From an uncultured Acidimicrobiia bacterium (GTDB taxonomy: Bacteria > Acidobacteriota > Terriglobia > Versatilivoradales > Versatilivoraceae), in contig CAWBAT010000009.1 in NCBI GenBank assembly GCA_963786955.1, positions 192,001 through 256,000 of the forward strand: a stretch of 64,000 nt of DNA. The letters run 5' to 3'. The notes under the pieces were generated by a model. That model ran no database searches, had not been told where the DNA came from, and saw only the letters and a list, made by a program, of their open reading frames with translations. Of the stretch, positions 1 through 64,000 are shown one piece after another (the stretch's first letter is position 1; every line of letters begins with the position of its first letter). The translations under genes were made by a program, and so were the position numbers.

Positions 1-2794
1 GTGTGTCAAGCTCCAGGATTTGGGGATAAGGCCGCAAAGCTTGGGAGACGGAACCGGTGAAGCCGGGATACGGCACGGGAATACCGGCAGCGATCGCCGC
101 CGGGGAATAGATACTGCTGTTGAGAAGGGTGGCGCCGTATTGCTGAAGATAACTATACGGGGTCTGGTTGTAGTTGTTAAGCCCACTCTGCAGATGGTAA
201 CCTCTCAAAGCGGAGTAACCCGCCTCGAACATCATAGTGCCCGTTAACTGGCGCTGGATCGAGAGCGTCCACGAATCGGCAGTCGGAAGCATCGTCGCGT
301 CATTGCCTTGCCACCAACTCACACTATTCCCGTTTCCAAATGACGGATTGAGTTGAGGGGGCAGCGGATACGGAGGGAACCCGTCTTTGAGAAGAAACGT
401 CGGGTATACTCCGGAAGTCGTATTGGACGGGGTAAAGATCGTGACAAACCCGAGGAAGTGGGCGGACCCTGCCGCGGCGGTGACAAATCCGAACGACTGG
501 GAGAAACCCGCGCGAAGGACGGTTTTATCGTTCAGACTGTAGGCTAACCCGATGCGCGGCCCCCACGCATTGTAATTAGTACCGGCTAACTGGCGGGTTC
601 CTACCCGCCCTTCTCCCGTCCCGGCGAACAGGAGAGCGCCCATCCGGTTGCCCGCTGCCGGATTGGGCGTCGTGGGGCTGAAGTCGCTATAGCGGTCGTA
701 TTCTTCAAACGGCGGCAAAGTGTTTTCCCAGCGCAAGCCCAGATTCAAAGTCAACTTGTTGTTGACACGAAAATCATCCTGGGCAAATCCGGCAAAATAG
801 ACAAACTCCTGGCCGATGTAACGAAAAGTTTCGGTTCTGCCACTGTCAACCATGCCCAACAAGAAAGAGGCGAAGGAACTCCCGCCGCCGGCGGCAAAGC
901 TGGTAACACCCGGGAGGCCGGTTTCCGTGGTGCTGAATGTCACTCCGCCGGAGATCCCTTGCTGGCCGAACCCGGAATAATAGTTTTTCTGATACATCCC
1001 GCCAAACTTAAACGTGTGCCGCCCCTTAATCCAGGTTAGGTCGTCATTGAAATTGAAGAGCGGATTATGCGAACCACTAGACGAATAACTTCCCCATTGG
1101 GTATATCCATCCGAACCGTACAACACAGTTGTCAAGTTCGTATTGCAGTTCGGGACGTTGGGCAAGCAGAATGTGTTCTTCCAGTTCCCCTGCTGCTGGT
1201 TGGCATTGGTCGCTTCTTGCTGCCAATTGTTCACGCCGCCGTAGAAGTGGTTGAGTAAGGTTGGGGAAAAGGTGTGAGTCCACCCCCCGCGATAAATGGT
1301 GCTCCGATTATATTGGGATTGGAAGTTGGAATAGTACCCGGGGAGGGCGGCGGGTCCCGCCGGACCAGCACCATTCGTTTCTGTGTTATAACCAAAGTAG
1401 AAATAGATTCGGTTCTTGTCCGAAAAGACGTAATCAACTTTTGCGCTAAATTTGTTCCAGGGGCTGGACGTGCTCCCTTGAGTGATCAAGTAGTTGTTTT
1501 GCACGTAGCCGACTGTTCCTGGCAGAGCTCCGTTGTTGGGGGCGGGCAGCTTGGCCGGACCGGATTGGTAGACTTGAAGCAGTTGTGCGGCCAGGGGATC
1601 CCAACGGTTCTGGGGAATCTTGTTGCCCGGGAAAGGATCCCGAATGAGCTTACCGGAGGCGTCAGTCCTGAGCGTAGCTGGGTCATAGATGGTGATCTGC
1701 TTGCCGCTGCTATTGACCCAATTAGAGAAGTCGCCGGTTAACATTTCGGGGGTGGGAATGGTAGTTGCCTGAGCGGTCGCGCCGATCCGGTTACGGAATC
1801 CCTCGTAGGCGGTGAAAAAGAACATTTTATTCTTCCCGTTGTAAAGCTTTGGAATATAGACAGGACCTCCTACACTCACCCCGAAGTCGCTTTGCTTATA
1901 AACTGCTCGCTCGAGGCCAGCCCTGTTGCTGAAGAAACGGTTGGCATCCAGGGCATTGTTGCGCAGAAACTCGAACACCGAGCCGTGAATATCGTTCGTT
2001 CCCGATTTCGAAGAAAAGCTCATCACGCCTCCCATGGCATGACCGAACTCCGCCTTGTAGCCGTTTGTGTCTACAGTAAACTCGGTAATGGCGTCTAGCG
2101 GCGGGGTATTGTAGGTTACCCACGAATTCGGCAGAGGGTTGCCGACGCCCATCGACACGCCATCCAGCGTAATCCCGTAGGCGCGAGGCTGGCCTCCTCC
2201 GATCGAAAAGCTATCATAGACCGGTGCCGCATTGGTTGGACCCGATCCTAAGGCGACTGATGTTCCGAAGTTTTTGGCCTCCGGCGTTAAGGTTGCCAGA
2301 TCAAAAGGGCTGCGCAGAGCCCCGCCGACGACAAGCGGTAATTGCTGTATCATCATATTGCTCACGTTGGCAGAGATTTTTGCCTCCTCCGTTTTCAGCT
2401 GAGATACGTCGCCTGTAACCTCAATCTCCTGGCGGACTTCTCCGATTTCCAGTGAGAAATCGACCCGGATAGCGGAAGCCGAATTCAGCGTAATCCCGGA
2501 CCGGATGACCGTTTTGAAGCCTTCTTTCTCAGCTCGTATATTGTACTTGCCAACGGGTAGGTCTGGAACCGTATACGTTCCCGCCTCGGTACTCTGGGTC
2601 GTCGAGGATGCACCAGTTGCCGGATCTGTTACAGTGATCTTTGCTCCTGGGACAAGCGCACCGGCACTATCCAGGATCGTTCCGTTAATGGTTCCGCGTC
2701 CAGACTGCGCGAGCAGAGACTCGGAACTTGTAAGCATCAAAACTCCTAACAAGACAACGGCGAGCCGTCGGACTATTTTGCCCAATACTTTCAT
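1..2794 (-). CDS. TonB-dependent receptor with N-terminal carboxypeptidase-regulatory-like domain (3' end outside window)
   Basis: Manual translation from ATG 2794 after SD GAAAGGAG: signal peptide MKVLGKIVRRLAVVLLGVLML..., then GTINGTILDSAGALVPGAKITV and EGFKTVIRSGI. The same frame reads ALRPYPQ at the window edge. Absent from the ORF track because it has no stop in the window. Confidence 0.92.
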   Translation of the reverse strand, partial: MKVLGKIVRRLAVVLLGVLMLTSSESLLAQSGRGTINGTILDSAGALVPGAKITVTDPATGASSTTQSTEAGTYTVPDLPVGKYNIRAEKEGFKTVIRSGITLNSASAIRVDFSLEIGEVRQEIEVTGDVSQLKTEEAKISANVSNMMIQQLPLVVGGALRSPFDLATLTPEAKNFGTSVALGSGPTNAAPVYDSFSIGGGQPRAYGITLDGVSMGVGNPLPNSWVTYNTPPLDAITEFTVDTNGYKAEFGHAMGGVMSFSSKSGTNDIHGSVFEFLRNNALDANRFFSNRAGLERAVYKQSDFGVSVGGPVYIPKLYNGKNKMFFFTAYEGFRNRIGATAQATTIPTPEMLTGDFSNWVNSSGKQITIYDPATLRTDASGKLIRDPFPGNKIPQNRWDPLAAQLLQVYQSGPAKLPAPNNGALPGTVGYVQNNYLITQGSTSSPWNKFSAKVDYVFSDKNRIYFYFGYNTETNGAGPAGPAALPGYYSNFQSQYNRSTIYRGGWTHTFSPTLLNHFYGGVNNWQQEATNANQQQGNWKNTFCLPNVPNCNTNLTTVLYGSDGYTQWGSYSSSGSHNPLFNFNDDLTWIKGRHTFKFGGMYQKNYYSGFGQQGISGGVTFSTTETGLPGVTSFAAGGGSSFASFLLGMVDSGRTETFRYIGQEFVYFAGFAQDDFRVNNKLTLNLGLRWENTLPPFEEYDRYSDFSPTTPNPAAGNRMGALLFAGTGEGRVGTRQLAGTNYNAWGPRIGLAYSLNDKTVLRAGFSQSFGFVTAAAGSAHFLGFVTIFTPSNTTSGVYPTFLLKDGFPPYPLPPQLNPSFGNGNSVSWWQGNDATMLPTADSWTLSIQRQLTGTMMFEAGYSALRGYHLQSGLNNYNQTPYSYLQQYGATLLNSSIYSPAAIAAGIPVPYPGFTGSVSQALRPYPQILELDT

Positions 2795-2942
2795 TTCCGT
2801 TCTCCTTTCTTACCGAATAAATGGATCGCTAACTACAATTCCAGTTACGGCTAAGAGACAAGAGACATACCTATTGAGGAAATACCGAAGAAATTAATGG
2901 GGGGGAAATTCACCCTGCTCTTCTCAAGACGAGAGAGGGTCG

Positions 2943-3192
2943 TTTTAAAAGCGTTTGAAAATGCGGAAAATTCCAGCAATTTCAACATTTTTATGGGTTG
3001 TAGGGATCCCGTTCGATCAGGTGTTTCTTTGACGTTACTTGAACTGGGATATAGCAGGTCAGGATACTAGGAAAGGTAAAGGGTTCTAGATCAACTATCA
3101 ATCAGACATGAGATCCTAACCCACTTGTTTCTATTTGCAAAATGTTTGCCAAACTTTTGGAAGTGCTTTGAGATTGTCTGCAACCGATTGAA
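2943..3192. promoter_or_regulatory. Possible LacI-family operators upstream of the TBDR
   Basis: TTTTAAAAGCGTTTGAAAA (2943-2961), TTGCAAAATGTTTGCCAA (3135-3152) and TGCAACCGATTGAA (3179-3192) resemble the TGNAANCGNTTNCA palindrome and lie in an AT-rich spacer. Confidence 0.35.
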
Positions 3193-3481
3193 AATACTGA
3201 TTAATTTTACTAGGATCAAAATTTCTATTAACGACCAATCCAGACCCATTAGCTCAATTTTATACAACTTTTCGTATGCTTCCCTAAGAATATACGAGAA
3301 CAAATAGATTTTCGCATTCACGCTCAAAAGGCTTTCTCAACCGAGAAGCGTAACAGCCAATAATGGACCAGTGTGCAATGCGTTAGATTTGGAGGGTCAT
3401 CAGGGGTCAATTTGCATTGTGCGCCCTTGGCAAGCGAGTGCGTACGACAGCATTGCCGAAAGAAAACGAAGGAGGTAATTG

Positions 3482-3619
3482 GTGGTGACGGTACCCCGTG
3501 TTGAAGACTTAAGAAAGAAGGGGAAACTGGTTTTGAAAGTAATTGAAGGAAACTATAATTCATCTCCTTCTGATGAATTGTTTAATGAGGATTATGTAAC
3601 GCAAACTCTAAGTAACTAA
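3482..3619 (+). CDS. Candidate 45-aa small protein
   Basis: Perfect SD AAGGAGGT at 3469-3476, GTG start, MVTVPRVEDLRKKGKLVLKVIEGNYNSSPSDELFNEDYVTQTLSN*. Confidence 0.4.
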   Translation: MVTVPRVEDLRKKGKLVLKVIEGNYNSSPSDELFNEDYVTQTLSN

Positions 3620-3671
3620 CACCAAGACAGGACGGCGGCGCAGATCTCGGCTCTCCACACGCGTATAATTC

Positions 3672-3715
3672 CCCCTCACCTCCAACTCCTCTCCCTCGCT
3701 GGGAGAGGAGAGCCG
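3672..3715. repeat. CCCCTCACC...CTCTCCC...GGGAGAGG palindromic repeat
   Basis: Related copies at about 6494-6538, 23717-23742, 24545-24588, 35812-35892 and 35961-36008. Confidence 0.75.
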
Positions 3716-3753
3716 AAGATTCGTTATCTGGTCTGGGTCAGCTCCCGCGAGAC

Positions 3754-4140
3754 CTATGCAGCCTCCCGGTGCCAGTGAATAAATTTCACACGCCATCGTT
3801 GGCCCACCTTTTCGACGAGCATGCTTTCCTTACCCTTGGATTCTTCGGCCACTCCGTTGTCCATGGTCTTCATTCGATAGTTGAAGTAGACCATGGCCAT
3901 TCCGGAACCGAGTTCCAGAACCTGAGGCCGGAGGATCTTGTAGGATTTAATTTGTAGTGAACCGGCAAAGTACGGTCTGTATTGCCTGAAAAAATTCTTC
4001 TTGCCCACCAGCGGAACCGCAAAAGCAGGGCCGATTTCAGTGATGTCCTCAGAGAGCTGAAGAGACATGGCCTGTCGATCCTTTTGAACCCAGGCGGCAG
4101 TGAGCTTACGAATACATTCCAGCGGGGGGCTTGCTGACAT
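3754..4140 (-). CDS. NTF2/SnoaL-like (DUF4440-type) protein
   Basis: 128 aa ending in WRVKFIHW, a typical NTF2-like beta-sheet pattern. Confidence 0.75.
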   Translation of the reverse strand: MSASPPLECIRKLTAAWVQKDRQAMSLQLSEDITEIGPAFAVPLVGKKNFFRQYRPYFAGSLQIKSYKILRPQVLELGSGMAMVYFNYRMKTMDNGVAEESKGKESMLVEKVGQRWRVKFIHWHREAA

Positions 4141-4285
4141 GAGGGCCTTTTTTCACACCTTCAGCCAAATTGAGATTATCCCTTTCCTGCTGACTATCGA
4201 GAATTTCTCACGATCATTGTTGCTGTGTTCATTGAGCCCGAATCCTGAAGCTGTGTAAGCTCCACTAGGTGGACCGGCAAGCGCT

Positions 4286-5461
4286 TCATTGATCGCGCAA
4301 GAATCGTTTGATTCCCCGGACGGCTTGATGAATACGCTGCTCATTTTCCACGAGTGCAAAGCGAACGAAATCGTTTCCATACTCACCAAAACCTATCCCC
4401 GGACTCACGGCTACCTTACCTTCTTCTAAAAGCAATTTGGAAAACTCAAGGGAGCCCATGGCCTTGAATCGCTCCGGAATTTCGGCCCAGACAAACATGG
4501 TGGCTTTCGGTTTTTCGATCGGCCAACCCGCACGGGTCAGCCCTTCGCAAAGCGCATCGCGGCGACTGCGATACACCTCGACAATTTCCTGAACACACTC
4601 CTGAGGGCCGCGCAATGCGGCAATCGAAGCAATCTGGATCGGCTGGAACATGCCATAGTCCAGGTAGCTCTTGATTCGTGTCAAGGCATGGATGAGTTCC
4701 CGATTCCCGACGCAAAAGCCCACCCGCCAGCCGGGCATATTGTAGCTCTTGGAAAGAGAAAACAATTCCACGGCACGCTCACGGGCTCCCGGTACCTGGA
4801 GGATGCTCGGCGCCTTGTATCCATCAAAGACCAAATCCGCATAAGCCAGATCGTGAATGACAATTAAGTTATTGGCTTTGGCAAAATCGATGACCTGCCG
4901 GAAGAATTCCAAATCGACTACCTGGGTCGTCGGATTATGCGGGAACGAAAGGATCAACAGCTTGGGCTGGGGCCATATTTGCTTGATGCGACGCTGGATC
5001 TCGTCGAGAAAATTTCGTCCCGGCAGCATGGGAATGCTGTGAATATCTCCTCCCGCAATTAGCACGGAATAGAGGTGAATCGGATAAGTTGGGTTCGGAA
5101 CAAAAGCCGCATCTCCCCGACCCGTGATGGCGAGGACTAGATGCGCCAATCCCTCTTTGGCCCCCATGGTGACGATGGCTTCGCCCTCGGGATCAATCTG
5201 GACATCATAGTTCCGCTGATACCATTCACTAATCGCCAGACGAAGCTGATAAATTCCCTTCGAAGCGGAATAGCGATGGTTTCGAGGGTTCTGGGCCGCT
5301 TCCACCAGCTTATTGACAATGTGGGGCGGGGTTGGCATATCGGGATTTCCCATCCCTAGGTCAATAATGTCCTCTCCAGCCCGCCGCGCTTTCATCTTCA
5401 GCTCGGTGACGATGCTGAATACATAAGGGGGGAGTCGTTTAATACGTTCAAATTCACTCAT
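4286..5461 (-). CDS. alaC: PLP-dependent class I aminotransferase, AlaC-like alanine transaminase
   Basis: [45 protein letters not shown]. Confidence 0.88.
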
Positions 5462-5475
5462 GGATTTCCCTTTCG

Positions 5476-6429
5476 CTACTGAAATGCCAGATAGGCCGCT
5501 CCGTAGATTCCGGCATTTCCGCCCAGACTCGATTTCATAATTCGTCGCGGACTATTCCGGTACACATAAGACCGTCTGAAAACTTCCTCGAGCATGCTGA
5601 CCTCAAAGGCGTCCCAGGCGTCAACGGCTCCGCCGCCCAGTACAAACAAGTCGATATCGAAGATGTTGATAAAAGTGGCGATGGCAATCCCTAACGCCTT
5701 TCCTACTTCGGCAAAGATCATCTTGGCGGACGAATCTCCCTCTTTCGCCAGCTGATAGAGCAGCGCCGCAGTCAATCGATTTCCTGAGCCAGCGAGATGC
5801 TTGAGACCTGAACTCGCCTTGCCTGCCTCCAGCAACTCTTGCGCAGCAAAGACGACGGCCGATGCCGCCGCATACGCCTCGAGGCATCCCCGGCTCCCAC
5901 ACTTGCAGAGCCGCCCCTCCGGGTAAATGGTCACATGCCCTAATTCCGCAGCCATCCCGGTTAGACCATGCCAAATCTTCCCGTCGAGAATGAGTCCACC
6001 TCCAATTCCCGTCCCCATCGTCAACAAACAAAGATGTTGGACATCTTTCCCCACGCCCATCCATTTCTCACCGAGAGCCGCGGCGTTGGCATCGTTGTCC
6101 AGAAAAATGGGACTGTTCAGCCCTTTGAAAATTTGGGCTCGAACATTGAAATTCTCCCAGCCGGGCAAATTGGGCGAAGCGACGACGACACCCTCGCCCA
6201 GCTTGATGATTCCCGGGACCCCAACACCAATCCCCGCCAGGGTATAATGCTTTTTCCAGCGGGCGACGAGTTCCAAAATACCGCCGGTCAATCGGTCGAC
6301 AACATCTTCCCGACCTTTTTCGGACAATGTTTCTAAATTCAATTGGTCGAACAAGGCCCCATTTTCGTTAATGGCGCCGACCCTGAGATTTGTCCCGCCG
6401 AGATCCACTCCGATCGCAAACCGTGTCAT
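5476..6429 (-). CDS. ROK family sugar kinase (glucokinase)
   Basis: [29 protein letters not shown]...[10 protein letters not shown]. Confidence 0.93.
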
Positions 6430-6493
6430 GGAATTCCCTATACCTTCATTTTGATGCGACGGCCTATTTCCGGCATTCTAAATTGGTTTTGCT

Positions 6494-6538
6494 CCCCCCT
6501 CACCCCCGGCCCCTCTCCCGCGTTGGGGCGAGGGGAGC
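6494..6538. repeat. CCCCTCACC-type palindromic repeat
   Basis: CCCCTCACCCCCGGCCCCTCTCCCGCGTTGGGGCGAGGGGAG, nearly identical to 24545-24588. Confidence 0.85.
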
Positions 6539-6595
6539 TGTGAATCTTAAGCGTTGGAATGAGGAGAATCGAAGGTTCAAAAAATCTGCGCCGTT

Positions 6596-8143
6596 TTAAC
6601 GTTCAGATGCCTTTTTGACGACTTCAGTCACACGATCGAAGTTTGGCTTGAGCGCTCCGTATAACGCACGATAAATTTCATAGTAGTCCTGATATCGAGG
6701 CACATTTTCAGGGTTTGGCGCAGTAAAGTTGGTCAAACGGATGGCCTGTTGGCAGGCCTGTTCCAGAGAACTGAAGCCGCCGGTGCCAACGGCCGCCATC
6801 AGCGCAGCGCCAAAGGCAGCCCCTTCGTCCGCCACAACGGTGCAAATTTCTTTGTTAAAGATATCGGCCTGAATCTGGCGCCACAATCCGCTACGCCCTC
6901 CTCCTCCTGAAGCCCTGACCTGGCTGGTGCTGACTTTCATCTCATCAAAAATAAGGAAAGAATCCTTGAGGCTGTAAGCGACTCCTTCCAAGACAGCGCG
7001 AATCACATCGGCTCGAGTATGCCGGCCGGTTAAGCCGAAAAGAACTCCCTTGGCATTGGCATCGAGGTGAGGAGTTCGCTCCCCCATCATATAGGGAAGG
7101 AAAATGAGCCCCTCCGCTCCTGGCTTTGACAATGCCGCTTGCCGGGTCAGCAATTCATAGGAATCTTGTTTCATGAGATTCCCGAGATTGACTTCTTGAG
7201 CTCCGAATTGATCCCGGAACCAGCGCAAGGAAAGGCCGGCCCCTTGCGTCACTCCCATCACATGCCATTTCTGAGGAACAGCATGACAAAACGTATGGAC
7301 TCTCCCTTTCTGGTCCCTGGCAGGATTTTCCATAAACGCAAAGACGACCCCCGAGGAGCCAATTGTAGAAGACACGATTCCCGGCGAAACAATCCCGTTG
7401 CCGACGCCTCCTGAGGCTTGGTCCCCGCCTCCCCCCACCACATCCACGTTAGCGCTCAGTCCCAGCTCCTGAGCAACATCCTGACGCACCTTTCCGGAAA
7501 CGACAATCGACTCGTGCACTGCGGGCAGCCAATCTTCGTTGAACTCAAGGCGCGCCATGATTTCTTTGGACCAGCGCCGCTGAACCACGTCAAAGAGCGT
7601 TGTTCCGGATGCATCGGAGACTTCGGATGCAAACTCGCCGGTCAGGCAAAATCGAATGTAGTCTTTCGGAAGCAAGACCTTGTGAATCCCTGCGTAGATC
7701 TCTGGCTCGTGACGTTTCACCCACTCCAATTTTGGACCAGTAAAACCGGTCAGCGCAGGGTTGCAAGTGATGTCGATGAGGCGATCATAGCCGACGGTTT
7801 CCGTGATCCGGTCAGCCTCTGCCTGACAGCGCTGGTCACACCAAATAATGGAAGGCCGCAAAACCTGATGACTCTTATCGAGAAGTACCAACCCATGCAT
7901 TTGGCCCGAAAGTCCAATGGCGTGGATCTCACGACCCTTGACGCCGGTGCTCTGGAGCACCTTGGCGATAGCTGTCTTGGTCGCCCCCCACCAGTCTTCT
8001 GGATTTTGTTCTGCCCACTGGGGCTGCGGGGTACTGATGGGCTCATGGTCAGCAGAATGCCCTCCGACGACTTTGCCCTCTGCATCGATTATGACTGCAC
8101 GAGTTCCTGTCGTTCCAACATCAATTCCAAGTGAGTAGGTCAT
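6596..8143 (-). CDS. xylB: Xylulokinase
   Basis: GIDVGTTG, GLSGQMHG, SEVSDASGT, PYMMGERTP. Confidence 0.93.
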   Translation of the reverse strand: MTYSLGIDVGTTGTRAVIIDAEGKVVGGHSADHEPISTPQPQWAEQNPEDWWGATKTAIAKVLQSTGVKGREIHAIGLSGQMHGLVLLDKSHQVLRPSIIWCDQRCQAEADRITETVGYDRLIDITCNPALTGFTGPKLEWVKRHEPEIYAGIHKVLLPKDYIRFCLTGEFASEVSDASGTTLFDVVQRRWSKEIMARLEFNEDWLPAVHESIVVSGKVRQDVAQELGLSANVDVVGGGGDQASGGVGNGIVSPGIVSSTIGSSGVVFAFMENPARDQKGRVHTFCHAVPQKWHVMGVTQGAGLSLRWFRDQFGAQEVNLGNLMKQDSYELLTRQAALSKPGAEGLIFLPYMMGERTPHLDANAKGVLFGLTGRHTRADVIRAVLEGVAYSLKDSFLIFDEMKVSTSQVRASGGGGRSGLWRQIQADIFNKEICTVVADEGAAFGAALMAAVGTGGFSSLEQACQQAIRLTNFTAPNPENVPRYQDYYEIYRALYGALKPNFDRVTEVVKKASER

Positions 8144-8171
8144 TTTCGTTCCCTTCTCCTTTCCTCATTCC

Positions 8172-9701
8172 TCATCCCATGCCAGCCGGCTGATGGAGCC
8201 CCATGGCCAGAGCCATGATTTTTTCCTGGTCTGCTTCTTCCCTTCTCAATTCGCCTGAAATCTCTCCGTCGTACATCACCAGAATTCGATCACTCATTTT
8301 CAAGACTTCCGGAAGCTCGGAAGAGATCAAGAGAATTCCAATTCCTTCGGAGACCAGCTTCCAAATTAATTGGTAAATCTCGGCTTTGGCCCCGACGTCG
8401 ATCCCGCGAGTAGGCTCATCAAAAATCAAAACCTTACTCTTGGTAAAAAGCCACTTCGAAAGCACCACCTTCTGTTGAGTTCCACCACTCAGGTTTCGAA
8501 CCACTTGCTCCGTAGAAGGTGTCTTGATTGCCAATTCCCTGACGTAGTCCTGCGTGATTGCCTTCTCGGCCCGGATATCGAGAAACCCGCCTTTGACCAA
8601 GCACCCCAGGTTCGCGAGCGTCGTATTTTCCCGGACCAACATATTCAAGACGAGCCCCTCAGACTTTCTATCTTCACTCAAAAACCCGATCCCTGCATCT
8701 ATGGCTTCTCGCGGGGATCCCCATTGAACAGCCCGCCCCTCGAAAAAGATCTTGCCACTATCGGGAAGGTCGGCCCCGAAGATGACACGAGCCAGCTCGG
8801 TTCGTCCTGCTCCAACCAGACCGGTGAGACCTACAATTTCCCCGGCCCGCAAGGAAAAATTAATATTGTGAAGCTTCCCCCTTCTGGTGATTGATTCAAG
8901 GCGCAAGAGTTCCTCCCCAAATCTTGAAGGCTCGGGAGGGAAGAACTCGTCCATCTCTCGGCCCACCATGAGGCGAATGATTTGTTCCCGGGGCAGCCTT
9001 GTGGCGGATTCGGTGTGAATTGTCTTCCCATCCCGCATGATCGTTACGCGATCGCAAATCTTCGAAATTTCTTCCAGCCGGTGAGAGATGTAAATAATCG
9101 ACACGCCTTGGCTTTTCAATCGCCGAATCAAGTTAAAAAGTTCACCCAGTTCACGGTCTGTTAAGATGGCTGACGGTTCATCCATGATGATGATTTGGGA
9201 TTTGACCGAGATCGCCTTAGCAATCTCCACCATTTGCTGCTGAGCGAGACTGAGCTTTTTGACACACGTCCTTCCGAGGATTTTCTGTCCAAAACTTTCG
9301 AGCAGTTCTTCGGCGCGTGATTCCATCTTTCTTCTATCCAGGCAGCCGAAGACATTTCCCGATACCTCGTGACCCAAGAAAATATTTTCCGCCACCGTCA
9401 TTTCCGGGACGAGATTGAGCTCTTGATGGATCATGGCAATACCCAGATGTCGGGCGGCAATCGGGGAATCGACTCGCGTCTCAATCCCATCAAGACGAAT
9501 GATCCCGGAATCAGGAATATAGACACCTGAAAGAATTTTCATCAGGGTGGATTTCCCGGCGCCATTTTCCCCCACCAGGGCATGGCACTGTCCAGCCTCA
9601 ACTGAGAGACACGCACCATCGAGGGCCAGCACGCCGGGAAACTCCTTCGTCATGTTGATCATTTCCAGCTTTGGCGATTTTCTGGAGTCTTCTTTTTCCA
9701 T
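8172..9701 (-). CDS. Sugar ABC transporter ATP-binding protein (RbsA/MglA type, two NBDs)
   Basis: GENGAGKS, MDEPSA, LSGGTQQKV, FDEPTRGIDVGAK; start taken at MEKEDS. Confidence 0.93.
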   Translation of the reverse strand: MEKEDSRKSPKLEMINMTKEFPGVLALDGACLSVEAGQCHALVGENGAGKSTLMKILSGVYIPDSGIIRLDGIETRVDSPIAARHLGIAMIHQELNLVPEMTVAENIFLGHEVSGNVFGCLDRRKMESRAEELLESFGQKILGRTCVKKLSLAQQQMVEIAKAISVKSQIIIMDEPSAILTDRELGELFNLIRRLKSQGVSIIYISHRLEEISKICDRVTIMRDGKTIHTESATRLPREQIIRLMVGREMDEFFPPEPSRFGEELLRLESITRRGKLHNINFSLRAGEIVGLTGLVGAGRTELARVIFGADLPDSGKIFFEGRAVQWGSPREAIDAGIGFLSEDRKSEGLVLNMLVRENTTLANLGCLVKGGFLDIRAEKAITQDYVRELAIKTPSTEQVVRNLSGGTQQKVVLSKWLFTKSKVLIFDEPTRGIDVGAKAEIYQLIWKLVSEGIGILLISSELPEVLKMSDRILVMYDGEISGELRREEADQEKIMALAMGLHQPAGMG

Positions 9702-9850
9702 GTCCAAACACTCGATTGTAACCGCTAGAAAACAAAAGGTAATCATACACAAATCAAAAGACCGTTCAAACCCCAAAATCCCCGATCCATGCCGCTTCAA
9801 GGCATAAGTGTGGTATAAATGAGCCAACAAGCGGAGCGGAGTAACGACTT

Positions 9851-11100
9851 ATGGAAATATTGGGTGGCCCCCTTTTTGGGGTAGCGGGAGCTGGTGAGTC
9901 ACATGGGCCAGCTATAACAACAATTGTTTTTGGGTGCCCGCCAGGGTTGAGAATTTCACGGGAGCAAATTCAGCATTATCTGAACAGGAGGCGTCCCGGG
10001 GGCAATAAGCACGGCACACCCAGGCATGAAGACGACCAAGTCGTCCTGCTCTCCGGGTTGTATGCCGATGGGGCCGATGAACTCGTTTCGGGACCCGAGT
10101 TACGGGTCAGCCATGAAAATAAAAGCACCTCATCGCAGACCTATGACCGTGGAATTTCCACAGGAGAACCCATTTCCGCCATTGTGCTCTCGGCATCCAA
10201 GAAGTCAAATGACTATACCCAGTTCGTGGGAACGCAAGGGGAAGTTCGGCCCGGACATACGGATCTCGTCAAACATTTTCAATCGGCTGGATTTGCTGAT
10301 CCTCGTGGTGGCGGTCGGTCAAGCTATCGTTCCACCATTTCAGACGTGATCGCGGGATCCATTGCGAGGATTTACCTGGAGCGACATTTTCAAACCACCA
10401 TTTTGTCTTCGATTTCTCAGGTTGGAACTTTGAAAAGTTCCGTCAGCCTGTCGGATACTCTGGAAGCCTAGTCCACTCCAGATCCCCTCAAAAGGTTTCT
10501 CATGAAGAAATCCAGAAACTGGAATCACAGATGGCCGAAACTGAGATCCATACCATTGACCCGGAGTTTGCGGTTCGTGCAGGAGAACTCATCAAAGAGA
10601 CCCGGAAACAGGGGGATTCCATTGGCGCAGGGATTGAAGTGGTTGCCGTAAATGTGCCCCCGCTCATCGGAGAGCCGTTCTATAACAGTTTGAAACTTCG
10701 ACTCATGGGCTCTCTGGGAGGACTTCATGCAGTGCAATCCTGCGAAATGGGTTCGGGCTATGCGGTTGTCGAACGCCGCGGAAGCGAAAATAATGATCTT
10801 ATCCGCCGGTCCGGCTATCAGACCAACCATCAAGGGGGACTCATTGGAGGGATTACCACCGGGATGCCGATTGTTTGCCGGGTTGGTTTCAAACCGACTT
10901 CAACTATCTCTTTGCCACAGCAGTCCGTCCGCAAAAATCTCGAAGAGATTGATTTCCAACTTAAGAGCGGGCGACACGACCCCTGCGTCGGCGTTCGGGC
11001 CGGAGTGACACTCGAATCACGCATGGCAATCGAAATTATGAATGCCGTCCTGATGCATCAGGCCCAGAGGGTCGATCCAGCCGCATTTAAACTCTTCTAG
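9851..11100 (+). CDS. aroC: Chorismate synthase, split by a 1-nt frameshift near 10460-10470
   Basis: GESHG, RRRPG, RPGHTD and GGGRSS in 9851..10471; GDSIGA, GGLIGGITTG, FKPTS and GRHDPC in 10531..11100, whose frame is open back to about 10441. Confidence 0.88.
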
Positions 11101-11184
11101 AATCAACCCAGAGTGTTCTTCAGGCTACATTCATCTTTGCAATATCGCACGACAGGCGTGGACGCCTATCGCCACACCAGAAAG

Positions 11185-11235
11185 TAGCAACAGGCCTCCC
11201 GGCCTGTTGTCCGGGGCCAGCGGCCCCGGCTACAG
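11185..11235. repeat. GTAG...CTAC REP doublet
   Basis: GTAGCAACAGGCCTCCCGGCCTGTTG...CCGGGGCCAGCGGCCCCGGCTAC. Confidence 0.6.
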
Positions 11236-11344
11236 CAAATGAGAACGAACTTCTGTAACTGAGTGCTCTGTTTTATAAATACAGCCGCGTGTTTTAGCGG
11301 TTTGTCGTATTAAAGGACGGAACGCACGCACCACTTGCCTCTTG

Positions 11345-12502
11345 CCTACAGGTCGCTCCTAGCGGAGCCCGCACGTAGCAGGAGTAGTGCAGAGTCGATA
11401 TTTGACCCTGTGGCTTTTCCTAAAATGAGAAGACAAACCGAAGGCCCAAGAATCAGGACTGAGCTACAATCGGCCAAAGTTGCAGAGCGGCGGCATACGA
11501 TGTTCGTTAGATAATCAAGCTCCGTAAGGAGCGACCCGTTTATAGAAAAACCCATTCTCAGATGCCACTAGCCCCGCTAGGGGCGAACTGTTTGTAGCCT
11601 CGTGCAAGGACGGAGAGAGTAAGCTCCGCTAGGAGCGACCTGTAGAAGTAAATATGGCAAATACCTACAGCCAAATCTACGTCCATGTCATTTTTGCCGT
11701 TCATGCCAGAGAATGCCTTTTGAAGAAACACTTTAAGGAAGATGTTCACAAATATATTGCCGGCATCATTCATCAGCGTGGTCAAAAATTAATTGCCATT
11801 AATAGTATGCCGGATCATATCCATCTGCTGGTCTGATTGAAACCGGATGTCGCTCTTTCTGACCTTGTCCGTGACATCAAGGCGATATCGGCAAAATTTA
11901 TTAACGAGAAGAAATGGTTTCGTGGAAGATTCAATTGGCAAGAAGGCTTTGCGGCTTTTTCCTATTCACATTCACAAGTGGATCGGGTGGTTCGATACAT
12001 ACAAAACCAGGAAACACAACACGCGAAAATGAATTTCCGAGATGAATATCTGCAGCTGCTAAAGAAGTTTCATATCGAATATGATGCGCGATACATCCTC
12101 CGATCACCAGAAGAGCGTGAAGATACTGGCCGCTCCTAGCGGAGCTCGATTTTATTGGGGATTGCGATTACTACAGACAGGACGCTCCTCCGGAGCTGAA
12201 ACCGTCCGGGAAATAATGATCCTGATCTGGACTCAAAAAAGGATCCTACAGCGCTTTTGGGAACGCTGGACAATGTTTGTCATAAACTGGAAGCTCGTAA
12301 CGGGACACACACGTAGCAGGTAACCCAGAGTTGATTTTTAACTCTGCGGCTTTTCCTGAAATGAGAAGACAAGTCGCAGAGCGGCGATCTCGATATAGAA
12401 TCTGATGTTCGCAAAAGAACAGAGCTCCGTCAGGAACACCATCTTGCAAGTTCGACAATGTTATGGCACGAAGCCCCGCTAGGGGCGAACTGTTTGTAGC
12501 GG
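11345..12502. repeat. Cluster of about 8 REP palindromes (GCTCCGCTAGGAGC/GCCCCGCTAGGGGC) around the RAYT gene
   Basis: Copies near 11347, 11517, 11569, 11621, 12127, 12170, 12421 and 12471, in both orientations. Confidence 0.88.
11654..12139 (+). pseudogene. tnpA: IS200/IS605-family Y1 (REP-associated tyrosine) transposase with an in-frame TGA
   Basis: MANTYSQIYVHVIFAV, HUH motif MPDHIH, WQEGFAAFS, RYIQNQ; TGA at 11834-11836 where Gly (GGA) is expected. Confidence 0.9.
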
Positions 12503-12585
12503 TAGCCACGGTCATCGTCTTCTGCTGGGCGTGGGTTTTTAATGGCCAGTACGATGATCTTGACGGCTATCTCAAAGAACCTAGA

Positions 12586-13002
12586 CTAAGGGTTTGGCGG
12601 CGAAGTACAGACTAGGATCTCCAGGCTTTCTTCGCCCGTGTTGTCCACACCATGCTCACACCAGGAGGGCAAATGGATGAACATTCCTGCCCGTACTTCC
12701 ACTTGCTTTCCGGCCAGTGTCATCGTTCCTCGCCCCCGGAGGATGGAATAACACTCTTCGTTGTAATGACTGCCTACACTCAGTGTCGCGTGAGGGGGAA
12801 CATAGAGCATGGACACTGAGAAATTCTTAGAAGGCGCCTTGGAATTGGTCGGATGCAGCACGCGCACATTGACAACTTCAGATCCCGCAAATGTGAGAGG
12901 TATTCCATCTTGAACAGTAACGATGTTGGGCTGCACTCGCTTGGCCGGCTTTGGAATTGGTGGGTCGACTTGATACCCCTTATAAACTTGAATTTTTGAC
13001 AT
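12586..13002 (-). CDS. Cupin domain protein
   Basis: GSHYNEECYSILRGRG and LPSWCEHGVDN cupin motifs. Confidence 0.85.
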   Translation of the reverse strand: MSKIQVYKGYQVDPPIPKPAKRVQPNIVTVQDGIPLTFAGSEVVNVRVLHPTNSKAPSKNFSVSMLYVPPHATLSVGSHYNEECYSILRGRGTMTLAGKQVEVRAGMFIHLPSWCEHGVDNTGEESLEILVCTSPPNP

Positions 13003-13107
13003 GATTTTATTTTCTTCCTCCCTAAGTATTTCAAGATTAGCCCTTACGTGTAATCAATCGTCTCTCCCAAGATAAATTCAACCGTGTAACTGATCTGCCC
13101 TCCCCCA

Positions 13108-13611
13108 TTAACTTTGGATTTCCGGCTTATCGCGGAACTTCTCGATTGCCTGGCGGAGTGATATTTGAACAGACACCAAATGGGCCTCATCCCGATAGGG
13201 ATGGCGTGGCCAAAAAAACCCTTTCAAGCCATCCTGCCTGCGACGAGGAACTACGTGAACATGCAGATGGGGGATACTTTGACTCACATGGTTGTTTATC
13301 CCAATGAATGTTCCCTCAGCCATCATTGCTTCTTCGAGAGCGCGCGCAACTACTTGGGCAAGGCTGAAAACGGGTATGAGTAGGGATGGAGGCAGATCGA
13401 CAAGGGTCTCGTAATGGGATTTGGGTAGGATAAGGCAATGGCCAGGAAATAACGGCCGGTGATCCAGGAAGGCTAACACTTGCGCGTCTTCATAGACGGC
13501 GTGACATCCTAGTTCGCGCTGAATGATCCTGCAGAATCGGCAATTCGCATCCAGGTGCCGCGCAGGCAGGGTCTCTACATTAGAGTGGTCTTGCAACATA
13601 CCGATGTTCAA
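13108..13611 (-). CDS. HIT family protein
   Basis: CRFCRI, PLFPGHCL, PHLHVHVVP histidine triad; true start probably further downstream. Confidence 0.92.
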   Translation of the reverse strand: MNIGMLQDHSNVETLPARHLDANCRFCRIIQRELGCHAVYEDAQVLAFLDHRPLFPGHCLILPKSHYETLVDLPPSLLIPVFSLAQVVARALEEAMMAEGTFIGINNHVSQSIPHLHVHVVPRRRQDGLKGFFWPRHPYRDEAHLVSVQISLRQAIEKFRDKPEIQS

Positions 13612-14011
13612 CCATCAGGCAGCGGTTCATAACGACCCAGAGCCCGGCGCTGGTAGCTTTTTCAGCCGCCGCACGATGAACGATTCCTTCCTGCATCCAA
13701 ACCCCCTGAACCTTGCGCTGAATCGCCTCTTCGACAATTGCCGGAACAGCCTCCACCTTTCGGAAGATATTCACCATATCGACCTGAACAGAGCCCGGAA
13801 TCTTCGACAGATCGGGGTAGCAAGTTTCTCCGAGAATAGAACGACAATTGGGATTCACAGGAATAATCTCGTACCCCTGCGATTGCATATAGCCAGCAAC
13901 CATATGACTCGGACGAAGTGGATTGTCAGAAAGGCCCACCACTGCGATGGTTTTCGTGTTTTTCAAGATATCGGCGATGTCGGGCTGATTAATGGCTGGC
14001 ATTGCAGACAT
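13580..14011 (-). CDS. CoA-binding protein (YccU-like)
   Basis: IAVVGLSDNPLRPS, PVNP, VWMQEG, VVMNRC. Confidence 0.93.
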   Translation of the reverse strand: MSAMPAINQPDIADILKNTKTIAVVGLSDNPLRPSHMVAGYMQSQGYEIIPVNPNCRSILGETCYPDLSKIPGSVQVDMVNIFRKVEAVPAIVEEAIQRKVQGVWMQEGIVHRAAAEKATSAGLWVVMNRCLMVEHRYVARPL

Positions 14012-14017
14012 TCTGAT

Positions 14018-14764
14018 TCAATCGACTGATCCGTGTTCCTCAGTCAATCCACGCTTGAGAGTTTTGAAACGGCGGATCTCTTCGACTCCCAAGGGTCGGA
14101 ATGCCCCCGCCTTCAATTTTGGGTCGCGAAGAAAGCCAATCTGAATACGTTTCAGCTTGACCACGGGGTGATCAATCAAGTCAAACATTTTGCGAATTTG
14201 ATTGTTTTTCCCCTCGATCAGGGAAACTTTGAACCAGGGATTATCTCCGGGTTTCACTTCTTCGATCTGGCATGAAGCGAGAAGTTTTCCCTCCAACCGA
14301 ACCCCTCGACGAAGTTTGGACAACTCCTCCTCCGAGGGATTGCCCCGAACTTTGGCCAGATAGATCTTGGGACAGTGTGGTCCGGCACTCGCGATGGTCT
14401 GGGCAAAATCTCCATCGTCTGTCAACAAGAGCAATCCTTCACTCATGCAATCCAATCGCCCGACGGGAAAAAGTCGTTGAGAAACTTCCGGCAAAAGATC
14501 CAGGATCGTGGGCCTTCCCTGCGGATCGGATAAGGTGCACAGATATCCTTTGGGCTTATTGAGAAGAAGATAAGTCTTCCGGGTAGGGATTCGAATGAGT
14601 TTCTCATCTACTTTGACGGCGTCAACCGAAAGATCTGCCTTGCTTCCCAATTGCGTGGCAAGACGGCCGTTGACTGTTACTCGACCCGAAAGGATCAACT
14701 CCTCTGCCTTGCGACGAGAGCAGATTCCCGCCTGGGAGATCAATTTTTGCAGTCTTTCAATCAT
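14018..14764 (-). CDS. rluB: 23S rRNA pseudouridine synthase (RluB-like)
   Basis: S4 domain ERLQKLISQAGICSRR, VGRLD, EGKNNQIRKM; follows scpB. Confidence 0.9.
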   Translation of the reverse strand: MIERLQKLISQAGICSRRKAEELILSGRVTVNGRLATQLGSKADLSVDAVKVDEKLIRIPTRKTYLLLNKPKGYLCTLSDPQGRPTILDLLPEVSQRLFPVGRLDCMSEGLLLLTDDGDFAQTIASAGPHCPKIYLAKVRGNPSEEELSKLRRGVRLEGKLLASCQIEEVKPGDNPWFKVSLIEGKNNQIRKMFDLIDHPVVKLKRIQIGFLRDPKLKAGAFRPLGVEEIRRFKTLKRGLTEEHGSVD

Positions 14765-15504
14765 GTTGTTTCGGTGGTGAAGCTCTTGGGTTCAGGGCTT
14801 TCGGACTCAGATGGGGACAATTCCACGTCACTGGCCGTGGTTTCGATAGCCGGGGTCTCAATGTCAGAATCCGAAAACTCAGCTTGAAGGGGGACGTCAG
14901 GGGCAGAGCTTTCTTCTGCCGGAGCGTTAAAATCGAACGCGAGCGGGAGAGTCCCTTCTTGCGCTAAAGAAACTCTGGCTAGCTCTTCAAATTCTTCCAG
15001 GCTGGGCAACTCATCGAGACTCTTTAGCCCGAAGTGAATGAGGAATTCCTTGGAAGTTTTGTAGAGTATCGGTCTACCCATCACATTCTTTCGCCCGGCC
15101 GTAGTGATGAACTTCTTATCCAATAAGGTCTTTAAGACGCTAACCGCGCTGACGCCCCTCACTTCCTGAATCTCAGGAACGGTGATCGGTTGTCTATAGG
15201 AAATGACTGCCAAGGTCTCCAATGCCGCAAGCGAGAGCTTGATGGGGGGGGTCAAATGCTTGAGATACTTTCGGACCCATTCATGATGCTCCGGTTTGGT
15301 GGCCATTTTATAGCCGTTGGCAATTTCCTTGATCTCCAACCCTCTCGCAGACCCCTGGTACTCTTCGACGAGCTGCTGGATGGCCGTGTTTATGGACTCC
15401 TGGTGCTCTTTCCCCAACATCTCAATCAGGGTTTTTGCGGAAATCGGTTCACTGCTTACGTAAATGAGTGCCTCGATGATGGGCTTCAATTCCTGTTCAG
15501 TCAT
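14761..15504 (-). CDS. scpB: SMC-Scp complex subunit ScpB
   Basis: LSLAALETLAVISYRQP, GRPILYKTSKEFLIHFGL. Confidence 0.95.
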   Translation of the reverse strand: MTEQELKPIIEALIYVSSEPISAKTLIEMLGKEHQESINTAIQQLVEEYQGSARGLEIKEIANGYKMATKPEHHEWVRKYLKHLTPPIKLSLAALETLAVISYRQPITVPEIQEVRGVSAVSVLKTLLDKKFITTAGRKNVMGRPILYKTSKEFLIHFGLKSLDELPSLEEFEELARVSLAQEGTLPLAFDFNAPAEESSAPDVPLQAEFSDSDIETPAIETTASDVELSPSESESPEPKSFTTETT

Positions 15505-15544
15505 TCCCGTCGATTCCCTCGTGTAAATGATCCAAGCTCCAAAA

Positions 15545-16336
15545 TTAAAGAACCCCTGCCCCTTTGGCCGCTGCTTGGGGTTCCATCCATTTTTCCCATT
15601 GGTTCATGACTTGTTCAAAATTCTCCCGGCGGCGAACCATGATATCGCTGTAGTTTTGCCTCTGAACCAGCTTAATGGCCTGGAGATGAACCATTTCCAA
15701 TATTGCGAGAAAGGCGACAATGAGATTCCGCCGGTTATGGTAGACCGAGAAAACTTCCGTCAAACTCACTGTCCCGCTGGATCGTTCAAAAAACTGGCGC
15801 AGCTTTTCGATCACTTGACTGACCGTCAGCTCATCACGCTCAATATCCAGGCGGCCTGTTTCTTTTCTTCTCTCCAAAATCTTGTGGAACGTCGACACGA
15901 GATCAAACAGACTGACCTGGATTTCCCGTTCCTCCTCAGGAGCAGCCCCCTCTTGAACCCCTGCATTGGTCCAGGATGAACTTTCCACGAGCTCTTTCTG
16001 GTGTAACATTTGCGCGGCATTCTTGAACTTCTCGTGTTCCAAAAGCCGCTGAACCAGCTCCATTCTGGGATCTTCGTATTCTTCTTCAGACTGCAATGGA
16101 TCTCGAGGGAGGAGCATCTTTGACTTGATGTGAATCAATGTCGCCGCCATCAAGATAAAATCGCTGGCGACGTCAATGTCCAGTTCTTTCAGGATCCGCA
16201 ACGCTTGAAGATACTGGTCGGTGATCAGGGCAATGGGAATGTCGTAAATGTTAATTTGCTGCCTGCGAATCAGATCCAGCAGGAGATCCATCGGTCCTTC
16301 ATAGATTGGAAGATGGATCTGGTATGGGTCGCTCAT
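15545..16336 (-). CDS. scpA: Segregation/condensation protein ScpA
   Basis: YEGPMDLLL, IKSKMLLP, FLAILEM. Confidence 0.95.
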   Translation of the reverse strand: MSDPYQIHLPIYEGPMDLLLDLIRRQQINIYDIPIALITDQYLQALRILKELDIDVASDFILMAATLIHIKSKMLLPRDPLQSEEEYEDPRMELVQRLLEHEKFKNAAQMLHQKELVESSSWTNAGVQEGAAPEEEREIQVSLFDLVSTFHKILERRKETGRLDIERDELTVSQVIEKLRQFFERSSGTVSLTEVFSVYHNRRNLIVAFLAILEMVHLQAIKLVQRQNYSDIMVRRRENFEQVMNQWEKWMEPQAAAKGAGVL

Positions 16337-16456
16337 AGGTCTAATAGTCTAACGCAGAATAGGTGGAAAATGGATCCCTTACTATAGATCACAATCCCAT
16401 GAAACTTTTAAGGCGCCGCCCGTTTTCAAAAAAAGACGACGATGCAGGCACATCCC

Positions 16457-17445
16457 TTATTCGAGCTTTACAGCTTTTCGCACTTCCTCCATCGTCTGTT
16501 TTGCCACGACTCGGGCTTTGCAGTTCCCTTCCTCAATGACATCCCGGATCTCATCTTTACGATGTTCATACTGCTTGCGCCTATCGAGCAGCGGCGAAAT
16601 TTCCTTGAGCAGGTGATCCGTCATCCACTTTTTGCAATCAATACACCCAATTCCAGCGACGCGGCATTCACGATTCACAGTCTGAATGGTTTCGGGCGGT
16701 GAATAGATTTTATGATAGGAGAATACCGGGCAGACGTCGGGATCCCCCGGGTCGTTACGCCTTTTCCGAGCAGGGTCTGTCATCATCGCTTTGATTTTTT
16801 GACGAATCGCTTCAGGGGAATCAGAAAGCGAAATATCGTTCCCATAGCTTTTGCTCATCTTTCTCCCATCAAGTCCCGGAAGACGCGGAACCGGAGTGAG
16901 CAGGGCCTGGGCTCTGGGAAAACCTTCCCGTAAAACGAGTTGAAACGCCGGCAAATTTCCCGAGTCAATTCGACATGAGGAACCTGGTCTTCGCCGACCG
17001 GCACAAAATCTCCTTTGTACATCAGGATATCTGCCGCTTGCAGGACCGGGTAGCCGAGAAATCCATAATTGCCGAGGTCGCGATCCGTAATATTCTCTTG
17101 CTGCTCCTTATAGGTGGGAACCCGTTCCAGCCAGCCGATCGGGGTAATCATCGAAAGCAACAGGTGTAACTCCGCATGCTCCGGGATCGCAGACTGGACA
17201 AACAGAACTGACTTCTTCGGATCAAGTCCTGCGGCCAGCCAGTCCACCATCATTTCAATGCGATTCTCCTGGATCTTCGAGGGATCGGCAAAATCAGAAG
17301 TCAAAGCATGCCAGTCAGCGATGAAGTGATAGCAAGCATACTCGTTCTGTAATTTGACCCAATTGTTCAGGGCCCCTACCACATGACCAAGATGGAGTTT
17401 CCCGGTGGGGCGCATTCCACTCAAGACTCGCTGATTAGAGGACAT
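16457..17445 (-). CDS. trpS: Tryptophan--tRNA ligase with a 1-nt frameshift at about 16910
   Basis: SGMRPTGKLHLGH, VPVGEDQ, KMSKS; adding one C to the CCC run restores FPEPQALLT. Confidence 0.95.
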
Positions 17446-17530
17446 GAACAATTTTCCTTGACCTGATTTTCTAGTGATTGGTTGGGAACCCCTCAACCAG
17501 GTCACACGTCAAGAGCACTGAGCAACCATT

Positions 17531-18175
17531 TCAAAGCTTAATCAAGGTATCCACGACGGCCAGAAACGGAAACAACACCACTCGAAAGACCCCCATCATC
17601 ATACACAAAAATAAGATCATAAACCCGTAAGGCCGCAATTTCTCATAGCCCGAAGCAAGAGCAGACGGTAAAAAATGCGGGAGTATCCAGCTGCCATCCA
17701 AGGGGGGTATTGGAAGCAAATTAAAAACGGCAAGAATCACGTTGAGTTGCACTCCCAGCATGCACATCAAGTAGAGGGGCTCCGCAGCAGTTCCGAGAAA
17801 ACTGGCGTCGGCACGCAGATAAAACCGGAACAATTTGATCAATAGAAGGAACCCCAAGAAAGCCAGCATATTGCTGATGGGACCTGCAGCAGAAATTAAA
17901 ATGTCCGCCTGACGGCGATCTTTGACGTTGCGAGGGTCCCAGGGAACGGGCTTTGCCCATCCAAACATGGGCGCCCCTGTGAAAAAGCCAATGGCGGGAA
18001 AAATGAGAGTTCCAAACACATCAATATGAGGAATGGGATTAAGCGTAATCCTTCCCAAATGGCGTCCGGTGGGGTCTCCCAAGCGATCTGCCATCCAGGC
18101 ATGGGCCGCTTCGTGGAGACTCAAGGAGAACAAGAAGACAACCATGTCTAAGAAGAATAATGCAATTTGCGGCAA
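17531..18175 (-). CDS. Site-2 protease (M50)
   Basis: HEAAH, NPIPHID, FNLLPIPPLDG. Confidence 0.93.
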   Translation of the reverse strand: MPQIALFFLDMVVFLFSLSLHEAAHAWMADRLGDPTGRHLGRITLNPIPHIDVFGTLIFPAIGFFTGAPMFGWAKPVPWDPRNVKDRRQADILISAAGPISNMLAFLGFLLLIKLFRFYLRADASFLGTAAEPLYLMCMLGVQLNVILAVFNLLPIPPLDGSWILPHFLPSALASGYEKLRPYGFMILFLCMMMGVFRVVLFPFLAVVDTLIKL

Positions 18176-18416
18176 TGAGTCCCTCGATAGTTGGAATTTT
18201 CAGAAGTCACTACTGAGCGAAACGAGCGGGGAATACCAGGAGGGTGTGATCAGCGTTCGATCGGTGATTCGGACCTGGAATGACGACGACCCCAATGTAA
18301 TTTTCAGGCTGAGTTTAACATAGATGTTTTTAAAACACTAGCTTGGGGCGCCCCTCGACCCCTCGTTGGAAATTCCTCAGTCTCCTATTCAATACTCGTC
18401 ACGGCTCCGCCTTTGT

Positions 18417-18581
18417 TATGCGTTAGTTATCGGGGGAATTTCTGGTAGGGCGCGCTCGCCGAGCGCGCCGCGGACGGCCCGGCGGTCCGTCCCTACCCAC
18501 TCAGCCGCTACAGAAGCAACAATCTCAAATCGTCACCGAAGGCCTTGCCCTTAGAGATTTCCCCCCGTAACTAACGCATTA
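18417..18581. mobile_element. MITE (about 27-bp TIRs, about 11-bp TSD) carrying a GTAG REPIN
   Basis: TATGCGTTAGTTATCGGGGGAATTTCT ... AGAGATTTCCCCCCGTAACTAACGCATTA; flanks TCCGCCTTTGT/CCCGCCTTTCT; internal GGTAGGGCG...CCCTACC. Confidence 0.8.
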
Positions 18582-18689
18582 CCCGCCTTTCTCCATTGTT
18601 GTAGTATGAAATGAGGCAGGCAGAGTATAATCAAAGGGGTTTCGAGTTTTAGCAATTCATACTCTGAAGCTCTTTCACACTGGATCCTT

Positions 18690-19508
18690 ATGAGCCTCAT
18701 TCTATTACGCTTGGCCACTGCGCTCTATTCCATCGGCCTGCTTCATTCTTTCCTGACGATCATCAAACGGCAGAAGACACTTTTTCAGATTGCCATGCTT
18801 GGCATTTGCTCCGGATTCGTGGTTCACTTTCTTTCCATTCTTTTTGCCTGGATCGAATTGAAGCATTTGCCCATCAGTAATTTGCACGAAGTATTGTCGT
18901 TCTTTGCCTTTGTGATCGTGTTGGCTTTTCTTCTGTCGTATGCCCGATACCGGATGGATTCTTTAAGCGTCTTCATCTTCCCTCTGGTCTTCATTTTAAC
19001 TTTAGCTGCCAATCTCGTTAACGTCCAGAGAACGATGCGACCTGAGGTGCTCAAAAGCCTGTGGCTCTATATTCATGTTCCCACGACATTTTTAGCTTAC
19101 GCAGCCCTGTTTGTCGCCTTTGCAGTCGGTATCATGTATCTCATCCAGGAAAAGGAGTTAAAGCGGAAGCGCCCCCAAGCATTCTATTACCGACTTCCTT
19201 CGCTGGAAGTTTGCGATGAACTGGGTTACCGAGCTTTAGGGATTGGCTTTTCCCTGCTGACGATCGGGATTGTGGCGGGCGCCTTTTGGGCCAGCAGATC
19301 TCTGACGACTTCCTGGGAGCGCGATCCAAAGATTTTATGGTCCTATGTGACCTGGCTCATTTATGCGGTGCTCCTCCATTACCGCCTGTCTGCAGGCTGG
19401 AGAGGACGTCGAGCCGCCTGGTTGTCTGTAATCGGTTTTATTATCGTCCTGGCGGCTTTCTTTGGAACCCGGCATCAAGGTAGCGCTCACACTTTTATTC
19501 TGCAATGA
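18690..19508 (+). CDS. ccsA: CcsA/HemX-like cytochrome c assembly family membrane protein
   Basis: WLYIHV, GAFWA, WERDPK, GWRGRR; first gene of the hem operon. Confidence 0.85.
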   Translation: MSLILLRLATALYSIGLLHSFLTIIKRQKTLFQIAMLGICSGFVVHFLSILFAWIELKHLPISNLHEVLSFFAFVIVLAFLLSYARYRMDSLSVFIFPLVFILTLAANLVNVQRTMRPEVLKSLWLYIHVPTTFLAYAALFVAFAVGIMYLIQEKELKRKRPQAFYYRLPSLEVCDELGYRALGIGFSLLTIGIVAGAFWASRSLTTSWERDPKILWSYVTWLIYAVLLHYRLSAGWRGRRAAWLSVIGFIIVLAAFFGTRHQGSAHTFILQ

Positions 19509-20770
19509 ACGTCGCATTAGTAGGGGTAAGTCACAAGACGGCCCCGGTCGATATCCGCGAAAAACTGCACTTTCCTGAGCCCCGGCTCGGGGAGGCGCTC
19601 CACCAGTTGAGAACCCAATTTGGATTTGAAGAGAGCCTCATCCTCTCGACCTGCAACCGAGTTGAGCTGGTTGCCGAAACCTCCATTCCTGATGAAGGCC
19701 TGCATCAATTAAAACAATTCATTTACGCGTTTCATCAGATTCAACCCGACAACTTCGAGCGGTTTCTCTACTCTTACACTCAAACTGAGGCCGTCCATCA
19801 TATCTTCCGGGTTGCGAGCAGCCTGGATTCCATGGTCCTCGGCGAACCTCAGATTCTCGGTCAAATAAAGAACGCGTTCACTCTTGCGAAAGGGGCTGGA
19901 AGCGTGGGCCGGACTCTCAACAGCGTGATGACTCGCGCCTTCTATGTTGCCAAGCGGGTCCGTTCAGAAACCGGAATTGCCGCTTCGGCTGTTTCCGTCA
20001 GTTACGCGGCTGTAGAACTGGCCAAGAAAATCTTTAATAAACTCACGGGTAAAACGGTCCTTATTCTGGGAGCCGGCAAGATGAGCGAGATGACTGCCAA
20101 TCACTTGACTCACAGCGGCGTTTCAAGAGTGATGGTGTGGAATCGCTCTTATCCGAGCGCCGTGGAAGTTGCGCGATTGTTTAAAGGCGAAGCCATCCTC
20201 CCCGAGGAGCTCTTCAAACACATTCAGCTAGCCGACATTATTATCAGTTCTACCGGAGCTCCTCATTTCATTTTGAGTCGTGAAGACGGAGAGCGAATCA
20301 TTCATTTGCGCAAGAATCATCCCGTGTTTATTATCGACATTGCCGTACCGCGTGATGTCGATCCCGAAATCAACAAAGTGAATAATATCTTTCTCTATGA
20401 CATCGATGACCTCCGAAATGTCGTCGATGCCAACATGCGGCAGCGCCAGAAGGAAGCCCAGTCTGCCGAGGATATTGTTCGTCAGGAGGTCGAGTCTTTT
20501 ATTCGGCACTCACAGACACTGGACGTCGCTCCAACTATTGTGCGTCTTCGTGAGCATTGGGAAAAAGTTCGGCTGGACGAATTGGCCAAGAACCGGAAGC
20601 GGTTTGGCGACCTGTCGAGAGAGCAAGAAATAGCATTGGAGAACTTGACTCAAAGCCTGCTGAATAAGATGCTTCATGGCCCCATCTCCGAATTGAAACG
20701 CGTCAGCAGCCAGCCGGCCGATGGAACGGAACTCGATGTCATCAAGAGGATGTTTGGCTTGAAGGAGTAA
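19505..20770 (+). CDS. hemA: Glutamyl-tRNA reductase
   Basis: STCNRVE, SLDSMVLGEPQILGQ, DIAVPRD. Confidence 0.97.
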   Translation: MNVALVGVSHKTAPVDIREKLHFPEPRLGEALHQLRTQFGFEESLILSTCNRVELVAETSIPDEGLHQLKQFIYAFHQIQPDNFERFLYSYTQTEAVHHIFRVASSLDSMVLGEPQILGQIKNAFTLAKGAGSVGRTLNSVMTRAFYVAKRVRSETGIAASAVSVSYAAVELAKKIFNKLTGKTVLILGAGKMSEMTANHLTHSGVSRVMVWNRSYPSAVEVARLFKGEAILPEELFKHIQLADIIISSTGAPHFILSREDGERIIHLRKNHPVFIIDIAVPRDVDPEINKVNNIFLYDIDDLRNVVDANMRQRQKEAQSAEDIVRQEVESFIRHSQTLDVAPTIVRLREHWEKVRLDELAKNRKRFGDLSREQEIALENLTQSLLNKMLHGPISELKRVSSQPADGTELDVIKRMFGLKE

Positions 20771-21706
20771 ATGACACTTCAAAAACTCATCATCGGATCC
20801 CGTGGAAGCCAACTGGCACTTTACCAGGCTCATTGGGTAAAGGAGAAAATCGAACAAAAGCATCCCGAACTCTCGGTCGCCATCGAAATCATCAAGACTT
20901 CTGGCGATATCATCGTTGATGCGCCTCTTAACAAAATCGGTGGCAAAGGGGTTTTCACCAAAGAAATCGAAGAGGCGCTGTTAGCCAAGAAGATTGACCT
21001 GGCCGTCCACAGCATGAAGGACCTCCCCACGGTGCTGCCGGAGGGCCTTTGCATGGGAGCTATTCCCCACCGGGAAGATGTCCGTGACGCTTTTCTTTCA
21101 AATCAATTTGAGTCGATAGACACGTTACCAGCCAGCGCCCGTGTCGGAACCAGCAGTCTGAGGCGCCAGTCTCAACTCCTCCTGTTGCGCAAAGACCTTC
21201 AAATTGTGAATCTCCGCGGAAATCTTGATACTCGAATCCGTAAACTTGACGAAGGCCAGTATGATGCAATCCTGTTGGCCTGTGCTGGTCTCGTGAGATT
21301 GGGGCTCAGCCATCGTATTAAACAGAGAATCCCCATCGACCAGTTGTGTCCTGCAGTGGGCCAAGGGGCTCTGGGAATTGAAGTCCGGGAAAAAGACGGT
21401 TTCGTGCTGGAAGTGCTCGATGGGCTTCATGACCGAAAAGCGGCAAGGGCCGTCATGGCGGAGCGCACTTTCCTGCAACGCCTGGGGGGAGGTTGTCAGG
21501 TGCCTATCGCAGCACATGCCTGGGAAGAGGACGGTAGTTTGAAGATGCTCGGAGTGGTTGCTAATCTGGATGGATCTTGCATCTACCGCTCCAATGATCA
21601 AGCTCCACTCGCCGAGGCAGAACTGCTCGGGACACGTCTGGCGGAGAAGTTGCTTAGTTTAGGTGCTCAAGAAATACTGGATGCCCTGTCAACCATGAAC
21701 TCGTAG
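20771..21706 (+). CDS. hemC: Hydroxymethylbilane synthase
   Basis: GSRGSQLA, VHSMKD, GTSSLRR, GGGCQVP. Confidence 0.97.
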   Translation: MTLQKLIIGSRGSQLALYQAHWVKEKIEQKHPELSVAIEIIKTSGDIIVDAPLNKIGGKGVFTKEIEEALLAKKIDLAVHSMKDLPTVLPEGLCMGAIPHREDVRDAFLSNQFESIDTLPASARVGTSSLRRQSQLLLLRKDLQIVNLRGNLDTRIRKLDEGQYDAILLACAGLVRLGLSHRIKQRIPIDQLCPAVGQGALGIEVREKDGFVLEVLDGLHDRKAARAVMAERTFLQRLGGGCQVPIAAHAWEEDGSLKMLGVVANLDGSCIYRSNDQAPLAEAELLGTRLAEKLLSLGAQEILDALSTMNS

Positions 21707-21876
21707 GCCAGCAACTTGGTTCCTGCCCCACCTCCCCAAAGATATGAGTTTGGGGAAACGGTTCCTGGTCGGCATTATTCTGCGAACTTCGATACAACGG
21801 GCTGTTTGAAAGGGAGACGCTCTCCGATGACGTTCCGCAATCAAGCTGAATATTTTTTTGAGAGCCATTGATCGAT

Positions 21877-23394
21877 ATGACCCCTTCTGTTTTCTTAATC
21901 GGAGCCGGTCCCGGTGATCCGGAGTTACTGACTCTTAAAGGTCTTCGCTGCTTGCAGGTTGCCAACTGTGTAGTTTACGACTCTCTGGTCAATATTGATC
22001 TTCTCCAGTATGTGCGCCCGGACGCGGAATTGATCTACGTGGGGAAGCGAAAGGGGCAGCAGAGCATATCCCAAGATGAGATTAACCAGCTATTGGTCCA
22101 AAAATCGAAAGAAGGTAAGACGGTGGCCCGCCTCAAAGGGGGAGACCCCTTTGTCTTTGGTCGAGGAGGGGAGGAGGCCGAAGCACTCACCCACTCCGGT
22201 GTAGGGTTTGAGATCATTCCCGGCGTCAGTTCCGGCATTGCGGTCCCGGCTTATGCTGGTATTCCTGTGACCCACCGTGATTATAGCTCTTCGGTAACGT
22301 TTCTCACCGGACACGAAGACGCCGACAAAGGAGAGCCTGGAATTGCCTGGGATACGCTGGCTCCGGGGTCGGGAACCCTGGTTTTTTTCATGGGCGTTGC
22401 ACGACTTCTGGAGATCGTGGAAAATCTGGTGCGCTGCGGAAGACCCCTCAATACACCGATCGCCGTGGTCCAATGGGGGACTTACGGAAAGCAAGATGTC
22501 GTCACCGGAACGTTGGAGTCGATCTTGAAGGAGGTTCAGTCGAACCCAATTGGGTCGCCGGCGATTACCGTGGTGGGTGAAGTAGTCAAATTGCGGGACA
22601 AATTGCGCTGGTTTGAAAATCGCCCGCTTTTCGGAAAAAGAATCGTGGTGACCCGACCGCGCCAGCAAGTTGAAGAGCTCAGAGCTCAATTATCGGGGTT
22701 GGGCGCAGAAGTCATTCCTTTCCCCACAATTGAAATCCGGCCTCCCGATTCCTGGAAGCCGCTTGACCAGGCGATTCAACGGGTCCATCAGTATGACTGG
22801 CTCATTTTCACGAGCGTCAATGGCGTACACCATTTCTTTTCCCGCTATCGGACTCTCGAGCGAGACATCCGTGACTTGAAGGGAGTGCGCCTGGCTGCTA
22901 TTGGTCCAGCCACCGAAAGGGCTCTTCGCGATCTGGATCTGATCGTTGAGGTTCTGCCGGGCGAGTTTAAGGCGGAGGGCTTGGTTGAAAGCCTCAAAGG
23001 GAAGGTGGGTACCGGCTCTCGCATCTTAATCGTGCGTGCTAAAGTGGCCCGCGATGTTCTTCCCGTAGAACTCTCCAAACAGGGTGCCCAGGTGGATATT
23101 GCCGAAGCGTATCAATCTGTAATTCCCTCCATAAGCCAGGATGCGCTGGAACAAATCTTCACTGAAAGACCCGTTGATATGATCGTGTTTACAAGTTCCT
23201 CGACCATTTCAAACCTGGCGGAAATCCTGAGGCCAAAGCCGATTGCCGAATTTCTGGATCAGACCGTTGTAGCCGCCATCGGTCCGATTACAACCCGTAC
23301 GGCAGAAGAACATGGATTGCATGTACTGGTTCAGCCGAAACAATACAAGATCTCTTCGTTGGTTAATGCGATTCTGGATTATTACGCAGAGTAG
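21877..23394 (+). CDS. cobA: Uroporphyrinogen-III C-methyltransferase / uroporphyrinogen-III synthase fusion
   Basis: GAGPGDPELLT, RLKGGDPFVFGRGGEE, followed by a HemD domain (VTRP, FTSVNGV, FTSSS). Confidence 0.95.
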   Translation: MTPSVFLIGAGPGDPELLTLKGLRCLQVANCVVYDSLVNIDLLQYVRPDAELIYVGKRKGQQSISQDEINQLLVQKSKEGKTVARLKGGDPFVFGRGGEEAEALTHSGVGFEIIPGVSSGIAVPAYAGIPVTHRDYSSSVTFLTGHEDADKGEPGIAWDTLAPGSGTLVFFMGVARLLEIVENLVRCGRPLNTPIAVVQWGTYGKQDVVTGTLESILKEVQSNPIGSPAITVVGEVVKLRDKLRWFENRPLFGKRIVVTRPRQQVEELRAQLSGLGAEVIPFPTIEIRPPDSWKPLDQAIQRVHQYDWLIFTSVNGVHHFFSRYRTLERDIRDLKGVRLAAIGPATERALRDLDLIVEVLPGEFKAEGLVESLKGKVGTGSRILIVRAKVARDVLPVELSKQGAQVDIAEAYQSVIPSISQDALEQIFTERPVDMIVFTSSSTISNLAEILRPKPIAEFLDQTVVAAIGPITTRTAEEHGLHVLVQPKQYKISSLVNAILDYYAE

Positions 23395-23612
23395 CTGGGG
23401 AGATCCTTGAACTGACCGGGTGCTTCACTAGGTCTGGAGGGCCCAGTCCTACGAGGGCGTGTATTTCGTTGGCGTCGCAGACGTATTGGTAGCCACGATG
23501 GATAGGCTTTCTTCATTCATCGTGGGATTTTCTTCGTCCTCCAAAGTTGTGCAATCCCCCTTAGAAGGGGACAGCAGCAAAGCTGCGGGGGATGTCCTCT
23601 TCGCGGCGATCC

Positions 23613-23702
23613 TATTTGCCATTGGTCAATTACCATATGCCATTTTTCATTTAACCTTTTCAATGGAAAATGAGAAATGAACAGTCAACAATGACAAATG
23701 AA
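23613..23702. repeat. Inverted arrays of degenerate 7-bp repeats
   Basis: TATTTGC CATTGGT CAATTAC CATATGC CATTTTT CATTT facing AATGGAA AATGAGA AATGAAC AGTCAAC AATGACA AATG. Confidence 0.7.
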
Positions 23703-23789
23703 TTTTTTTTAGAGTTCCCCCTCACCTGCCCCTCTCCCGCGCTGAGTGGATTCACTGGATCCAATCGGCAGCGCTTCTACTGACCTGTG

Positions 23790-24452
23790 TCATTTCATGA
23801 CCATCCCGAACTTCCCCGCTTCAAACAGTCGCCAGTCGACCTTGGTAAGCTGGCGCGCTGTCACGGGCGATAGAAGGTTGAAGTGTGGAATTGTCAGAAG
23901 ATATTCGCCCATGAACCACAGGTCTTCCTCCGCAGTCATCCACTCTGTCTTGTCAAACCGTCCCAAATTGACAGGTTTCGAATAGCGTCTCAGCGTCTTC
24001 TCGCGTTTCAAATTGAAATAGTGTTCAAAGTAACTCATCACCAGTTCCCGAACAGTTCGATACACCGGCTCACGAAAACGCAGTCCGGAGTAATTCGACT
24101 TTGCAATGGCTCCCCAATATCCGTGTTGTTGAAAAACGGCCAGGACATGGTCATCGTCATGAACCGCCTCCAGATCAACCATTAAAGGGGGATGACCATG
24201 AAACCGAAGGGCCGCGACCGCAACCAAGGCTCCTTCAAAGCAATGGCCGGTCATATCGCGTAGGACTCGTCGGGGAGAGCGGCACGTCTCCCCATCAATT
24301 TCTTTGTTATAGGCCAACTCTTCATCCAGGAAACGCTGGATCTTCTCCGGAGTATTGAGCCGCTTGAGGACGGTGATTTCCTGGCGTGTAAATCCGAACA
24401 CTGTCGAGTCCTTTCTGCTTCTCAAAGATGGAAAATACGGACTTGCAAACAA
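23790..24452 (-). CDS. Conserved hypothetical protein, possibly transglutaminase-like
   Basis: GHCFEGAL, DDDHVLAVF, WGAIAKSN; possible Cys-His catalytic pair. Confidence 0.7.
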   Translation of the reverse strand: MFASPYFPSLRSRKDSTVFGFTRQEITVLKRLNTPEKIQRFLDEELAYNKEIDGETCRSPRRVLRDMTGHCFEGALVAVAALRFHGHPPLMVDLEAVHDDDHVLAVFQQHGYWGAIAKSNYSGLRFREPVYRTVRELVMSYFEHYFNLKREKTLRRYSKPVNLGRFDKTEWMTAEEDLWFMGEYLLTIPHFNLLSPVTARQLTKVDWRLFEAGKFGMVMK

Positions 24453-24653
24453 ATGGATAGATTAATTCGAGTTCGCTCTCATTCCCGCCCTCTCTCCTAT
24501 AGGACAAAAACACAATCGGTTGTAAGCCTCCATGGGCATTCGATCCCCCTCACCCATAGCCCCTCTCCCGCGTTGGGCGAGGGGAGCCGATTACGGAAGT
24601 TACGAGGGATTTTCCTCAAATCTCCTTAGACCATCAAGAGACATAGGCTCCGG

Positions 24654-26291
24654 TCATCGGAACATCTCTTTAAGAATACGGGAATCCTTTTCGCGGGGAT
24701 AATCTTTCAATCCAAGCATCTCCGCTAGAGTAGGGGCAATATCCTCGAGGCTCGACGGAGCCTCATATCGACCCGCACGTACTCGATCTGCCATGAATAG
24801 GATTGGAATATGCTGATCGTATTCATGGGGCGTTCCGTGGCCTGTTCCCCCGACAGCATCACTGATATAGACATATGGTTTCGGAATGGTTGTCAGATGG
24901 GGGCTGCGAGGCTGGTAGAAACTGTTTCTAATCAACTCAAGAGTGGCATTGGCTGGCGTACCAGGGTCTAAGATTTCCGATTGAGTATAAATTGCTTCGA
25001 AACTTCCGCTCTCCAGCAACTCTTTTCGGACACATTCTTCGACTTGCCGCCGGTCTAATTTGTATCGCAGGATCGCCTGATCATCGAAGTACGTCTGAAA
25101 AGGATTAAATGCAGCCATTAGCCCTGAAGTCCCGGGAAAGCTCCGCTTGAGTGCTTGCTGAACTCTCTCCTCCAGTTTGTGCAGGCTAACCCTTTGGCCA
25201 TCGATTCCTTTAGCGCGCAAATTTTCAACCAGAGGGAGTGCGCCATGGTCAGCCGTCAAGACAAAATACGTGGCATCCAGGCCAACTGAAGACTCCACTT
25301 CATCGAAGAGTTTCTTCAAGAGCTGATCTAGGCGTAACAGCTGGTCCATGATTTCCTGGCTATCCCCGCCATAGGTGTGCCCGATAAAGTCCGTGGCTGA
25401 GAAACTGACTGCCAGGATATCGGTTGCTGAATCTTCTCCCAGCTGATGTGCTTTCTTAGCCAATAAGGCCACTTCCAACGTCACCTCGTCTGCAAAGGGG
25501 GTCCTCTGAAAATCATTATAGAAAAGGGCGCTGGAAGGATTTCCACGAATCTCATGTGGGAAAATGACGTCTTTCCGATCCCACTCCCCTTCAACATCGT
25601 CAGGACCGGCATATTTCTCATAGAGACTCTGATCTTTCAGCATGCGGTTCCATGTCTTTCCGGAGAATTGATCGACCCGGTGAAGTGCGTTCCAATTCTT
25701 GAGCCACTCTGGAAGGGACTTTGCATAGTATGAACTGGTTGTGAAGTTGCCTCCCTCAGCCGAATACCAATAAGCTGCGTCCGCATGGGGTCCGGCCATG
25801 AGAATAGCTGCCCGGTCTTTCAATGAGACACTTACAACCTTTGAATCCGGAGAGTACCGTTTCAAAAGGTCTCCAAGAGTGAAGCCGATGAATTGGCTCG
25901 GAGAAGCTCCGCGACCTTTCCCTTCAAGCGGCCGGATCACCCGATCGTCTACGACATTCACCATTTGCTTGAGAATGGGATCATACCAGGCATTGGCAAT
26001 GATTCCTGAGTGGGATGGGAGGCGGCCGGAAAGCATGACGGAATGACCCGGCCCCGTTTCCGTATTGGCGTAACCGCATGTCGCATTTGTAAATACTGCC
26101 CCTTTACTCAGCAGGGTCCGGAGACCTCCTTGGTACAAGTCGGCAAAACGCGTCAAGTAGTCAAAACGCATTTGATCAATGGACAAGAACAGGATGAGCT
26201 TCGGCCCACGCTCTTGACCGAACAGAGGCGAGAACAGTAAGAGCATGAACAACAGGGAAAGCAACAGTAATCTATTTTTCGAGATTCGCAT
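24654..26291 (-). CDS. Alkaline phosphatase superfamily protein (PafA/NPP type), exported
   Basis: Signal peptide, SIDQMR, TETGPGHS, ATDFIGH, TADHG, GHGTPHEYD. Confidence 0.9.
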   Translation of the reverse strand: MRISKNRLLLLSLLFMLLLFSPLFGQERGPKLILFLSIDQMRFDYLTRFADLYQGGLRTLLSKGAVFTNATCGYANTETGPGHSVMLSGRLPSHSGIIANAWYDPILKQMVNVVDDRVIRPLEGKGRGASPSQFIGFTLGDLLKRYSPDSKVVSVSLKDRAAILMAGPHADAAYWYSAEGGNFTTSSYYAKSLPEWLKNWNALHRVDQFSGKTWNRMLKDQSLYEKYAGPDDVEGEWDRKDVIFPHEIRGNPSSALFYNDFQRTPFADEVTLEVALLAKKAHQLGEDSATDILAVSFSATDFIGHTYGGDSQEIMDQLLRLDQLLKKLFDEVESSVGLDATYFVLTADHGALPLVENLRAKGIDGQRVSLHKLEERVQQALKRSFPGTSGLMAAFNPFQTYFDDQAILRYKLDRRQVEECVRKELLESGSFEAIYTQSEILDPGTPANATLELIRNSFYQPRSPHLTTIPKPYVYISDAVGGTGHGTPHEYDQHIPILFMADRVRAGRYEAPSSLEDIAPTLAEMLGLKDYPREKDSRILKEMFR

Positions 26292-26332
26292 TTTGGGTAT
26301 TCGCGGATCCTCTTCTATCCATAGCTCATACC

Positions 26333-27088
26333 TTATGAAGGCCTTGATGCATTTTCCCGGCGCAACACACCAAGGCGAGCCAATACTCCTTTGGCTCCGA
26401 TGATTTTTAAGTGAAGCAAATACCAACCCACTTGTGCCCAGGAAAGCGGTTTTGAGTGAAGTTGAACATCCCCTCGCTTAATCGCAGCTGAAACAGCGGA
26501 AAAACTGATTTCTGGAACTCGTATTGTTGTAGTGGTTTTTCCCATTTGGGCAAGGAGGTGAATATCCGAGGTTCCTATGAGCGGCTTGTTCAACTGGTGA
26601 GCCGCCTCCACCGCTTTACGATTAAAATCGACCTGGGTGGTATAGAAATGACAGTACTCAATTCCGTCAAAGCAATCCGCATATTCAAACAGCTTTGCTC
26701 CCAGACAACTCACCCCCGGATAAAACGGATGGGGGGCAATCACAAAAATCTCAGGATCGAGCCGGCGTAGGTCACGCAATTCGGCAAAGCTCATCGGCGG
26801 TTGAAACTCGCCTAAGCCGTATATCAACACATCTTTTCCTTCAATTGAAGCCTCTACTGCAGGAATGAGAAGGACCCCAGTGTTTTGAGCATATTGCGCC
26901 AGCAATGGGGACCATTGCAGGGCATTATGACACGTAATTGCAAGCACACCGACTCCCTGTCGAGCCGCCTCATCGATTAATTGCTCCGCGGAATGTTCGA
27001 TCCAATCCATTGGGTCAAAATCCGTATGCGTGTGTAATTCCATTTTCAGTTCGTAATGCCCCAAGTTTGCTCCAGATACCCTTCCCAA
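26333..27088 (-). CDS. PHP domain protein
   Basis: ELHTHT, AITCHN, APHP, GTSDIH. Confidence 0.88.
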   Translation of the reverse strand: MGRVSGANLGHYELKMELHTHTDFDPMDWIEHSAEQLIDEAARQGVGVLAITCHNALQWSPLLAQYAQNTGVLLIPAVEASIEGKDVLIYGLGEFQPPMSFAELRDLRRLDPEIFVIAPHPFYPGVSCLGAKLFEYADCFDGIEYCHFYTTQVDFNRKAVEAAHQLNKPLIGTSDIHLLAQMGKTTTTIRVPEISFSAVSAAIKRGDVQLHSKPLSWAQVGWYLLHLKIIGAKGVLARLGVLRRENASRPS

Positions 27089-27128
27089 TTGGCTTAATTT
27101 CTAAATAGCGCCAACTCGACCCAATGGC

Positions 27129-28340
27129 TCAAGGGGATAACAATAAAGCGTCCAAATGCTCACCGATGCAATTAACTGTTTTCTTCAGAGTTGCGGGTTC
27201 TTGGACAAAAGTCAGCACAATGTGAGCGGGAGGAATATCATAGAAGTAACCCGGGTGGACCAGCGCCTTGCAGTGATCAAGAATCGAAATCACGAGTTGA
27301 TCTTCGCTTTCTGATTCCCCTTTGATCCGGCCGGTCAAATAAAATCCGCCTTGGGGTGAAACGAACTCCAGCGCATGACAATTCCCAAGCGAAAGGACTG
27401 CGATCTCGTGACAAGTCTTCACCCAGGCCTGATAGCTTCGCAAGAATTCTCCTCCCGACTCAAAAATGGCCGGCACGGCAAATTGGACAACCTCATTGAC
27501 CGGAAGAAACGTATCGGAAATAAGCTCGAGCGCCCGCATTGATTTCTTCACTAAGGGATCATCCCCAGAAACCGCTATCCACCCTAGTTTCAATCCCGCC
27601 AAAGCAAACATTTTGGAAAATCCATTTAGGGTGAAGACGAGTGGGGCATCCCTTCCCGCTGGACGGGGGAGTGGGACAGAGTCATAAACAAACTCACTAA
27701 AAACCTCGTCCGAAATGATAGGTAAATGATGCCTCCTCGCAATCGCCGCAAGTTCCGTCCACTGTTCAGCGCTTGTAACTGCGCCTGTGGGGTTGTGCGG
27801 AGAAATAGCCACAATGGCACGAGTTCTCGTCGTAATCCGTGACTCCAGATAGTCTAGATCGATCTCCCATGCTCTCGATTCAACCAAACGGTATGACGTC
27901 AAGTGCACATGAGCAAGTCGCGCGATCGTCTCAAACAAAGGATAAGAAGGGGAGGGACAGAGAATCTCATCCCCTGGATCGGCCAATAGCTGGAAGCAAT
28001 AAGAGTACGAAACGCTGGTACCAGGAGTCAGCAGGATCTGATGCGCTGGAATGCTCAGGCTGTGCGAAGCGTAGTATTGTGAGACAGCTTCTCTAGCCTT
28101 GAGCTGCCCGAAAGAATCGGGTTGGTAGCTTTTGGCCATCGGCAGCGCCTGGAGGAAAATTTCTTTTAGGAGATCTTGAGGGAAAAAGATTCCTTGGTGG
28201 TTTACATTTCCAGAAATCAGATCAACGATCGTATCGCCATTACGGAGAGCGGCTTCGCGGGCCCTATAAAGAGGATTTAATACGTTGGAAAATGAGTTGG
28301 GGACAGAAGAAAAATGAAACGTTGATTCATTACTCATCAT
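27129..28340 (-). CDS. PLP-dependent aminotransferase, class I/II
   Basis: SPHNPTG, SDEVF, GFSKMFALAGLKLGW. Confidence 0.9.
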   Translation of the reverse strand: MMSNESTFHFSSVPNSFSNVLNPLYRAREAALRNGDTIVDLISGNVNHQGIFFPQDLLKEIFLQALPMAKSYQPDSFGQLKAREAVSQYYASHSLSIPAHQILLTPGTSVSYSYCFQLLADPGDEILCPSPSYPLFETIARLAHVHLTSYRLVESRAWEIDLDYLESRITTRTRAIVAISPHNPTGAVTSAEQWTELAAIARRHHLPIISDEVFSEFVYDSVPLPRPAGRDAPLVFTLNGFSKMFALAGLKLGWIAVSGDDPLVKKSMRALELISDTFLPVNEVVQFAVPAIFESGGEFLRSYQAWVKTCHEIAVLSLGNCHALEFVSPQGGFYLTGRIKGESESEDQLVISILDHCKALVHPGYFYDIPPAHIVLTFVQEPATLKKTVNCIGEHLDALLLSP

Positions 28341-28389
28341 TCATTGTCCGTTACCCATTACTCAATACGTTGATGGTATTTGAAACTAA

Positions 28390-28516
28390 GTACTTCATTT
28401 CATCAATATGGTGACGTATCTTAGGATAGGCGCCGCGTGGGGTCACGCGGCCTACAAAGCTGTAGGCCGGGTCACCGACCCGGCGTTAACGTCATCGGAT
28501 TTCTGAAACGAAGTAC
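28390..28516. mobile_element. MITE (28-bp imperfect TIRs) carrying GTAG-type REPs
   Basis: GTACTTCATTTCATCAATATGGTGACGT vs reverse complement of the right end GTACTTCGTTTCAGAAATCCGATGACGT; inner hairpins CCGCGTGGGGTCACGCGG and GCCGGGTCACCGACCCGGC. Confidence 0.78.
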
Positions 28517-28543
28517 AAATTTGCAAACAGCGACAGAAATGAA

Positions 28544-29068
28544 TCAATGGGCGTTGAGCTCTTTGACCTTGGCTACAACGTCTTCGGCAGCCGTGGCCGT
28601 ATTGATTTTCTTATCGATGAAGACGATCTTACCGTCCTTCCCAATGTAAAAGGTCCAGCGCTCGGGCACTTGCCGGCCTTCGTGGACAACGCCATAGGCT
28701 TCGGCCACTTTCTTGTCAGGATCGCTCAAGATCGGATAATCGGCGTGATGTGCTTCCGCGAACTTCTTATTCTCTTCGGCAGTGTCGGTGCTGGCCATGA
28801 AATAAGCAGCCTTTGTCTCTTTCAATATCTTGCCGTTTTGACTGAATGACTTGCACTCAGTAGTACATCCAGGCGTGAATGCTTTGGGAAACCAGGCCAG
28901 AACCACAACCTTCTTACCTTTGAAAGAGGAAAGCTTGTACATCTTGCCGTCAGAGCCGGGCAACGAAAAATCCGGAGCTGCATCCCCCGATTTCAATTCA
29001 ACTGCTTTCAATGAGGCTACAGTTAAAACAAAAAAGGTCGCCGCTCCGAGCAGGATCAATCTCAACAT
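28544..29068 (-). CDS. Peroxiredoxin (BCP-like), exported
   Basis: Signal peptide, [13 protein letters not shown]. Confidence 0.92.
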
Positions 29069-29169
29069 AATGGTCTCTCCTTTTTAAATGACTACAAATA
29101 ATCTGTTCCCGCAAAGTAGAACAAATGCATCCTAAAGGGGTCACTTCCCCTCTCCAAACCAGGGTCATT

Positions 29170-29541
29170 TCATTCCTTCTCTATGGGGCCTTGCTGCTTG
29201 AGCCATTCCTTATATCCGCCGGCCATGGAGTAAACATTTGTATAGCCCATTTTTTGCAAGGCATCAGCGGCTAGCGCCGAACGGAAACCTCCTCCACAGT
29301 AAAGGACAATTTCGGTGTTCAGTTCGGGAATTGTTCCTTCAATATCCCGCTCAATGATTCCTTTGCCGAGGTGGAGGGCACCAACTGCCCTCCCTTGTTG
29401 CCATTCATTGTCCTCACGGACATCGATAAATTGGAAGACCTGCCCGGCTTCCAATTTCTTTCGCGTCTCAAGGACGGAAATTTCCCGAACTCGAGATTTG
29501 GCGTCTTCAACGATTTTTAGAAAACCTGGCGCGTGTTTCAT
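29170..29541 (-). CDS. Rhodanese-like protein
   Basis: DVREDNEW, YCGGGFRS, SMAGG. Confidence 0.92.
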   Translation of the reverse strand: MKHAPGFLKIVEDAKSRVREISVLETRKKLEAGQVFQFIDVREDNEWQQGRAVGALHLGKGIIERDIEGTIPELNTEIVLYCGGGFRSALAADALQKMGYTNVYSMAGGYKEWLKQQGPIEKE

Positions 29542-29578
29542 ACTTAATCCTTTGTCGTGATCCATTACAAAAACTCTG

Positions 29579-30442
29579 CTAAATCCGATCTTGCGGCGTC
29601 CCCGAAGCATGCTCGAGCACCGCATCCAGTTCGGCAGCCACATCCCCTGTTTCTGCTGAAAGAGCCTTGAACTCGAAAAGCCGGCTATCCAGAAGATGCG
29701 ACGGGATCACATGCTGGAGGGCCGCCATCATGGAATCCCTTATCCCTGGTATCTCCAGCTGCAATTCGTCGATCCACCGCTTGACTCGGGCTCGCTTCAG
29801 GTTCGGTTGTGAACCACATAGATCGCAGGGAATGATAGGATACTGCATTCGTTCGGCAAAAGAGGCAATGTCAGCTTCCCGGCAGTAGGATAGAGGCCGA
29901 ATTACGGTATTTCGGCCATCATCACTCCGCAGCACGGGAGGCATGGATTTCAATGTACCCCCGTAGAGCAGATTCAGCAGGAAGGTCGCCAGAATGTCAT
30001 CGGCATGGTGACCTAGAGCAATCTTGTTGCAACCCAACTCAACGGCCACATTATACAAAATGCCCCGCCGTAGCCGGGAACAGAGGGCACAGGTCGTTTG
30101 CCCTTCCGGAACATTCTTCTTAACAATTGAATACGTGTCCTTTTGGATGATCCTGAAGTCCTGATCCAGTTTTTTGAGATAATTCGGTAAAACATCTTCA
30201 GGGAAGCCGGGCTGCTTTTGATCCAGATTGACGGCTACTAATTCAAAACTTACCGGCGCACGCCCCTTGAGATCCCGCAGTAGGGTCAAGAGCGTATAAC
30301 TATCCTTCCCACCACTCAGGCAAACCATGATGCGATCTCCGTCGGCAATCATGCCAAAATCAGCGATTGCGGTGCCCACGCCACGAAGTAATCTGATTTT
30401 GAGTTTTTCCAGTTCCACTTGGAAATTCCTTATTCCGCTCAC
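29579..30442 (-). CDS. ttcA: tRNA 2-thiocytidine(32) synthetase
   Basis: [30 protein letters not shown]. Confidence 0.95.
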
Positions 30443-30472
30443 CTAGGATAACCATCGCACAGCATGGTCTCT

Positions 30473-31555
30473 CTAATGAATTCTTGGGACTGGGTCTCCC
30501 AGTCTTATGTAGTCGGCTTTCCGTTTACAGGGGACGAAACCTTCTTTAACGATGGTCTCTCGGAGTAACTCCTCCGTGGCTCGATGACTCGCCCCTGCTG
30601 GCGTAATGACGTTTTCTTCGATCATGATACTACCCAAATCGTTGGCACCAAAATGGAGTCCTGTTCCTCCCACCTCGATTCCTTGCGTCAACCAGGAAAC
30701 CTGAATGTTGGGAACATTATTCAGATAGATTCGCGCCATGGCCAGCCAGCGCAAATACTCTTCAGCCGAGCGGCGATCCGGTATTTTGCGTCCAATCTTC
30801 GTGTTGTCCGGCTGGAGTGTCCAGGGGATGAAGGAAACAAAGCCGTGTGTTTTTTGTTGCAGTTGGTAGACCCGGTCCAGATGCTCGATGCGATGCGCCA
30901 GAGTTTCGCCGAGTCCAAACATCATGGTTGCCGTAGTCGGCAATCCCAGACCATGTGCTGTTTCCATGACTTCCAACCACTGCGCAGTATTGCACTTCGT
31001 CGTATTCTTCTTCCGAACTTCGTCGACCAGGATCTCACCCCCTCCTCCTGGAATCGAGTCCAGACCCGCATCTTTCAGACGTTTGAGCACCTGCTCTGTG
31101 CCCATGCCAAACAATTGAGTAAACGCATAGATTTCAGGTGGAGAAAAACAATGGAGTTGAATCCGATAACGATGTTTCAGCTCTCGCAGAAGTTTTTCAT
31201 ACCATTCCAGCGGCAGGTCGGGATGAAGGCCGCCCTGCATCAATATCCCACTCCCACCTAACTCGAGAGTCTCTTCGACTTTCCTGAAGATCTCTTCAAA
31301 GCTCAAAACATATCCTTCGGGAGATCCCGGCTTTCGATAGAAGGCACAAAACGTGCAAACCGCCGTACAAATGTTGCTGTAATTGACATTTCGGTCGACT
31401 ACATAGGTCACAACCTGGTCTGGATGGAGCTGTCTCCGAATCCCGTCGGCGAGTTCCCCCAAAGCTTCCAATGGAGCTGCTTCAGCAACACGCAAGTATT
31501 CCGTGGTTGACAGGCGTGATCCGTTTTCGATCTCTCTAAGAAGCTCATTCACCAT
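30473..31555 (-). CDS. mqnC: Cyclic dehypoxanthinyl futalosine synthase (radical SAM)
   Basis: [48 protein letters not shown]. Confidence 0.88.
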
Positions 31556-31678
31556 CGTGATGGACCCATTCAAATCCCGGCAACTTGCACCACCCCTGAA
31601 GAGCTGCGCGTCACTTCCCCTCCTCAGCCGAGGAGGGGAGTTTTCATGCAATCCTGCAGTTTCGGAACAGAAACTAGG

Positions 31679-33640
31679 CTAGGGCCTCTGTCCTAATGTC
31701 GCTTTCAAGACCATGCGCTGCCCCTCGCGAAGAATGACAATCTCTACGACATCGCCTGGCTTATGCTCCTGCAACACATAAGTATAATCGTACACGTTCT
31801 TGATTTTCACCCCTGCGAACTCGATGATGACATCATTTCCCTGAATTCCCGCTTTTGCGGCCGGACTCCCTTCCCGCACTCCGGATAGTTTCACGCCTTC
31901 AACTTCTTCGCCGTAGTCCGGGATCGTCCCGACGTAGGCTCGCAACTCTCCACTTGGCTGCATCTCACTGGACTGAGCCTTTACCTTGCTGAATGCAGGG
32001 CGCGTGTCAAGCCGGTTGAGTTCCATTACCGTCTCCGCAACCAGCCCGAGGACTCTGGCTTCACCCTCAATGTTGATTTTCTCCCAGTCATCAGAAGGTC
32101 GGTGGTAGTCCGTGTGAACGCCGGTGAAAAAAAACAAGACCGGAATGTCTTTCCCATAAAATGACGAATGGTCGCTCGGTCCAAATCCGTCGTCCTGAAA
32201 CTTCAGATCCAATTGGGCTGTCTCGTTGAGTTGATGTATCAAATCTTTCCAAAGAGGCGAACTCCCCGATCCACCAATGATCAGCCGGCTATTCTTCATC
32301 CGCCCGATCATATCCATATTCAGCATGGCCACAGTTTTTTCCAAGGGAAAGAGCGGATGATTCACATAAAACTTTGAACCAATAAGACCTTCCTCTTCGG
32401 CTCCAAAAGCCACAAAAACCACACTGCGTTTCAACTCTGTCCTGCGTTTGGCCAATACTCGGGCGACTTCCAGTAATCCAGACGTCCCCGAAGCATTGTC
32501 GTCAGCTCCATTGTGGATCTCTTTCCCGTCGGTTTCACTGAGAGATGCAAACTCCCCCAGTCCCAGATGATCGTAATGAGCGCCGATGACGACGAGCTCC
32601 CTGGAAACACCAGGTTCACTGCCTTTTAAAATTCCGACCACATTAGTGGTTGATTTCGTAATTTTTTGGAGCTGACAGTCGAATGACAGTTCAACTCCTT
32701 TCAGTTCAGCAGCACTTCCCTTCCCTGTTCGGCTGCGCGTTTTCAGAGATTCAAGATCTAAGCCTCCGTCCTGGAAAATCTCTCGGGCGGTCTTTTGGCT
32801 GACGGCGAATACCGCAATCCCCGAATCGGCAAACTCCGCGTCAAATTGCAATTTGGAGAGGGAACTCTTCGCAAAATCTTCCGAGTCGTCAATCAGGACA
32901 AGCGCTTTGGCCCCTTTCTCTCGGGCAGTCATAGCTTTGTAGCGTAATGGATAATAACGGGCAAATTTTCCATGGGAGTCATTTCCGTCAGGCCCATAAC
33001 GAAGCACAAAGACAAAACGATCTTTCACATCGAGTCCTTGATAATCCTGATGGTCCAGCTCGGAGGCGGATATGCCGTACCCCGCAAATACTCCTTTACC
33101 CTCGAATTTCCCATTCATCGAAAAGGCCTTGGGCATGAAGTCGAGATGGAGTCGATACTCCTTGACTTCCTCTCCTGGAGAAGTCTTGGCTGTAAACTGG
33201 TTTTGAGCCCCAAGCTCTATGCCGGCTACAAAACTGAAGTCCTGGAGAAAGCTTTGGCCCGCCCCTGGCTGCAACCCGTATTCCTTAAATTTGTCGCTAA
33301 TGTAAGCGGCTGCCTTTTCTGCCCCGGACGAACCGGCAAGCCTTCCGCCGAGGTCGTCTGATGCCAGGTACTTCAAATTGTCGAGAATCTCATGATCGGA
33401 AATGCCGTAGGTTGAAACTAAATTGCCGGCTCCGTGCGCTCCCAGCGCAAATGACGAAAAACTGATCGCCAGCAGGCACAGGAGGAGAACCAGTAAAGAT
33501 CGTCGTCTCGTAGTAACTTGCAGATGTCTGTGCTGTAGTTGGCCCCGCTTTTTAGGCCCGGGGTCAACGACCCCGGCTACAACAATTGCCGCGAATTGGT
33601 GCAGCGTAGTACTAGTCCATGTCCACATCAAAGATTTCAA
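31679..33640 (-). CDS. M28 peptidase with PA and PDZ domains, exported
   Basis: GAHYDHLG, GADDNASG, AEEEGLIGS, PSDH, C-terminal PDZ; SD GGGAG before TTG 33640. Confidence 0.92.
   Translation of the reverse strand: MKSLMWTWTSTTLHQFAAIVVAGVVDPGPKKRGQLQHRHLQVTTRRRSLLVLLLCLLAISFSSFALGAHGAGNLVSTYGISDHEILDNLKYLASDDLGGRLAGSSGAEKAAAYISDKFKEYGLQPGAGQSFLQDFSFVAGIELGAQNQFTAKTSPGEEVKEYRLHLDFMPKAFSMNGKFEGKGVFAGYGISASELDHQDYQGLDVKDRFVFVLRYGPDGNDSHGKFARYYPLRYKAMTAREKGAKALVLIDDSEDFAKSSLSKLQFDAEFADSGIAVFAVSQKTAREIFQDGGLDLESLKTRSRTGKGSAAELKGVELSFDCQLQKITKSTTNVVGILKGSEPGVSRELVVIGAHYDHLGLGEFASLSETDGKEIHNGADDNASGTSGLLEVARVLAKRRTELKRSVVFVAFGAEEEGLIGSKFYVNHPLFPLEKTVAMLNMDMIGRMKNSRLIIGGSGSSPLWKDLIHQLNETAQLDLKFQDDGFGPSDHSSFYGKDIPVLFFFTGVHTDYHRPSDDWEKINIEGEARVLGLVAETVMELNRLDTRPAFSKVKAQSSEMQPSGELRAYVGTIPDYGEEVEGVKLSGVREGSPAAKAGIQGNDVIIEFAGVKIKNVYDYTYVLQEHKPGDVVEIVILREGQRMVLKATLGQRP
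33511..33614. mobile_element. TA-flanked 102-bp insertion with a GTAG REP, in frame in the M28 peptidase 5' end
   Basis: TAGTAACTTGCA ... TGCAGCGTAGTACTA ends; inner CCGGGGTCAACGACCCCGGCTAC; removing it gives WTTRRRSLLVLL. Confidence 0.55.
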
Positions 33641-33660
33641 GGTATCTCCCTGCTCGCAAC

Positions 33661-34437
33661 CTACAACCGTCTGATGTGAAATCCCCCATCGACATCAATG
33701 ACTTGACCGGTACTGAACGGGAAGTACCCTTTGACAATGGCTTCCACGGCCTTCGCCACATCCGAGGGCAGGCCCCATCGTTTTATCGGGGTCAGGCCAT
33801 CTTGGATCAACTGATCATAGGTATGCTTGACAGTCTCTGTCATATCGGTCCGGATGACTCCGGGACGAACCTCAAAAACAGGAATCTCATATTCAGCCAA
33901 ACGGTCCGCAAATAATTGAGTCATCATGGAAACAGCGGCCTTTGATAGACAATACTCTGCGCGGTTCGTTGAAGTGGTATACGCGGAGATGGATGAAATA
34001 TTGATGATCACAGGTAAATAATCCGGCATCTGCCGGCGCAATTCGATCATCCAATTGGCGATGCGTTGGGTCAAAAAATAAGGGCCCTTCAAATTAGTCC
34101 GTAGCAAATGGTCAAAGCTGTCTTCCTGGGCGTGGAGCATATCTTCACGCTTGGCCGGCGCGATGCCTGCATTATTCACGAGAACATCGACTCGCCCAAA
34201 GGTGCCTCTCAAGAACTTCTCAATTCGAGAATGTTCAGCCGTCTGGCTGATATCCGCTTGGATCAATTCGGCATGAACTCCCCGCTGGGTTGCAGCCGTC
34301 TGAACCAACAGCGCTTCTTCACTATGAGTGAAGTAATTAATGGCGAGGTCATAACCTAGTTCAGCGAGGGTCGTTGAGATGGCTTTACCAATCCCCCTGC
34401 TCCCTCCCGTGACAAACGCAACCCGATTCTGACTCAT
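33661..34437 (-). CDS. Short-chain dehydrogenase/reductase
   Basis: TGGSRGIG, NNAG, YCLSK, VDGG. Confidence 0.93.
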   Translation of the reverse strand: MSQNRVAFVTGGSRGIGKAISTTLAELGYDLAINYFTHSEEALLVQTAATQRGVHAELIQADISQTAEHSRIEKFLRGTFGRVDVLVNNAGIAPAKREDMLHAQEDSFDHLLRTNLKGPYFLTQRIANWMIELRRQMPDYLPVIINISSISAYTTSTNRAEYCLSKAAVSMMTQLFADRLAEYEIPVFEVRPGVIRTDMTETVKHTYDQLIQDGLTPIKRWGLPSDVAKAVEAIVKGYFPFSTGQVIDVDGGFHIRRL

Positions 34438-34609
34438 TCGTCAATCCCTGATAGAAACGATTTCAATAAATCTTCGCATTCATTCATGGTTCAGAACTTC
34501 TCGACATTACCTTGGGAAGAAAATGACTTGCCTCTGCTTCGCACATTTCAGTGAGCCGCATTAGGATGAAATGGCGCAATCATGCCGGATTCAACACCCC
34601 TCTGACCTC

Positions 34610-36112
34610 TCACTTGTTTCTTGCCGCGCTGCTCAGACGATCCATTTTCCATTGTTTCTCGCCCGCGGGCAAAAAGAAAAAGACTTCCGTGTCAGAGTAT
34701 TTGGCTAAAAGGGCTTTACTTTTTTCAAACCCCAGCACGTAGAAAGAATCGTCCAAGGCATCGCCGTCGGTTCCGTTCTGGGTCAAGACAGCTACGCTGA
34801 ACATATTCTCAACCGGGCTGCCGGTCTTGGGATTCATGATGTGGGAATACGTGACCCCTCGGACTATGAAAAACTTCTCGTAGTTTCCGGAGACAGAAAG
34901 ACACCGGTCCTTCAACAGAACGGTTATCGGGCTTTTTTTAGGATCGTGAGGAGACAAAGGGTCTCGAAGTTTCACTTCCCACCCTGGCCGATCTGGAGGA
35001 GTTCCTAAGCCGTAAAGCGTACTGCCGCCGGCACTGATAAAAGCATGTTCGATCTTTTGTTCTTTCAGGATTTCGACGATCCGATCCACAGCATAGCCTT
35101 TGGCAATGCCGCCCAGATCGATCTCCATCCCCTCCTTCTCGAACTGAATGGTTCGATGGACATCATCCAGCTTTAAATACTGGTAACCGACGTGCCGTAA
35201 GACACTCCAGATTTCGAAAGGCCATGGAACTCGCCCTTCGTTGCGGAAAAAGCCCCAAGTCTTCATGAGTGGGCCGACCGTAATATCAAAGGCGCCATCT
35301 GATTCCCGGCTATACTCCACGCATCGCTTGAGAAAGCGAAATAACTCCGGCTCTACCCGGACCGGACCTTTCCCCGCTTCTCGATTAATCTGTGACAGGG
35401 GACTCTCCGGCTTGTAATTGCTCATTAAGGCGTCGATTCGGTCCGCTTCGTCGAGGGCCGCATTGGTGATAAGAGGAAGTTGTTTCGGATCCTTGCCGTA
35501 CAGCAAAACGGTATAGGTGCAAGCCATGGAAACACGGCTATCCTCAAACCGAGTCAGCAGCGGCCTTTCTTCCGGTTTAGTGCCCGCCAATGTGACTAAT
35601 CCAGACGAAGAAAGTCTTGTGACAATTTTCTCCTCAACCCCAGACCTTCTCCCTTGGGGTTGATCATGTCCCATATCTTTTTCGCTGGACACAGGGGGTG
35701 CCTGAAAGGCTGTCTCCAAGCCAGTTTTCGGCCCTGAAAGGGCCAGGGAATGTAGCCCAGGGCAAGAGAGCGAAGCGACCGCCGCCCTGGGTCCAAGGCA
35801 AACAAAGTTTAGCCCCTCTCCCCCGCGAATTGGAAGAGACAGTCTGAAACCCTCTCTCAGCGGGGGGGAGAGGGGAGCGGGGAGAAGGGGTGACATTCCG
35901 TGCCGCTGTAACCAAATACACCCCCCCTGTGTCCAGCAACCAGACTTATGGGTAAGGGTCCTCCCATGAGGAGAGAGTGGTCCGCCCGACGGCGAGCCGG
36001 GTGAGGGAGAACGATTCGAGGACGCCCCCAAGCATAACTTTACTTCGTGCGTTTGTATTAGAAAGGGAGAGACTAGCAGGGTGAAAAAAATCGCACGGAC
36101 GCGAAGACACAT
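34610..36112 (-). CDS. apbE: FAD:protein FMN transferase (ApbE) with a repeat-derived N-terminal insert
   Basis: GAFDITVGP, IDLGGIAKGY, SVSGNYE, HIMNPKTG; hydrophobic leader MCLRVRAIFFTLLVS. Confidence 0.88.
   Translation of the reverse strand: MCLRVRAIFFTLLVSPFLIQTHEVKLCLGASSNRSPSPGSPSGGPLSPHGRTLTHKSGCWTQGGCIWLQRHGMSPLLPAPLSPPLREGFRLSLPIRGGEGLNFVCLGPRAAVASLSCPGLHSLALSGPKTGLETAFQAPPVSSEKDMGHDQPQGRRSGVEEKIVTRLSSSGLVTLAGTKPEERPLLTRFEDSRVSMACTYTVLLYGKDPKQLPLITNAALDEADRIDALMSNYKPESPLSQINREAGKGPVRVEPELFRFLKRCVEYSRESDGAFDITVGPLMKTWGFFRNEGRVPWPFEIWSVLRHVGYQYLKLDDVHRTIQFEKEGMEIDLGGIAKGYAVDRIVEILKEQKIEHAFISAGGSTLYGLGTPPDRPGWEVKLRDPLSPHDPKKSPITVLLKDRCLSVSGNYEKFFIVRGVTYSHIMNPKTGSPVENMFSVAVLTQNGTDGDALDDSFYVLGFEKSKALLAKYSDTEVFFFLPAGEKQWKMDRLSSAARNK
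35649..35971. mobile_element. 301-bp MITE with 11-bp degenerate TSD, nested in a CCCCTC repeat inside apbE
   Basis: Ends TTGATCATGTCCCATATC / GACTTATGGGTAAGGGTC; TSD CTCCCTTGGGG (35649-35659) and CTCCCATGAGG (35961-35971), 312 bp apart. Confidence 0.72.
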
Positions 36113-36161
36113 GGGAAGTTTCAGATAGAGATTCCCTTCTGACGCCGGGAAAGTATCGGCC

Positions 36162-36274
36162 GACTTATCCCGAATTCCGAAGTGTGTGAGCGCTGCCAGG
36201 TGGAGCGGGCGCTCCCGCGCATGCTCAATGAACGCGCGGCGGAGCGCGCGTTCCACCTGAATTCGCAGGTAGTC
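36162..36274. mobile_element. Small TIR-bounded element carrying a GGTGGA-type REPIN
   Basis: GACTTATCCCGAATTC ... GAATTCGCAGGTAGTC; inner AGGTGGAGCGGGCGCTCC...GGAGCGCGCGTTCCACCT. Confidence 0.55.
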
Positions 36275-36356
36275 AATGATGGGGGGGGATGGGAGCGATC
36301 CATAGGTAGAAGTCTGAAATTCGATCTTCCCGGGTGCCGTATCGCGGGTTCACTTC

Positions 36357-37772
36357 TCAAGATTGTTTCACATTCTTAGTGATTTGCATTTCCTTGGGGG
36401 TGCCGTTGCCTTTCGGCCAAAAAACCTTTTGCCCCGTTTCCATCGCTTGGTTCGCGTAAATGACAGCTCTAGAATCGGCCGCCCCGATATGAACATTTGC
36501 CAGAGGTTTCTTCCCTTCGCGAACACAGGCAAAAAAGCTTTCTTCCTCCACGCTCAGAGCATCCTGTTCCCGATCCATTTCAAGAACACCCATATCGATC
36601 AGCCATTTCTTGGCATAATCGATCTCTTTGTCAACAAACCCCATATTCTTCTGGGGAAATTGCGGGAAGATGGGAAAGCCCTTCTTCGCTTCGCGGTTCT
36701 TGGCAGTTGCCCCTGCCCACCAATTCTGCTCTTTCGCATCGAGCGCCACATTCTTGTTTGTGGGTGCATCCTTTGGCTTGTTTTCCCGGAAGTAAGTGGC
36801 GCGGGCATTATTGTTTCCGAGAGTAATCTCGATGGATCCTTCGTCGCCCATAATGACTTCAGAAAAATCCAAATGGGCATTGTTGCAGATTGATGTAAAT
36901 ACAAATTTTTGTCCTTGCGGATACTCATAAATCACTGAAACATTGTCGAAAATATCTCTTCCATCTTTCCAGTAATCCAACCCACCGACTCCGACAACTG
37001 AGACAGGCTCAGACTGGTAGGCCCAGTCCGCGACATCGACTTGATGTGAACCGAGCTCAGCCATAAGCCCGCCGGAATATTCCCGATACACACGCCAATT
37101 CAAGAACCGTTCGAGTTTTGGGTCAGGGACAGGAACTCTCCAACTGCCATTGCGATCCCACTGGGCCCGGATAAATTGCACTTTCCCCAGCGCGCCACTA
37201 TGGATCATCTGCATGGCGACTTGATAGATTGTGCTGTAACGCCTTTGAAGGCCTACTTGCAAAACCAGCTTCGGATTCGCCTCAGTGGCTGCAAGCACTC
37301 GAGGAATCTGATCTTCCTTTTGAGCCATGACTTTTTCGACAAAGACGTGCTTTCCCGCACTGATCGCATCCAGCAGCATGGGGACATGGAGGTAATAGGG
37401 AGTCACAATAAAAACAGCCTCAATATCTTTGCGATCCAACACGCGCCGATAGTCATCAGCCACAGTTTCGGGATTATTCCCGATCGTCTCGACACCCTTT
37501 TTCAGATTCGGGGGATAAATATCGCAGATCACCGTACATCGTCCTGTGGTAATCGTGCTTAAATGCTTCAAATGATTGCAACCCTGTCTTCCAGAACCGA
37601 TGAACCCATAGCTCACCGGATTTGCCAGAGACTGCGCCCGAATGATCGCCGGAGCACCTAAAGTTGTAAGACTTGAAGCCGCGGATACGCAACTCGCGTA
37701 TTTGAGAAAATGACGTCGACTCAGTCTTACAGGGTTTTGGGTCGGTGGCATGCGAACACTCCTATCCGGCAC
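36357..37772 (-). CDS. Gfo/Idh/MocA oxidoreductase, Tat-exported
   Basis: SRRHFLK, GSGRQG, FVEK, NWRVYREYSGGLMAELGSHQVD. Confidence 0.92.
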   Translation of the reverse strand: MPDRSVRMPPTQNPVRLSRRHFLKYASCVSAASSLTTLGAPAIIRAQSLANPVSYGFIGSGRQGCNHLKHLSTITTGRCTVICDIYPPNLKKGVETIGNNPETVADDYRRVLDRKDIEAVFIVTPYYLHVPMLLDAISAGKHVFVEKVMAQKEDQIPRVLAATEANPKLVLQVGLQRRYSTIYQVAMQMIHSGALGKVQFIRAQWDRNGSWRVPVPDPKLERFLNWRVYREYSGGLMAELGSHQVDVADWAYQSEPVSVVGVGGLDYWKDGRDIFDNVSVIYEYPQGQKFVFTSICNNAHLDFSEVIMGDEGSIEITLGNNNARATYFRENKPKDAPTNKNVALDAKEQNWWAGATAKNREAKKGFPIFPQFPQKNMGFVDKEIDYAKKWLIDMGVLEMDREQDALSVEEESFFACVREGKKPLANVHIGAADSRAVIYANQAMETGQKVFWPKGNGTPKEMQITKNVKQS

Positions 37773-37965
37773 TAATCTAGCGCTTCCAAATCCAATTTAA
37801 CATATCCGACTAAAATGACAAACAATCCTCCCGAATCTTTTCGTTTCTTTCCCCTGAATCAACCGTCCTCTTGAGACTTTCGAGTTATTCTTGGAACGAA
37901 TGATTCAAGCTCCTATAATTTGAAATCGCTGCTGACTTCTTCAACAATTCCGTGTAGTTTCCTCA

Positions 37966-39135
37966 ATGATGATTACTGAAAACACTTTTCAAAAGTCTAT
38001 CGCGGTTCTGAAAGACCTGATCCAGATTAACTCTACAAATTCCACGCTCGTTCGTGGAGGAGTTGGAGAAAAGGAAATCGTACGGTATCTGAGTGAACTC
38101 TTCCTGCAGGAGGGAATTCACTCCGAACTTCAGAACATTGGCACGGATCGATTTAATTTGGTGGCCAGGGTTAGCGGGAAGAAAGGCGGCCCTAGAATCC
38201 TTCTCAATGGTCACCTCGACACCGTAGGGGTGGCAGGCATGCTAGCGCCTTTCGAAGCGAGAGAAATCGAGGGCAAGATCTATGGTCGAGGCTCGCAGGA
38301 TATGAAAGGGGGCCTCGCTGCGGGAGTAGCCACTCTGTTGGCTCTTTCCCAGAATCGGGACAGGTTTACTGGCGAAGTTGTATTGGCCGCCGTGGCCGAT
38401 GAAGAAGACCGGAGCATTGGAACGGAATATTTTCTGCGACACCAACCCCAAGAAAAACGTTTCGATTTTTGCATTGTCCTCGAACCCACCGACCTTAAAG
38501 TATGTACCGCGCACAAGGGTTTTGCCTGGCTCGAGATCACAGTCTACGGAAAGGCTGCCCACGGGAGCCGTCCCAACGAAGGCATTGATGCCATTCGGCA
38601 TATGGGACGGGTTCTTGAACAACTCAATCAGTTAGATAACCGATTGCAGTCCACTCCCCTTCACTCGTTGCTGGGCTCAGGATCCTTGCACACTTCTTTG
38701 ATCGAAGGAGGTTGCGAATGGAGCTCGTATCCGGATCGATGTGTCCTGAAGTATGAGCGACGGACAGTTCCTCCAGAAAATGAAGCGACTTTTCGAAATG
38801 AGCTCAATGTCATCCTTGAGGATCTAACGAAGTCCGTATCACTTTTTCGGGCAGAGAGTCAGCTGATCTTCTCCCGCGCTCCCTTAGAGCAAGACAGGAA
38901 ACACCCTTTTGTTTCTCGGTTCCATCTACAGGCGGTTCACAATTTTTCTGAGCTGGCGGACTGGGGAACAGTTTCTTTCTGGACAGATGCTGCATTAATC
39001 TCTGACGCCGGAATTCCCTCTGTCGTCTTCGGGCCCCGTGGCGCAGGACTTCATTCCCTTGAAGAGTATGTGCTCGCTTCCGACGTGGTAGCTTGTGCAA
39101 AGCTGCTCTACGATTTCATCCTCGCCCTGCCTTAA
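37966..39135 (+). CDS. ArgE/DapE family (M20) deacylase
   Basis: NGHLDTV, GRGSQDMKGG, DEE, AAHGS, GLHSLEE. Confidence 0.92.
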   Translation: MMITENTFQKSIAVLKDLIQINSTNSTLVRGGVGEKEIVRYLSELFLQEGIHSELQNIGTDRFNLVARVSGKKGGPRILLNGHLDTVGVAGMLAPFEAREIEGKIYGRGSQDMKGGLAAGVATLLALSQNRDRFTGEVVLAAVADEEDRSIGTEYFLRHQPQEKRFDFCIVLEPTDLKVCTAHKGFAWLEITVYGKAAHGSRPNEGIDAIRHMGRVLEQLNQLDNRLQSTPLHSLLGSGSLHTSLIEGGCEWSSYPDRCVLKYERRTVPPENEATFRNELNVILEDLTKSVSLFRAESQLIFSRAPLEQDRKHPFVSRFHLQAVHNFSELADWGTVSFWTDAALISDAGIPSVVFGPRGAGLHSLEEYVLASDVVACAKLLYDFILALP

Positions 39136-39419
39136 GGCGCTTTCCGATTTTCCGTGCCCGCCAGGGCCACAACGACCAGGGTCCAGGCCGGGAACAACTG
39201 CAGGGCCGGCACAGCTTCAACGGCCAGAGCCGACAAGAGCGGCCAGCGGAAGCCCAGCACAGCAAACAGCACCACGGCGGTGGCTGCGTCCAACAGCCAC
39301 TGTACCGGTGGTAACAGCACCACACCGAAACCCAGCGCGTCCGACAGCACCGCGGTCAATAGAGCCCAGCGCCAGCGGGGAAACTTCCAGGCCATCAGGA
39401 AATTATGGACTAGTTTCAT
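39132..39419 (-). CDS. Small membrane protein (paralog of 47818..48126)
   Basis: PPVQWLLDAATA...EAVPALQLFPAWTLVV matches PPVQWAADLATA...EAIPGLSVFPFWVLVV. Confidence 0.75.
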   Translation of the reverse strand: MKLVHNFLMAWKFPRWRWALLTAVLSDALGFGVVLLPPVQWLLDAATAVVLFAVLGFRWPLLSALAVEAVPALQLFPAWTLVVVALAGTENRKAP

Positions 39420-39447
39420 CGATTTGGTTTCACCCTTCGACGCCCAG

Positions 39448-39552
39448 CTACCGGGCTTTGGTAAGCAACATCCGGTCGGGAGTGTGCCTGTACGTCCATG
39501 GACAGCCCGAGTTCTTCCAGCCGTTCACCAGCCGCTGGCCCACGAAGACGCT
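39448..39552 (-). pseudogene. 3' scrap of a rhodanese gene
   Basis: NGWKNSGCPWTYRHTPDRMLLTKAR* vs DGWKNSGCPWTKKLTPDRMLLSKVQ* at 53351. Confidence 0.85.
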
Positions 39553-39661
39553 TGCAGTGGCAGCCAGGACGATGCTGGCATCACGGCGAGGGTTACCAAT
39601 ATACCATTGCCCACCAAACAGTTCCAAAACACTTCTGCATTTAGTTGAGCCATATTCAACT

Positions 39662-39958
39662 CTTTAGAAATTCCCCTCTTGGGAGGGGAAAGAAGGCTTT
39701 AGCCTTCAGGGGTGGGTCCGCCCGTCGGAACAACCCACCCCTGGCCTTCGGCCATCCCCCGAAGTTGTGAAAGAATTGCGTTCGGTGTCGCCCTTCGAGT
39801 GTCCCCCTTGGTTAAGGGGGACTCCAGGGGGTAAGGTAGGGCGGTCTCGCTGAGACCGCCGACTCCAGTTTTGGTGTGGCGGCGCGCACGGCGTGCGCGC
39901 CCTACCAGAGCGACCACCCCCTCGCCCCCTCGAAAGCAGATGAGTTTCTCTCACCACC
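39662..39958. repeat. Nested repeat pile: TCCCCTC...GAGGGG element, TGTGAAAGAA...TTTCTCTCACCA shell and GTAG REPIN
   Basis: ACCCACCCCTGGCCTTCGGCCATCCC is shared with about 54037 and 56472; GGTAGGGCG...CGCCCTACC at about 39835-39907. Confidence 0.75.
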
Positions 39959-39973
39959 AGCCGTTCGCCCAGA

Positions 39974-41023
39974 TCACGCCTCGGTGAACTGAAGAACGAC
40001 TTTGATGTCGTCTGCGGTTCGCTGCAGGGCCTTCATGAAATCTTGAGGCCGCTCACGTCTTGTCACGAGTCGCGCCAGCCAGGAGCGATCTGCGCGGGCC
40101 AGTGCTTCTCCGGCCTTATACCAGTGCCGCTTGTTTGCGTTGACGCTGCCGACGATGACGTTGTTCTGCAGCACTGCGCTGGCCGCAACATCGGCTATTG
40201 AAGCTGCATACCGGGCTCCGCCGCTGCCGACACCGGTGAGGCAAACGATGCCACCTGAGCCGATGGAGCGAATCGAGTCGGCAATGACCTGTCCGACGCC
40301 AGTACATTCGATGATGACATCCGGCTCGAATCCTATTCCCCCGACCGCACCGACGTGATAGGTTGCGCCGAGTGAGCGCACGAGTTCGGGCTTGGGCCCC
40401 GACTCGACCCGGTCCAGGACATGGACTTCCAACCCGTGTTGTCTTCCAACGAGAGCGGCCAGCAGGCCGATGGGCCCCGCTCCCGTCACCAGCGCGGTCC
40501 GGGGTTCCCAGAAGGCGCGCTGGCCCACGGCAACGACCTGCTCCCACGCTTTTGTCACCACTGTCGTAGGCTCAAGCAAGACACCGAGGAGACCGAGAGC
40601 TGGGTTGACCTTCATTGCGTACTCCGGTTCAATCCGCCAGCGCTCCGACATGAACCCATCGATTTGCTTGATGCCGCGCTCGGTGTACTGTCCGTTGCGG
40701 CACATGTCCCACTCCCCCACCGCGCAGTTCGGGCAGGGGACAGGGTCAGGACGCCGGACAATGCCCACGACCAGATCCCCCTTCTTCAGTCCGCCGGCCG
40801 GACCCGGATCCAGCACGCGGCCAAGAGATTCGTGGCCCAGCACAAGTCGCTTCTTGCCGGGAGGAGCCCAGCCGTATTTTCCCTCGACGATTTCGACATC
40901 AGTCCCGCAAACCCCAACGGCGATGGCTTCCACGAGCACTGATCCGTCCCGTAGCTCCGGTTCTGGGATATTTTCCAACCGGGCAGTTTCGGGTTGCTTC
41001 GGCTCTACTGTGATTGCCTGCAT
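39974..41023 (-). CDS. Zn-dependent glucose 1-dehydrogenase (MDR family)
   Basis: VGVCGTD, LGHESLG, CPNC...DMC, GAGPIG, GSVNAN. Confidence 0.9.
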   Translation of the reverse strand: MQAITVEPKQPETARLENIPEPELRDGSVLVEAIAVGVCGTDVEIVEGKYGWAPPGKKRLVLGHESLGRVLDPGPAGGLKKGDLVVGIVRRPDPVPCPNCAVGEWDMCRNGQYTERGIKQIDGFMSERWRIEPEYAMKVNPALGLLGVLLEPTTVVTKAWEQVVAVGQRAFWEPRTALVTGAGPIGLLAALVGRQHGLEVHVLDRVESGPKPELVRSLGATYHVGAVGGIGFEPDVIIECTGVGQVIADSIRSIGSGGIVCLTGVGSGGARYAASIADVAASAVLQNNVIVGSVNANKRHWYKAGEALARADRSWLARLVTRRERPQDFMKALQRTADDIKVVLQFTEA

Positions 41024-41082
41024 ATAGTCTCCTTAGAAAATCCCTCTTAATAGAGGCGGATGTCCGGCCCTGATGAACCATC

Positions 41083-41309
41083 CCGCTCCCTTCCGCGCCG
41101 ATTGGTTTTCACACAAAGCCACAAAGTACTCCATTCAACTGCTCCGTTCAGGATTCACAAAATCCCATCTTTCATCAAAGCCTCACCGAAGCCGGGACCC
41201 AACTCCTTATGGATCTGTATGGCACCATTGACGATTCCTTTGCCGATCTCGTTTTCCGTCATCTCTTCGTGCCTTTGTGTCTTTGTGTGAGTCTTTTTCC
41301 GAGTTCACT
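41083..41309 (-). pseudogene. Internally deleted tandem copy of the GxxExxY gene unit
   Basis: Near-identical to 41335-41820 but lacking 41451-41702; reads MTENEIGKGIVNGAIQIHKELGPG|FGEALMKDGIL*. Confidence 0.92.
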
Positions 41310-41390
41310 TCCTGATGCGCTGGGTGCCCTCCTGCCGCTCCCTTCCGCGCCGATTGGTTTTCACACAAAGGCACGAAGGCACAAAGTGCT

Positions 41391-41774
41391 CTATTCAACT
41401 GCTCCATTCAGGATCCGCGAAATCCCATCTTTCATCAAAGCCTCACCGAAGTTCAAAAGATATCCAAGTTTCATCCCGGTCAATTTGAGATAGGTCAAAA
41501 GCTGCTTCTTATGTGCTTTGCTCACCGCCTCAACCGACTTCAACTCGACGATCACTTTGCCTTCAACGATGAGGTCCGCCCGGAAACCTTCGTCGAAAGT
41601 AATCCCATGGTACGCAATCGCGATGGGGATTTGTCGTTCAACTTGCAAACCTAATTGTGCCAATTCGTGAGCGAGAATAGCTTCATAGACGCTCTCGAAA
41701 AGGCCGGGACCCAACTCCTTATGGATCTGTATGGCACCATTGACGATTCCTTTGCCGATCTCGTTTTCCGTCAT
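41391..41774 (-). CDS. GxxExxY protein (PD-(D/E)XK nuclease fold)
   Basis: LGPGLFESVYE, FRADLIVEGKVIVELKS, QLLTYL, GYLLNFG. Confidence 0.93.
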   Translation of the reverse strand: MTENEIGKGIVNGAIQIHKELGPGLFESVYEAILAHELAQLGLQVERQIPIAIAYHGITFDEGFRADLIVEGKVIVELKSVEAVSKAHKKQLLTYLKLTGMKLGYLLNFGEALMKDGISRILNGAVE

Positions 41775-41825
41775 CTCTTCGTGCCTTTGTGTCTCTGTGT
41801 GAGTCTTTTTCGGGCTCACTATTGG

Positions 41826-42101
41826 TCAGATCGCCAACGGCTTACAGCCATAGGCCCGAGCGAGCTCGTTGATGCCGGTGCGGAGAGTGGCCCAGAGTCT
41901 GGCCACTTAAGATCCGTAATTCCCACGCACAACCGCCTGATTGATCTTTTGCCCATCGTCGATCACCTGCTCCACCTGGGCTTTCGTTGAAATCCTCCCG
42001 GATGGTTTCCAGCTGACGCGCGCTCAAGTAAGGTCCCATTTTTTCCAGGAAGCTTTTTTCGTTCGGGCTTCTCCTAGCCGGGTGTGTTCGGCGCTTTTCA
42101 T
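41826..42101 (-). pseudogene. Chimeric remnant: 5' scrap of an MGH1/GH63-like glucosidase joined to the 3' scrap of a helical hypothetical protein
   Basis: MKSAEHTRLGEARTKKASWKK/MGPYLSARQLETIREDF resembles W.KWGPYLSERQWGTVREDY; then TKAQVEQVIDDGQKINQAVVRGNYGS*VARLWATLRTGINELARAYGCKPLAI*. Confidence 0.7.
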
Positions 42102-42156
42102 TTATGGAATTCTTCCTTTCGCCAATCGCTTGGTTCATTTGGCTTGTTTGGCACCT

Positions 42157-43245
42157 CTATTGCGCCGGTATGGTGATCACCGGCAGTTTCTCGGGGCTAC
42201 CGGTTTCTGCCAGCGTGAAAAAGAACATGACGGCCGTGAGTGCGCGTTTGGTTTGCCAGTCGCCGTTGTCAACCCAGAACCAGTGGTCGCGGTAATGCAC
42301 GGCAACATACGCGGCCGCCGGCTTCTTCATGCCACTGTATATACGCCCGTTTTGCTGGCTGCCCGCTGCGGTGGGGACGTTTTCAAAGGCAGGCCACGCG
42401 CTGTGATCCTTCTGATGGGCCTCGGGCACGTCCACGCGGCTGGCGAAGGCCTGCATGATTTGCATCATAGAACGGCTGTTTACGCTGAGTTCATCGTCCG
42501 CCCCGCGAACCGGTGAATAGGTGAGCACGAACTTCTGCTGATCCGGAAGTAATTTGAGCAAGCGCCGGACCTCCGCCCCCTTTTCGGCGATGTCAGGGGG
42601 AACGTCGTCGCGCCGGAAGAACACCACGCCGGTTGAGCCTTTGACCTTGTCCACCTCGATGCGCATCCCGAACGCCCCGGCCGCCTGCGCTTCACGCAGC
42701 AACTCCAGCGCGCGGATAAACTCCGGGTCCGCCTCTCGAACCACACCGCCTACCGTCGAGCGGTTGCGCACACCGTTGAGCGACTCGACCGTTAGGCCCA
42801 GGATGAAGTCCGCCGCATAACCGGACTGAAGCAGGGTAAAAATTTTCTTCGGATCAATTGGCGCGATCAGCCCGTGCAAGAACTTTTCCCCCGTCATCGG
42901 CACGTAGGTGATGGTGGGACGTTCGGTGTAGACGGCTGATGCTCCCGCCCCCAGAAAGTTGCCTTGGGGCACCGTTTCAGAAGAGACAGCGCCGTTCACG
43001 TTGACTCCCGTTACCATGGAATAGCCACTGACGACAGATGACACGTCCACGAAAACCGGCAAGTCCAGGTAGCGCAACTTGATGATGTTGAGGAGGGTCT
43101 GCTGTTTCCACGAGTCAGCGATGGCCGTGCTGTAGTCGAAACGGTCCACGGCAACGGTTTTGGGGCCGAGGTGTACGCAACCGGTCAAAGCCACCGCGCC
43201 AACGAGTGCGACGGCAAAAAAGTTTTGTCTGCGGGTAGTTTTCAT
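42157..43245 (-). CDS. Hypothetical lipoprotein
   Basis: Lipobox LTGC; motifs LLNIIKLRYLDLPVF, PTITYVP, YRDHWFWV. Confidence 0.8.
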   Translation of the reverse strand: MKTTRRQNFFAVALVGAVALTGCVHLGPKTVAVDRFDYSTAIADSWKQQTLLNIIKLRYLDLPVFVDVSSVVSGYSMVTGVNVNGAVSSETVPQGNFLGAGASAVYTERPTITYVPMTGEKFLHGLIAPIDPKKIFTLLQSGYAADFILGLTVESLNGVRNRSTVGGVVREADPEFIRALELLREAQAAGAFGMRIEVDKVKGSTGVVFFRRDDVPPDIAEKGAEVRRLLKLLPDQQKFVLTYSPVRGADDELSVNSRSMMQIMQAFASRVDVPEAHQKDHSAWPAFENVPTAAGSQQNGRIYSGMKKPAAAYVAVHYRDHWFWVDNGDWQTKRALTAVMFFFTLAETGSPEKLPVITIPAQ

Positions 43246-43289
43246 AGCCGTTTTAGACGCTCCCATAACCGCGTGAAGGTTCAGTCGAC

Positions 43290-43492
43290 TCCAATGGACC
43301 TATGTCCGGCGGTTTTCCGGCAGTCGGTTTCGTTGCAGTGTTGTCCCGCTTGTTCATGCCTGTATTTTCAGGTGGGCTTCGGCCTGATTGAGATTACTGC
43401 CCATAGATTTCAGTTTTGGCCGCTCGGTCCCCAGATGGCCAATGCCCCACCACGAGCACCTAGAACGGGAAGACGGAGAGACCGGGGATCAC
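43290..43492 (-). pseudogene. Collapsed copy of 46375-47930 (small membrane gene 3' end fused to the DUF2254 3' end and its spacer)
   Basis: IPGLSVFPF*VLVVGALAIWG; GCGGTTTTCCGGCAGT...TTTCAGGTGG.CTTCGGCC is shared with 46391-46468. Confidence 0.8.
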
Positions 43493-43651
43493 ATCTATGA
43501 AGCGGTACATAAAATTATCCTGAGGTGCACTGCGTTTCGTCGCGCACCCCAGGATTCAATCATTTTCCATATCCATTGCACCTCGTGATCCAAAACACCT
43601 GATCACCTGGCAGCCTCACCTGCGCAGGGTGACAAGCAAGGGCGTGAATGT

Positions 43652-44575
43652 CTATAGTCCGGCTACGGCTTTGTTCTGAAGTGTCCGGACCCGAACACGA
43701 CGATTCTCGGCCTCACTCTCTGCTGTCTTGTCCTTTCCTATCTGGCGACTCTCGCCCATCGCGGCCGGCGCCAACATGTTAGTCAGCGGAATACGACCCT
43801 GCTGTAATAGAATGTTGGTGACATTGTTGGCGCGTTCTTCGCTCAGCTTCTGGTTTAGGGAAACACTTCCGGATGCTGAAGCATACCCTTTGACTTCGAT
43901 CATGTAGCCGTTGAAGGTCTTGGCCTTTTCAGCCAAGGCCACCAGTTGAGGATTGTACTTGGGGTCCACGTTTACCTTGCCGTTCCCGAAATACACGGTC
44001 ACTTCGTCTAGGATGTAGTAATCGTCGAGCTGGCCGAATCGTGCGGTCGCCGCGGCAACCGCCGCTTTATTCGCGGCGATCTTCTTCTCCTGTTCGGTCA
44101 ACGCCGCCTGCTGTTCTTTTAGCGCTGCGTTCTGTGCCGCAAGGGCGGCATTCTGCTTTTCTAACTCCTCTTTATTTTGCTGGGCCTGCCGAGCCGTTTC
44201 GGCCACTCCAGCCTGAATGGCCTGGGCTTGTTCCAAATCGTTGCCCTTGAACCTTACTTTCGTCGCCACCAGCTGATTTTGCGCGTCGAAAGTCCCCTCT
44301 ACCTGAATGGGAAGCCCCGGAATGAGGGCCGCCATTGACATTTCCTTTTTGCGGGCTTTGAGTACGCCCTCTACCTGGGCAACATCAGTGCTGTCTGTCA
44401 GTAAGACAATGACCTTCGGCGAATCCGCCGTCTGTAGAATAATCTTCGCGCCACTTCGCCCTTTGATCACTCCTTCGATCTTGGTTTGGGCCAAGACCAT
44501 TGTGCTTGACAGTGCGACGAACATGAGCGTCAGGATCGTGATGGACATGATTTTAAGCGACTTGATACGAGTCAT
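43652..44575 (-). CDS. OmpA family protein with N-terminal DUF5666-like and coiled-coil regions
   Basis: Signal peptide, GYASASG...NQKLSEERA, ENRRV. Confidence 0.9.
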   Translation of the reverse strand: MTRIKSLKIMSITILTLMFVALSSTMVLAQTKIEGVIKGRSGAKIILQTADSPKVIVLLTDSTDVAQVEGVLKARKKEMSMAALIPGLPIQVEGTFDAQNQLVATKVRFKGNDLEQAQAIQAGVAETARQAQQNKEELEKQNAALAAQNAALKEQQAALTEQEKKIAANKAAVAAATARFGQLDDYYILDEVTVYFGNGKVNVDPKYNPQLVALAEKAKTFNGYMIEVKGYASASGSVSLNQKLSEERANNVTNILLQQGRIPLTNMLAPAAMGESRQIGKDKTAESEAENRRVRVRTLQNKAVAGL

Positions 44576-44635
44576 AATGTTTCTCCTTTTATAATTTTGA
44601 ACGCAATCACAATGAAGAGCTGCTGCTGCAGCTCT

Positions 44636-45022
44636 TCACCAAGAAAAGTGCCAGCAAGACAGGATGGCGCCACGACGGCCGTACACCGACTCAACAAAAA
44701 CTTCACTTACCAGCGCGACCAACACGGCGATAGCAGCCTGCGTGGCGAGGGCCAGACCCAGCGGCCACTGTGCCTCGCTGGCCTCCCCGGGTTCCGCACT
44801 GGCAAACTGCTCGCGGTGCGTTTTTTGCGAGAACAACATACCCAACCAGCAAGCGACGATGAGCAGTACCGCCAGACCAAGGCTTAACTTCTGTGTGAAC
44901 ACCGCCACCACCGTACTAGACTGATGCACATCCAAACCAATATACTTCGGTTCCATAGGGCGTTTCCTCTTTAGTGGGCTTAGAGTCTCTGAGCAACTTC
45001 AAATTACCACGAGAAGGGGAAG
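44636..45022 (-). pseudogene. IS110 transposase 5' remnant plus left end, fused to a Ca2+/H+ exchanger fragment
   Basis: MEPKYIGLDVHQSSTVVAV (IS110 first Asp motif), then LSLGLAVLLIV...KTHREQFASAE...LVALVSEVFVESV (CAX-like). Confidence 0.75.
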
Positions 45023-45069
45023 AAGGTTTCAAGTGCTTTTTCCCAAAGCCATAATCTCTCGACTGCAAA

Positions 45070-46167
45070 TTAGGACTCACCGTTTACGTGAGTCTCTCCG
45101 ACCGGACTCTCGGCGATTTCCTCGTGGAGCATCTTGCTGAGAGCGATGATCAACGCCACAACGACAGGGCCGACAAACAGGCCAAGGAATCCAAAAGCCT
45201 TAACACCCCCGAGCATCGCGATCATCATGACCAGGGCATTCGCCTGTATCTTTTTGCCGACAAAGAGCGGTCGAACCACACTGTCGAGTTGGCTGACAAC
45301 CCCCGCGCCAAGGCCCAATAAGATAAGACCTTTAACGACATGACCCGTAGCAAGCAGGTGGATGGCGACGGGTCCCCAGACCAGGCCAGTGCCGAAGATC
45401 GGGATGACCGAACAGAGTGCGGCGAAGACTCCAAGCAATGTGGCGGGCGAGACGCCCAGGACGGCCAGTGCCAACCCCGTCCCCAGACCTTGGGCCGCTC
45501 CAACCGCAAAAACGCCCTGAACGTTTGCGACCATACTGTCTTTCAGTGTCTGCAGCAGTCGCTTGGCTTGAGCTTCACTGAGCGGCAACAAGCGAAGCGT
45601 ATAGCTGACGATTTGATCGCCATCCCGCAGCAGCACGTAGATGGTGATCAGTCCGAGAAATAAATTGAGAATGGAACTGAACAGATTCCCCAGCACCATG
45701 CCGGCCGTGGGCAGAAGTCGTGCGCCAATCCCTTTTGCCTTTTCATGCATCTGGCCCTGAATATCGAAATTGGAGAGGTCGACATACTTGTTGAGCGAAA
45801 GCGTTGCTTGACTAATATGGCGGGTCAGGAATGAACCAAAGCCGCCTTCGGAGGCGCTCCTGGCACCGATTTCTTTAGCAATCTCTACCGCCTGCCTTGC
45901 GGCCAAGTTGAAGACAATCATTAAAGGAACGACAATCAGCAAGCACAGGAGGCCAGTGGAGATGAGTGCCGCAAGGCGAGGATTATGAATACGTCTCAGC
46001 AAACGGCGCTGAACGGGGTAGAAGACAGTCGCCAGAATGACGGAGTAGACTAGCATCGGCAGAAATGGGCGGCCGATGACATAGGCAACAAGCAGGGTGA
46101 TTCCCAACACCACTGTAAGGAAAAGAATCGCCTTTCGGCGGTTTTGCGGTGTGTGCTCGTGAATCAT
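45070..46167 (-). CDS. AI-2E family transporter
   Basis: Multiple TM segments; SVIPIFGTGLVWGP, DSVVRP, GGVKAFGFLGLFVGP. Confidence 0.9.
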   Translation of the reverse strand: MIHEHTPQNRRKAILFLTVVLGITLLVAYVIGRPFLPMLVYSVILATVFYPVQRRLLRRIHNPRLAALISTGLLCLLIVVPLMIVFNLAARQAVEIAKEIGARSASEGGFGSFLTRHISQATLSLNKYVDLSNFDIQGQMHEKAKGIGARLLPTAGMVLGNLFSSILNLFLGLITIYVLLRDGDQIVSYTLRLLPLSEAQAKRLLQTLKDSMVANVQGVFAVGAAQGLGTGLALAVLGVSPATLLGVFAALCSVIPIFGTGLVWGPVAIHLLATGHVVKGLILLGLGAGVVSQLDSVVRPLFVGKKIQANALVMMIAMLGGVKAFGFLGLFVGPVVVALIIALSKMLHEEIAESPVGETHVNGES

Positions 46168-46261
46168 CTGTTTCTCCTCTTAGAAAGCATGCGAGACACC
46201 CTATGGGAACACTCCAGATAAATAAAAGTCGCACAGCCTTCCTAGTTCGAGCCCTGCCAGG

Positions 46262-46373
46262 AGCTCGGCGGGTGGCACAAAGTCCACGAGCCTTGTCTCG
46301 TCACCTTCTCGACGAAGGCGAAACTGGATTGCTTTGCTTCGCCGTCGTTCCACGATGGGAGCGCATCAGCCAT
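46262..46373 (-). pseudogene. 5' scrap of a HAD-family phosphatase
   Basis: MADALPSWNDGEAKQSSFAFVEKVTRQGS/DFVPPAE resembles the DPLPSWNDG.AK...FVPP.ER N-terminus (recalled, not searched). Confidence 0.7.
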
Positions 46374-46450
46374 TCCACGCACCTCTGTCCCGCGGTTTTC
46401 CGGCAGTTGCTTTCACTGTGGTGTTCTCCTGCACTTTCGTGCCCGTCCTT

Positions 46451-47776
46451 TCAGGTGGCCTTCGGCCCGGCAATCGTGGACTTCAGATCGCTAGCCGAGG
46501 CCTTGCCCCCTAAATGTTTTCCACCCACACCCTGCAAATCACTGACGTCCGCCAGGGCCTGGTCTTCAGGCTCGGGAAAGGATCGTTCGACGGACCGGTT
46601 CAGCAGCGTCAGTTCACCGCGAAGGAGCGTCGTGCGCTCGGACGGCAAAGCCTCAATCAGGTTCTCCAGCATGGCGCGGAGGCGGCGGGCAACCTGGATG
46701 CTCATGCCGCCGAACTGACGGATTTCCGTAACCGCCAAGTAGACGAAGTCCTCCCAGTCGGGCGTCCGATAGACCAACCGCAGCGAACCTGACCGGTCGT
46801 AAGCCAGCCCTTCATCCAGATGCCGGCCGCCCACACTGCGCAAGAGGTGATGGATCTGGTCAATGGCCAGGACTGCGGTGGTCGGATCGTTAATTGCCGG
46901 GGAAAGCCCCTTGGAGGCGATATCCACGATGATCCGGAAGGCAAAAGCCGGATCCTGCTCCATGGTCCTTTCCTGGCCCAAAGCCAATGATTGACAGAGC
47001 GCACTGGCCGCTGGCCCGCCCTGGCCTCCAAAGATGCGGAACAGCGGGCTCCCGGCCGCCACAAAATCCCCTACCTGGGGCACCATCTCGACAACACACT
47101 CCGCCTCCCGGGCCAGGGCCACAAGCCCCTCGAGGTCGAAAGCCAAGACTACCCCGTACATCTGGCTCAAGACCGTACCGACAGGCTCTCCGGCGAGTGT
47201 GTTCACGGGACCCTGGGCGGTGGCCTGCGGCCCGGAGAGACGCCGGGGATAGACACTCCGGATCACCTCGTGCCCCACGCAGGCCACGGCCTGCAAGGCC
47301 CCGCTCGGACGCAGCGTCTTGCCCACATGATCGATGAGAAACAGGAAAACGCCTATGCTGAACAGGCAAAGGTAGGCGGCTACGTGTGCCGTTATCGCTG
47401 GCACAGTGGTGTGGATTCGCAAGAGGACGGCCAGCGTAAAGGTGAAGGTGAAAGTAAACAGGGTCAAGGTGAACCGGGTCACCGGATCCCGGAATACGAC
47501 CCCGATGATCCGCGGGCTGAGTTGAGCGCTGGCCAGTTGCATCACGAGCAGCAGTGAGGAAGAAAGGAATACGATGAAGGTCAACATGGACCCTGCCAAG
47601 GCGCCGAACACGGTTAGAGTAGCGGCTGGGTCTAATCCGACTTGCCAGCCGACGCGCAACTCGACCCAGTGAAGAAACCGGACCGACACCATCGCGACCA
47701 CCATCCCGAGCGCCGGAAAAATCCAGATCGAATTCCGGAGAAATTGCCGTAATTTGTAGCGCTGAATCCAGCTCAT
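46451..47776 (-). CDS. DUF2254 family membrane protein
   Basis: QLASAQLSPR, GQERTMEQDPAF, LSPAINDPTTA. Confidence 0.9.
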   Translation of the reverse strand: MSWIQRYKLRQFLRNSIWIFPALGMVVAMVSVRFLHWVELRVGWQVGLDPAATLTVFGALAGSMLTFIVFLSSSLLLVMQLASAQLSPRIIGVVFRDPVTRFTLTLFTFTFTFTLAVLLRIHTTVPAITAHVAAYLCLFSIGVFLFLIDHVGKTLRPSGALQAVACVGHEVIRSVYPRRLSGPQATAQGPVNTLAGEPVGTVLSQMYGVVLAFDLEGLVALAREAECVVEMVPQVGDFVAAGSPLFRIFGGQGGPAASALCQSLALGQERTMEQDPAFAFRIIVDIASKGLSPAINDPTTAVLAIDQIHHLLRSVGGRHLDEGLAYDRSGSLRLVYRTPDWEDFVYLAVTEIRQFGGMSIQVARRLRAMLENLIEALPSERTTLLRGELTLLNRSVERSFPEPEDQALADVSDLQGVGGKHLGGKASASDLKSTIAGPKAT

Positions 47777-47817
47777 GGAATTAGTTTCCCGTGTTGGAAC
47801 TACATAGTCTTAAGACC

Positions 47818-48126
47818 TTACCCTTCAATGTGCATAGATTTCAGTGTTGGCCGCGCGGTCCCCCAGATGGCCACTGCCCCCACCACGAGCACCCAGAACG
47901 GGAAGACGGAGAGGCCGGGGATCGCCTCCATGACGAGGCCAGGTAACAAAATCCATTGCCAGCCAAGCACCACGAACAGCAAGATGGCTGTCGCCAGATC
48001 GGCCGCCCACTGCACCGGCGGCGTGAACGTCAAAAAGAGCGAAAGCCCATCCGCAAGCGCGGCCAGCGCGAAGGCCAGGGCCAGCGTTCTATTGGGGAAG
48101 CGGGGGTGGGGCTGAGGCTTGCTTAT
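47818..48126 (-). CDS. Small membrane protein; the codon at the expected start is ATA
   Basis: SD AAGGAG, 7 nt, then ATA AGC AAG CCT...; paralog of 39132..39419. Confidence 0.65.
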   Translation of the reverse strand: MSKPQPHPRFPNRTLALAFALAALADGLSLFLTFTPPVQWAADLATAILLFVVLGWQWILLPGLVMEAIPGLSVFPFWVLVVGAVAIWGTARPTLKSMHIEG

Positions 48127-48160
48127 GGAAAATCTCCTTCTTCAGGCTAGTAATCTCACG

Positions 48161-48202
48161 CATCACCGGACCGGCGGTGATGGCGGCTTCGTAAAAGGCC
48201 AG
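48161..48202. repeat. About 42-bp intergenic hairpin repeat, copy 1 of 3
   Basis: CATCACCGGACCGGCGGTGATGGCG..TT..TAAAAG. Confidence 0.9.
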
Positions 48203-48207
48203 GGCTC

Positions 48208-49044
48208 TCAGCTCCAGGTGACATCGAGTGGCTTCCTCGTGGGAATCCGGTGGTACTGCTCAGCCGGGTAACCGAGCAAGCAGGTGCCATGCGGTATGTA
48301 GCCTTCCGGGATCCCGAGCAGCTTGAGCAGGGGCGGGTAGCCCTGGCCGGCCGTGTTGATACTGCCGGTAAACGTGGTCCCCAGACCGAGTGCGGGTGCC
48401 GCAGTTTGAATCTGGGCTATGGCAATCATGGCCGCTGGCGGGGCCGTCCGCTCATCTTTCGGGGCGCAGGCCATGATGATGCACGGCGCTCCCCGGGCAA
48501 TGCGATCCTTGCCCCCGTCCCACGCGGCGACAAACGTCTCCAGGTTGGCCTCCTGGTAGAGCGCGGGATTCTTTTCCTTCACGATTTTCATCCAGTCGAT
48601 GGTCATCCCGGCGACCTGATGAACCTTCGCCAGATCGTTGACCACGATCCAGCGTATCACCTGGCGGTTCGCTCCGTTAGGCGCCCACCGCGCCACATCC
48701 AACAACTGCAGGACCTTTTCTTTTTCCACGGGTTTCTGGATGTAGCCACGGATGGAACGCCGCATCTTCAGGTACTGCTGCACCCGGTCCCATTTGGGGA
48801 TCAGGTGAATATCGATCGGCTCGCAATCCTCCGGGCCCATCGAGCGCTGGTGCATGGCCTCAGTAGGACAGATGGCCACGCAATGCCCGCAATCAATGCA
48901 GAGGTCCCACCCCTTTTCGATGTGAACGGGAAAATCCTTTTTGGTAATCAGACCACCCGGGCAGGCCCGGATGCAACTGCCGCAGTGGATGCACAGCATC
49001 TCATCCACCTTGATCATGATGTCCATTTTGTAGGTGCTACCCAT
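48208..49044 (-). CDS. Nitroreductase with N-terminal 2x[4Fe-4S] ferredoxin domain
   Basis: CIHCGSCIRACP, CIDCGHCVAICP, RRSIR, APNGANRQ. Confidence 0.93.
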   Translation of the reverse strand: MGSTYKMDIMIKVDEMLCIHCGSCIRACPGGLITKKDFPVHIEKGWDLCIDCGHCVAICPTEAMHQRSMGPEDCEPIDIHLIPKWDRVQQYLKMRRSIRGYIQKPVEKEKVLQLLDVARWAPNGANRQVIRWIVVNDLAKVHQVAGMTIDWMKIVKEKNPALYQEANLETFVAAWDGGKDRIARGAPCIIMACAPKDERTAPPAAMIAIAQIQTAAPALGLGTTFTGSINTAGQGYPPLLKLLGIPEGYIPHGTCLLGYPAEQYHRIPTRKPLDVTWS

Positions 49045-49203
49045 ATTCTTTCCTCCTGTTGGTTTCGGAGGGGACTCTTTTTCGTTATCATGTTGCGCCT
49101 GCCACGCCGTCGGAATGGCCTATCGCTGACGCCCACGCATCATTTCTTCCCGGCGAGGTTCCCGCTAGCATAGCCGCAAGCTCTGCGCTGCGCTTCCTCC
49201 CGA

Positions 49204-50448
49204 CTACCCGAGCCTTTTCGTATTCGCCAGCGGCGCAGCTGTTTCAGGAAGCTTGGCAGTGGTTCTTTTCTTCCATTCTTCTTCCAGTAGTTCTCTGGCC
49301 GCCTTTTCAAGGAACTCCGGCGCAGCCCACTTATACACATCAAAATCGTTCTTTATGTAGCCGTGGCTCAGCATGAAGTTCTTCCCGATCTCCACGGAGG
49401 CCAGATTCAGGGGAGACAGGTTGGGCACCATGTCAACATCCTTGATGCCCCGGTACGTATCCTCGACGTCAAGATAGTAGGTCTGCTTGTCGAGGATTGC
49501 GGCCGCGGCGTGCTTGTGTTCGTTGGCCCAGCGCCCGACCTTGATCATGCCCTTCATGAACGTGACGGCGAGCTCGGGGTGCTTCTCGGCCATCGCGTCG
49601 GTACAGGTGATGGCAGCCGGGATGTTGGCCACTTGGAGGCGCCAATCCGGACGCTTGGATAAATCCTCGATTATGGCGAACTTGCCTGTTGCCTCTGAGA
49701 GCACACTTAAGACTTTGCTTTGGCTGTACATCGCGTCGATGACGCCCTTTTCCAGTGCGGTCTCCAGCGGACGGAAGGCCAGGTCGTGCTTGTGGTCACG
49801 CTTGAGCTGCCATTCCGATGGGTTCTCAATGGGCGTCAGCATCTTCGGATCGTTGTACCAGTCATCCGCGTAGGGGAACTCCACGATCTGGACGTCGTCC
49901 ATGGTCATGCCGTTCATCCGGAGCATCAGTTCGATACCTTGGTGCTCCTGGATGCGCCACCAGTCGTTCTTGATCTTGTTCAGGCTCTTGGAAAGGCCGA
50001 TCTTCTTGCCTTTCAGATCCTGCATCCGATAGATGTTGTCCTTGGCGCGCACCAGCAGGACACCGCCTTCGTGCGGCACGTGCGTCACGCCCAGAAGCCT
50101 AGTCCTGCGGATGTCGGCATGAACCTGTATCGGGGGGAAAAGGCCTCCGAAGCGAATGAGGTTGTCTAGGTTGTGGATGTAGTGCGGGTACCAGTCGTTG
50201 TCAGGGGAGGAGCGGAAATAAGCGTACTTGACGCCGATCTTCTTGTATTCCTCATTGGTCCAGCCGAGTTCCTGGTCGACATTGCTGGCGGACACGAGAG
50301 GGCAATTGGTGTAGTACACCTCTTTCCAATTCAACTTTACCGTGTTCAATTTTGTATTTGCGAACGTTGTCTCTTTGACTTTCGTCTTTGAGAGTTCCCC
50401 CGGAGAACACGCCGTCGGATCTCCGCTCTTTCTTGTTTTGTCAGCCAT
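49204..50448 (-). CDS. DszB-like (arylsulfinate desulfinase-like) protein of periplasmic binding protein fold
   Basis: YYTNCPLVSA, PHY and IRFGGLFPP match the DszB SNCP/H/RFGGEIPP catalytic motifs; no signal peptide. Confidence 0.75.
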   Translation of the reverse strand: MADKTRKSGDPTACSPGELSKTKVKETTFANTKLNTVKLNWKEVYYTNCPLVSASNVDQELGWTNEEYKKIGVKYAYFRSSPDNDWYPHYIHNLDNLIRFGGLFPPIQVHADIRRTRLLGVTHVPHEGGVLLVRAKDNIYRMQDLKGKKIGLSKSLNKIKNDWWRIQEHQGIELMLRMNGMTMDDVQIVEFPYADDWYNDPKMLTPIENPSEWQLKRDHKHDLAFRPLETALEKGVIDAMYSQSKVLSVLSEATGKFAIIEDLSKRPDWRLQVANIPAAITCTDAMAEKHPELAVTFMKGMIKVGRWANEHKHAAAAILDKQTYYLDVEDTYRGIKDVDMVPNLSPLNLASVEIGKNFMLSHGYIKNDFDVYKWAAPEFLEKAARELLEEEWKKRTTAKLPETAAPLANTKRLG

Positions 50449-50483
50449 GATTGCATCTCTCCTTTAATTTTAATGTGATTTCT

Positions 50484-50524
50484 CATCACCGGACCGGCGG
50501 TGATGGCGATTTGTTAAAAGTCTG
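50484..50524. repeat. About 42-bp intergenic hairpin repeat, copy 2
   Basis: CATCACCGGACCGGCGGTGATGGCGATTTGTTAAAAG. Confidence 0.9.
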
Positions 50525-50594
50525 CACCATTCTGCTGAATGGACTTCAGATTCCTGTTTTGGCCTCCTTCTCTGCTTCACCCTGCGGATTTCTC

Positions 50595-50684
50595 CTATCT
50601 TTGGGCTTCGAGCGTGCGCCGTGCCAGATCGGGATTGATGCTGGACACGGCATCGTATTGGGTCAGGTGGACCTGGCCGGTGAG
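50595..50684 (-). pseudogene. 3' scrap of a second SulP-type gene
   Basis: LTGQVHLTQYDAVSSINPDLARRTLEAQR* resembles the STAS-end of proteobacterial SulP (recalled). Confidence 0.6.
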
Positions 50685-50704
50685 TCAGGTTCCGCAGTCG
50701 CGCT

Positions 50705-52474
50705 TTAAGGAGACTGTCGAAACGCCTGAGCGGCGTGCCGGTTGGTCGGGTAGAATCGGTCCGGGTCAATCAGTTCAATCAAATCGTATCGCTCGAGCCA
50801 CGAGCGGAAAGACCGGTCGGCGCGGCTGACGGCGAAGGTGATATTCTGTTTCTTCAACAGGGTGATCGCCTGACGAAGAACCCCCGCACCGGTCGTGTCG
50901 ACGTCAACCATCGCCTGTGCATCCAGCACGAACCAGCGGACAGGGGTGGGCGCCTGCGTGACCAACCGCTCGACGTCGTCAAGGAACAGGGTCGCATTGG
51001 CGAAATAAAGCGGAGCGCCAAAGCGGTATACCATCAGGCCGGAGGAGCCGGAGGCGTTCCCGCCGTCCACGGGGAGGAAGTGACTGCCGTCGGGCGCTTC
51101 CACGAGCGCCGAGGTTTCCGGACGGGACGCCCGCCGGATCACATCAATCGTCGACATGAGAAAGGCGATGACGACGGCGCGCAGCGGGCCAAGGGCCAGC
51201 ACGCTCAGCAGGCAGACCGCGGCGATCCAGAACTCCGAACGGCGCATCCGCCACAACTCGCGGAACTCGTGGACCTCGATCAGCGACAGCACCGCGTTGG
51301 CGACGATCCCGGCCAGGGCCGCATTTGGCAGGTAGGCCAAGAGGTTGGTGAAGAAGAGCATCACCAGTGTGATTGTCCCGGCAGCCACCAGGCTGGGCAA
51401 CTGGCTGCGCGCGCCCGCGGCATCCATCGCCGCCGAGCGGGACGGGCTGTTGCCCGTGACGATGGACCCGGTGAAGCCGGCTGCCAGGTTGGCCACACCG
51501 TAAGCGAACAACATCTGGTCGCCGTCGGCCTTATAGCCATACTTGTTGCTGTAGCTGCGGACCACCAGCAGACCTTCGCACAGGAGAATGGCCACGATGG
51601 CCAGGGCGCCCGGCAGCAGCCGCAGGTAGTCGGCCAGAGGGATCGTGGGCAGGGTCAGCGTCGGGAGCCCCGAGGGAATCGTGTTGCCGAGCACGGCGAC
51701 GCCTTTCGCCGGGAGGTCGAGGATCGCGACAAGAGCCGTCAGCAGCACTAGGGCCACCAACGCGCCGGGGATTTTTGGCGCGTACCGTTTCATCAGCCGA
51801 ACGATCAGGAAGGCGCTCACCCCGATCGCCACCGAGTAGAGGTTGGCGCGCGGAACGGAGTGGATCAGGGCCAGGACCTCCACGAAGTAACCCTCGGTGT
51901 TCGTCACCGAGGTCGCCAGGGTCTCCTTGAGGCGCTCCGCCGCCGCCAGCAAGCCCGACGTGGCGTTGCCCACATGGGGAGCAGCGAGGACCTTCCGGAC
52001 CTGGTTGGTGAACACCTCGACGCCGAGCCCGGTGATGAAGCCTGCCATCACGGCGCGCGAGAGGAAGTTGGCGAGGAATGCCAGCCGGAAGATCCAGAAG
52101 ATGAAGAACAGCAACGCGCAGACCACGGCCAGTGCCAGGGCGTACTGCATGCGAAGCGGATCCCCGGGCGCGGCGAAGGCGACGAGGGCGGCCCCGACCA
52201 GGGTGGCCATGGAAGCGTCGGGGCTCGTCACCAAGTGGCGCGAGCTGGCCAGCAGGGCAAAGACCGCCAGCGGGATGATGGCCGCGTAGAGACCAGCCAC
52301 GGGGGGCAGGCCGGCCACCTGCGCGTAACCGATGTTCAGCGGGATCATCAGAGCGGCCAGCGTGACGCCCGCCGAGACCTCCCGCGGGACGTCGGCCAGC
52401 GTGATCCCTCGCAAGCCCGCGAACGGGCGTGGCCAGCGGATCCTGGCGAAAATGGTGCGGGCTTCTTTGCTCAT
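50705..52474 (-). CDS. SulP family anion transporter with STAS domain
   Basis: GYAQVAGLPPVAGLYA, FLSRAVMAGF, PLYFANA, DVDTTG. Confidence 0.93.
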   Translation of the reverse strand: MSKEARTIFARIRWPRPFAGLRGITLADVPREVSAGVTLAALMIPLNIGYAQVAGLPPVAGLYAAIIPLAVFALLASSRHLVTSPDASMATLVGAALVAFAAPGDPLRMQYALALAVVCALLFFIFWIFRLAFLANFLSRAVMAGFITGLGVEVFTNQVRKVLAAPHVGNATSGLLAAAERLKETLATSVTNTEGYFVEVLALIHSVPRANLYSVAIGVSAFLIVRLMKRYAPKIPGALVALVLLTALVAILDLPAKGVAVLGNTIPSGLPTLTLPTIPLADYLRLLPGALAIVAILLCEGLLVVRSYSNKYGYKADGDQMLFAYGVANLAAGFTGSIVTGNSPSRSAAMDAAGARSQLPSLVAAGTITLVMLFFTNLLAYLPNAALAGIVANAVLSLIEVHEFRELWRMRRSEFWIAAVCLLSVLALGPLRAVVIAFLMSTIDVIRRASRPETSALVEAPDGSHFLPVDGGNASGSSGLMVYRFGAPLYFANATLFLDDVERLVTQAPTPVRWFVLDAQAMVDVDTTGAGVLRQAITLLKKQNITFAVSRADRSFRSWLERYDLIELIDPDRFYPTNRHAAQAFRQSP

Positions 52475-52559
52475 GATGTGATCCCTCCATCCACACGGAA
52501 CCGGCAGTCCGACCCTCGGACCGGTTCTTTAATGTTCATTCTGACCTTCATAGAAATCC

Positions 52560-52688
52560 GACGTTGGCGACTGCGGGATGCGCATGACCGTGTCGATTGC
52601 CGCCGCAATCTGGTCATTCATAAGAGTCTGGCGGGAGTATTCGGCCCCCCGGGCCAGGATCGGGAGATAGCGGCGAAGCGTGGACATG
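52560..52688 (-). pseudogene. 5' scrap of a second SulP-type gene
   Basis: MSTLRRYLPILARGAEYSRQTLMNDQIAAAIDTVMRIPQS resembles L.RYLPIL.W...Y....L..DL.AA.IVTIMLIPQS. Confidence 0.72.
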
Positions 52689-52691
52689 GTT

Positions 52692-53153
52692 TCAACCCCT
52701 TTCGCGGTTTTCGGTATCTGAATTGGTCTTTGCATCCGGCTTGATGGCCGACCCCTTCCATTTGCGGTATAGCATGTGCGCGATACGCATGACCGGGCCT
52801 CGAACCAGAAAATACGGCACGATGGCGCAAGCCACAGCCACGACCAGCAACTCCCCGAAGTAGAACGACCGCAGGACCCAGATCTGGTAGATGGTGTCGA
52901 GCACACAAGCGATGATGAAGATTCTGCCAAAATCCTTGAGCCCGGAGCGGAGAAGCCGTCGCCGCTCGGTTGGGTTCTTGAAGAAAGCCCCCAGGAAGGT
53001 TGGCTTCCCTTCCCGGACATCCCTCAGGTACGCTCGGATCGCAAGGATAGTGACCACCGTGGGCATGACCACTAGCCGGAAGTTCAACGGCCCGCTAAAC
53101 CGGCCGAGCAGATGTTCACCTCGACTAGCCAACATTTCAAAGATCGTATCCAT
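52692..53153 (-). CDS. Hypothetical membrane protein
   Basis: 153 aa, SD GAAAGGA, motifs GPLNFRLVVMP, LDTIYQ, PYFLVRGP. Confidence 0.75.
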   Translation of the reverse strand: MDTIFEMLASRGEHLLGRFSGPLNFRLVVMPTVVTILAIRAYLRDVREGKPTFLGAFFKNPTERRRLLRSGLKDFGRIFIIACVLDTIYQIWVLRSFYFGELLVVAVACAIVPYFLVRGPVMRIAHMLYRKWKGSAIKPDAKTNSDTENRERG

Positions 53154-53350
53154 GGTTCATTCCTTTCGAGGACTGACTTGGTACGGCCCCTTGGGCATTC
53201 TTTGTTTTCCACGATTTCAAGCAATGGTGCAATACGAATAGGACAGCATGCCTCAGAAAATCCCCTCCGCCGGAGGGGATTGTTGAAAAAATCGGGCCAT
53301 TTTCGATTTTCCATGTTCTTCACCATCGTTCGTCCCTCCTACAAGCCCAT

Positions 53351-53869
53351 CTACTGGACTTTAGAGAGCAGCATCCGGTCGGGAGTGAGCTTTTTCGTCC
53401 ACGGACAACCGGAGTTTTTCCAGCCGTCCTTCGGTTGCTTGCCCTGAGCCACGCTTGCAGAGTCCCCATTCGCATCCCCCTCCATGCCGTCAATGATGTT
53501 GTAAACGTGCTTGAACCCGGCCTTGGCAAGCAGGTTGGCGGCGATGGCGCTGCGGCCACCCGACCGGCACATGACGCAGATCGTGTCATCAGGTTTGGCC
53601 ACCTCGCTTACCCGGGAGACGAAATCGGGGAGGAGTTTCATGGGAAACTGCCCCTTGCTGGCGTCCCACTCATACACCTGAGCGGCGACCGGGATTTTCC
53701 AGGCCATGGTCGGATGGCCGACAAAAAGAAACTCCTCGGGAGTGCGGACATCGAATATCATCACCTTCTCCGGCTCGGCCTGCCACTTCTCATAGGCCTC
53801 CTTCGCGGTCACATAGAGCCCAAGCACCGTCTGCTTTTCTTTGGGAAGAGCTACATTAGGTTCAGTCAT
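53351..53869 (-). CDS. Rhodanese-like sulfurtransferase
   Basis: DVRTPEE, MCRSGGRS, IDGMEGD, GWKNSG. Confidence 0.92.
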   Translation of the reverse strand: MTEPNVALPKEKQTVLGLYVTAKEAYEKWQAEPEKVMIFDVRTPEEFLFVGHPTMAWKIPVAAQVYEWDASKGQFPMKLLPDFVSRVSEVAKPDDTICVMCRSGGRSAIAANLLAKAGFKHVYNIIDGMEGDANGDSASVAQGKQPKDGWKNSGCPWTKKLTPDRMLLSKVQ

Positions 53870-53950
53870 ATTTACCTCCTTAGAAAATCCCCTCCACTGA
53901 GGGGAATCACTTTTATTTTCTTATTGTGCCTGCCTCACCTTAATGACTGG

Positions 53951-54087
53951 CTCCTCTGAAAACCCCTCCGTCGGAGGGGTGGCTGCCGCAGGCAGACGGG
54001 GTGGGTCTTCTCTAAGAAAAGTTTTCCCTTCTCCAAACCCACCCCTGGCCTTCGGCCATCCCTCCGACGGAGGGGAATCGTTTTCAT
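53951..54087. repeat. CTCCTCTGAAAA...TTTTCAT element with CCCCTCC..GGAGGGG palindromes
   Basis: Related copies at 56383-56523, 60735-60871 and 63483-63587 (inverted); short forms at 41029, 53250 and 53875. Confidence 0.85.
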
Positions 54088-54170
54088 TAACATGTCGTGC
54101 GTCCACCTTCTCGTGGCTAATGGGCCTAAGTGACGCTGCAATGACAACGTGGTAATCGTAATGGTTCCGG

Positions 54171-55097
54171 TCACTGAGCTTCCGCTTCATCCCAGGAGTC
54201 GTCAGGATCGTACTCCGTCATGCGGAGGGCCTGCGAGTCAGTGTCCTTCCCGAGATCCTTCTGGTACACGACGCCATCCGGGCCGACCACGAAGGTCATG
54301 ACGCCGCTGAATGCGTATTTGGCTGGATAGGCGAGGAGAGCGAAGCCTCCTGTCATATTGCCGTTCACCACGTAGCTCTTTTTGCCGCCGGGCGCAGCCG
54401 GTCCCTGGGCCGCGAGTATTCGGTAGCGGTAGCCCCGGAACGGCGAGGACTCCGGCTTGTTCTGGTCATAGCCTTCGGCTGCAGCCTCGGCGACGAGGTC
54501 ACCCATCGGACTGCGCCTTTCCCCGGGTTTCCTCTGCCAGTAGAGACCATCATGGAGGCCGAGAGAGCTGCGAAGGTGTTGAGCAAAGAGGCCTGCTGGT
54601 TTGCCGTCGTGCGGCTGACTGGCATATTCCTTTTGCATGCCGACATAGGTGTGACATAGGTCGATAACGTCGAGCTCGTTGCCTCCGATTCGCCGTGCCA
54701 ACACCTCATGCTTACCGGCTTCGGAGTCGAACTGCCACTCATTGCCGGTTTTGACCAGGGGGACCGGGAAGGGCCACTGTTCGTCGCCGATGATCAGCTC
54801 CTTGCCGTTTTCACCGTGCGGCCCCCAATGCCAGGATTGCTCCATCGCGAGCGCAAGCACCTCACGATCATGACGGTCGGCAACCGGATCGCCGGAGGCG
54901 GCAGCTTCTATCCCTTCGCGGCCGAAGATCGCCTGTATCTTTCCCATGTCTTCCGTTTTGAATGCCTGGAGCACCGCTGCCGCTGCCTCATCCGGTGTGG
55001 CGAATTTCGTTTGCTCCGGGGCTTTGTTACAAGCCGGTGCAAACAGGATGACCAGCCCAAGCACTGCCAGTAAAACAAACAGTTTCAGAAATCGCAT
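54171..55097 (-). CDS. DUF2950 family protein (lipoprotein)
   Basis: FATPDEAA, WPFPVPLVK, RRIGGNE, DGLYW, PAKYAFSGVMTF; SD GAGGAGG. Confidence 0.92.
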   Translation of the reverse strand: MRFLKLFVLLAVLGLVILFAPACNKAPEQTKFATPDEAAAAVLQAFKTEDMGKIQAIFGREGIEAAASGDPVADRHDREVLALAMEQSWHWGPHGENGKELIIGDEQWPFPVPLVKTGNEWQFDSEAGKHEVLARRIGGNELDVIDLCHTYVGMQKEYASQPHDGKPAGLFAQHLRSSLGLHDGLYWQRKPGERRSPMGDLVAEAAAEGYDQNKPESSPFRGYRYRILAAQGPAAPGGKKSYVVNGNMTGGFALLAYPAKYAFSGVMTFVVGPDGVVYQKDLGKDTDSQALRMTEYDPDDSWDEAEAQ

Positions 55098-55128
55098 ATC
55101 CATCCTCCTCTTCCTCTCTGGTTTATCA

Positions 55129-56310
55129 TCATCGTCCGCCACCACGTCGGCCCCCTCCCCCTCCACCACGTCGGCCCCCTCCACCGCTCTTGCCTCCGCT
55201 CCTGCCTCCGCCACCGCCGCTAGAAGAGAGGCTGCTGCTGCCCCGCGAGCTCTGGGCGCGAGTGGCTGAGCCACTCTGATAGCCCGACATGCCCCCGGAA
55301 CTCATTCCGCTGCGCTGCGAGGCGGTCTGCCCGCTTCCGCGGCTGGAAGTGGTCGCCGCAGTTTGACGCTGCTGTTGACCCGCTCCCTGAGACTGCGCGG
55401 ATGGCGCGCCGGACTGGCGCTGGCCCTGGTTCGCCTGTGCGGTGGATTGGCGCTGCGACTGGCCCGACTGCGCCGTGGATTGACGCTGCGACTGGTTCGA
55501 CTCCTTGCTAGACTGGCGCTGGTCCTGATTCTGCTGCGCGTTAGACTGGCGCTGATCCTGATTCTGGCGAGCTTGGTCCTGGCGATCCTCGTAGTAATCT
55601 TGGCGATCATCCCAGTAATTGTCGTAGCGATGATAGTAACTATTGTGGTGGGCGCCGATGAGTATCCCCGCAGTGAAGCCAATGGCGGCCGCTCCGGCAA
55701 CTGACGCGCCACTGGGGGGTGGAGGAGCCGCGACGTAAACTGTCTGCGGATTGTAAGTCGGGACGTAAATGACCTGGGGATTGGCCGGTTGAATGACGAT
55801 CACCTGTTGGCCGCTGGAGGTGGTCTGCGTTTCGACCGTCTGCTGAGAGGTTGTCTTCAGATTGCCGGCTGCCTGCGCCTGCGCGCGCATGCGCTGGATC
55901 GAATCGAAGATACCGTCTTTGTCGGCATTGAACGCCTGGCCAAGTGCCTTGGTCCAGTCCGGTTTCTGGACCATCATCTGGATGACCTGGGGAAACGGCG
56001 CCAGCGCAACCAAAGCGGGATCGAAGCCGGCCTTCTGTGCGGCGTCCTGGAGTTCGCTGCCCTTCAGTTTGGAGTTTTTCCCCATCCAGTCGGCAAACGA
56101 CTTGAGATTGTCAAAATTCGTGGAAGCCGCCACAATCTGAAAGATCAGGGCATCCGGGTAAAGGGCGATCGGAGCCGTCAATTGGTCGATCGCATTTGTC
56201 GATGCCGGCGCGCCCTTCGACTGTTGCGCAAATAGTTTTCCCGAGGGGATGAGCCCACAGAAAAGGGTGAACAGAAGCAGTAATAGCCAAACTCGTGACA
56301 TGGATCTCAT
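55129..56310 (-). CDS. DUF3300 domain protein with Q/S/G-rich tail
   Basis: QLTAPIALYPDAL, IQPANPQVIYVPTYNP. Confidence 0.92.
   Translation of the reverse strand: MRSMSRVWLLLLLFTLFCGLIPSGKLFAQQSKGAPASTNAIDQLTAPIALYPDALIFQIVAASTNFDNLKSFADWMGKNSKLKGSELQDAAQKAGFDPALVALAPFPQVIQMMVQKPDWTKALGQAFNADKDGIFDSIQRMRAQAQAAGNLKTTSQQTVETQTTSSGQQVIVIQPANPQVIYVPTYNPQTVYVAAPPPPSGASVAGAAAIGFTAGILIGAHHNSYYHRYDNYWDDRQDYYEDRQDQARQNQDQRQSNAQQNQDQRQSSKESNQSQRQSTAQSGQSQRQSTAQANQGQRQSGAPSAQSQGAGQQQRQTAATTSSRGSGQTASQRSGMSSGGMSGYQSGSATRAQSSRGSSSLSSSGGGGGRSGGKSGGGGRRGGGGGGRRGGGR
55400..55570 (-). repeat. 33-bp (11-aa) tandem coding repeat, about 5 copies
   Basis: QNQDQRQSNAQ QNQDQRQSSKE SNQSQRQSTAQ SGQSQRQSTAQ ANQGQRQSGAP. 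Confidence 0.85.
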
Positions 56311-56382
56311 TCGTATACTCCTTTCAGGCTCGTTTAAGCTGGCGTGCTGTTGTACCGTTAATTCATCCTATTTAGGCTTTTT

Positions 56383-56523
56383 CTAGAAGTCCCCTCCACC
56401 GGAGGGGTGGACGTCCGCCGCGGCGGACGGACGGGGTGGGTCCCATCGACCGAAAGCTTTCCCTACTCCAAACCCACCCCTGGCCTCCGGCCATCCCCTC
56501 CAAAGGAGGGGAATCATTTTCAT
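56383..56523. repeat. CCCCTCC..GGAGGGG / TTTTCAT element
   Basis: Same architecture as 53951-54087. Confidence 0.85.
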
Positions 56524-57263
56524 CATGAGTCTCCTTTGGAGCCCGGGTTCGCCGAAGTATCCCGGCGAGCCCGCTGCCGGCGCGACCGCATCTCGGCTAG
56601 GCTTAACTTCCGCTCGATTTTTGCAAACAGGATCACCGCCCATAACACCGGAGCAAGGGCCGCACCCACCGCGCCCTGGAAAAAGGTGATGGCCTTGCAA
56701 TCCCCACTGAAGCGGCCGAGTAAGGCATCCACGGTGTTGCCGCTCAGGTTGGTGAAAGTGATGAAGCGCACGTAGGCGAGGATCTCCTTCACCTGCGCAT
56801 CGCTGTAGTACTTGCGCAGGTTCTCAATCGATTCCGGGGCGAACTGGTCGAGTTGCTCCGCGTAGTGCTGAGCAAACAGGATCGCCGCGGCCTCGGCCGG
56901 ATTAATTGCCTCCAGCGACTCGGTCTGATGGCGGAGGATCTGGTTGACTTCCTCAAGCGGTACCCCGTGGGCCATTGCCCAGTGCATATGACCCCACTCG
57001 CAGAAGCGGCAGTCGTTGATCGAAGTGACGCCGAGAAAGATCTTCTCGCGCAGCGCAAAAGAGAGTTTCGGCCTGACCAGCGCCCGGGCAAGAACGGGGG
57101 ACGAGGCCACGAAGTTGGCGACCGTCTTGAAAAAGTTGTCAGGAGTCAGCGTACGCTTTGGCTGGCTGTGCTGCTTCGGTGGCGCGCTTGTGCCATTCTT
57201 CGAGTGCGGATCATCGGCAGGCTCGGCGCGCCCGCCGCCGGTCACGTGCTTAGACTCTGTCAT
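56523..57263 (-). CDS. Carboxymuconolactone decarboxylase / AhpD-like protein
   Basis: REKIFLGVTSINDCRFCEWGH (CxxCxxxH); SD GGAGG before MTESK. Confidence 0.85.
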   Translation of the reverse strand: MTESKHVTGGGRAEPADDPHSKNGTSAPPKQHSQPKRTLTPDNFFKTVANFVASSPVLARALVRPKLSFALREKIFLGVTSINDCRFCEWGHMHWAMAHGVPLEEVNQILRHQTESLEAINPAEAAAILFAQHYAEQLDQFAPESIENLRKYYSDAQVKEILAYVRFITFTNLSGNTVDALLGRFSGDCKAITFFQGAVGAALAPVLWAVILFAKIERKLSLAEMRSRRQRARRDTSANPGSKGDS

Positions 57264-57348
57264 CTCTATACCTCCTTGCTTGTCGTTCGCGACCTGGTTC
57301 ACCTCCACGCACATCGGCCGCGTGGTCGGCTTCACCTATCGGTTCCGA

Positions 57349-57684
57349 CTATTTGCTTTCGAGGATCTTTAATATCGTTTGGTAGCCGCCGCCGTTGAAG
57401 GCTTTGAAACCCGCGGCTTCCAGTACTTGTTTTGCCATTCCGGCCCTGCCGCCCGTGCCGCAATAAAGTACGATGTTTCGGTCACGAGGCAGTTCGTCCA
57501 TATGACGCTTTAACGTAAAGAGCGAAATATTCGTCGCGCCCGGAGCAATGCCTCTTCTCGCTTCGAGCTTTGTTCGGACATCAACCAAAAATGCTCCTTT
57601 TTTGAGCAGTTTCGCTACTTCTTCCGGCGGCAGCTTTGTGTCCGCTAAAGCGTCATGTTTTTCTTTTAATTTTCCTAACAACAT
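57349..57684 (-). CDS. Rhodanese-like protein
   Basis: VDVRT, YCGTGGRA, NGGGY. Confidence 0.9.
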   Translation of the reverse strand: MLLGKLKEKHDALADTKLPPEEVAKLLKKGAFLVDVRTKLEARRGIAPGATNISLFTLKRHMDELPRDRNIVLYCGTGGRAGMAKQVLEAAGFKAFNGGGYQTILKILESK

Positions 57685-57809
57685 TTAACTCCTTATTTTA
57701 GTATGCGTGCGCTTTCACTGCCAGCAGTGTTGTCAACGGGGCCGTTGCCTTCGACCCCGTATCCGTCCTTGCTGGTCGTGCAGATGTGCTCGCCATAAGA
57801 GGCGACCTT

Positions 57810-58493
57810 CTAAGGAATGTAGTTCGCACTTGTATCCGAACCATAACCGCAGCCCTGGTAGGTGCAGTGCAGGTCGTCGCGGATGATGGCCGCCCATCCG
57901 CCCGCTTTGCTGGTGTCGAGCACGAGATCCTTTTCGAGGACCTTGGTCTCGAACTTCCAGCCTTGCGGCAGGGTCTTCAGCTTGCCGCCTACCGTGTTCA
58001 CATTGTCGGGCGTCAGGCTCGGATCGACCGCCTTGGTGTATTCCTGCATAACCCAAACTGCGCCGTCCGGCGCGCGCAGCAGGCACACGGATTTACCCGC
58101 CTTGAAGGTCCAGACCGAGCTGCGCCGGATCAGCGAGGGCACGTAGGCGTTCTGCATCTGCGAGATCATCTCCGCCCCGGTCATATCCCCGCCCCAGCGC
58201 AACTCGACGCCGTGAAAGTTCTGCGTTTCGCCGACGAGGAACTTGATTTCGTCCATCAGCCAGAAGCGTCCGCTGTTGACCGCGCACATATCCACTTCGA
58301 GTTCGCCCGCCAGTTTCTTGGCATCGATCTTTTTGTAGGCTTCGGGGTCGACGGGAATCGATGCCGCCGTATAGACGTGGGCTCTCTGTGATTTCCCGGT
58401 GCCGATAAAGGCCCCCATCCCATGGAAGGGGAGGCCGCGGGTGTTGTTGAAGCTCATCCAGCTTAGGGATTCCATACCTGTTTTAAGTTTCAT
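57810..58493 (-). CDS. Conserved hypothetical protein
   Basis: 227 aa with coding-like GC3; NSGRFWLMD, WVMQEY, LPQGWKF. Confidence 0.75.
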   Translation of the reverse strand: MKLKTGMESLSWMSFNNTRGLPFHGMGAFIGTGKSQRAHVYTAASIPVDPEAYKKIDAKKLAGELEVDMCAVNSGRFWLMDEIKFLVGETQNFHGVELRWGGDMTGAEMISQMQNAYVPSLIRRSSVWTFKAGKSVCLLRAPDGAVWVMQEYTKAVDPSLTPDNVNTVGGKLKTLPQGWKFETKVLEKDLVLDTSKAGGWAAIIRDDLHCTYQGCGYGSDTSANYIP

Positions 58494-58609
58494 TGGTTTT
58501 TTCCTTTCGTTTTATAGTTGGCTTCTTGCTTCTATGAGAGTCGTGACGTTGGGGCGCGGGAGCACCGCGCCCCGATGTTTGATTTACGGAATGTAAGGCG
58601 CGTCACCAC

Positions 58610-59008
58610 TTACTTCTTCATCATCTTCGCGAGATGCTCCTGGATTATCTTGGCTTGCGCAGCCAACCCTCCACCGGGGCTGAACTGGATGATCTCGGCC
58701 CCTTCCTTCGACTTGAAGTTGTGCGGAGCTGGCCAGAAGCACGCTTCCCCAGCGCGGCAAACCTCAATGGTCCCGTCAAGGTAGATGACCTCCACCGTGC
58801 CCTTCAAAACGTAAGCCCAGTGTTCAACCCCGCACAGATCATGCGCTAGTCCCTTCCCAGCCAGAATTTGTGTGAAATCAGTACCCGGGGCAAAGACGTG
58901 GTAGGCGCACTGCATGCCGCCCCAGTTCTCCTCCCAAATTTTGAGGCCTGGGGTGTTCTGGGTGACGATGTCGTCTACTGGGTGCATATCCGTCAATTTC
59001 TTCCTCAT
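58610..59008 (-). CDS. Cupin domain protein
   Basis: CGVEHWAYVLKG, GEACFWPAPH. Confidence 0.85.
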   Translation of the reverse strand: MRKKLTDMHPVDDIVTQNTPGLKIWEENWGGMQCAYHVFAPGTDFTQILAGKGLAHDLCGVEHWAYVLKGTVEVIYLDGTIEVCRAGEACFWPAPHNFKSKEGAEIIQFSPGGGLAAQAKIIQEHLAKMMKK

Positions 59009-59039
59009 ATGTTTTCTCCGTTTTGTTTTTGTTTTCGTG

Positions 59040-59080
59040 CCTCACCGGACCGGCGGTGATGGCGATTTGTTCAAAGCCAG
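59040..59080. repeat. About 42-bp intergenic hairpin repeat, copy 3
   Basis: CCTCACCGGACCGGCGGTGATGGCGATTTGTTCAAAG. Confidence 0.9.
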
Positions 59081-59125
59081 ACCCGGTCGCCTGGACAAAC
59101 CTAGTTGTGCACTGACGGCCATCGG

Positions 59126-59247
59126 TTACGGAAAGTAGTTGGCGCTCGTGTAAGTCATTCTTGAAAATACCCTCCTTTCTCCTGAGCTTTCGCCCGGCCG
59201 AGGAGTTGCTCAACACCACGAGTTAGCATCTCCAGAATTGCATCCAT
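59126..59247 (-). pseudogene. Two paralog scraps: 5' end of a 52692..53153 homolog and 3' end of a 57810..58493 homolog
   Basis: MDAILEMLTRGVEQLLGR (59247-59190, with SD) vs MDTIFEMLASRGEHLLGR; TSANYFP* (59149-59126) vs TSANYIP*. Confidence 0.75.
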
Positions 59248-59306
59248 GGTTCACTCCTTCCGATGATTGAGATGTCAGAGTTTGGCTGTGCGTTCTTCTC
59301 TTTCCG

Positions 59307-60728
59307 TCATTGAACCTCTTCGAAGACCGCCGGCACTTTGCCCTGCCGGACCGCGCGTTCGAGGGCTGCATGGTCGCTCTCGTTCTGATCGGCGTAGGCC
59401 AGCGAAAAAGACGCGATGGCCCGGTCGAAGGCGTTGCTTTTACCCATGTACCCGCTGAGCAGAGCGGAACTCCCGGACCGGGCGTGGGAAATGGCGAGGG
59501 CCCTTCCGCACCAGGTGGCATAGAGATCCATCTCGGAGAGACCAAACGTCTCCACGCGGATACTGATCTTGATGTCCCTCAACTGGCGGATGAAGAGATG
59601 GTGATTGACGAGCTGGCCCACGCTCCACCCGAGGAACATGTCGCTGGCGGGTTGCATGAGCCGGTAACCGTTCACAACTCGCTCGCCATGGTTCGAAAAG
59701 ACACTCGCACCGGCATAGGGCTCGAGCACCGAGGCACGCGCCTCCTTCACCTGGAGGAAGAGCGGGTCGTCCTGGCCGGCCATGAAGAGCATGACCCAGC
59801 AGTAGGTCCCGACGCTGCCGATCCCCACCACCTTGATGGCGGCGTCTCGCAGCTCGTAGCGGTCCAGCACAGATTGATAGGCTGGGAGGAGATTGGCACG
59901 GTACGCGGCGAGCATATCGAACAATGCCTGCTGAATCTGACCCGGAGGATAGGCCTCATGGTGGAAGATGGTGGGGAGCTGATCCTTGATGACGGGCATT
60001 TCTCCCTTGTGCTCCGCCAGCTTCGGGAAGATATCCTCGGCAATGCTCTTCGCCCGTTCCTTCTGCAGGCGCTTAATGCCCCGCTTGCGAAGCTCGGGGT
60101 CCTTGATGCCCGCCACCAACTCGTCTACCCCCATCGATTGGTACCACAGTTCGAGGGTCTTCATCTGGCTGAACTCGGCCATGGCTTCGCGGTAGGTGCG
60201 GACGCAGGTCATGACCACGTCCTTGGCCTGGCCATCCTTCAGGCCGTTGTCCCGGCAGGCCACGACGAAGCTAGCGGCGAGACGCTTGACGTCCCACTCC
60301 CAGGGAGCCGGCAAGGTCTCGTCAAGGTCGTTGATGGAGAAAATGACTCTCCGCTCCGGAGTGGCAAATCCGCCGAAATTACACAGGTGTGCATCTCCGC
60401 AGCACTGGACGCGAACACCCGAGGCCGGGGTGGACGCGAGGTCCGAGGCCATGGTGAGGGCCGCCCCGCGGTAAAACGTGAACGCAGAGCGGACCATGCG
60501 CCCGTGGCGGAGGGGGAGAAGGTCAGGTAGACGTCCCTTCTCCGACTCCAGAACCAGCTCGACCGGGTCCCGCCGGTCAGATGGAGCCTTCCAAACGGCG
60601 TGGGCACTGCGGGGGCAGGTCGCCCGTAAGGCCTTGCCCGCGGCATATTGCTCCGCCCGCAGCCCAGACTGGACAGGAATCTGGGCTCGCTTATCACCTG
60701 GTCGGACTGGCTTTTTCGAAGATGCCAT
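59307..60728 (-). CDS. DUF2252 domain protein
   Basis: FTFYRGAA, CGDAHLCNFG, KVVGIGSVG, LQVKEA, RQLRDIK. Confidence 0.93.
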   Translation of the reverse strand: MASSKKPVRPGDKRAQIPVQSGLRAEQYAAGKALRATCPRSAHAVWKAPSDRRDPVELVLESEKGRLPDLLPLRHGRMVRSAFTFYRGAALTMASDLASTPASGVRVQCCGDAHLCNFGGFATPERRVIFSINDLDETLPAPWEWDVKRLAASFVVACRDNGLKDGQAKDVVMTCVRTYREAMAEFSQMKTLELWYQSMGVDELVAGIKDPELRKRGIKRLQKERAKSIAEDIFPKLAEHKGEMPVIKDQLPTIFHHEAYPPGQIQQALFDMLAAYRANLLPAYQSVLDRYELRDAAIKVVGIGSVGTYCWVMLFMAGQDDPLFLQVKEARASVLEPYAGASVFSNHGERVVNGYRLMQPASDMFLGWSVGQLVNHHLFIRQLRDIKISIRVETFGLSEMDLYATWCGRALAISHARSGSSALLSGYMGKSNAFDRAIASFSLAYADQNESDHAALERAVRQGKVPAVFEEVQ

Positions 60729-60734
60729 TGTATT

Positions 60735-60871
60735 CTCCTCTGAAAATCCCCCCTTGAGGGGGGCAGCAGGCGTAGTAAGCCTGCGGGGGGTGCCGCTTTC
60801 GGTGGGTGCTGTCTTGTCGACAATGTGGACATCCCCCTGCCCCCTTCAAAGGGGGAATCGGTTATTTTCAT
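60735..60871. repeat. CTCCTCTGAAAA...TTTTCAT element with CCCCCTT..GGGGG palindromes
   Basis: Inner motif GGGG.CAGCAG...CTGCGGGGG is shared with about 23553-23597. Confidence 0.8.
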
Positions 60872-60988
60872 CCAATGTGGCGCCGCAACGCGGCATGAAA
60901 AACTCCTTGGTCGATTCTCCATCGGACCTGCGTGATGGTGGCTTCTTGCACATCAGGCCCTGCTGCGAGCTGTTGGTTGCGTCACCAT

Positions 60989-62731
60989 TCATTTCAATTC
61001 AGCCAGAGAGCGCATCGCGCGTGACAGCATGCCGCCGGAGATGTTTTTGGCTTTGAACCCGTTCTGCAACAGGATGCGCGTCGCGTAGTAGGCGCGCTGG
61101 GCGGAACGGCAGATGACGTGGATCTCGCGGTCGCGGGGAAGCTCGCCCAGGCGCGCGCGGAGCTGCGGCAGCGGGATGTTGACCGCGCCCGGCACGCTCT
61201 CCACGACCAGCTCCACCGGCTCGCGCACGTCGAGCAGGAACGCGCCGTCCAGCGAATCCCAATGACTGAGCGGCATGTCGCCGCGCAGAACATCCGCGGC
61301 CACCATCCCGGCGAAGTTGACCGGATCCTTGGCGCTGCCGAACTGCGGCGCGTAGCACAGCTCGGCTTCTTCCAGATCGTAGATCGTCGCGCCCATCTGG
61401 ATGGCCATGGCCAGGGCGCTGATCCGCTTGTCCACCGCCGGGCCGTCCTCGCCCAGCGCCTGCGCGCCGAGAACTGTCCGTTGGATTTCCGGAAGATGAA
61501 CTTCAACCCGAGCATCTTGGCCCCCGGGTAATAGCCGGCGTGCGAGTTGGGGAACAGGTAGATCTTCTCGTAGTCCGTGTCGCCGAGTTTCTTGCAGCGT
61601 TTTCTCGCTGACGCCGGTCCAGGCGGCGGCGCCGCCGAACAGCCCGATGATCGCGGTGCCCTGGGTGCCGCGGTAACGGGAGTCGCGCCCGCAGATCACG
61701 TCGGCCGCAATCCGCCCCTGCCGGTTCGCCGGCCCGGCCAGCGCAACCAGGCTCCACTGGCCGGTCCCGAAGTCCTTGACCTCGATGGCATCGCCGACGG
61801 CGAAGATATCCGGGTCGCTCGTGCGCATGTGTTCGTCAACGCGGATGCCGCCGCGTTCGCCGATCGTCGAGGCCGGCCGACTTGGCCAGCGTCGTGTCCG
61901 GCCGCACGCCGATCGCGAGGATCACGATGTCGGCCGGATACGTCTTGCCGGACTTCGTCTGCACCTCGATCGCGCCGCCGTCCAACTGCTTGAAGCCGGC
62001 CACCCCGTCGTTGAGCGCCAGCCTGGACGCCATGCTTCTTCATGTGGCCCTGGACGAGGCACGCGATCTCCGGGTCCAGCGGGGCCAGGACGTGGTCGAG
62101 GCTTCTGGATGAGGGTCACGTCGAACCCGAGGTGGACGAGGTTCTCCGCCGTCTCGAGGCCGATGAAGCCGCCGCCGACGACCACCGCGCGGCGTCACCG
62201 GCTTGACCAACTGGATCCCCGAGTAGTTGAACATCCCCGCGAGGAACGTGGTGCCTCTTCTCGATCCACTCGCGGATCGTCCTCGCGTCCGGCACGGTCC
62301 GCACATGGAAAATCCCCGGCAGATCGATGCCCGGCAGCGGCGGATGGACCGAGGGCGCGCCCGGCGACAGCACGAGCTTGTCGTAGGACTCGGTCGTGAC
62401 CTCGCCGGTCTTGACATTGCGCAGGTCCACGGTCTTCTTCTTCGGTCAGATCGCGATCGCCTCGCAGTTCGTCCGCACATCGATCGCGAACATGGTCGCG
62501 AAACAGCTGCTCGTTCGCGACCAGGAGGCTCGATTCCTTCTCGATCACGCCGCCGACATGGTAAGGCAGCCCGCAGTTCGCGTACGAGACGTACGGGCCC
62601 GCGCTCCACCATGAGGATTTCGGCTTTCTCGTCCAACCGGCGCAGACGCGCCGCACACGACGCACCGCCGGCCACTCCGCCAACGATAATGACTTTCTTT
62701 CTGCGCTCTTGCCTTTGGGTTCCATAATCAT
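60989..62731 (-). pseudogene. CoA-disulfide reductase with C-terminal rhodanese; many frameshifts (probable assembly errors)
   Basis: GGVAGGASCAARLRR, SYANCGLPY, GGGFIGLE, AVGDA, ALAGPANRQGR, YAPQFGSAKDPVN, ICRSAQR, spread over all three frames. Confidence 0.88.
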
Positions 62732-62757
62732 TGCCCCTTTTTCATATCTTTGTCATG

Positions 62758-63087
62758 TTATATATGCATTGCGGAGCCGCGCAATTTACGCAGGAACTCA
62801 ATACCGGAATTACCCGTCAGGGAGCCAATCATGACCCGGGGTTCTTCGTCGCACAGATCCATGGCGGCGAGTACACGCTGGAATTCCTCCGATCGAATAT
62901 GACGGCGAAAAGCCTTCTCTGAATCCCACATTTCCTGGTAGTCAATGCAACTATCGCCCCCCACGCACCTTCCCACCCGACAGCTACGACACCCCGGCTT
63001 CACCTCGATTTGCCCGACTACTGAAAATAGCAGTTGGGCGGCAACATCCAACTTTTCTGGCGAGTAATGCATGATGATCGAACACAT
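62758..63087 (-). CDS. ABM (antibiotic biosynthesis monooxygenase)-like protein
   Basis: KPGCRSC, EMWDSEKAFRRHIRSEEF, MDLCDEEP. Confidence 0.8.
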   Translation of the reverse strand: MCSIIMHYSPEKLDVAAQLLFSVVGQIEVKPGCRSCRVGRCVGGDSCIDYQEMWDSEKAFRRHIRSEEFQRVLAAMDLCDEEPRVMIGSLTGNSGIEFLRKLRGSAMHI

Positions 63088-63129
63088 CTTTAAGTTTAGA
63101 GATTCGTTCGTACCCATGTCCGTCTCTAG

Positions 63130-63145
63130 TGCATTATCCATGCCA
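63130..63145 (-). promoter_or_regulatory. Sigma54 (-24/-12) promoter
   Basis: TGGCATGGATAATGCA (GG-N10-GC) upstream of the ABM gene and downstream of a sigma54 activator gene. Confidence 0.7.
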
Positions 63146-63324
63146 CCTTGTGAAGACAATGCGGAATGAGCCGTAAACGTTTCTTTGTGAACAGTTTGCA
63201 ATGACGCCCTACAAATGAACAACAGACGTGGCCACAGCTGAAACGGCGATATGCCGTTAATATGACGAAATATCGTCGCTCGGATTGAGTTGAAGGAGAC
63301 TTGGAAAAGTAGAAGGGATTCCCC

Positions 63325-63587
63325 TGGGAGCGCGGGCGTCCCGCCCGCAGTGGCGGCCTTTTAGGCCGCTTGGGAGCGGGCGAGGACGCCTGCACCACAA
63401 GATTGTGGTGCGGGCCTCCGGCCTGCACAAATGTTCAAACTCTAGAGCCGGAGTCATCGACCCAGACCGGCCTCGCCGAGGGATGAAAATGTGGGAGGGG
63501 CTCTCCGAGCCGCGACCTGGGTGGCATCAACTTAAACGGTCGCCTGTCGGAGACGGCCTCCCACTTTGATAGTTATTTTCAGAGGAG
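63325..63587. repeat. REP cluster plus ATGAAAA...TTTTCAGAGGAG shell carrying a GTGGGAG REPIN
   Basis: CTGGGAGCGCGGGCGTCCCGCCCGC; GTGGGAGGGGCTCTCCGAG...TCGGAGACGGCCTCCCAC. Confidence 0.75.
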
Positions 63588-63593
63588 AGGAGT

Positions 63594-64000
63594 TTAGCGG
63601 GAATTCGGACGGGATATGCCCAGCTTCTTCATCCGGGAATGGAGCGTGGTGGGAATAACTCCCAGGATTTCGGCGGCACCCTGCTTGCCCCTGATCCGCC
63701 AGTGCACACGTTCGAGCACGTCGCAGATGTGTTTTCGCTCCACTTCCTCTAACGTCAGGGGCGGAGACTGCGGGCCAGATTCAACAGTCGGCAGCTCGAT
63801 CTTCAGCGAGCGGCCTGTGCTCGTAATCATTGCCCGTTCGATTTGATTCCGCAGTTCGCGAACATTGCCCGGCCAGGAATAATCTTTGAGCTGTTCCATG
63901 ACCTGCCTAGGAATCGATTCTATCGACTTTCCCATCTTCTTGTTGAACTCCTGCACAAATCTCCAGACCAGGAGCGGGATGTCCGGAACTCTTGAACGCA
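63594..64000 (-). CDS. Sigma54-dependent activator (FhlA/NtrC type), C-terminal part
   Basis: PDIPLLV, YSWPGNVRELRN, Fis-type HTH GAAEILG...TLHSRMKKLGI. Confidence 0.93.
   Translation of the reverse strand, partial: RSRVPDIPLLVWRFVQEFNKKMGKSIESIPRQVMEQLKDYSWPGNVRELRNQIERAMITSTGRSLKIELPTVESGPQSPPLTLEEVERKHICDVLERVHWRIRGKQGAAEILGVIPTTLHSRMKKLGISRPNSR

What the first reader, a model, noticed from the sequence alone, without database searches (positions are those of the whole stretch)
39132..63100. Island whose spacers are built from 5' and 3' gene-end scraps: a cassette-shuffling operon with no visible recombinase
Seen: many spacers in this one-strand island translate into a short gene end. Several are paralogs of intact genes in the same island: rhodanese 3' (39448), small-membrane plus DUF2254 3' (43290), 52692-type 5' with its RBS (59247) and 57810-type 3' (59126). 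Others match families recalled from memory: GH63 5' (42101), HAD 5' (46373), and SulP 5' and 3'. Termini survive while gene bodies are lost. Inference: genes are exchanged at high rate within a conserved sigma54-driven operon scaffold, by recombination at or near gene ends, giving integron-like turnover without attC sites.
Basis: partly seen in the sequence, partly recalled or inferred. Interest (0 to 1): 0.72.

Follow-up and report, generated by a model that had tools for sequence, protein, structure and literature searches.

The report
Gene-displacement scars in an acquired island
The gaps between genes in this horizontally acquired sulfur-stress gene island really do hold the leftover heads and tails of older genes, but they look like slowly eroding scars of ordinary gene replacement and deletion, not the work of an integron-like cassette machine.

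Summary
Nine of 19 spacers in window 39132-63222 carry gene-end scraps, all co-oriented with the operon. The 57810-type 3' end is only a 7-of-8-residue match.

The other spacers are different things. Several are genome-wide MITE/REP-like repeats. The 929-bp 'spacer' is the N-terminal two thirds of a CoA-disulfide-reductase-rhodanese gene, broken by eight single-base insertions that are probably assembly errors.

The region is a 27.3-kb island of raised G+C, inserted between two convergent genes that lie 94 bp apart in a same-genus genome. No recombinase was found in the flanks or in 23 related metagenomic loci.

In 80 related loci the same families recur in shuffled orders, with further terminal scraps. 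The intact SulP gene sits between the 5' and 3' remains of an older SulP. In relatives the same scars are longer, up to about 100 residues, so the original breakpoints lay well inside the gene and the scars eroded afterwards.

Best reading: xenologous displacement, insertion and duplication by illegitimate recombination, then deletional erosion. The integron-like model is not supported.

In passing: a conserved two-hairpin leader upstream of the SsuA/NMT1-like gene, with no Rfam match.

The parts
39126..64000 (-). Window part of a 27.3-kb acquired island. It runs on to window coordinate 66410, outside the window. All called genes within the window part lie on the minus strand, and most 500-bp bins have higher G+C than the genome.
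   Evidence: In the same-genus genome G002 the flanking M20 and M48 peptidase genes are 94 bp apart. Island bins run 0.49-0.68 G+C against contig means of 0.511-0.522.
39442..39558 (-). 3' scrap of a rhodanese gene (residues 137-172 of 172), lying 22 nt upstream of the small membrane gene 39132-39419.
   Evidence: It is closer to the L015 homologue (79% aa over 33 residues) than to the window's own copy (61%).
39640..39973 (.). Host-genome dispersed MITE/REP-like repeat. Not a gene scrap.
   Evidence: Spacer 39420-39973 had 103 blastn hits across the genome, with copies of about 176 nt at 84-93% identity.
41083..41309 (-). Tandem, internally deleted copy of the GxxExxY/PDDEXK_3 gene. The 5' part (residues 4-44) is joined to the 3' part (residues 124-142) plus downstream DNA.
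   Evidence: DNA identity 97% and 87% to 41703-41820 and 41335-41451. The deletion junction has 3-4 nt of microhomology.
41923..42101 (-). 5' scrap of a GH63/MGH1-like glycosidase gene (residues about 7-64 of about 930), with one frame change.
43298..43500 (-). Remains of an older small-membrane-gene plus DUF2254 pair. The 3' half of the small gene is joined to the last codons of DUF2254 and its downstream DNA, just upstream of the 369-aa gene.
   Evidence: In L015, DUF2254 is directly followed by the 369-aa gene's homologue.
46242..46373 (-). 5' scrap of a HAD-like hydrolase gene. It has its own ATG and a 43-codon open frame.
48158..48221 (-). Orphan copy of the NMT1-gene leader. Hairpin 2 is intact and hairpin 1 is degenerate.
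   Evidence: 56.1 bits.
50481..50543 (-). Leader of the SsuA/NMT1-like gene 49204-50448.
   Evidence: 64.7 bits.
50598..50684 (-). 3' scrap of an older SulP gene: the last 29 residues of its STAS domain plus the stop codon. It lies directly after the stop of the intact SulP gene.
   Evidence: 79-93% identical over 28-29 aa to fragments in L033, L034, L018, L025 and L058. Pfam STAS positions 48-103 in 3 of 3 of those fragments tested.
50705..52474 (-). Intact SulP-STAS transporter gene ('SulP-B'), nested between the two ends of the displaced SulP.
   Evidence: Pfam. Relatives at 54-95% aa identity in 80 metagenome loci.
52529..52687 (-). 5' scrap of the older SulP gene ('SulP-A'). A 52-codon open frame starts 4 nt after the stop of gene 52692-53153.
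   Evidence: L033's longer version is Pfam Sulfate_transp positions 1-68, E = 2.8e-16.
59037..59099 (-). Complete copy of the NMT1-type leader, now in front of the cupin gene 58610-59008.
   Evidence: 73.8 bits.
59126..59158 (-). Possible 3' scrap of a 57810-type gene (10 codons plus stop). Weak.
   Evidence: Only TSANYFP-stop against TSANYIP-stop. No BLAST hit at E <= 1.
59155..59270 (-). 5' scrap of a 52692-type membrane-protein gene: RBS, ATG at 59247 and a 30-codon frame.
60989..62730 (-). Full-length CoA-disulfide-reductase-rhodanese gene. It reads as a 279-aa ORF plus a 929-bp 'spacer' because of 8 extra single bases and 1 missing base.
   Evidence: Pyr_redox_2 pieces in four frames. 87% DNA identity over 1711 nt to L015 and L061. 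Indel positions.
63130..63145 (-). Sigma-54 -24/-12-like site (TGGCAT-N5-ATGCA) just upstream of the likely start of the ABM gene.
   Evidence: It is one of 33 matches, with 31 expected by chance, so only its position speaks for it.
63223..63566 (.). Second host-genome dispersed repeat, lying between the activator gene and the ABM gene.
   Evidence: 38 blastn hits, with copies of about 150 nt at 87-93% identity.
63594..64000 (-). 3' part of the sigma-54 enhancer-binding-protein gene. The AAA+ ORF runs to window coordinate 64766. A separate 178-aa N-terminal ORF overlaps it, which suggests another frame error.

Best explanation
ORIGIN. The region is a horizontally acquired, one-strand sulfur/persulfide-stress gene island. 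It carries CoA-disulfide-reductase-rhodanese, rhodaneses, SulP, an SsuA/NMT1-like protein, a nitroreductase-ferredoxin, DUF2254, DUF3300/DUF2950 and DUF2252, among others. It sits at a hotspot between two convergent housekeeping genes.

HOW THE SCRAPS AROSE. The spacer scraps are scars of repeated replacement, insertion and duplication of homologous gene modules within this island family. Incoming or duplicated co-linear modules were joined by illegitimate recombination, possibly homology-facilitated, with breakpoints inside resident genes. Every such event leaves a terminal fragment of the broken gene in the operon's orientation.

WHY THEY ARE SHORT. Deletion bias then erodes each fragment from its broken side. 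The outer terminus survives longest because it abuts sequence under selection: the neighbour's stop or start, an RBS, a leader or a terminator. The neutral target for further deletion also shrinks as the scar shrinks. Many scars are old and came in with the island; they were not made in this genome.

SHOWN:
- the island insertion;
- the scraps, their terminal position and their co-orientation;
- the nested arrangement SulP-A 5' / SulP-B / SulP-A 3';
- the erosion series in relatives;
- shuffled gene order among close relatives;
- the absence of recombinase genes.

INFERRED:
- the recombination mechanism (illegitimate or homology-facilitated);
- the role of selection on neighbouring signals.
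For: ISLAND. M20 and M48 are 94 bp apart in same-genus G002 and 27,285 bp apart here. G004 carries about 10 kb of other cargo at the same site, plus a duplicated M20 3' end covering residues 328-386. Most bins have raised G+C. The DUF2950 gene has no match above 48% identity in 40 relatives.

SCRAPS. All 10 scored scraps are terminal and co-oriented.

NESTING AND EROSION.
- A SulP-A 5' scrap lies upstream of SulP-B in 8 of 80 related loci (E from 2.6e-13 to 0.21). Lengths run from 15 to 51 aligned residues, and L033 has a 123-aa ORF. The extreme 5' end is always kept.
- STAS-end fragments of about 91-97 aa follow SulP-B in L033, L034 and L018; L058 has a similar fragment that I read but did not measure. 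The window keeps only 29 aa.
- Scrap DNA identity between the window and L033 is 82.8%. Third-codon identity in the adjacent SulP-B is 87.2%, so the scrap drifts about neutrally.

MORE TERMINAL SCRAPS IN RELATIVES, all internal to their contigs:
- CoADR-rhodanese residues 245-272 of 279 (L051);
- DUF2254 367-421 of 441 (L032);
- GDH 289-348 of 349 (L015);
- NMT1 350-404 of 414 (L054);
- nitroreductase-ferredoxin 1-47 of 278 (L021);
- the 369-aa gene 27-73 of 369 (L057).

SHUFFLING. Gene maps of the loci of 6 kb or more, from the 80 fetched. In 16 of 58 loci with enough upstream DNA, unk153 lies within 23 nt of SulP; in others the upstream neighbour is SBF, an enhancer-binding protein, an outer-membrane protein gene or a rhodanese.

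ORDINARY JUNCTIONS. 3-4 nt of microhomology at the PDDEXK_3 deletion.

NO MOBILITY GENES. None in the window flanks and none among 132 other ORFs of 23 related loci.

NOT ASSEMBLY CHIMERAS. The arrangement scar / SulP-B / scar / leader recurs in independently assembled metagenome contigs.

GENOME-WIDE TREND. A crude survey shows a similar terminal excess: 158 5'-terminal and 80 3'-terminal of 489 spacer hits, against 62 and 33 expected.
Against: - No donor sequence is known for any junction, so homology-facilitated illegitimate recombination is untested. Microhomology was examined at two deletion junctions only: one showed it, and the other has 17 unassignable bases.
- Remaining fractions of the parents are all small (0.01-0.52, median about 0.13). 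That also fits a real preference for breakpoints near gene ends, for those scraps that have no longer version in relatives.
- Several 5' scraps keep an RBS, a start codon and open frames of 30-52 codons. Selection for translation is therefore not excluded.
- The rate of rearrangement relative to sequence divergence was not compared with control operons.
- The control for enrichment used crude ORF-based gene calls and own-genome paralogues only.
Confidence: 0.72

Rival explanations
1. A dedicated, integron-like cassette-exchange process swaps genes by recombination at or next to gene ends inside a conserved sigma-54 operon scaffold. It would use an unseen recombinase or a host function.
For: - Scraps are terminal and co-oriented.
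- Gene order varies among close relatives.
- Contigs in public runs join genes at positions that coincide with gene boundaries: 47776|50709 and 53154|61025.
- A multicopy GxxExxY PD-(D/E)XK gene with a tandem partial copy lies in the island. One lies 152 nt upstream of SulP in L044.
Against: - Longer versions of the same scars show breakpoints about 100 residues inside the gene.
- No integrase or transposase was found in the flanks or among 132 ORFs of 23 relatives.
- No repeated boundary element exists. The only repeated hairpin belongs to the NMT1 leader: 13 of 17 motif hits in relatives precede an NMT1-like gene.
- PDDEXK_3 appears in 1 of the 80 related loci at E <= 1e-8.
- Joints at gene boundaries are expected anyway when only coding DNA stays alignable at 90% likeness.
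- The regulator is not conserved.
Confidence: 0.05
2. The scraps are kept by selection because they carry expression signals for the downstream gene, or encode small proteins or upstream ORFs. This would be promoter, leader or RBS capture, translational coupling, or protection from Rho. Deletional erosion alone would not explain their survival.
For: - The NMT1-type leader sits intact in front of the cupin gene.
- The 15-residue tail of an SBF transporter gene, with an ATGA stop/start overlap, stays attached upstream of SulP-B in loci that lack the SBF body.
- 5' scraps keep an RBS, a start codon and 30-52-codon frames. The unk153 scrap's stop overlaps the next ATG.
- The pair SulP-A 5' scrap plus SulP-B travels together behind different upstream neighbours.
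- There is a precedent: the small protein MntS derives from the signal-peptide remnant of SitA (bioRxiv 10.1101/2023.06.02.543501; abstract and passages read).
Against: - The SulP-A 5' scrap diverges at least as fast as third codon positions next door (82.8% against 87.2%).
- Its length and stop position vary freely among loci.
- Several scraps carry frame changes.
- No expression data were examined.
Confidence: 0.15
3. The scraps and junctions are artefacts of a metagenome assembly: chimeric joins or mis-polished sequence.
For: - The CoADR gene carries 8 extra single bases and 1 missing base relative to four related loci. Independent contigs lack one base at the same places.
- The activator gene is split into two overlapping ORFs.
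- Earlier notes of this scan on this genome (e1-756771, e1-756772) judged other frameshifts to be assembly errors.
Against: - Diverged partial duplicates (74-97% identity) cannot be produced by mis-assembly.
- The same scar arrangements occur in independently assembled contigs from other samples.
- Most long genes of the island are intact.
Confidence: 0.03

Closest known systems
Mosaic operons / xenologous gene displacement in situ (Omelchenko et al. 2003, Genome Biology). Recalled.
   Same: A gene inside an operon is replaced at the same position by a homologue of different descent. Here an intact SulP gene sits exactly where an older SulP was. A second small-membrane-gene plus DUF2254 pair stands beside the remains of the first.
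   Different: Here both ends of the displaced gene are still readable, and a series of relatives shows their erosion. So the physical footprint of the event is visible, not just phylogenetic incongruence.
Integrons (IntI integrase, attI, attC-bounded promoterless cassettes). Defining features recalled.
   Same: A one-strand array with variable gene content, downstream of a single regulatory region.
   Different: There is no integrase and no attC-like element at gene boundaries. Junctions fall inside genes and leave scraps. Cassettes are not discrete units.
Homology-facilitated illegitimate recombination. I read only the start of the abstract of PMC3240628, in the listing.
   Same: One end of incoming linear DNA is anchored by homology, and the other is joined illegitimately. 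This would leave a terminal piece of the resident gene beside an intact incoming copy, in the same orientation, as seen here.
   Different: Not demonstrated here. Donors are unknown, and only one junction shows microhomology.
Deletional decay of pseudogenes into spacer DNA (Mira, Ochman and Moran 2001; Rickettsia spacers, Andersson and Andersson).
   Same: Non-functional DNA shrinks by deletions until only unrecognisable spacers are left.
   Different: The decay happens inside an apparently working operon of a free-living soil or sediment bacterium, not in a reduced genome. It is bounded on both sides by genes under selection.
Small proteins born from gene remnants: MntS from the SitA signal peptide (bioRxiv 10.1101/2023.06.02.543501; abstract and three passages read).
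   Same: A 5' gene remnant with its own start survives next to related transport genes.
   Different: No evidence of function or constraint for the scraps here.

Membership tests
Integron | An IntI-type tyrosine recombinase gene next to the array | tested here: not met
   Pfam found no Phage_integrase or other recombinase in the island genes, in about 17 kb to the left or in about 19 kb to the right. The nearest integrase fragment is about 40 kb away (L008). None was found among 132 ORFs of 23 related loci.
Integron | An attC-like imperfect palindrome at the 3' boundary of each cassette | tested here: not met
   Island self-comparison gave 14 repeat pairs, none at regular gene boundaries. The one repeated hairpin has 3 copies and is the 5' leader of NMT1-like genes in relatives. 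No dedicated attC model was run.
Genomic island at an insertion hotspot | Present between genes that are adjacent in a close relative, with deviant composition | tested here: met
   A 94-bp gap in G002 against 27,285 bp here. Other cargo sits at the same site in G004. G+C is 0.49-0.68 against 0.51-0.52.
Genomic island at an insertion hotspot | Mobility genes, a tRNA target or flanking direct repeats | tested here: not met
   No tRNA in the window. No integrase or transposase. No clear direct repeats at the two junctions.
Mosaic operon / in-situ xenologous displacement | A resident gene replaced at its own position by a homologue of separate descent | tested here: met
   Intact SulP-B lies between the SulP-A 5' piece (Sulfate_transp positions 1-68 in L033) and the SulP-A 3' piece (STAS positions 48-103). 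No phylogenetic tree of the two SulP types was built.
Homology-facilitated illegitimate recombination product | A homologous anchor on one side and an illegitimate joint with microhomology on the other | not testable with these tools
   No donor sequences are known. Only a later deletion junction could be read (3-4 nt of microhomology).
MITE/REP-type dispersed repeat | Many near-identical non-coding copies across the genome | tested here: met
   103 and 38 blastn hits for the spacers holding 39640-39973 and 63223-63566. These parts of the spacers are not gene scraps.
Sigma-54-dependent operon | An enhancer-binding protein plus a -24/-12 promoter upstream of the first gene | tested here: inconclusive
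   Sigma54_activat AAA+ ORF, E = 1.8e-69. One site with 2 mismatches at 63145-63130, among 33 matches with 31 expected by chance. The activator gene is split into two ORFs.

The most novel reading that the evidence does not exclude
This family of sulfur-stress islands undergoes 'module-in-module' replacement at a rate far above its sequence divergence. In such an event a complete incoming gene, or coupled gene pair, lands inside its resident homologue. The process would be directional and would preserve orientation. One candidate is transformation-driven, homology-facilitated illegitimate recombination among co-resident wetland and sediment bacteria; another is help from the multicopy GxxExxY nuclease genes. 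The retained 5' ends and leaders would act as captured expression modules. That would make the scars a readable record of how operons exchange parts without mobile-element machinery.
Probability: 0.12. Interest if true: 0.65.

Novelty: new member of a known kind. Interest (0 to 1): 0.4.

Why it matters
How genes are swapped inside operons ('displacement in situ') is usually inferred from trees. Here the physical scars are legible.
- An intact transporter gene is nested between both ends of the gene it displaced.
- A graded series of the same scars in related metagenomic loci shows how such remnants erode into anonymous spacer.

Two practical warnings follow:
- Terminal position of a scrap is the default outcome of any single breakpoint, so it is not evidence for a site-specific mechanism.
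- Long 'spacers' in long-read metagenome bins can be intact genes broken by insertion errors.

The conserved two-hairpin leader of the SsuA/NMT1-like gene may be an undescribed regulatory RNA worth its own study.

Tried and rejected
- Pfam on 93 minus-strand spacer translations found only the CoADR pieces and the PDDEXK_3 5' end. It is too insensitive for scraps of 20-50 residues.
- BLAST against own-genome paralogues missed both SulP scraps and the 57810-type 3' end.
- The search for related loci in genome contigs with DUF2950 gave only 3 distant Acidobacteriota loci at 39-50% identity. No orthologous island was found in 40 relatives.
- A genome-wide scrap survey with crude ORF-based gene calls is noisy. 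Wrong-strand ORFs mask island genes, so I use it only as a trend.
- Read laying gave only short contigs at 90-95% likeness from many organisms. No record spans the stretch, so depth and holes say nothing. I used only the single-base differences and a few low-depth joints.
- I tested the 35-nt hairpin as a possible boundary or recombination site and rejected it.
- Searching the sigma-54 promoter consensus gave no more matches than chance.
- The covariance model of the leader found no members beyond its training set, apart from one duplicate, in 83 sources. It gave one weak hit in 150 other genomes of the phylum.
- Literature on GxxExxY/PDDEXK_3 gave nothing on mobility or cassette exchange: 5 papers hold a term and 4 were listed. 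I read one passage, which was irrelevant.
- The Rfam hits V_AS7 (36.5 bits against 90 needed) and c-di-GMP-I-GGC (24.1 against 59) fall far below the gathering scores. I take them as chance.

Full report
**1. What the region is**

All likely genes between 39132 and 63222 lie on the minus strand. Pfam and NCBIfam name the following:
- a small membrane protein;
- a Zn-dehydrogenase;
- a GxxExxY/PDDEXK_3 protein;
- an OmpA-like protein;
- an AI-2E transporter;
- DUF2254;
- a ferredoxin-nitroreductase;
- an SsuA/NMT1-like protein;
- a SulP-STAS transporter;
- two rhodaneses;
- DUF2950 and DUF3300;
- a CMD-family protein;
- a cupin;
- DUF2252;
- the C-terminal part of a CoA-disulfide reductase fused to rhodanese;
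- an ABM protein.

A sigma-54 enhancer-binding protein lies upstream.

The genome's contigs are 51.1-52.2% G+C. Bins of the island run 0.49-0.68.

In the same-genus genome G002, the M20 peptidase gene left of the island and the M48 peptidase gene right of it are convergent neighbours 94 bp apart. Here 27,285 bp separate them, from window 39126 to 66410, the last 2.4 kb being outside the window. A same-family genome, G004, has about 10 kb of unrelated cargo at the same site and a duplicated M20 3' end. So this is an acquired island at a hotspot.

No tRNA, integrase or transposase lies within about 15 kb on either side. The flanks are housekeeping genes. Forty relatives hold no orthologous island; the best DUF2950 match is 48% identical.

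**2. The observation**

I defined 19 spacers. I compared their six-frame translations and DNA with the whole genome, with Pfam, and with 80 related metagenome loci.

Nine spacers hold gene-end scraps or orphan leaders:
- a rhodanese 3' end;
- an internally deleted tandem copy of the PDDEXK_3 gene;
- a GH63 5' end;
- the remains of a second small-membrane-gene plus DUF2254 pair;
- a HAD-like 5' end;
- SulP 5' and 3' ends, on either side of the intact SulP gene;
- a 52692-type 5' end with its RBS;
- two orphan copies of the leader of the NMT1-like gene.

The 57810-type 3' end is only a 7-of-8-residue match plus the stop codon. It has no BLAST support.

The remaining spacers are other things:
- Four spacers carry dispersed host-genome repeats, with 103, 38, 14 and 4 blastn hits. 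The ORF at 53921-54190 looks like such repeat hairpins and not a gene.
- The 929-bp gap at 61829-62757 is the N-terminal two thirds of the CoADR gene, read in four frames. It aligns at 87% identity over 1711 nt to intact homologues.
- Seven spacers hold nothing recognisable.

The window's CoADR gene has eight extra single bases and one missing base relative to four related loci. Independent contigs from public runs lack one base at the same places. A bias of eight insertions to one deletion fits assembly error better than natural decay. Earlier notes of this scan on this genome reached the same view for other genes. Against that, neighbouring genes of equal G+C are intact, so a real pseudogene is not excluded.

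**3. Is it more than chance?**

With own-genome evidence only, 5 of 19 island spacers hold a scrap. In the native flanks 2 of 49 spacers do, and both of those are IS or integrase debris (Fisher p = 0.016). The control used crude gene calls.

All ten scored scraps touch or nearly touch a terminus of the parent. The combined p against uniform placement is 7e-9. All ten are on the operon strand (p = 0.002).

**4. Related loci**

The SulP protein found 80 metagenome loci at 54-95% identity. Mapping the island's proteins on them shows the same roughly 15 families in many orders:
- One group (SulP 80-87% identical) mostly has CoADR-rhodanese, then unk153, then SulP 5-23 nt further on (14 nt in seven of them). 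This holds for 16 of 58 loci with enough upstream DNA; L067 and L068 look identical.
- The closest group (89-95%) mostly has an SBF transporter gene upstream instead.
- L015, from a 340-kb contig, has DUF2254 directly followed by the 369-aa gene. That suggests the window's block HAD-scrap / AI-2E / 106-aa gene / OmpA was inserted there beside the old DUF2254 remains. This is an inference.

These loci carry their own terminal scraps, listed in the For line. None of 132 other ORFs in 23 of these loci is a recombinase or transposase.

**5. The decisive case: SulP**

Upstream of the intact gene (SulP-B), the window has a 52-codon frame beginning MSTLRRYLPIL. Downstream it has the last 29 residues of a STAS domain.
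- In L033 the upstream piece is a 123-aa ORF that Pfam scores as Sulfate_transp positions 1-68 (E = 2.8e-16).
- The downstream pieces in L033, L034 and L018 are 91-97 aa and score as STAS positions 48-103.
- Eight loci carry the upstream scar at lengths from 15 to 51 aligned residues. All keep the start of the gene.

So a complete SulP-B, in some lineages together with an SBF gene whose 15-residue tail still overlaps its start codon, replaced the body of an older SulP-A. The breakpoints lay about 100 residues from each end, and the scars have since eroded inward-out.

The scar diverges about as fast as third codon positions next door (82.8% against 87.2%). So it drifts neutrally and was inherited with the island.

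**6. Mechanism**

Any event with one breakpoint inside a gene leaves a terminal fragment. Co-orientation is expected if the incoming DNA is a co-linear homologous module anchored by homology on one side.

Later deletions shorten the fragment only from its free side. One such deletion junction shows 3-4 nt of microhomology. The other side abuts a stop or start codon, an RBS, a leader or a terminator of a working neighbour.

This accounts for the terminal bias, the short lengths, the orientation and the absence of recombinases. Homology-facilitated illegitimate recombination is a named mechanism of this kind (start of the abstract of PMC3240628, seen in the listing), but it is not shown here.

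A contribution from selection on captured expression signals is possible. The NMT1-type leader now precedes the cupin gene, and several 5' scraps keep an RBS and open frames. A gene remnant turned small protein is on record.

**7. Comparison and verdict**

The defining features of integrons are not met. The closest known kind is the mosaic operon with xenologous displacement in situ, combined with ordinary deletional decay. Other follow-ups in this scan filed similar remnants as ordinary.

What is unusual here is how legible the case is, and the apparent speed of reshuffling relative to sequence divergence. I did not calibrate that speed against control operons.

Noticed in passing
window 50481-50543, 59037-59099, 48158-48221 (minus strand); L015:1789-1852, L033:2798-2862, L034:2169-2231 and 8 more loci: A conserved leader of about 64 nt lies 25-35 nt upstream of SsuA/NMT1-like genes. 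It has two hairpins whose loops are reverse complements of each other (GACCGG / CCGGUC). In L021 both loops change together (GUCAGG / CCUGAC). On 13 sequences, 88.8% of cells pair, 7 pairs change on both sides, and 0 of 500 shuffles reach the observed value. Of 17 motif hits in relatives, 13 precede an NMT1-like gene. There is no Rfam match at E <= 1. The model found it in 1 of 150 other genomes of the phylum, weakly. It is a candidate new cis-regulatory RNA.
   Followed up: partly
window 60989-62730 and window coordinates 63594-65290 (L010:594-2287): The CoADR-rhodanese gene carries 8 single-base insertions and 1 deletion relative to relatives. The sigma-54 activator is split into an AAA+ ORF and an overlapping N-terminal ORF. 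These are likely long-read assembly errors. Other genes of this genome also look split: DUF2950 and DUF3300 on C8, DUF2252 on C6, and ATP-synthase alpha/beta pieces in L006.
   Followed up: partly
G000:C6:985001-1052000 (L004-L006): A second long array, mostly on one strand, holds overlapping 'stress' families. These are DUF2252 (84% identical to the island's copy), an unk153-like gene, GH63, two PDDEXK_3 genes, DUF3300/DUF2950, two SulP genes, carbonic anhydrases, bestrophin-like proteins, phosphoketolase and PPK2. An inverted DUF2252 5' fragment lies beside the DUF2252 gene at about C6:992220-992382.
   Followed up: partly
window 41391-41819 and at least 15 other places in the genome: The GxxExxY/PDDEXK_3 gene family gives tblastn hits at 15 further places in this genome, at 28-70% identity. 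The island copy has a tandem, internally deleted duplicate whose homology starts exactly at the start codon. One copy lies 152 nt upstream of SulP in L044. Whether these small nuclease genes are selfish or mobile is open. The three-term literature search found nothing on this.
   Followed up: partly
L012:2587-2763 (G004): At the same M20/M48 hotspot in a same-family genome, a second copy of the last 59 residues of the M20 gene (69% identical) lies about 700 bp downstream of the intact gene. This is the pattern left by elements that integrate into the 3' end of a gene and bring a replacement end. The 10 kb of cargo there was not annotated.
   Followed up: no
window coordinates 66188-66262 against 65140-65214 (outside the window, G000:C9): A 75-nt copy (85% identical) of part of the activator's N-terminal ORF lies near the island's right edge. 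It is separated from that gene by a plus-strand 193-aa ORF without a Pfam match. It is another likely 5'-region scrap.
   Followed up: no
window 53265-53290, 53888-53905, 54059-54075, 56494-56512: Short G+C-rich hairpins of the form TCCCCTCC-N3-4-GGAGGGGA followed by T-rich runs recur after several genes. Some lie within about 130-nt repeats that are also present on contig C4. They may be terminators carried on a small repeat family.
   Followed up: no
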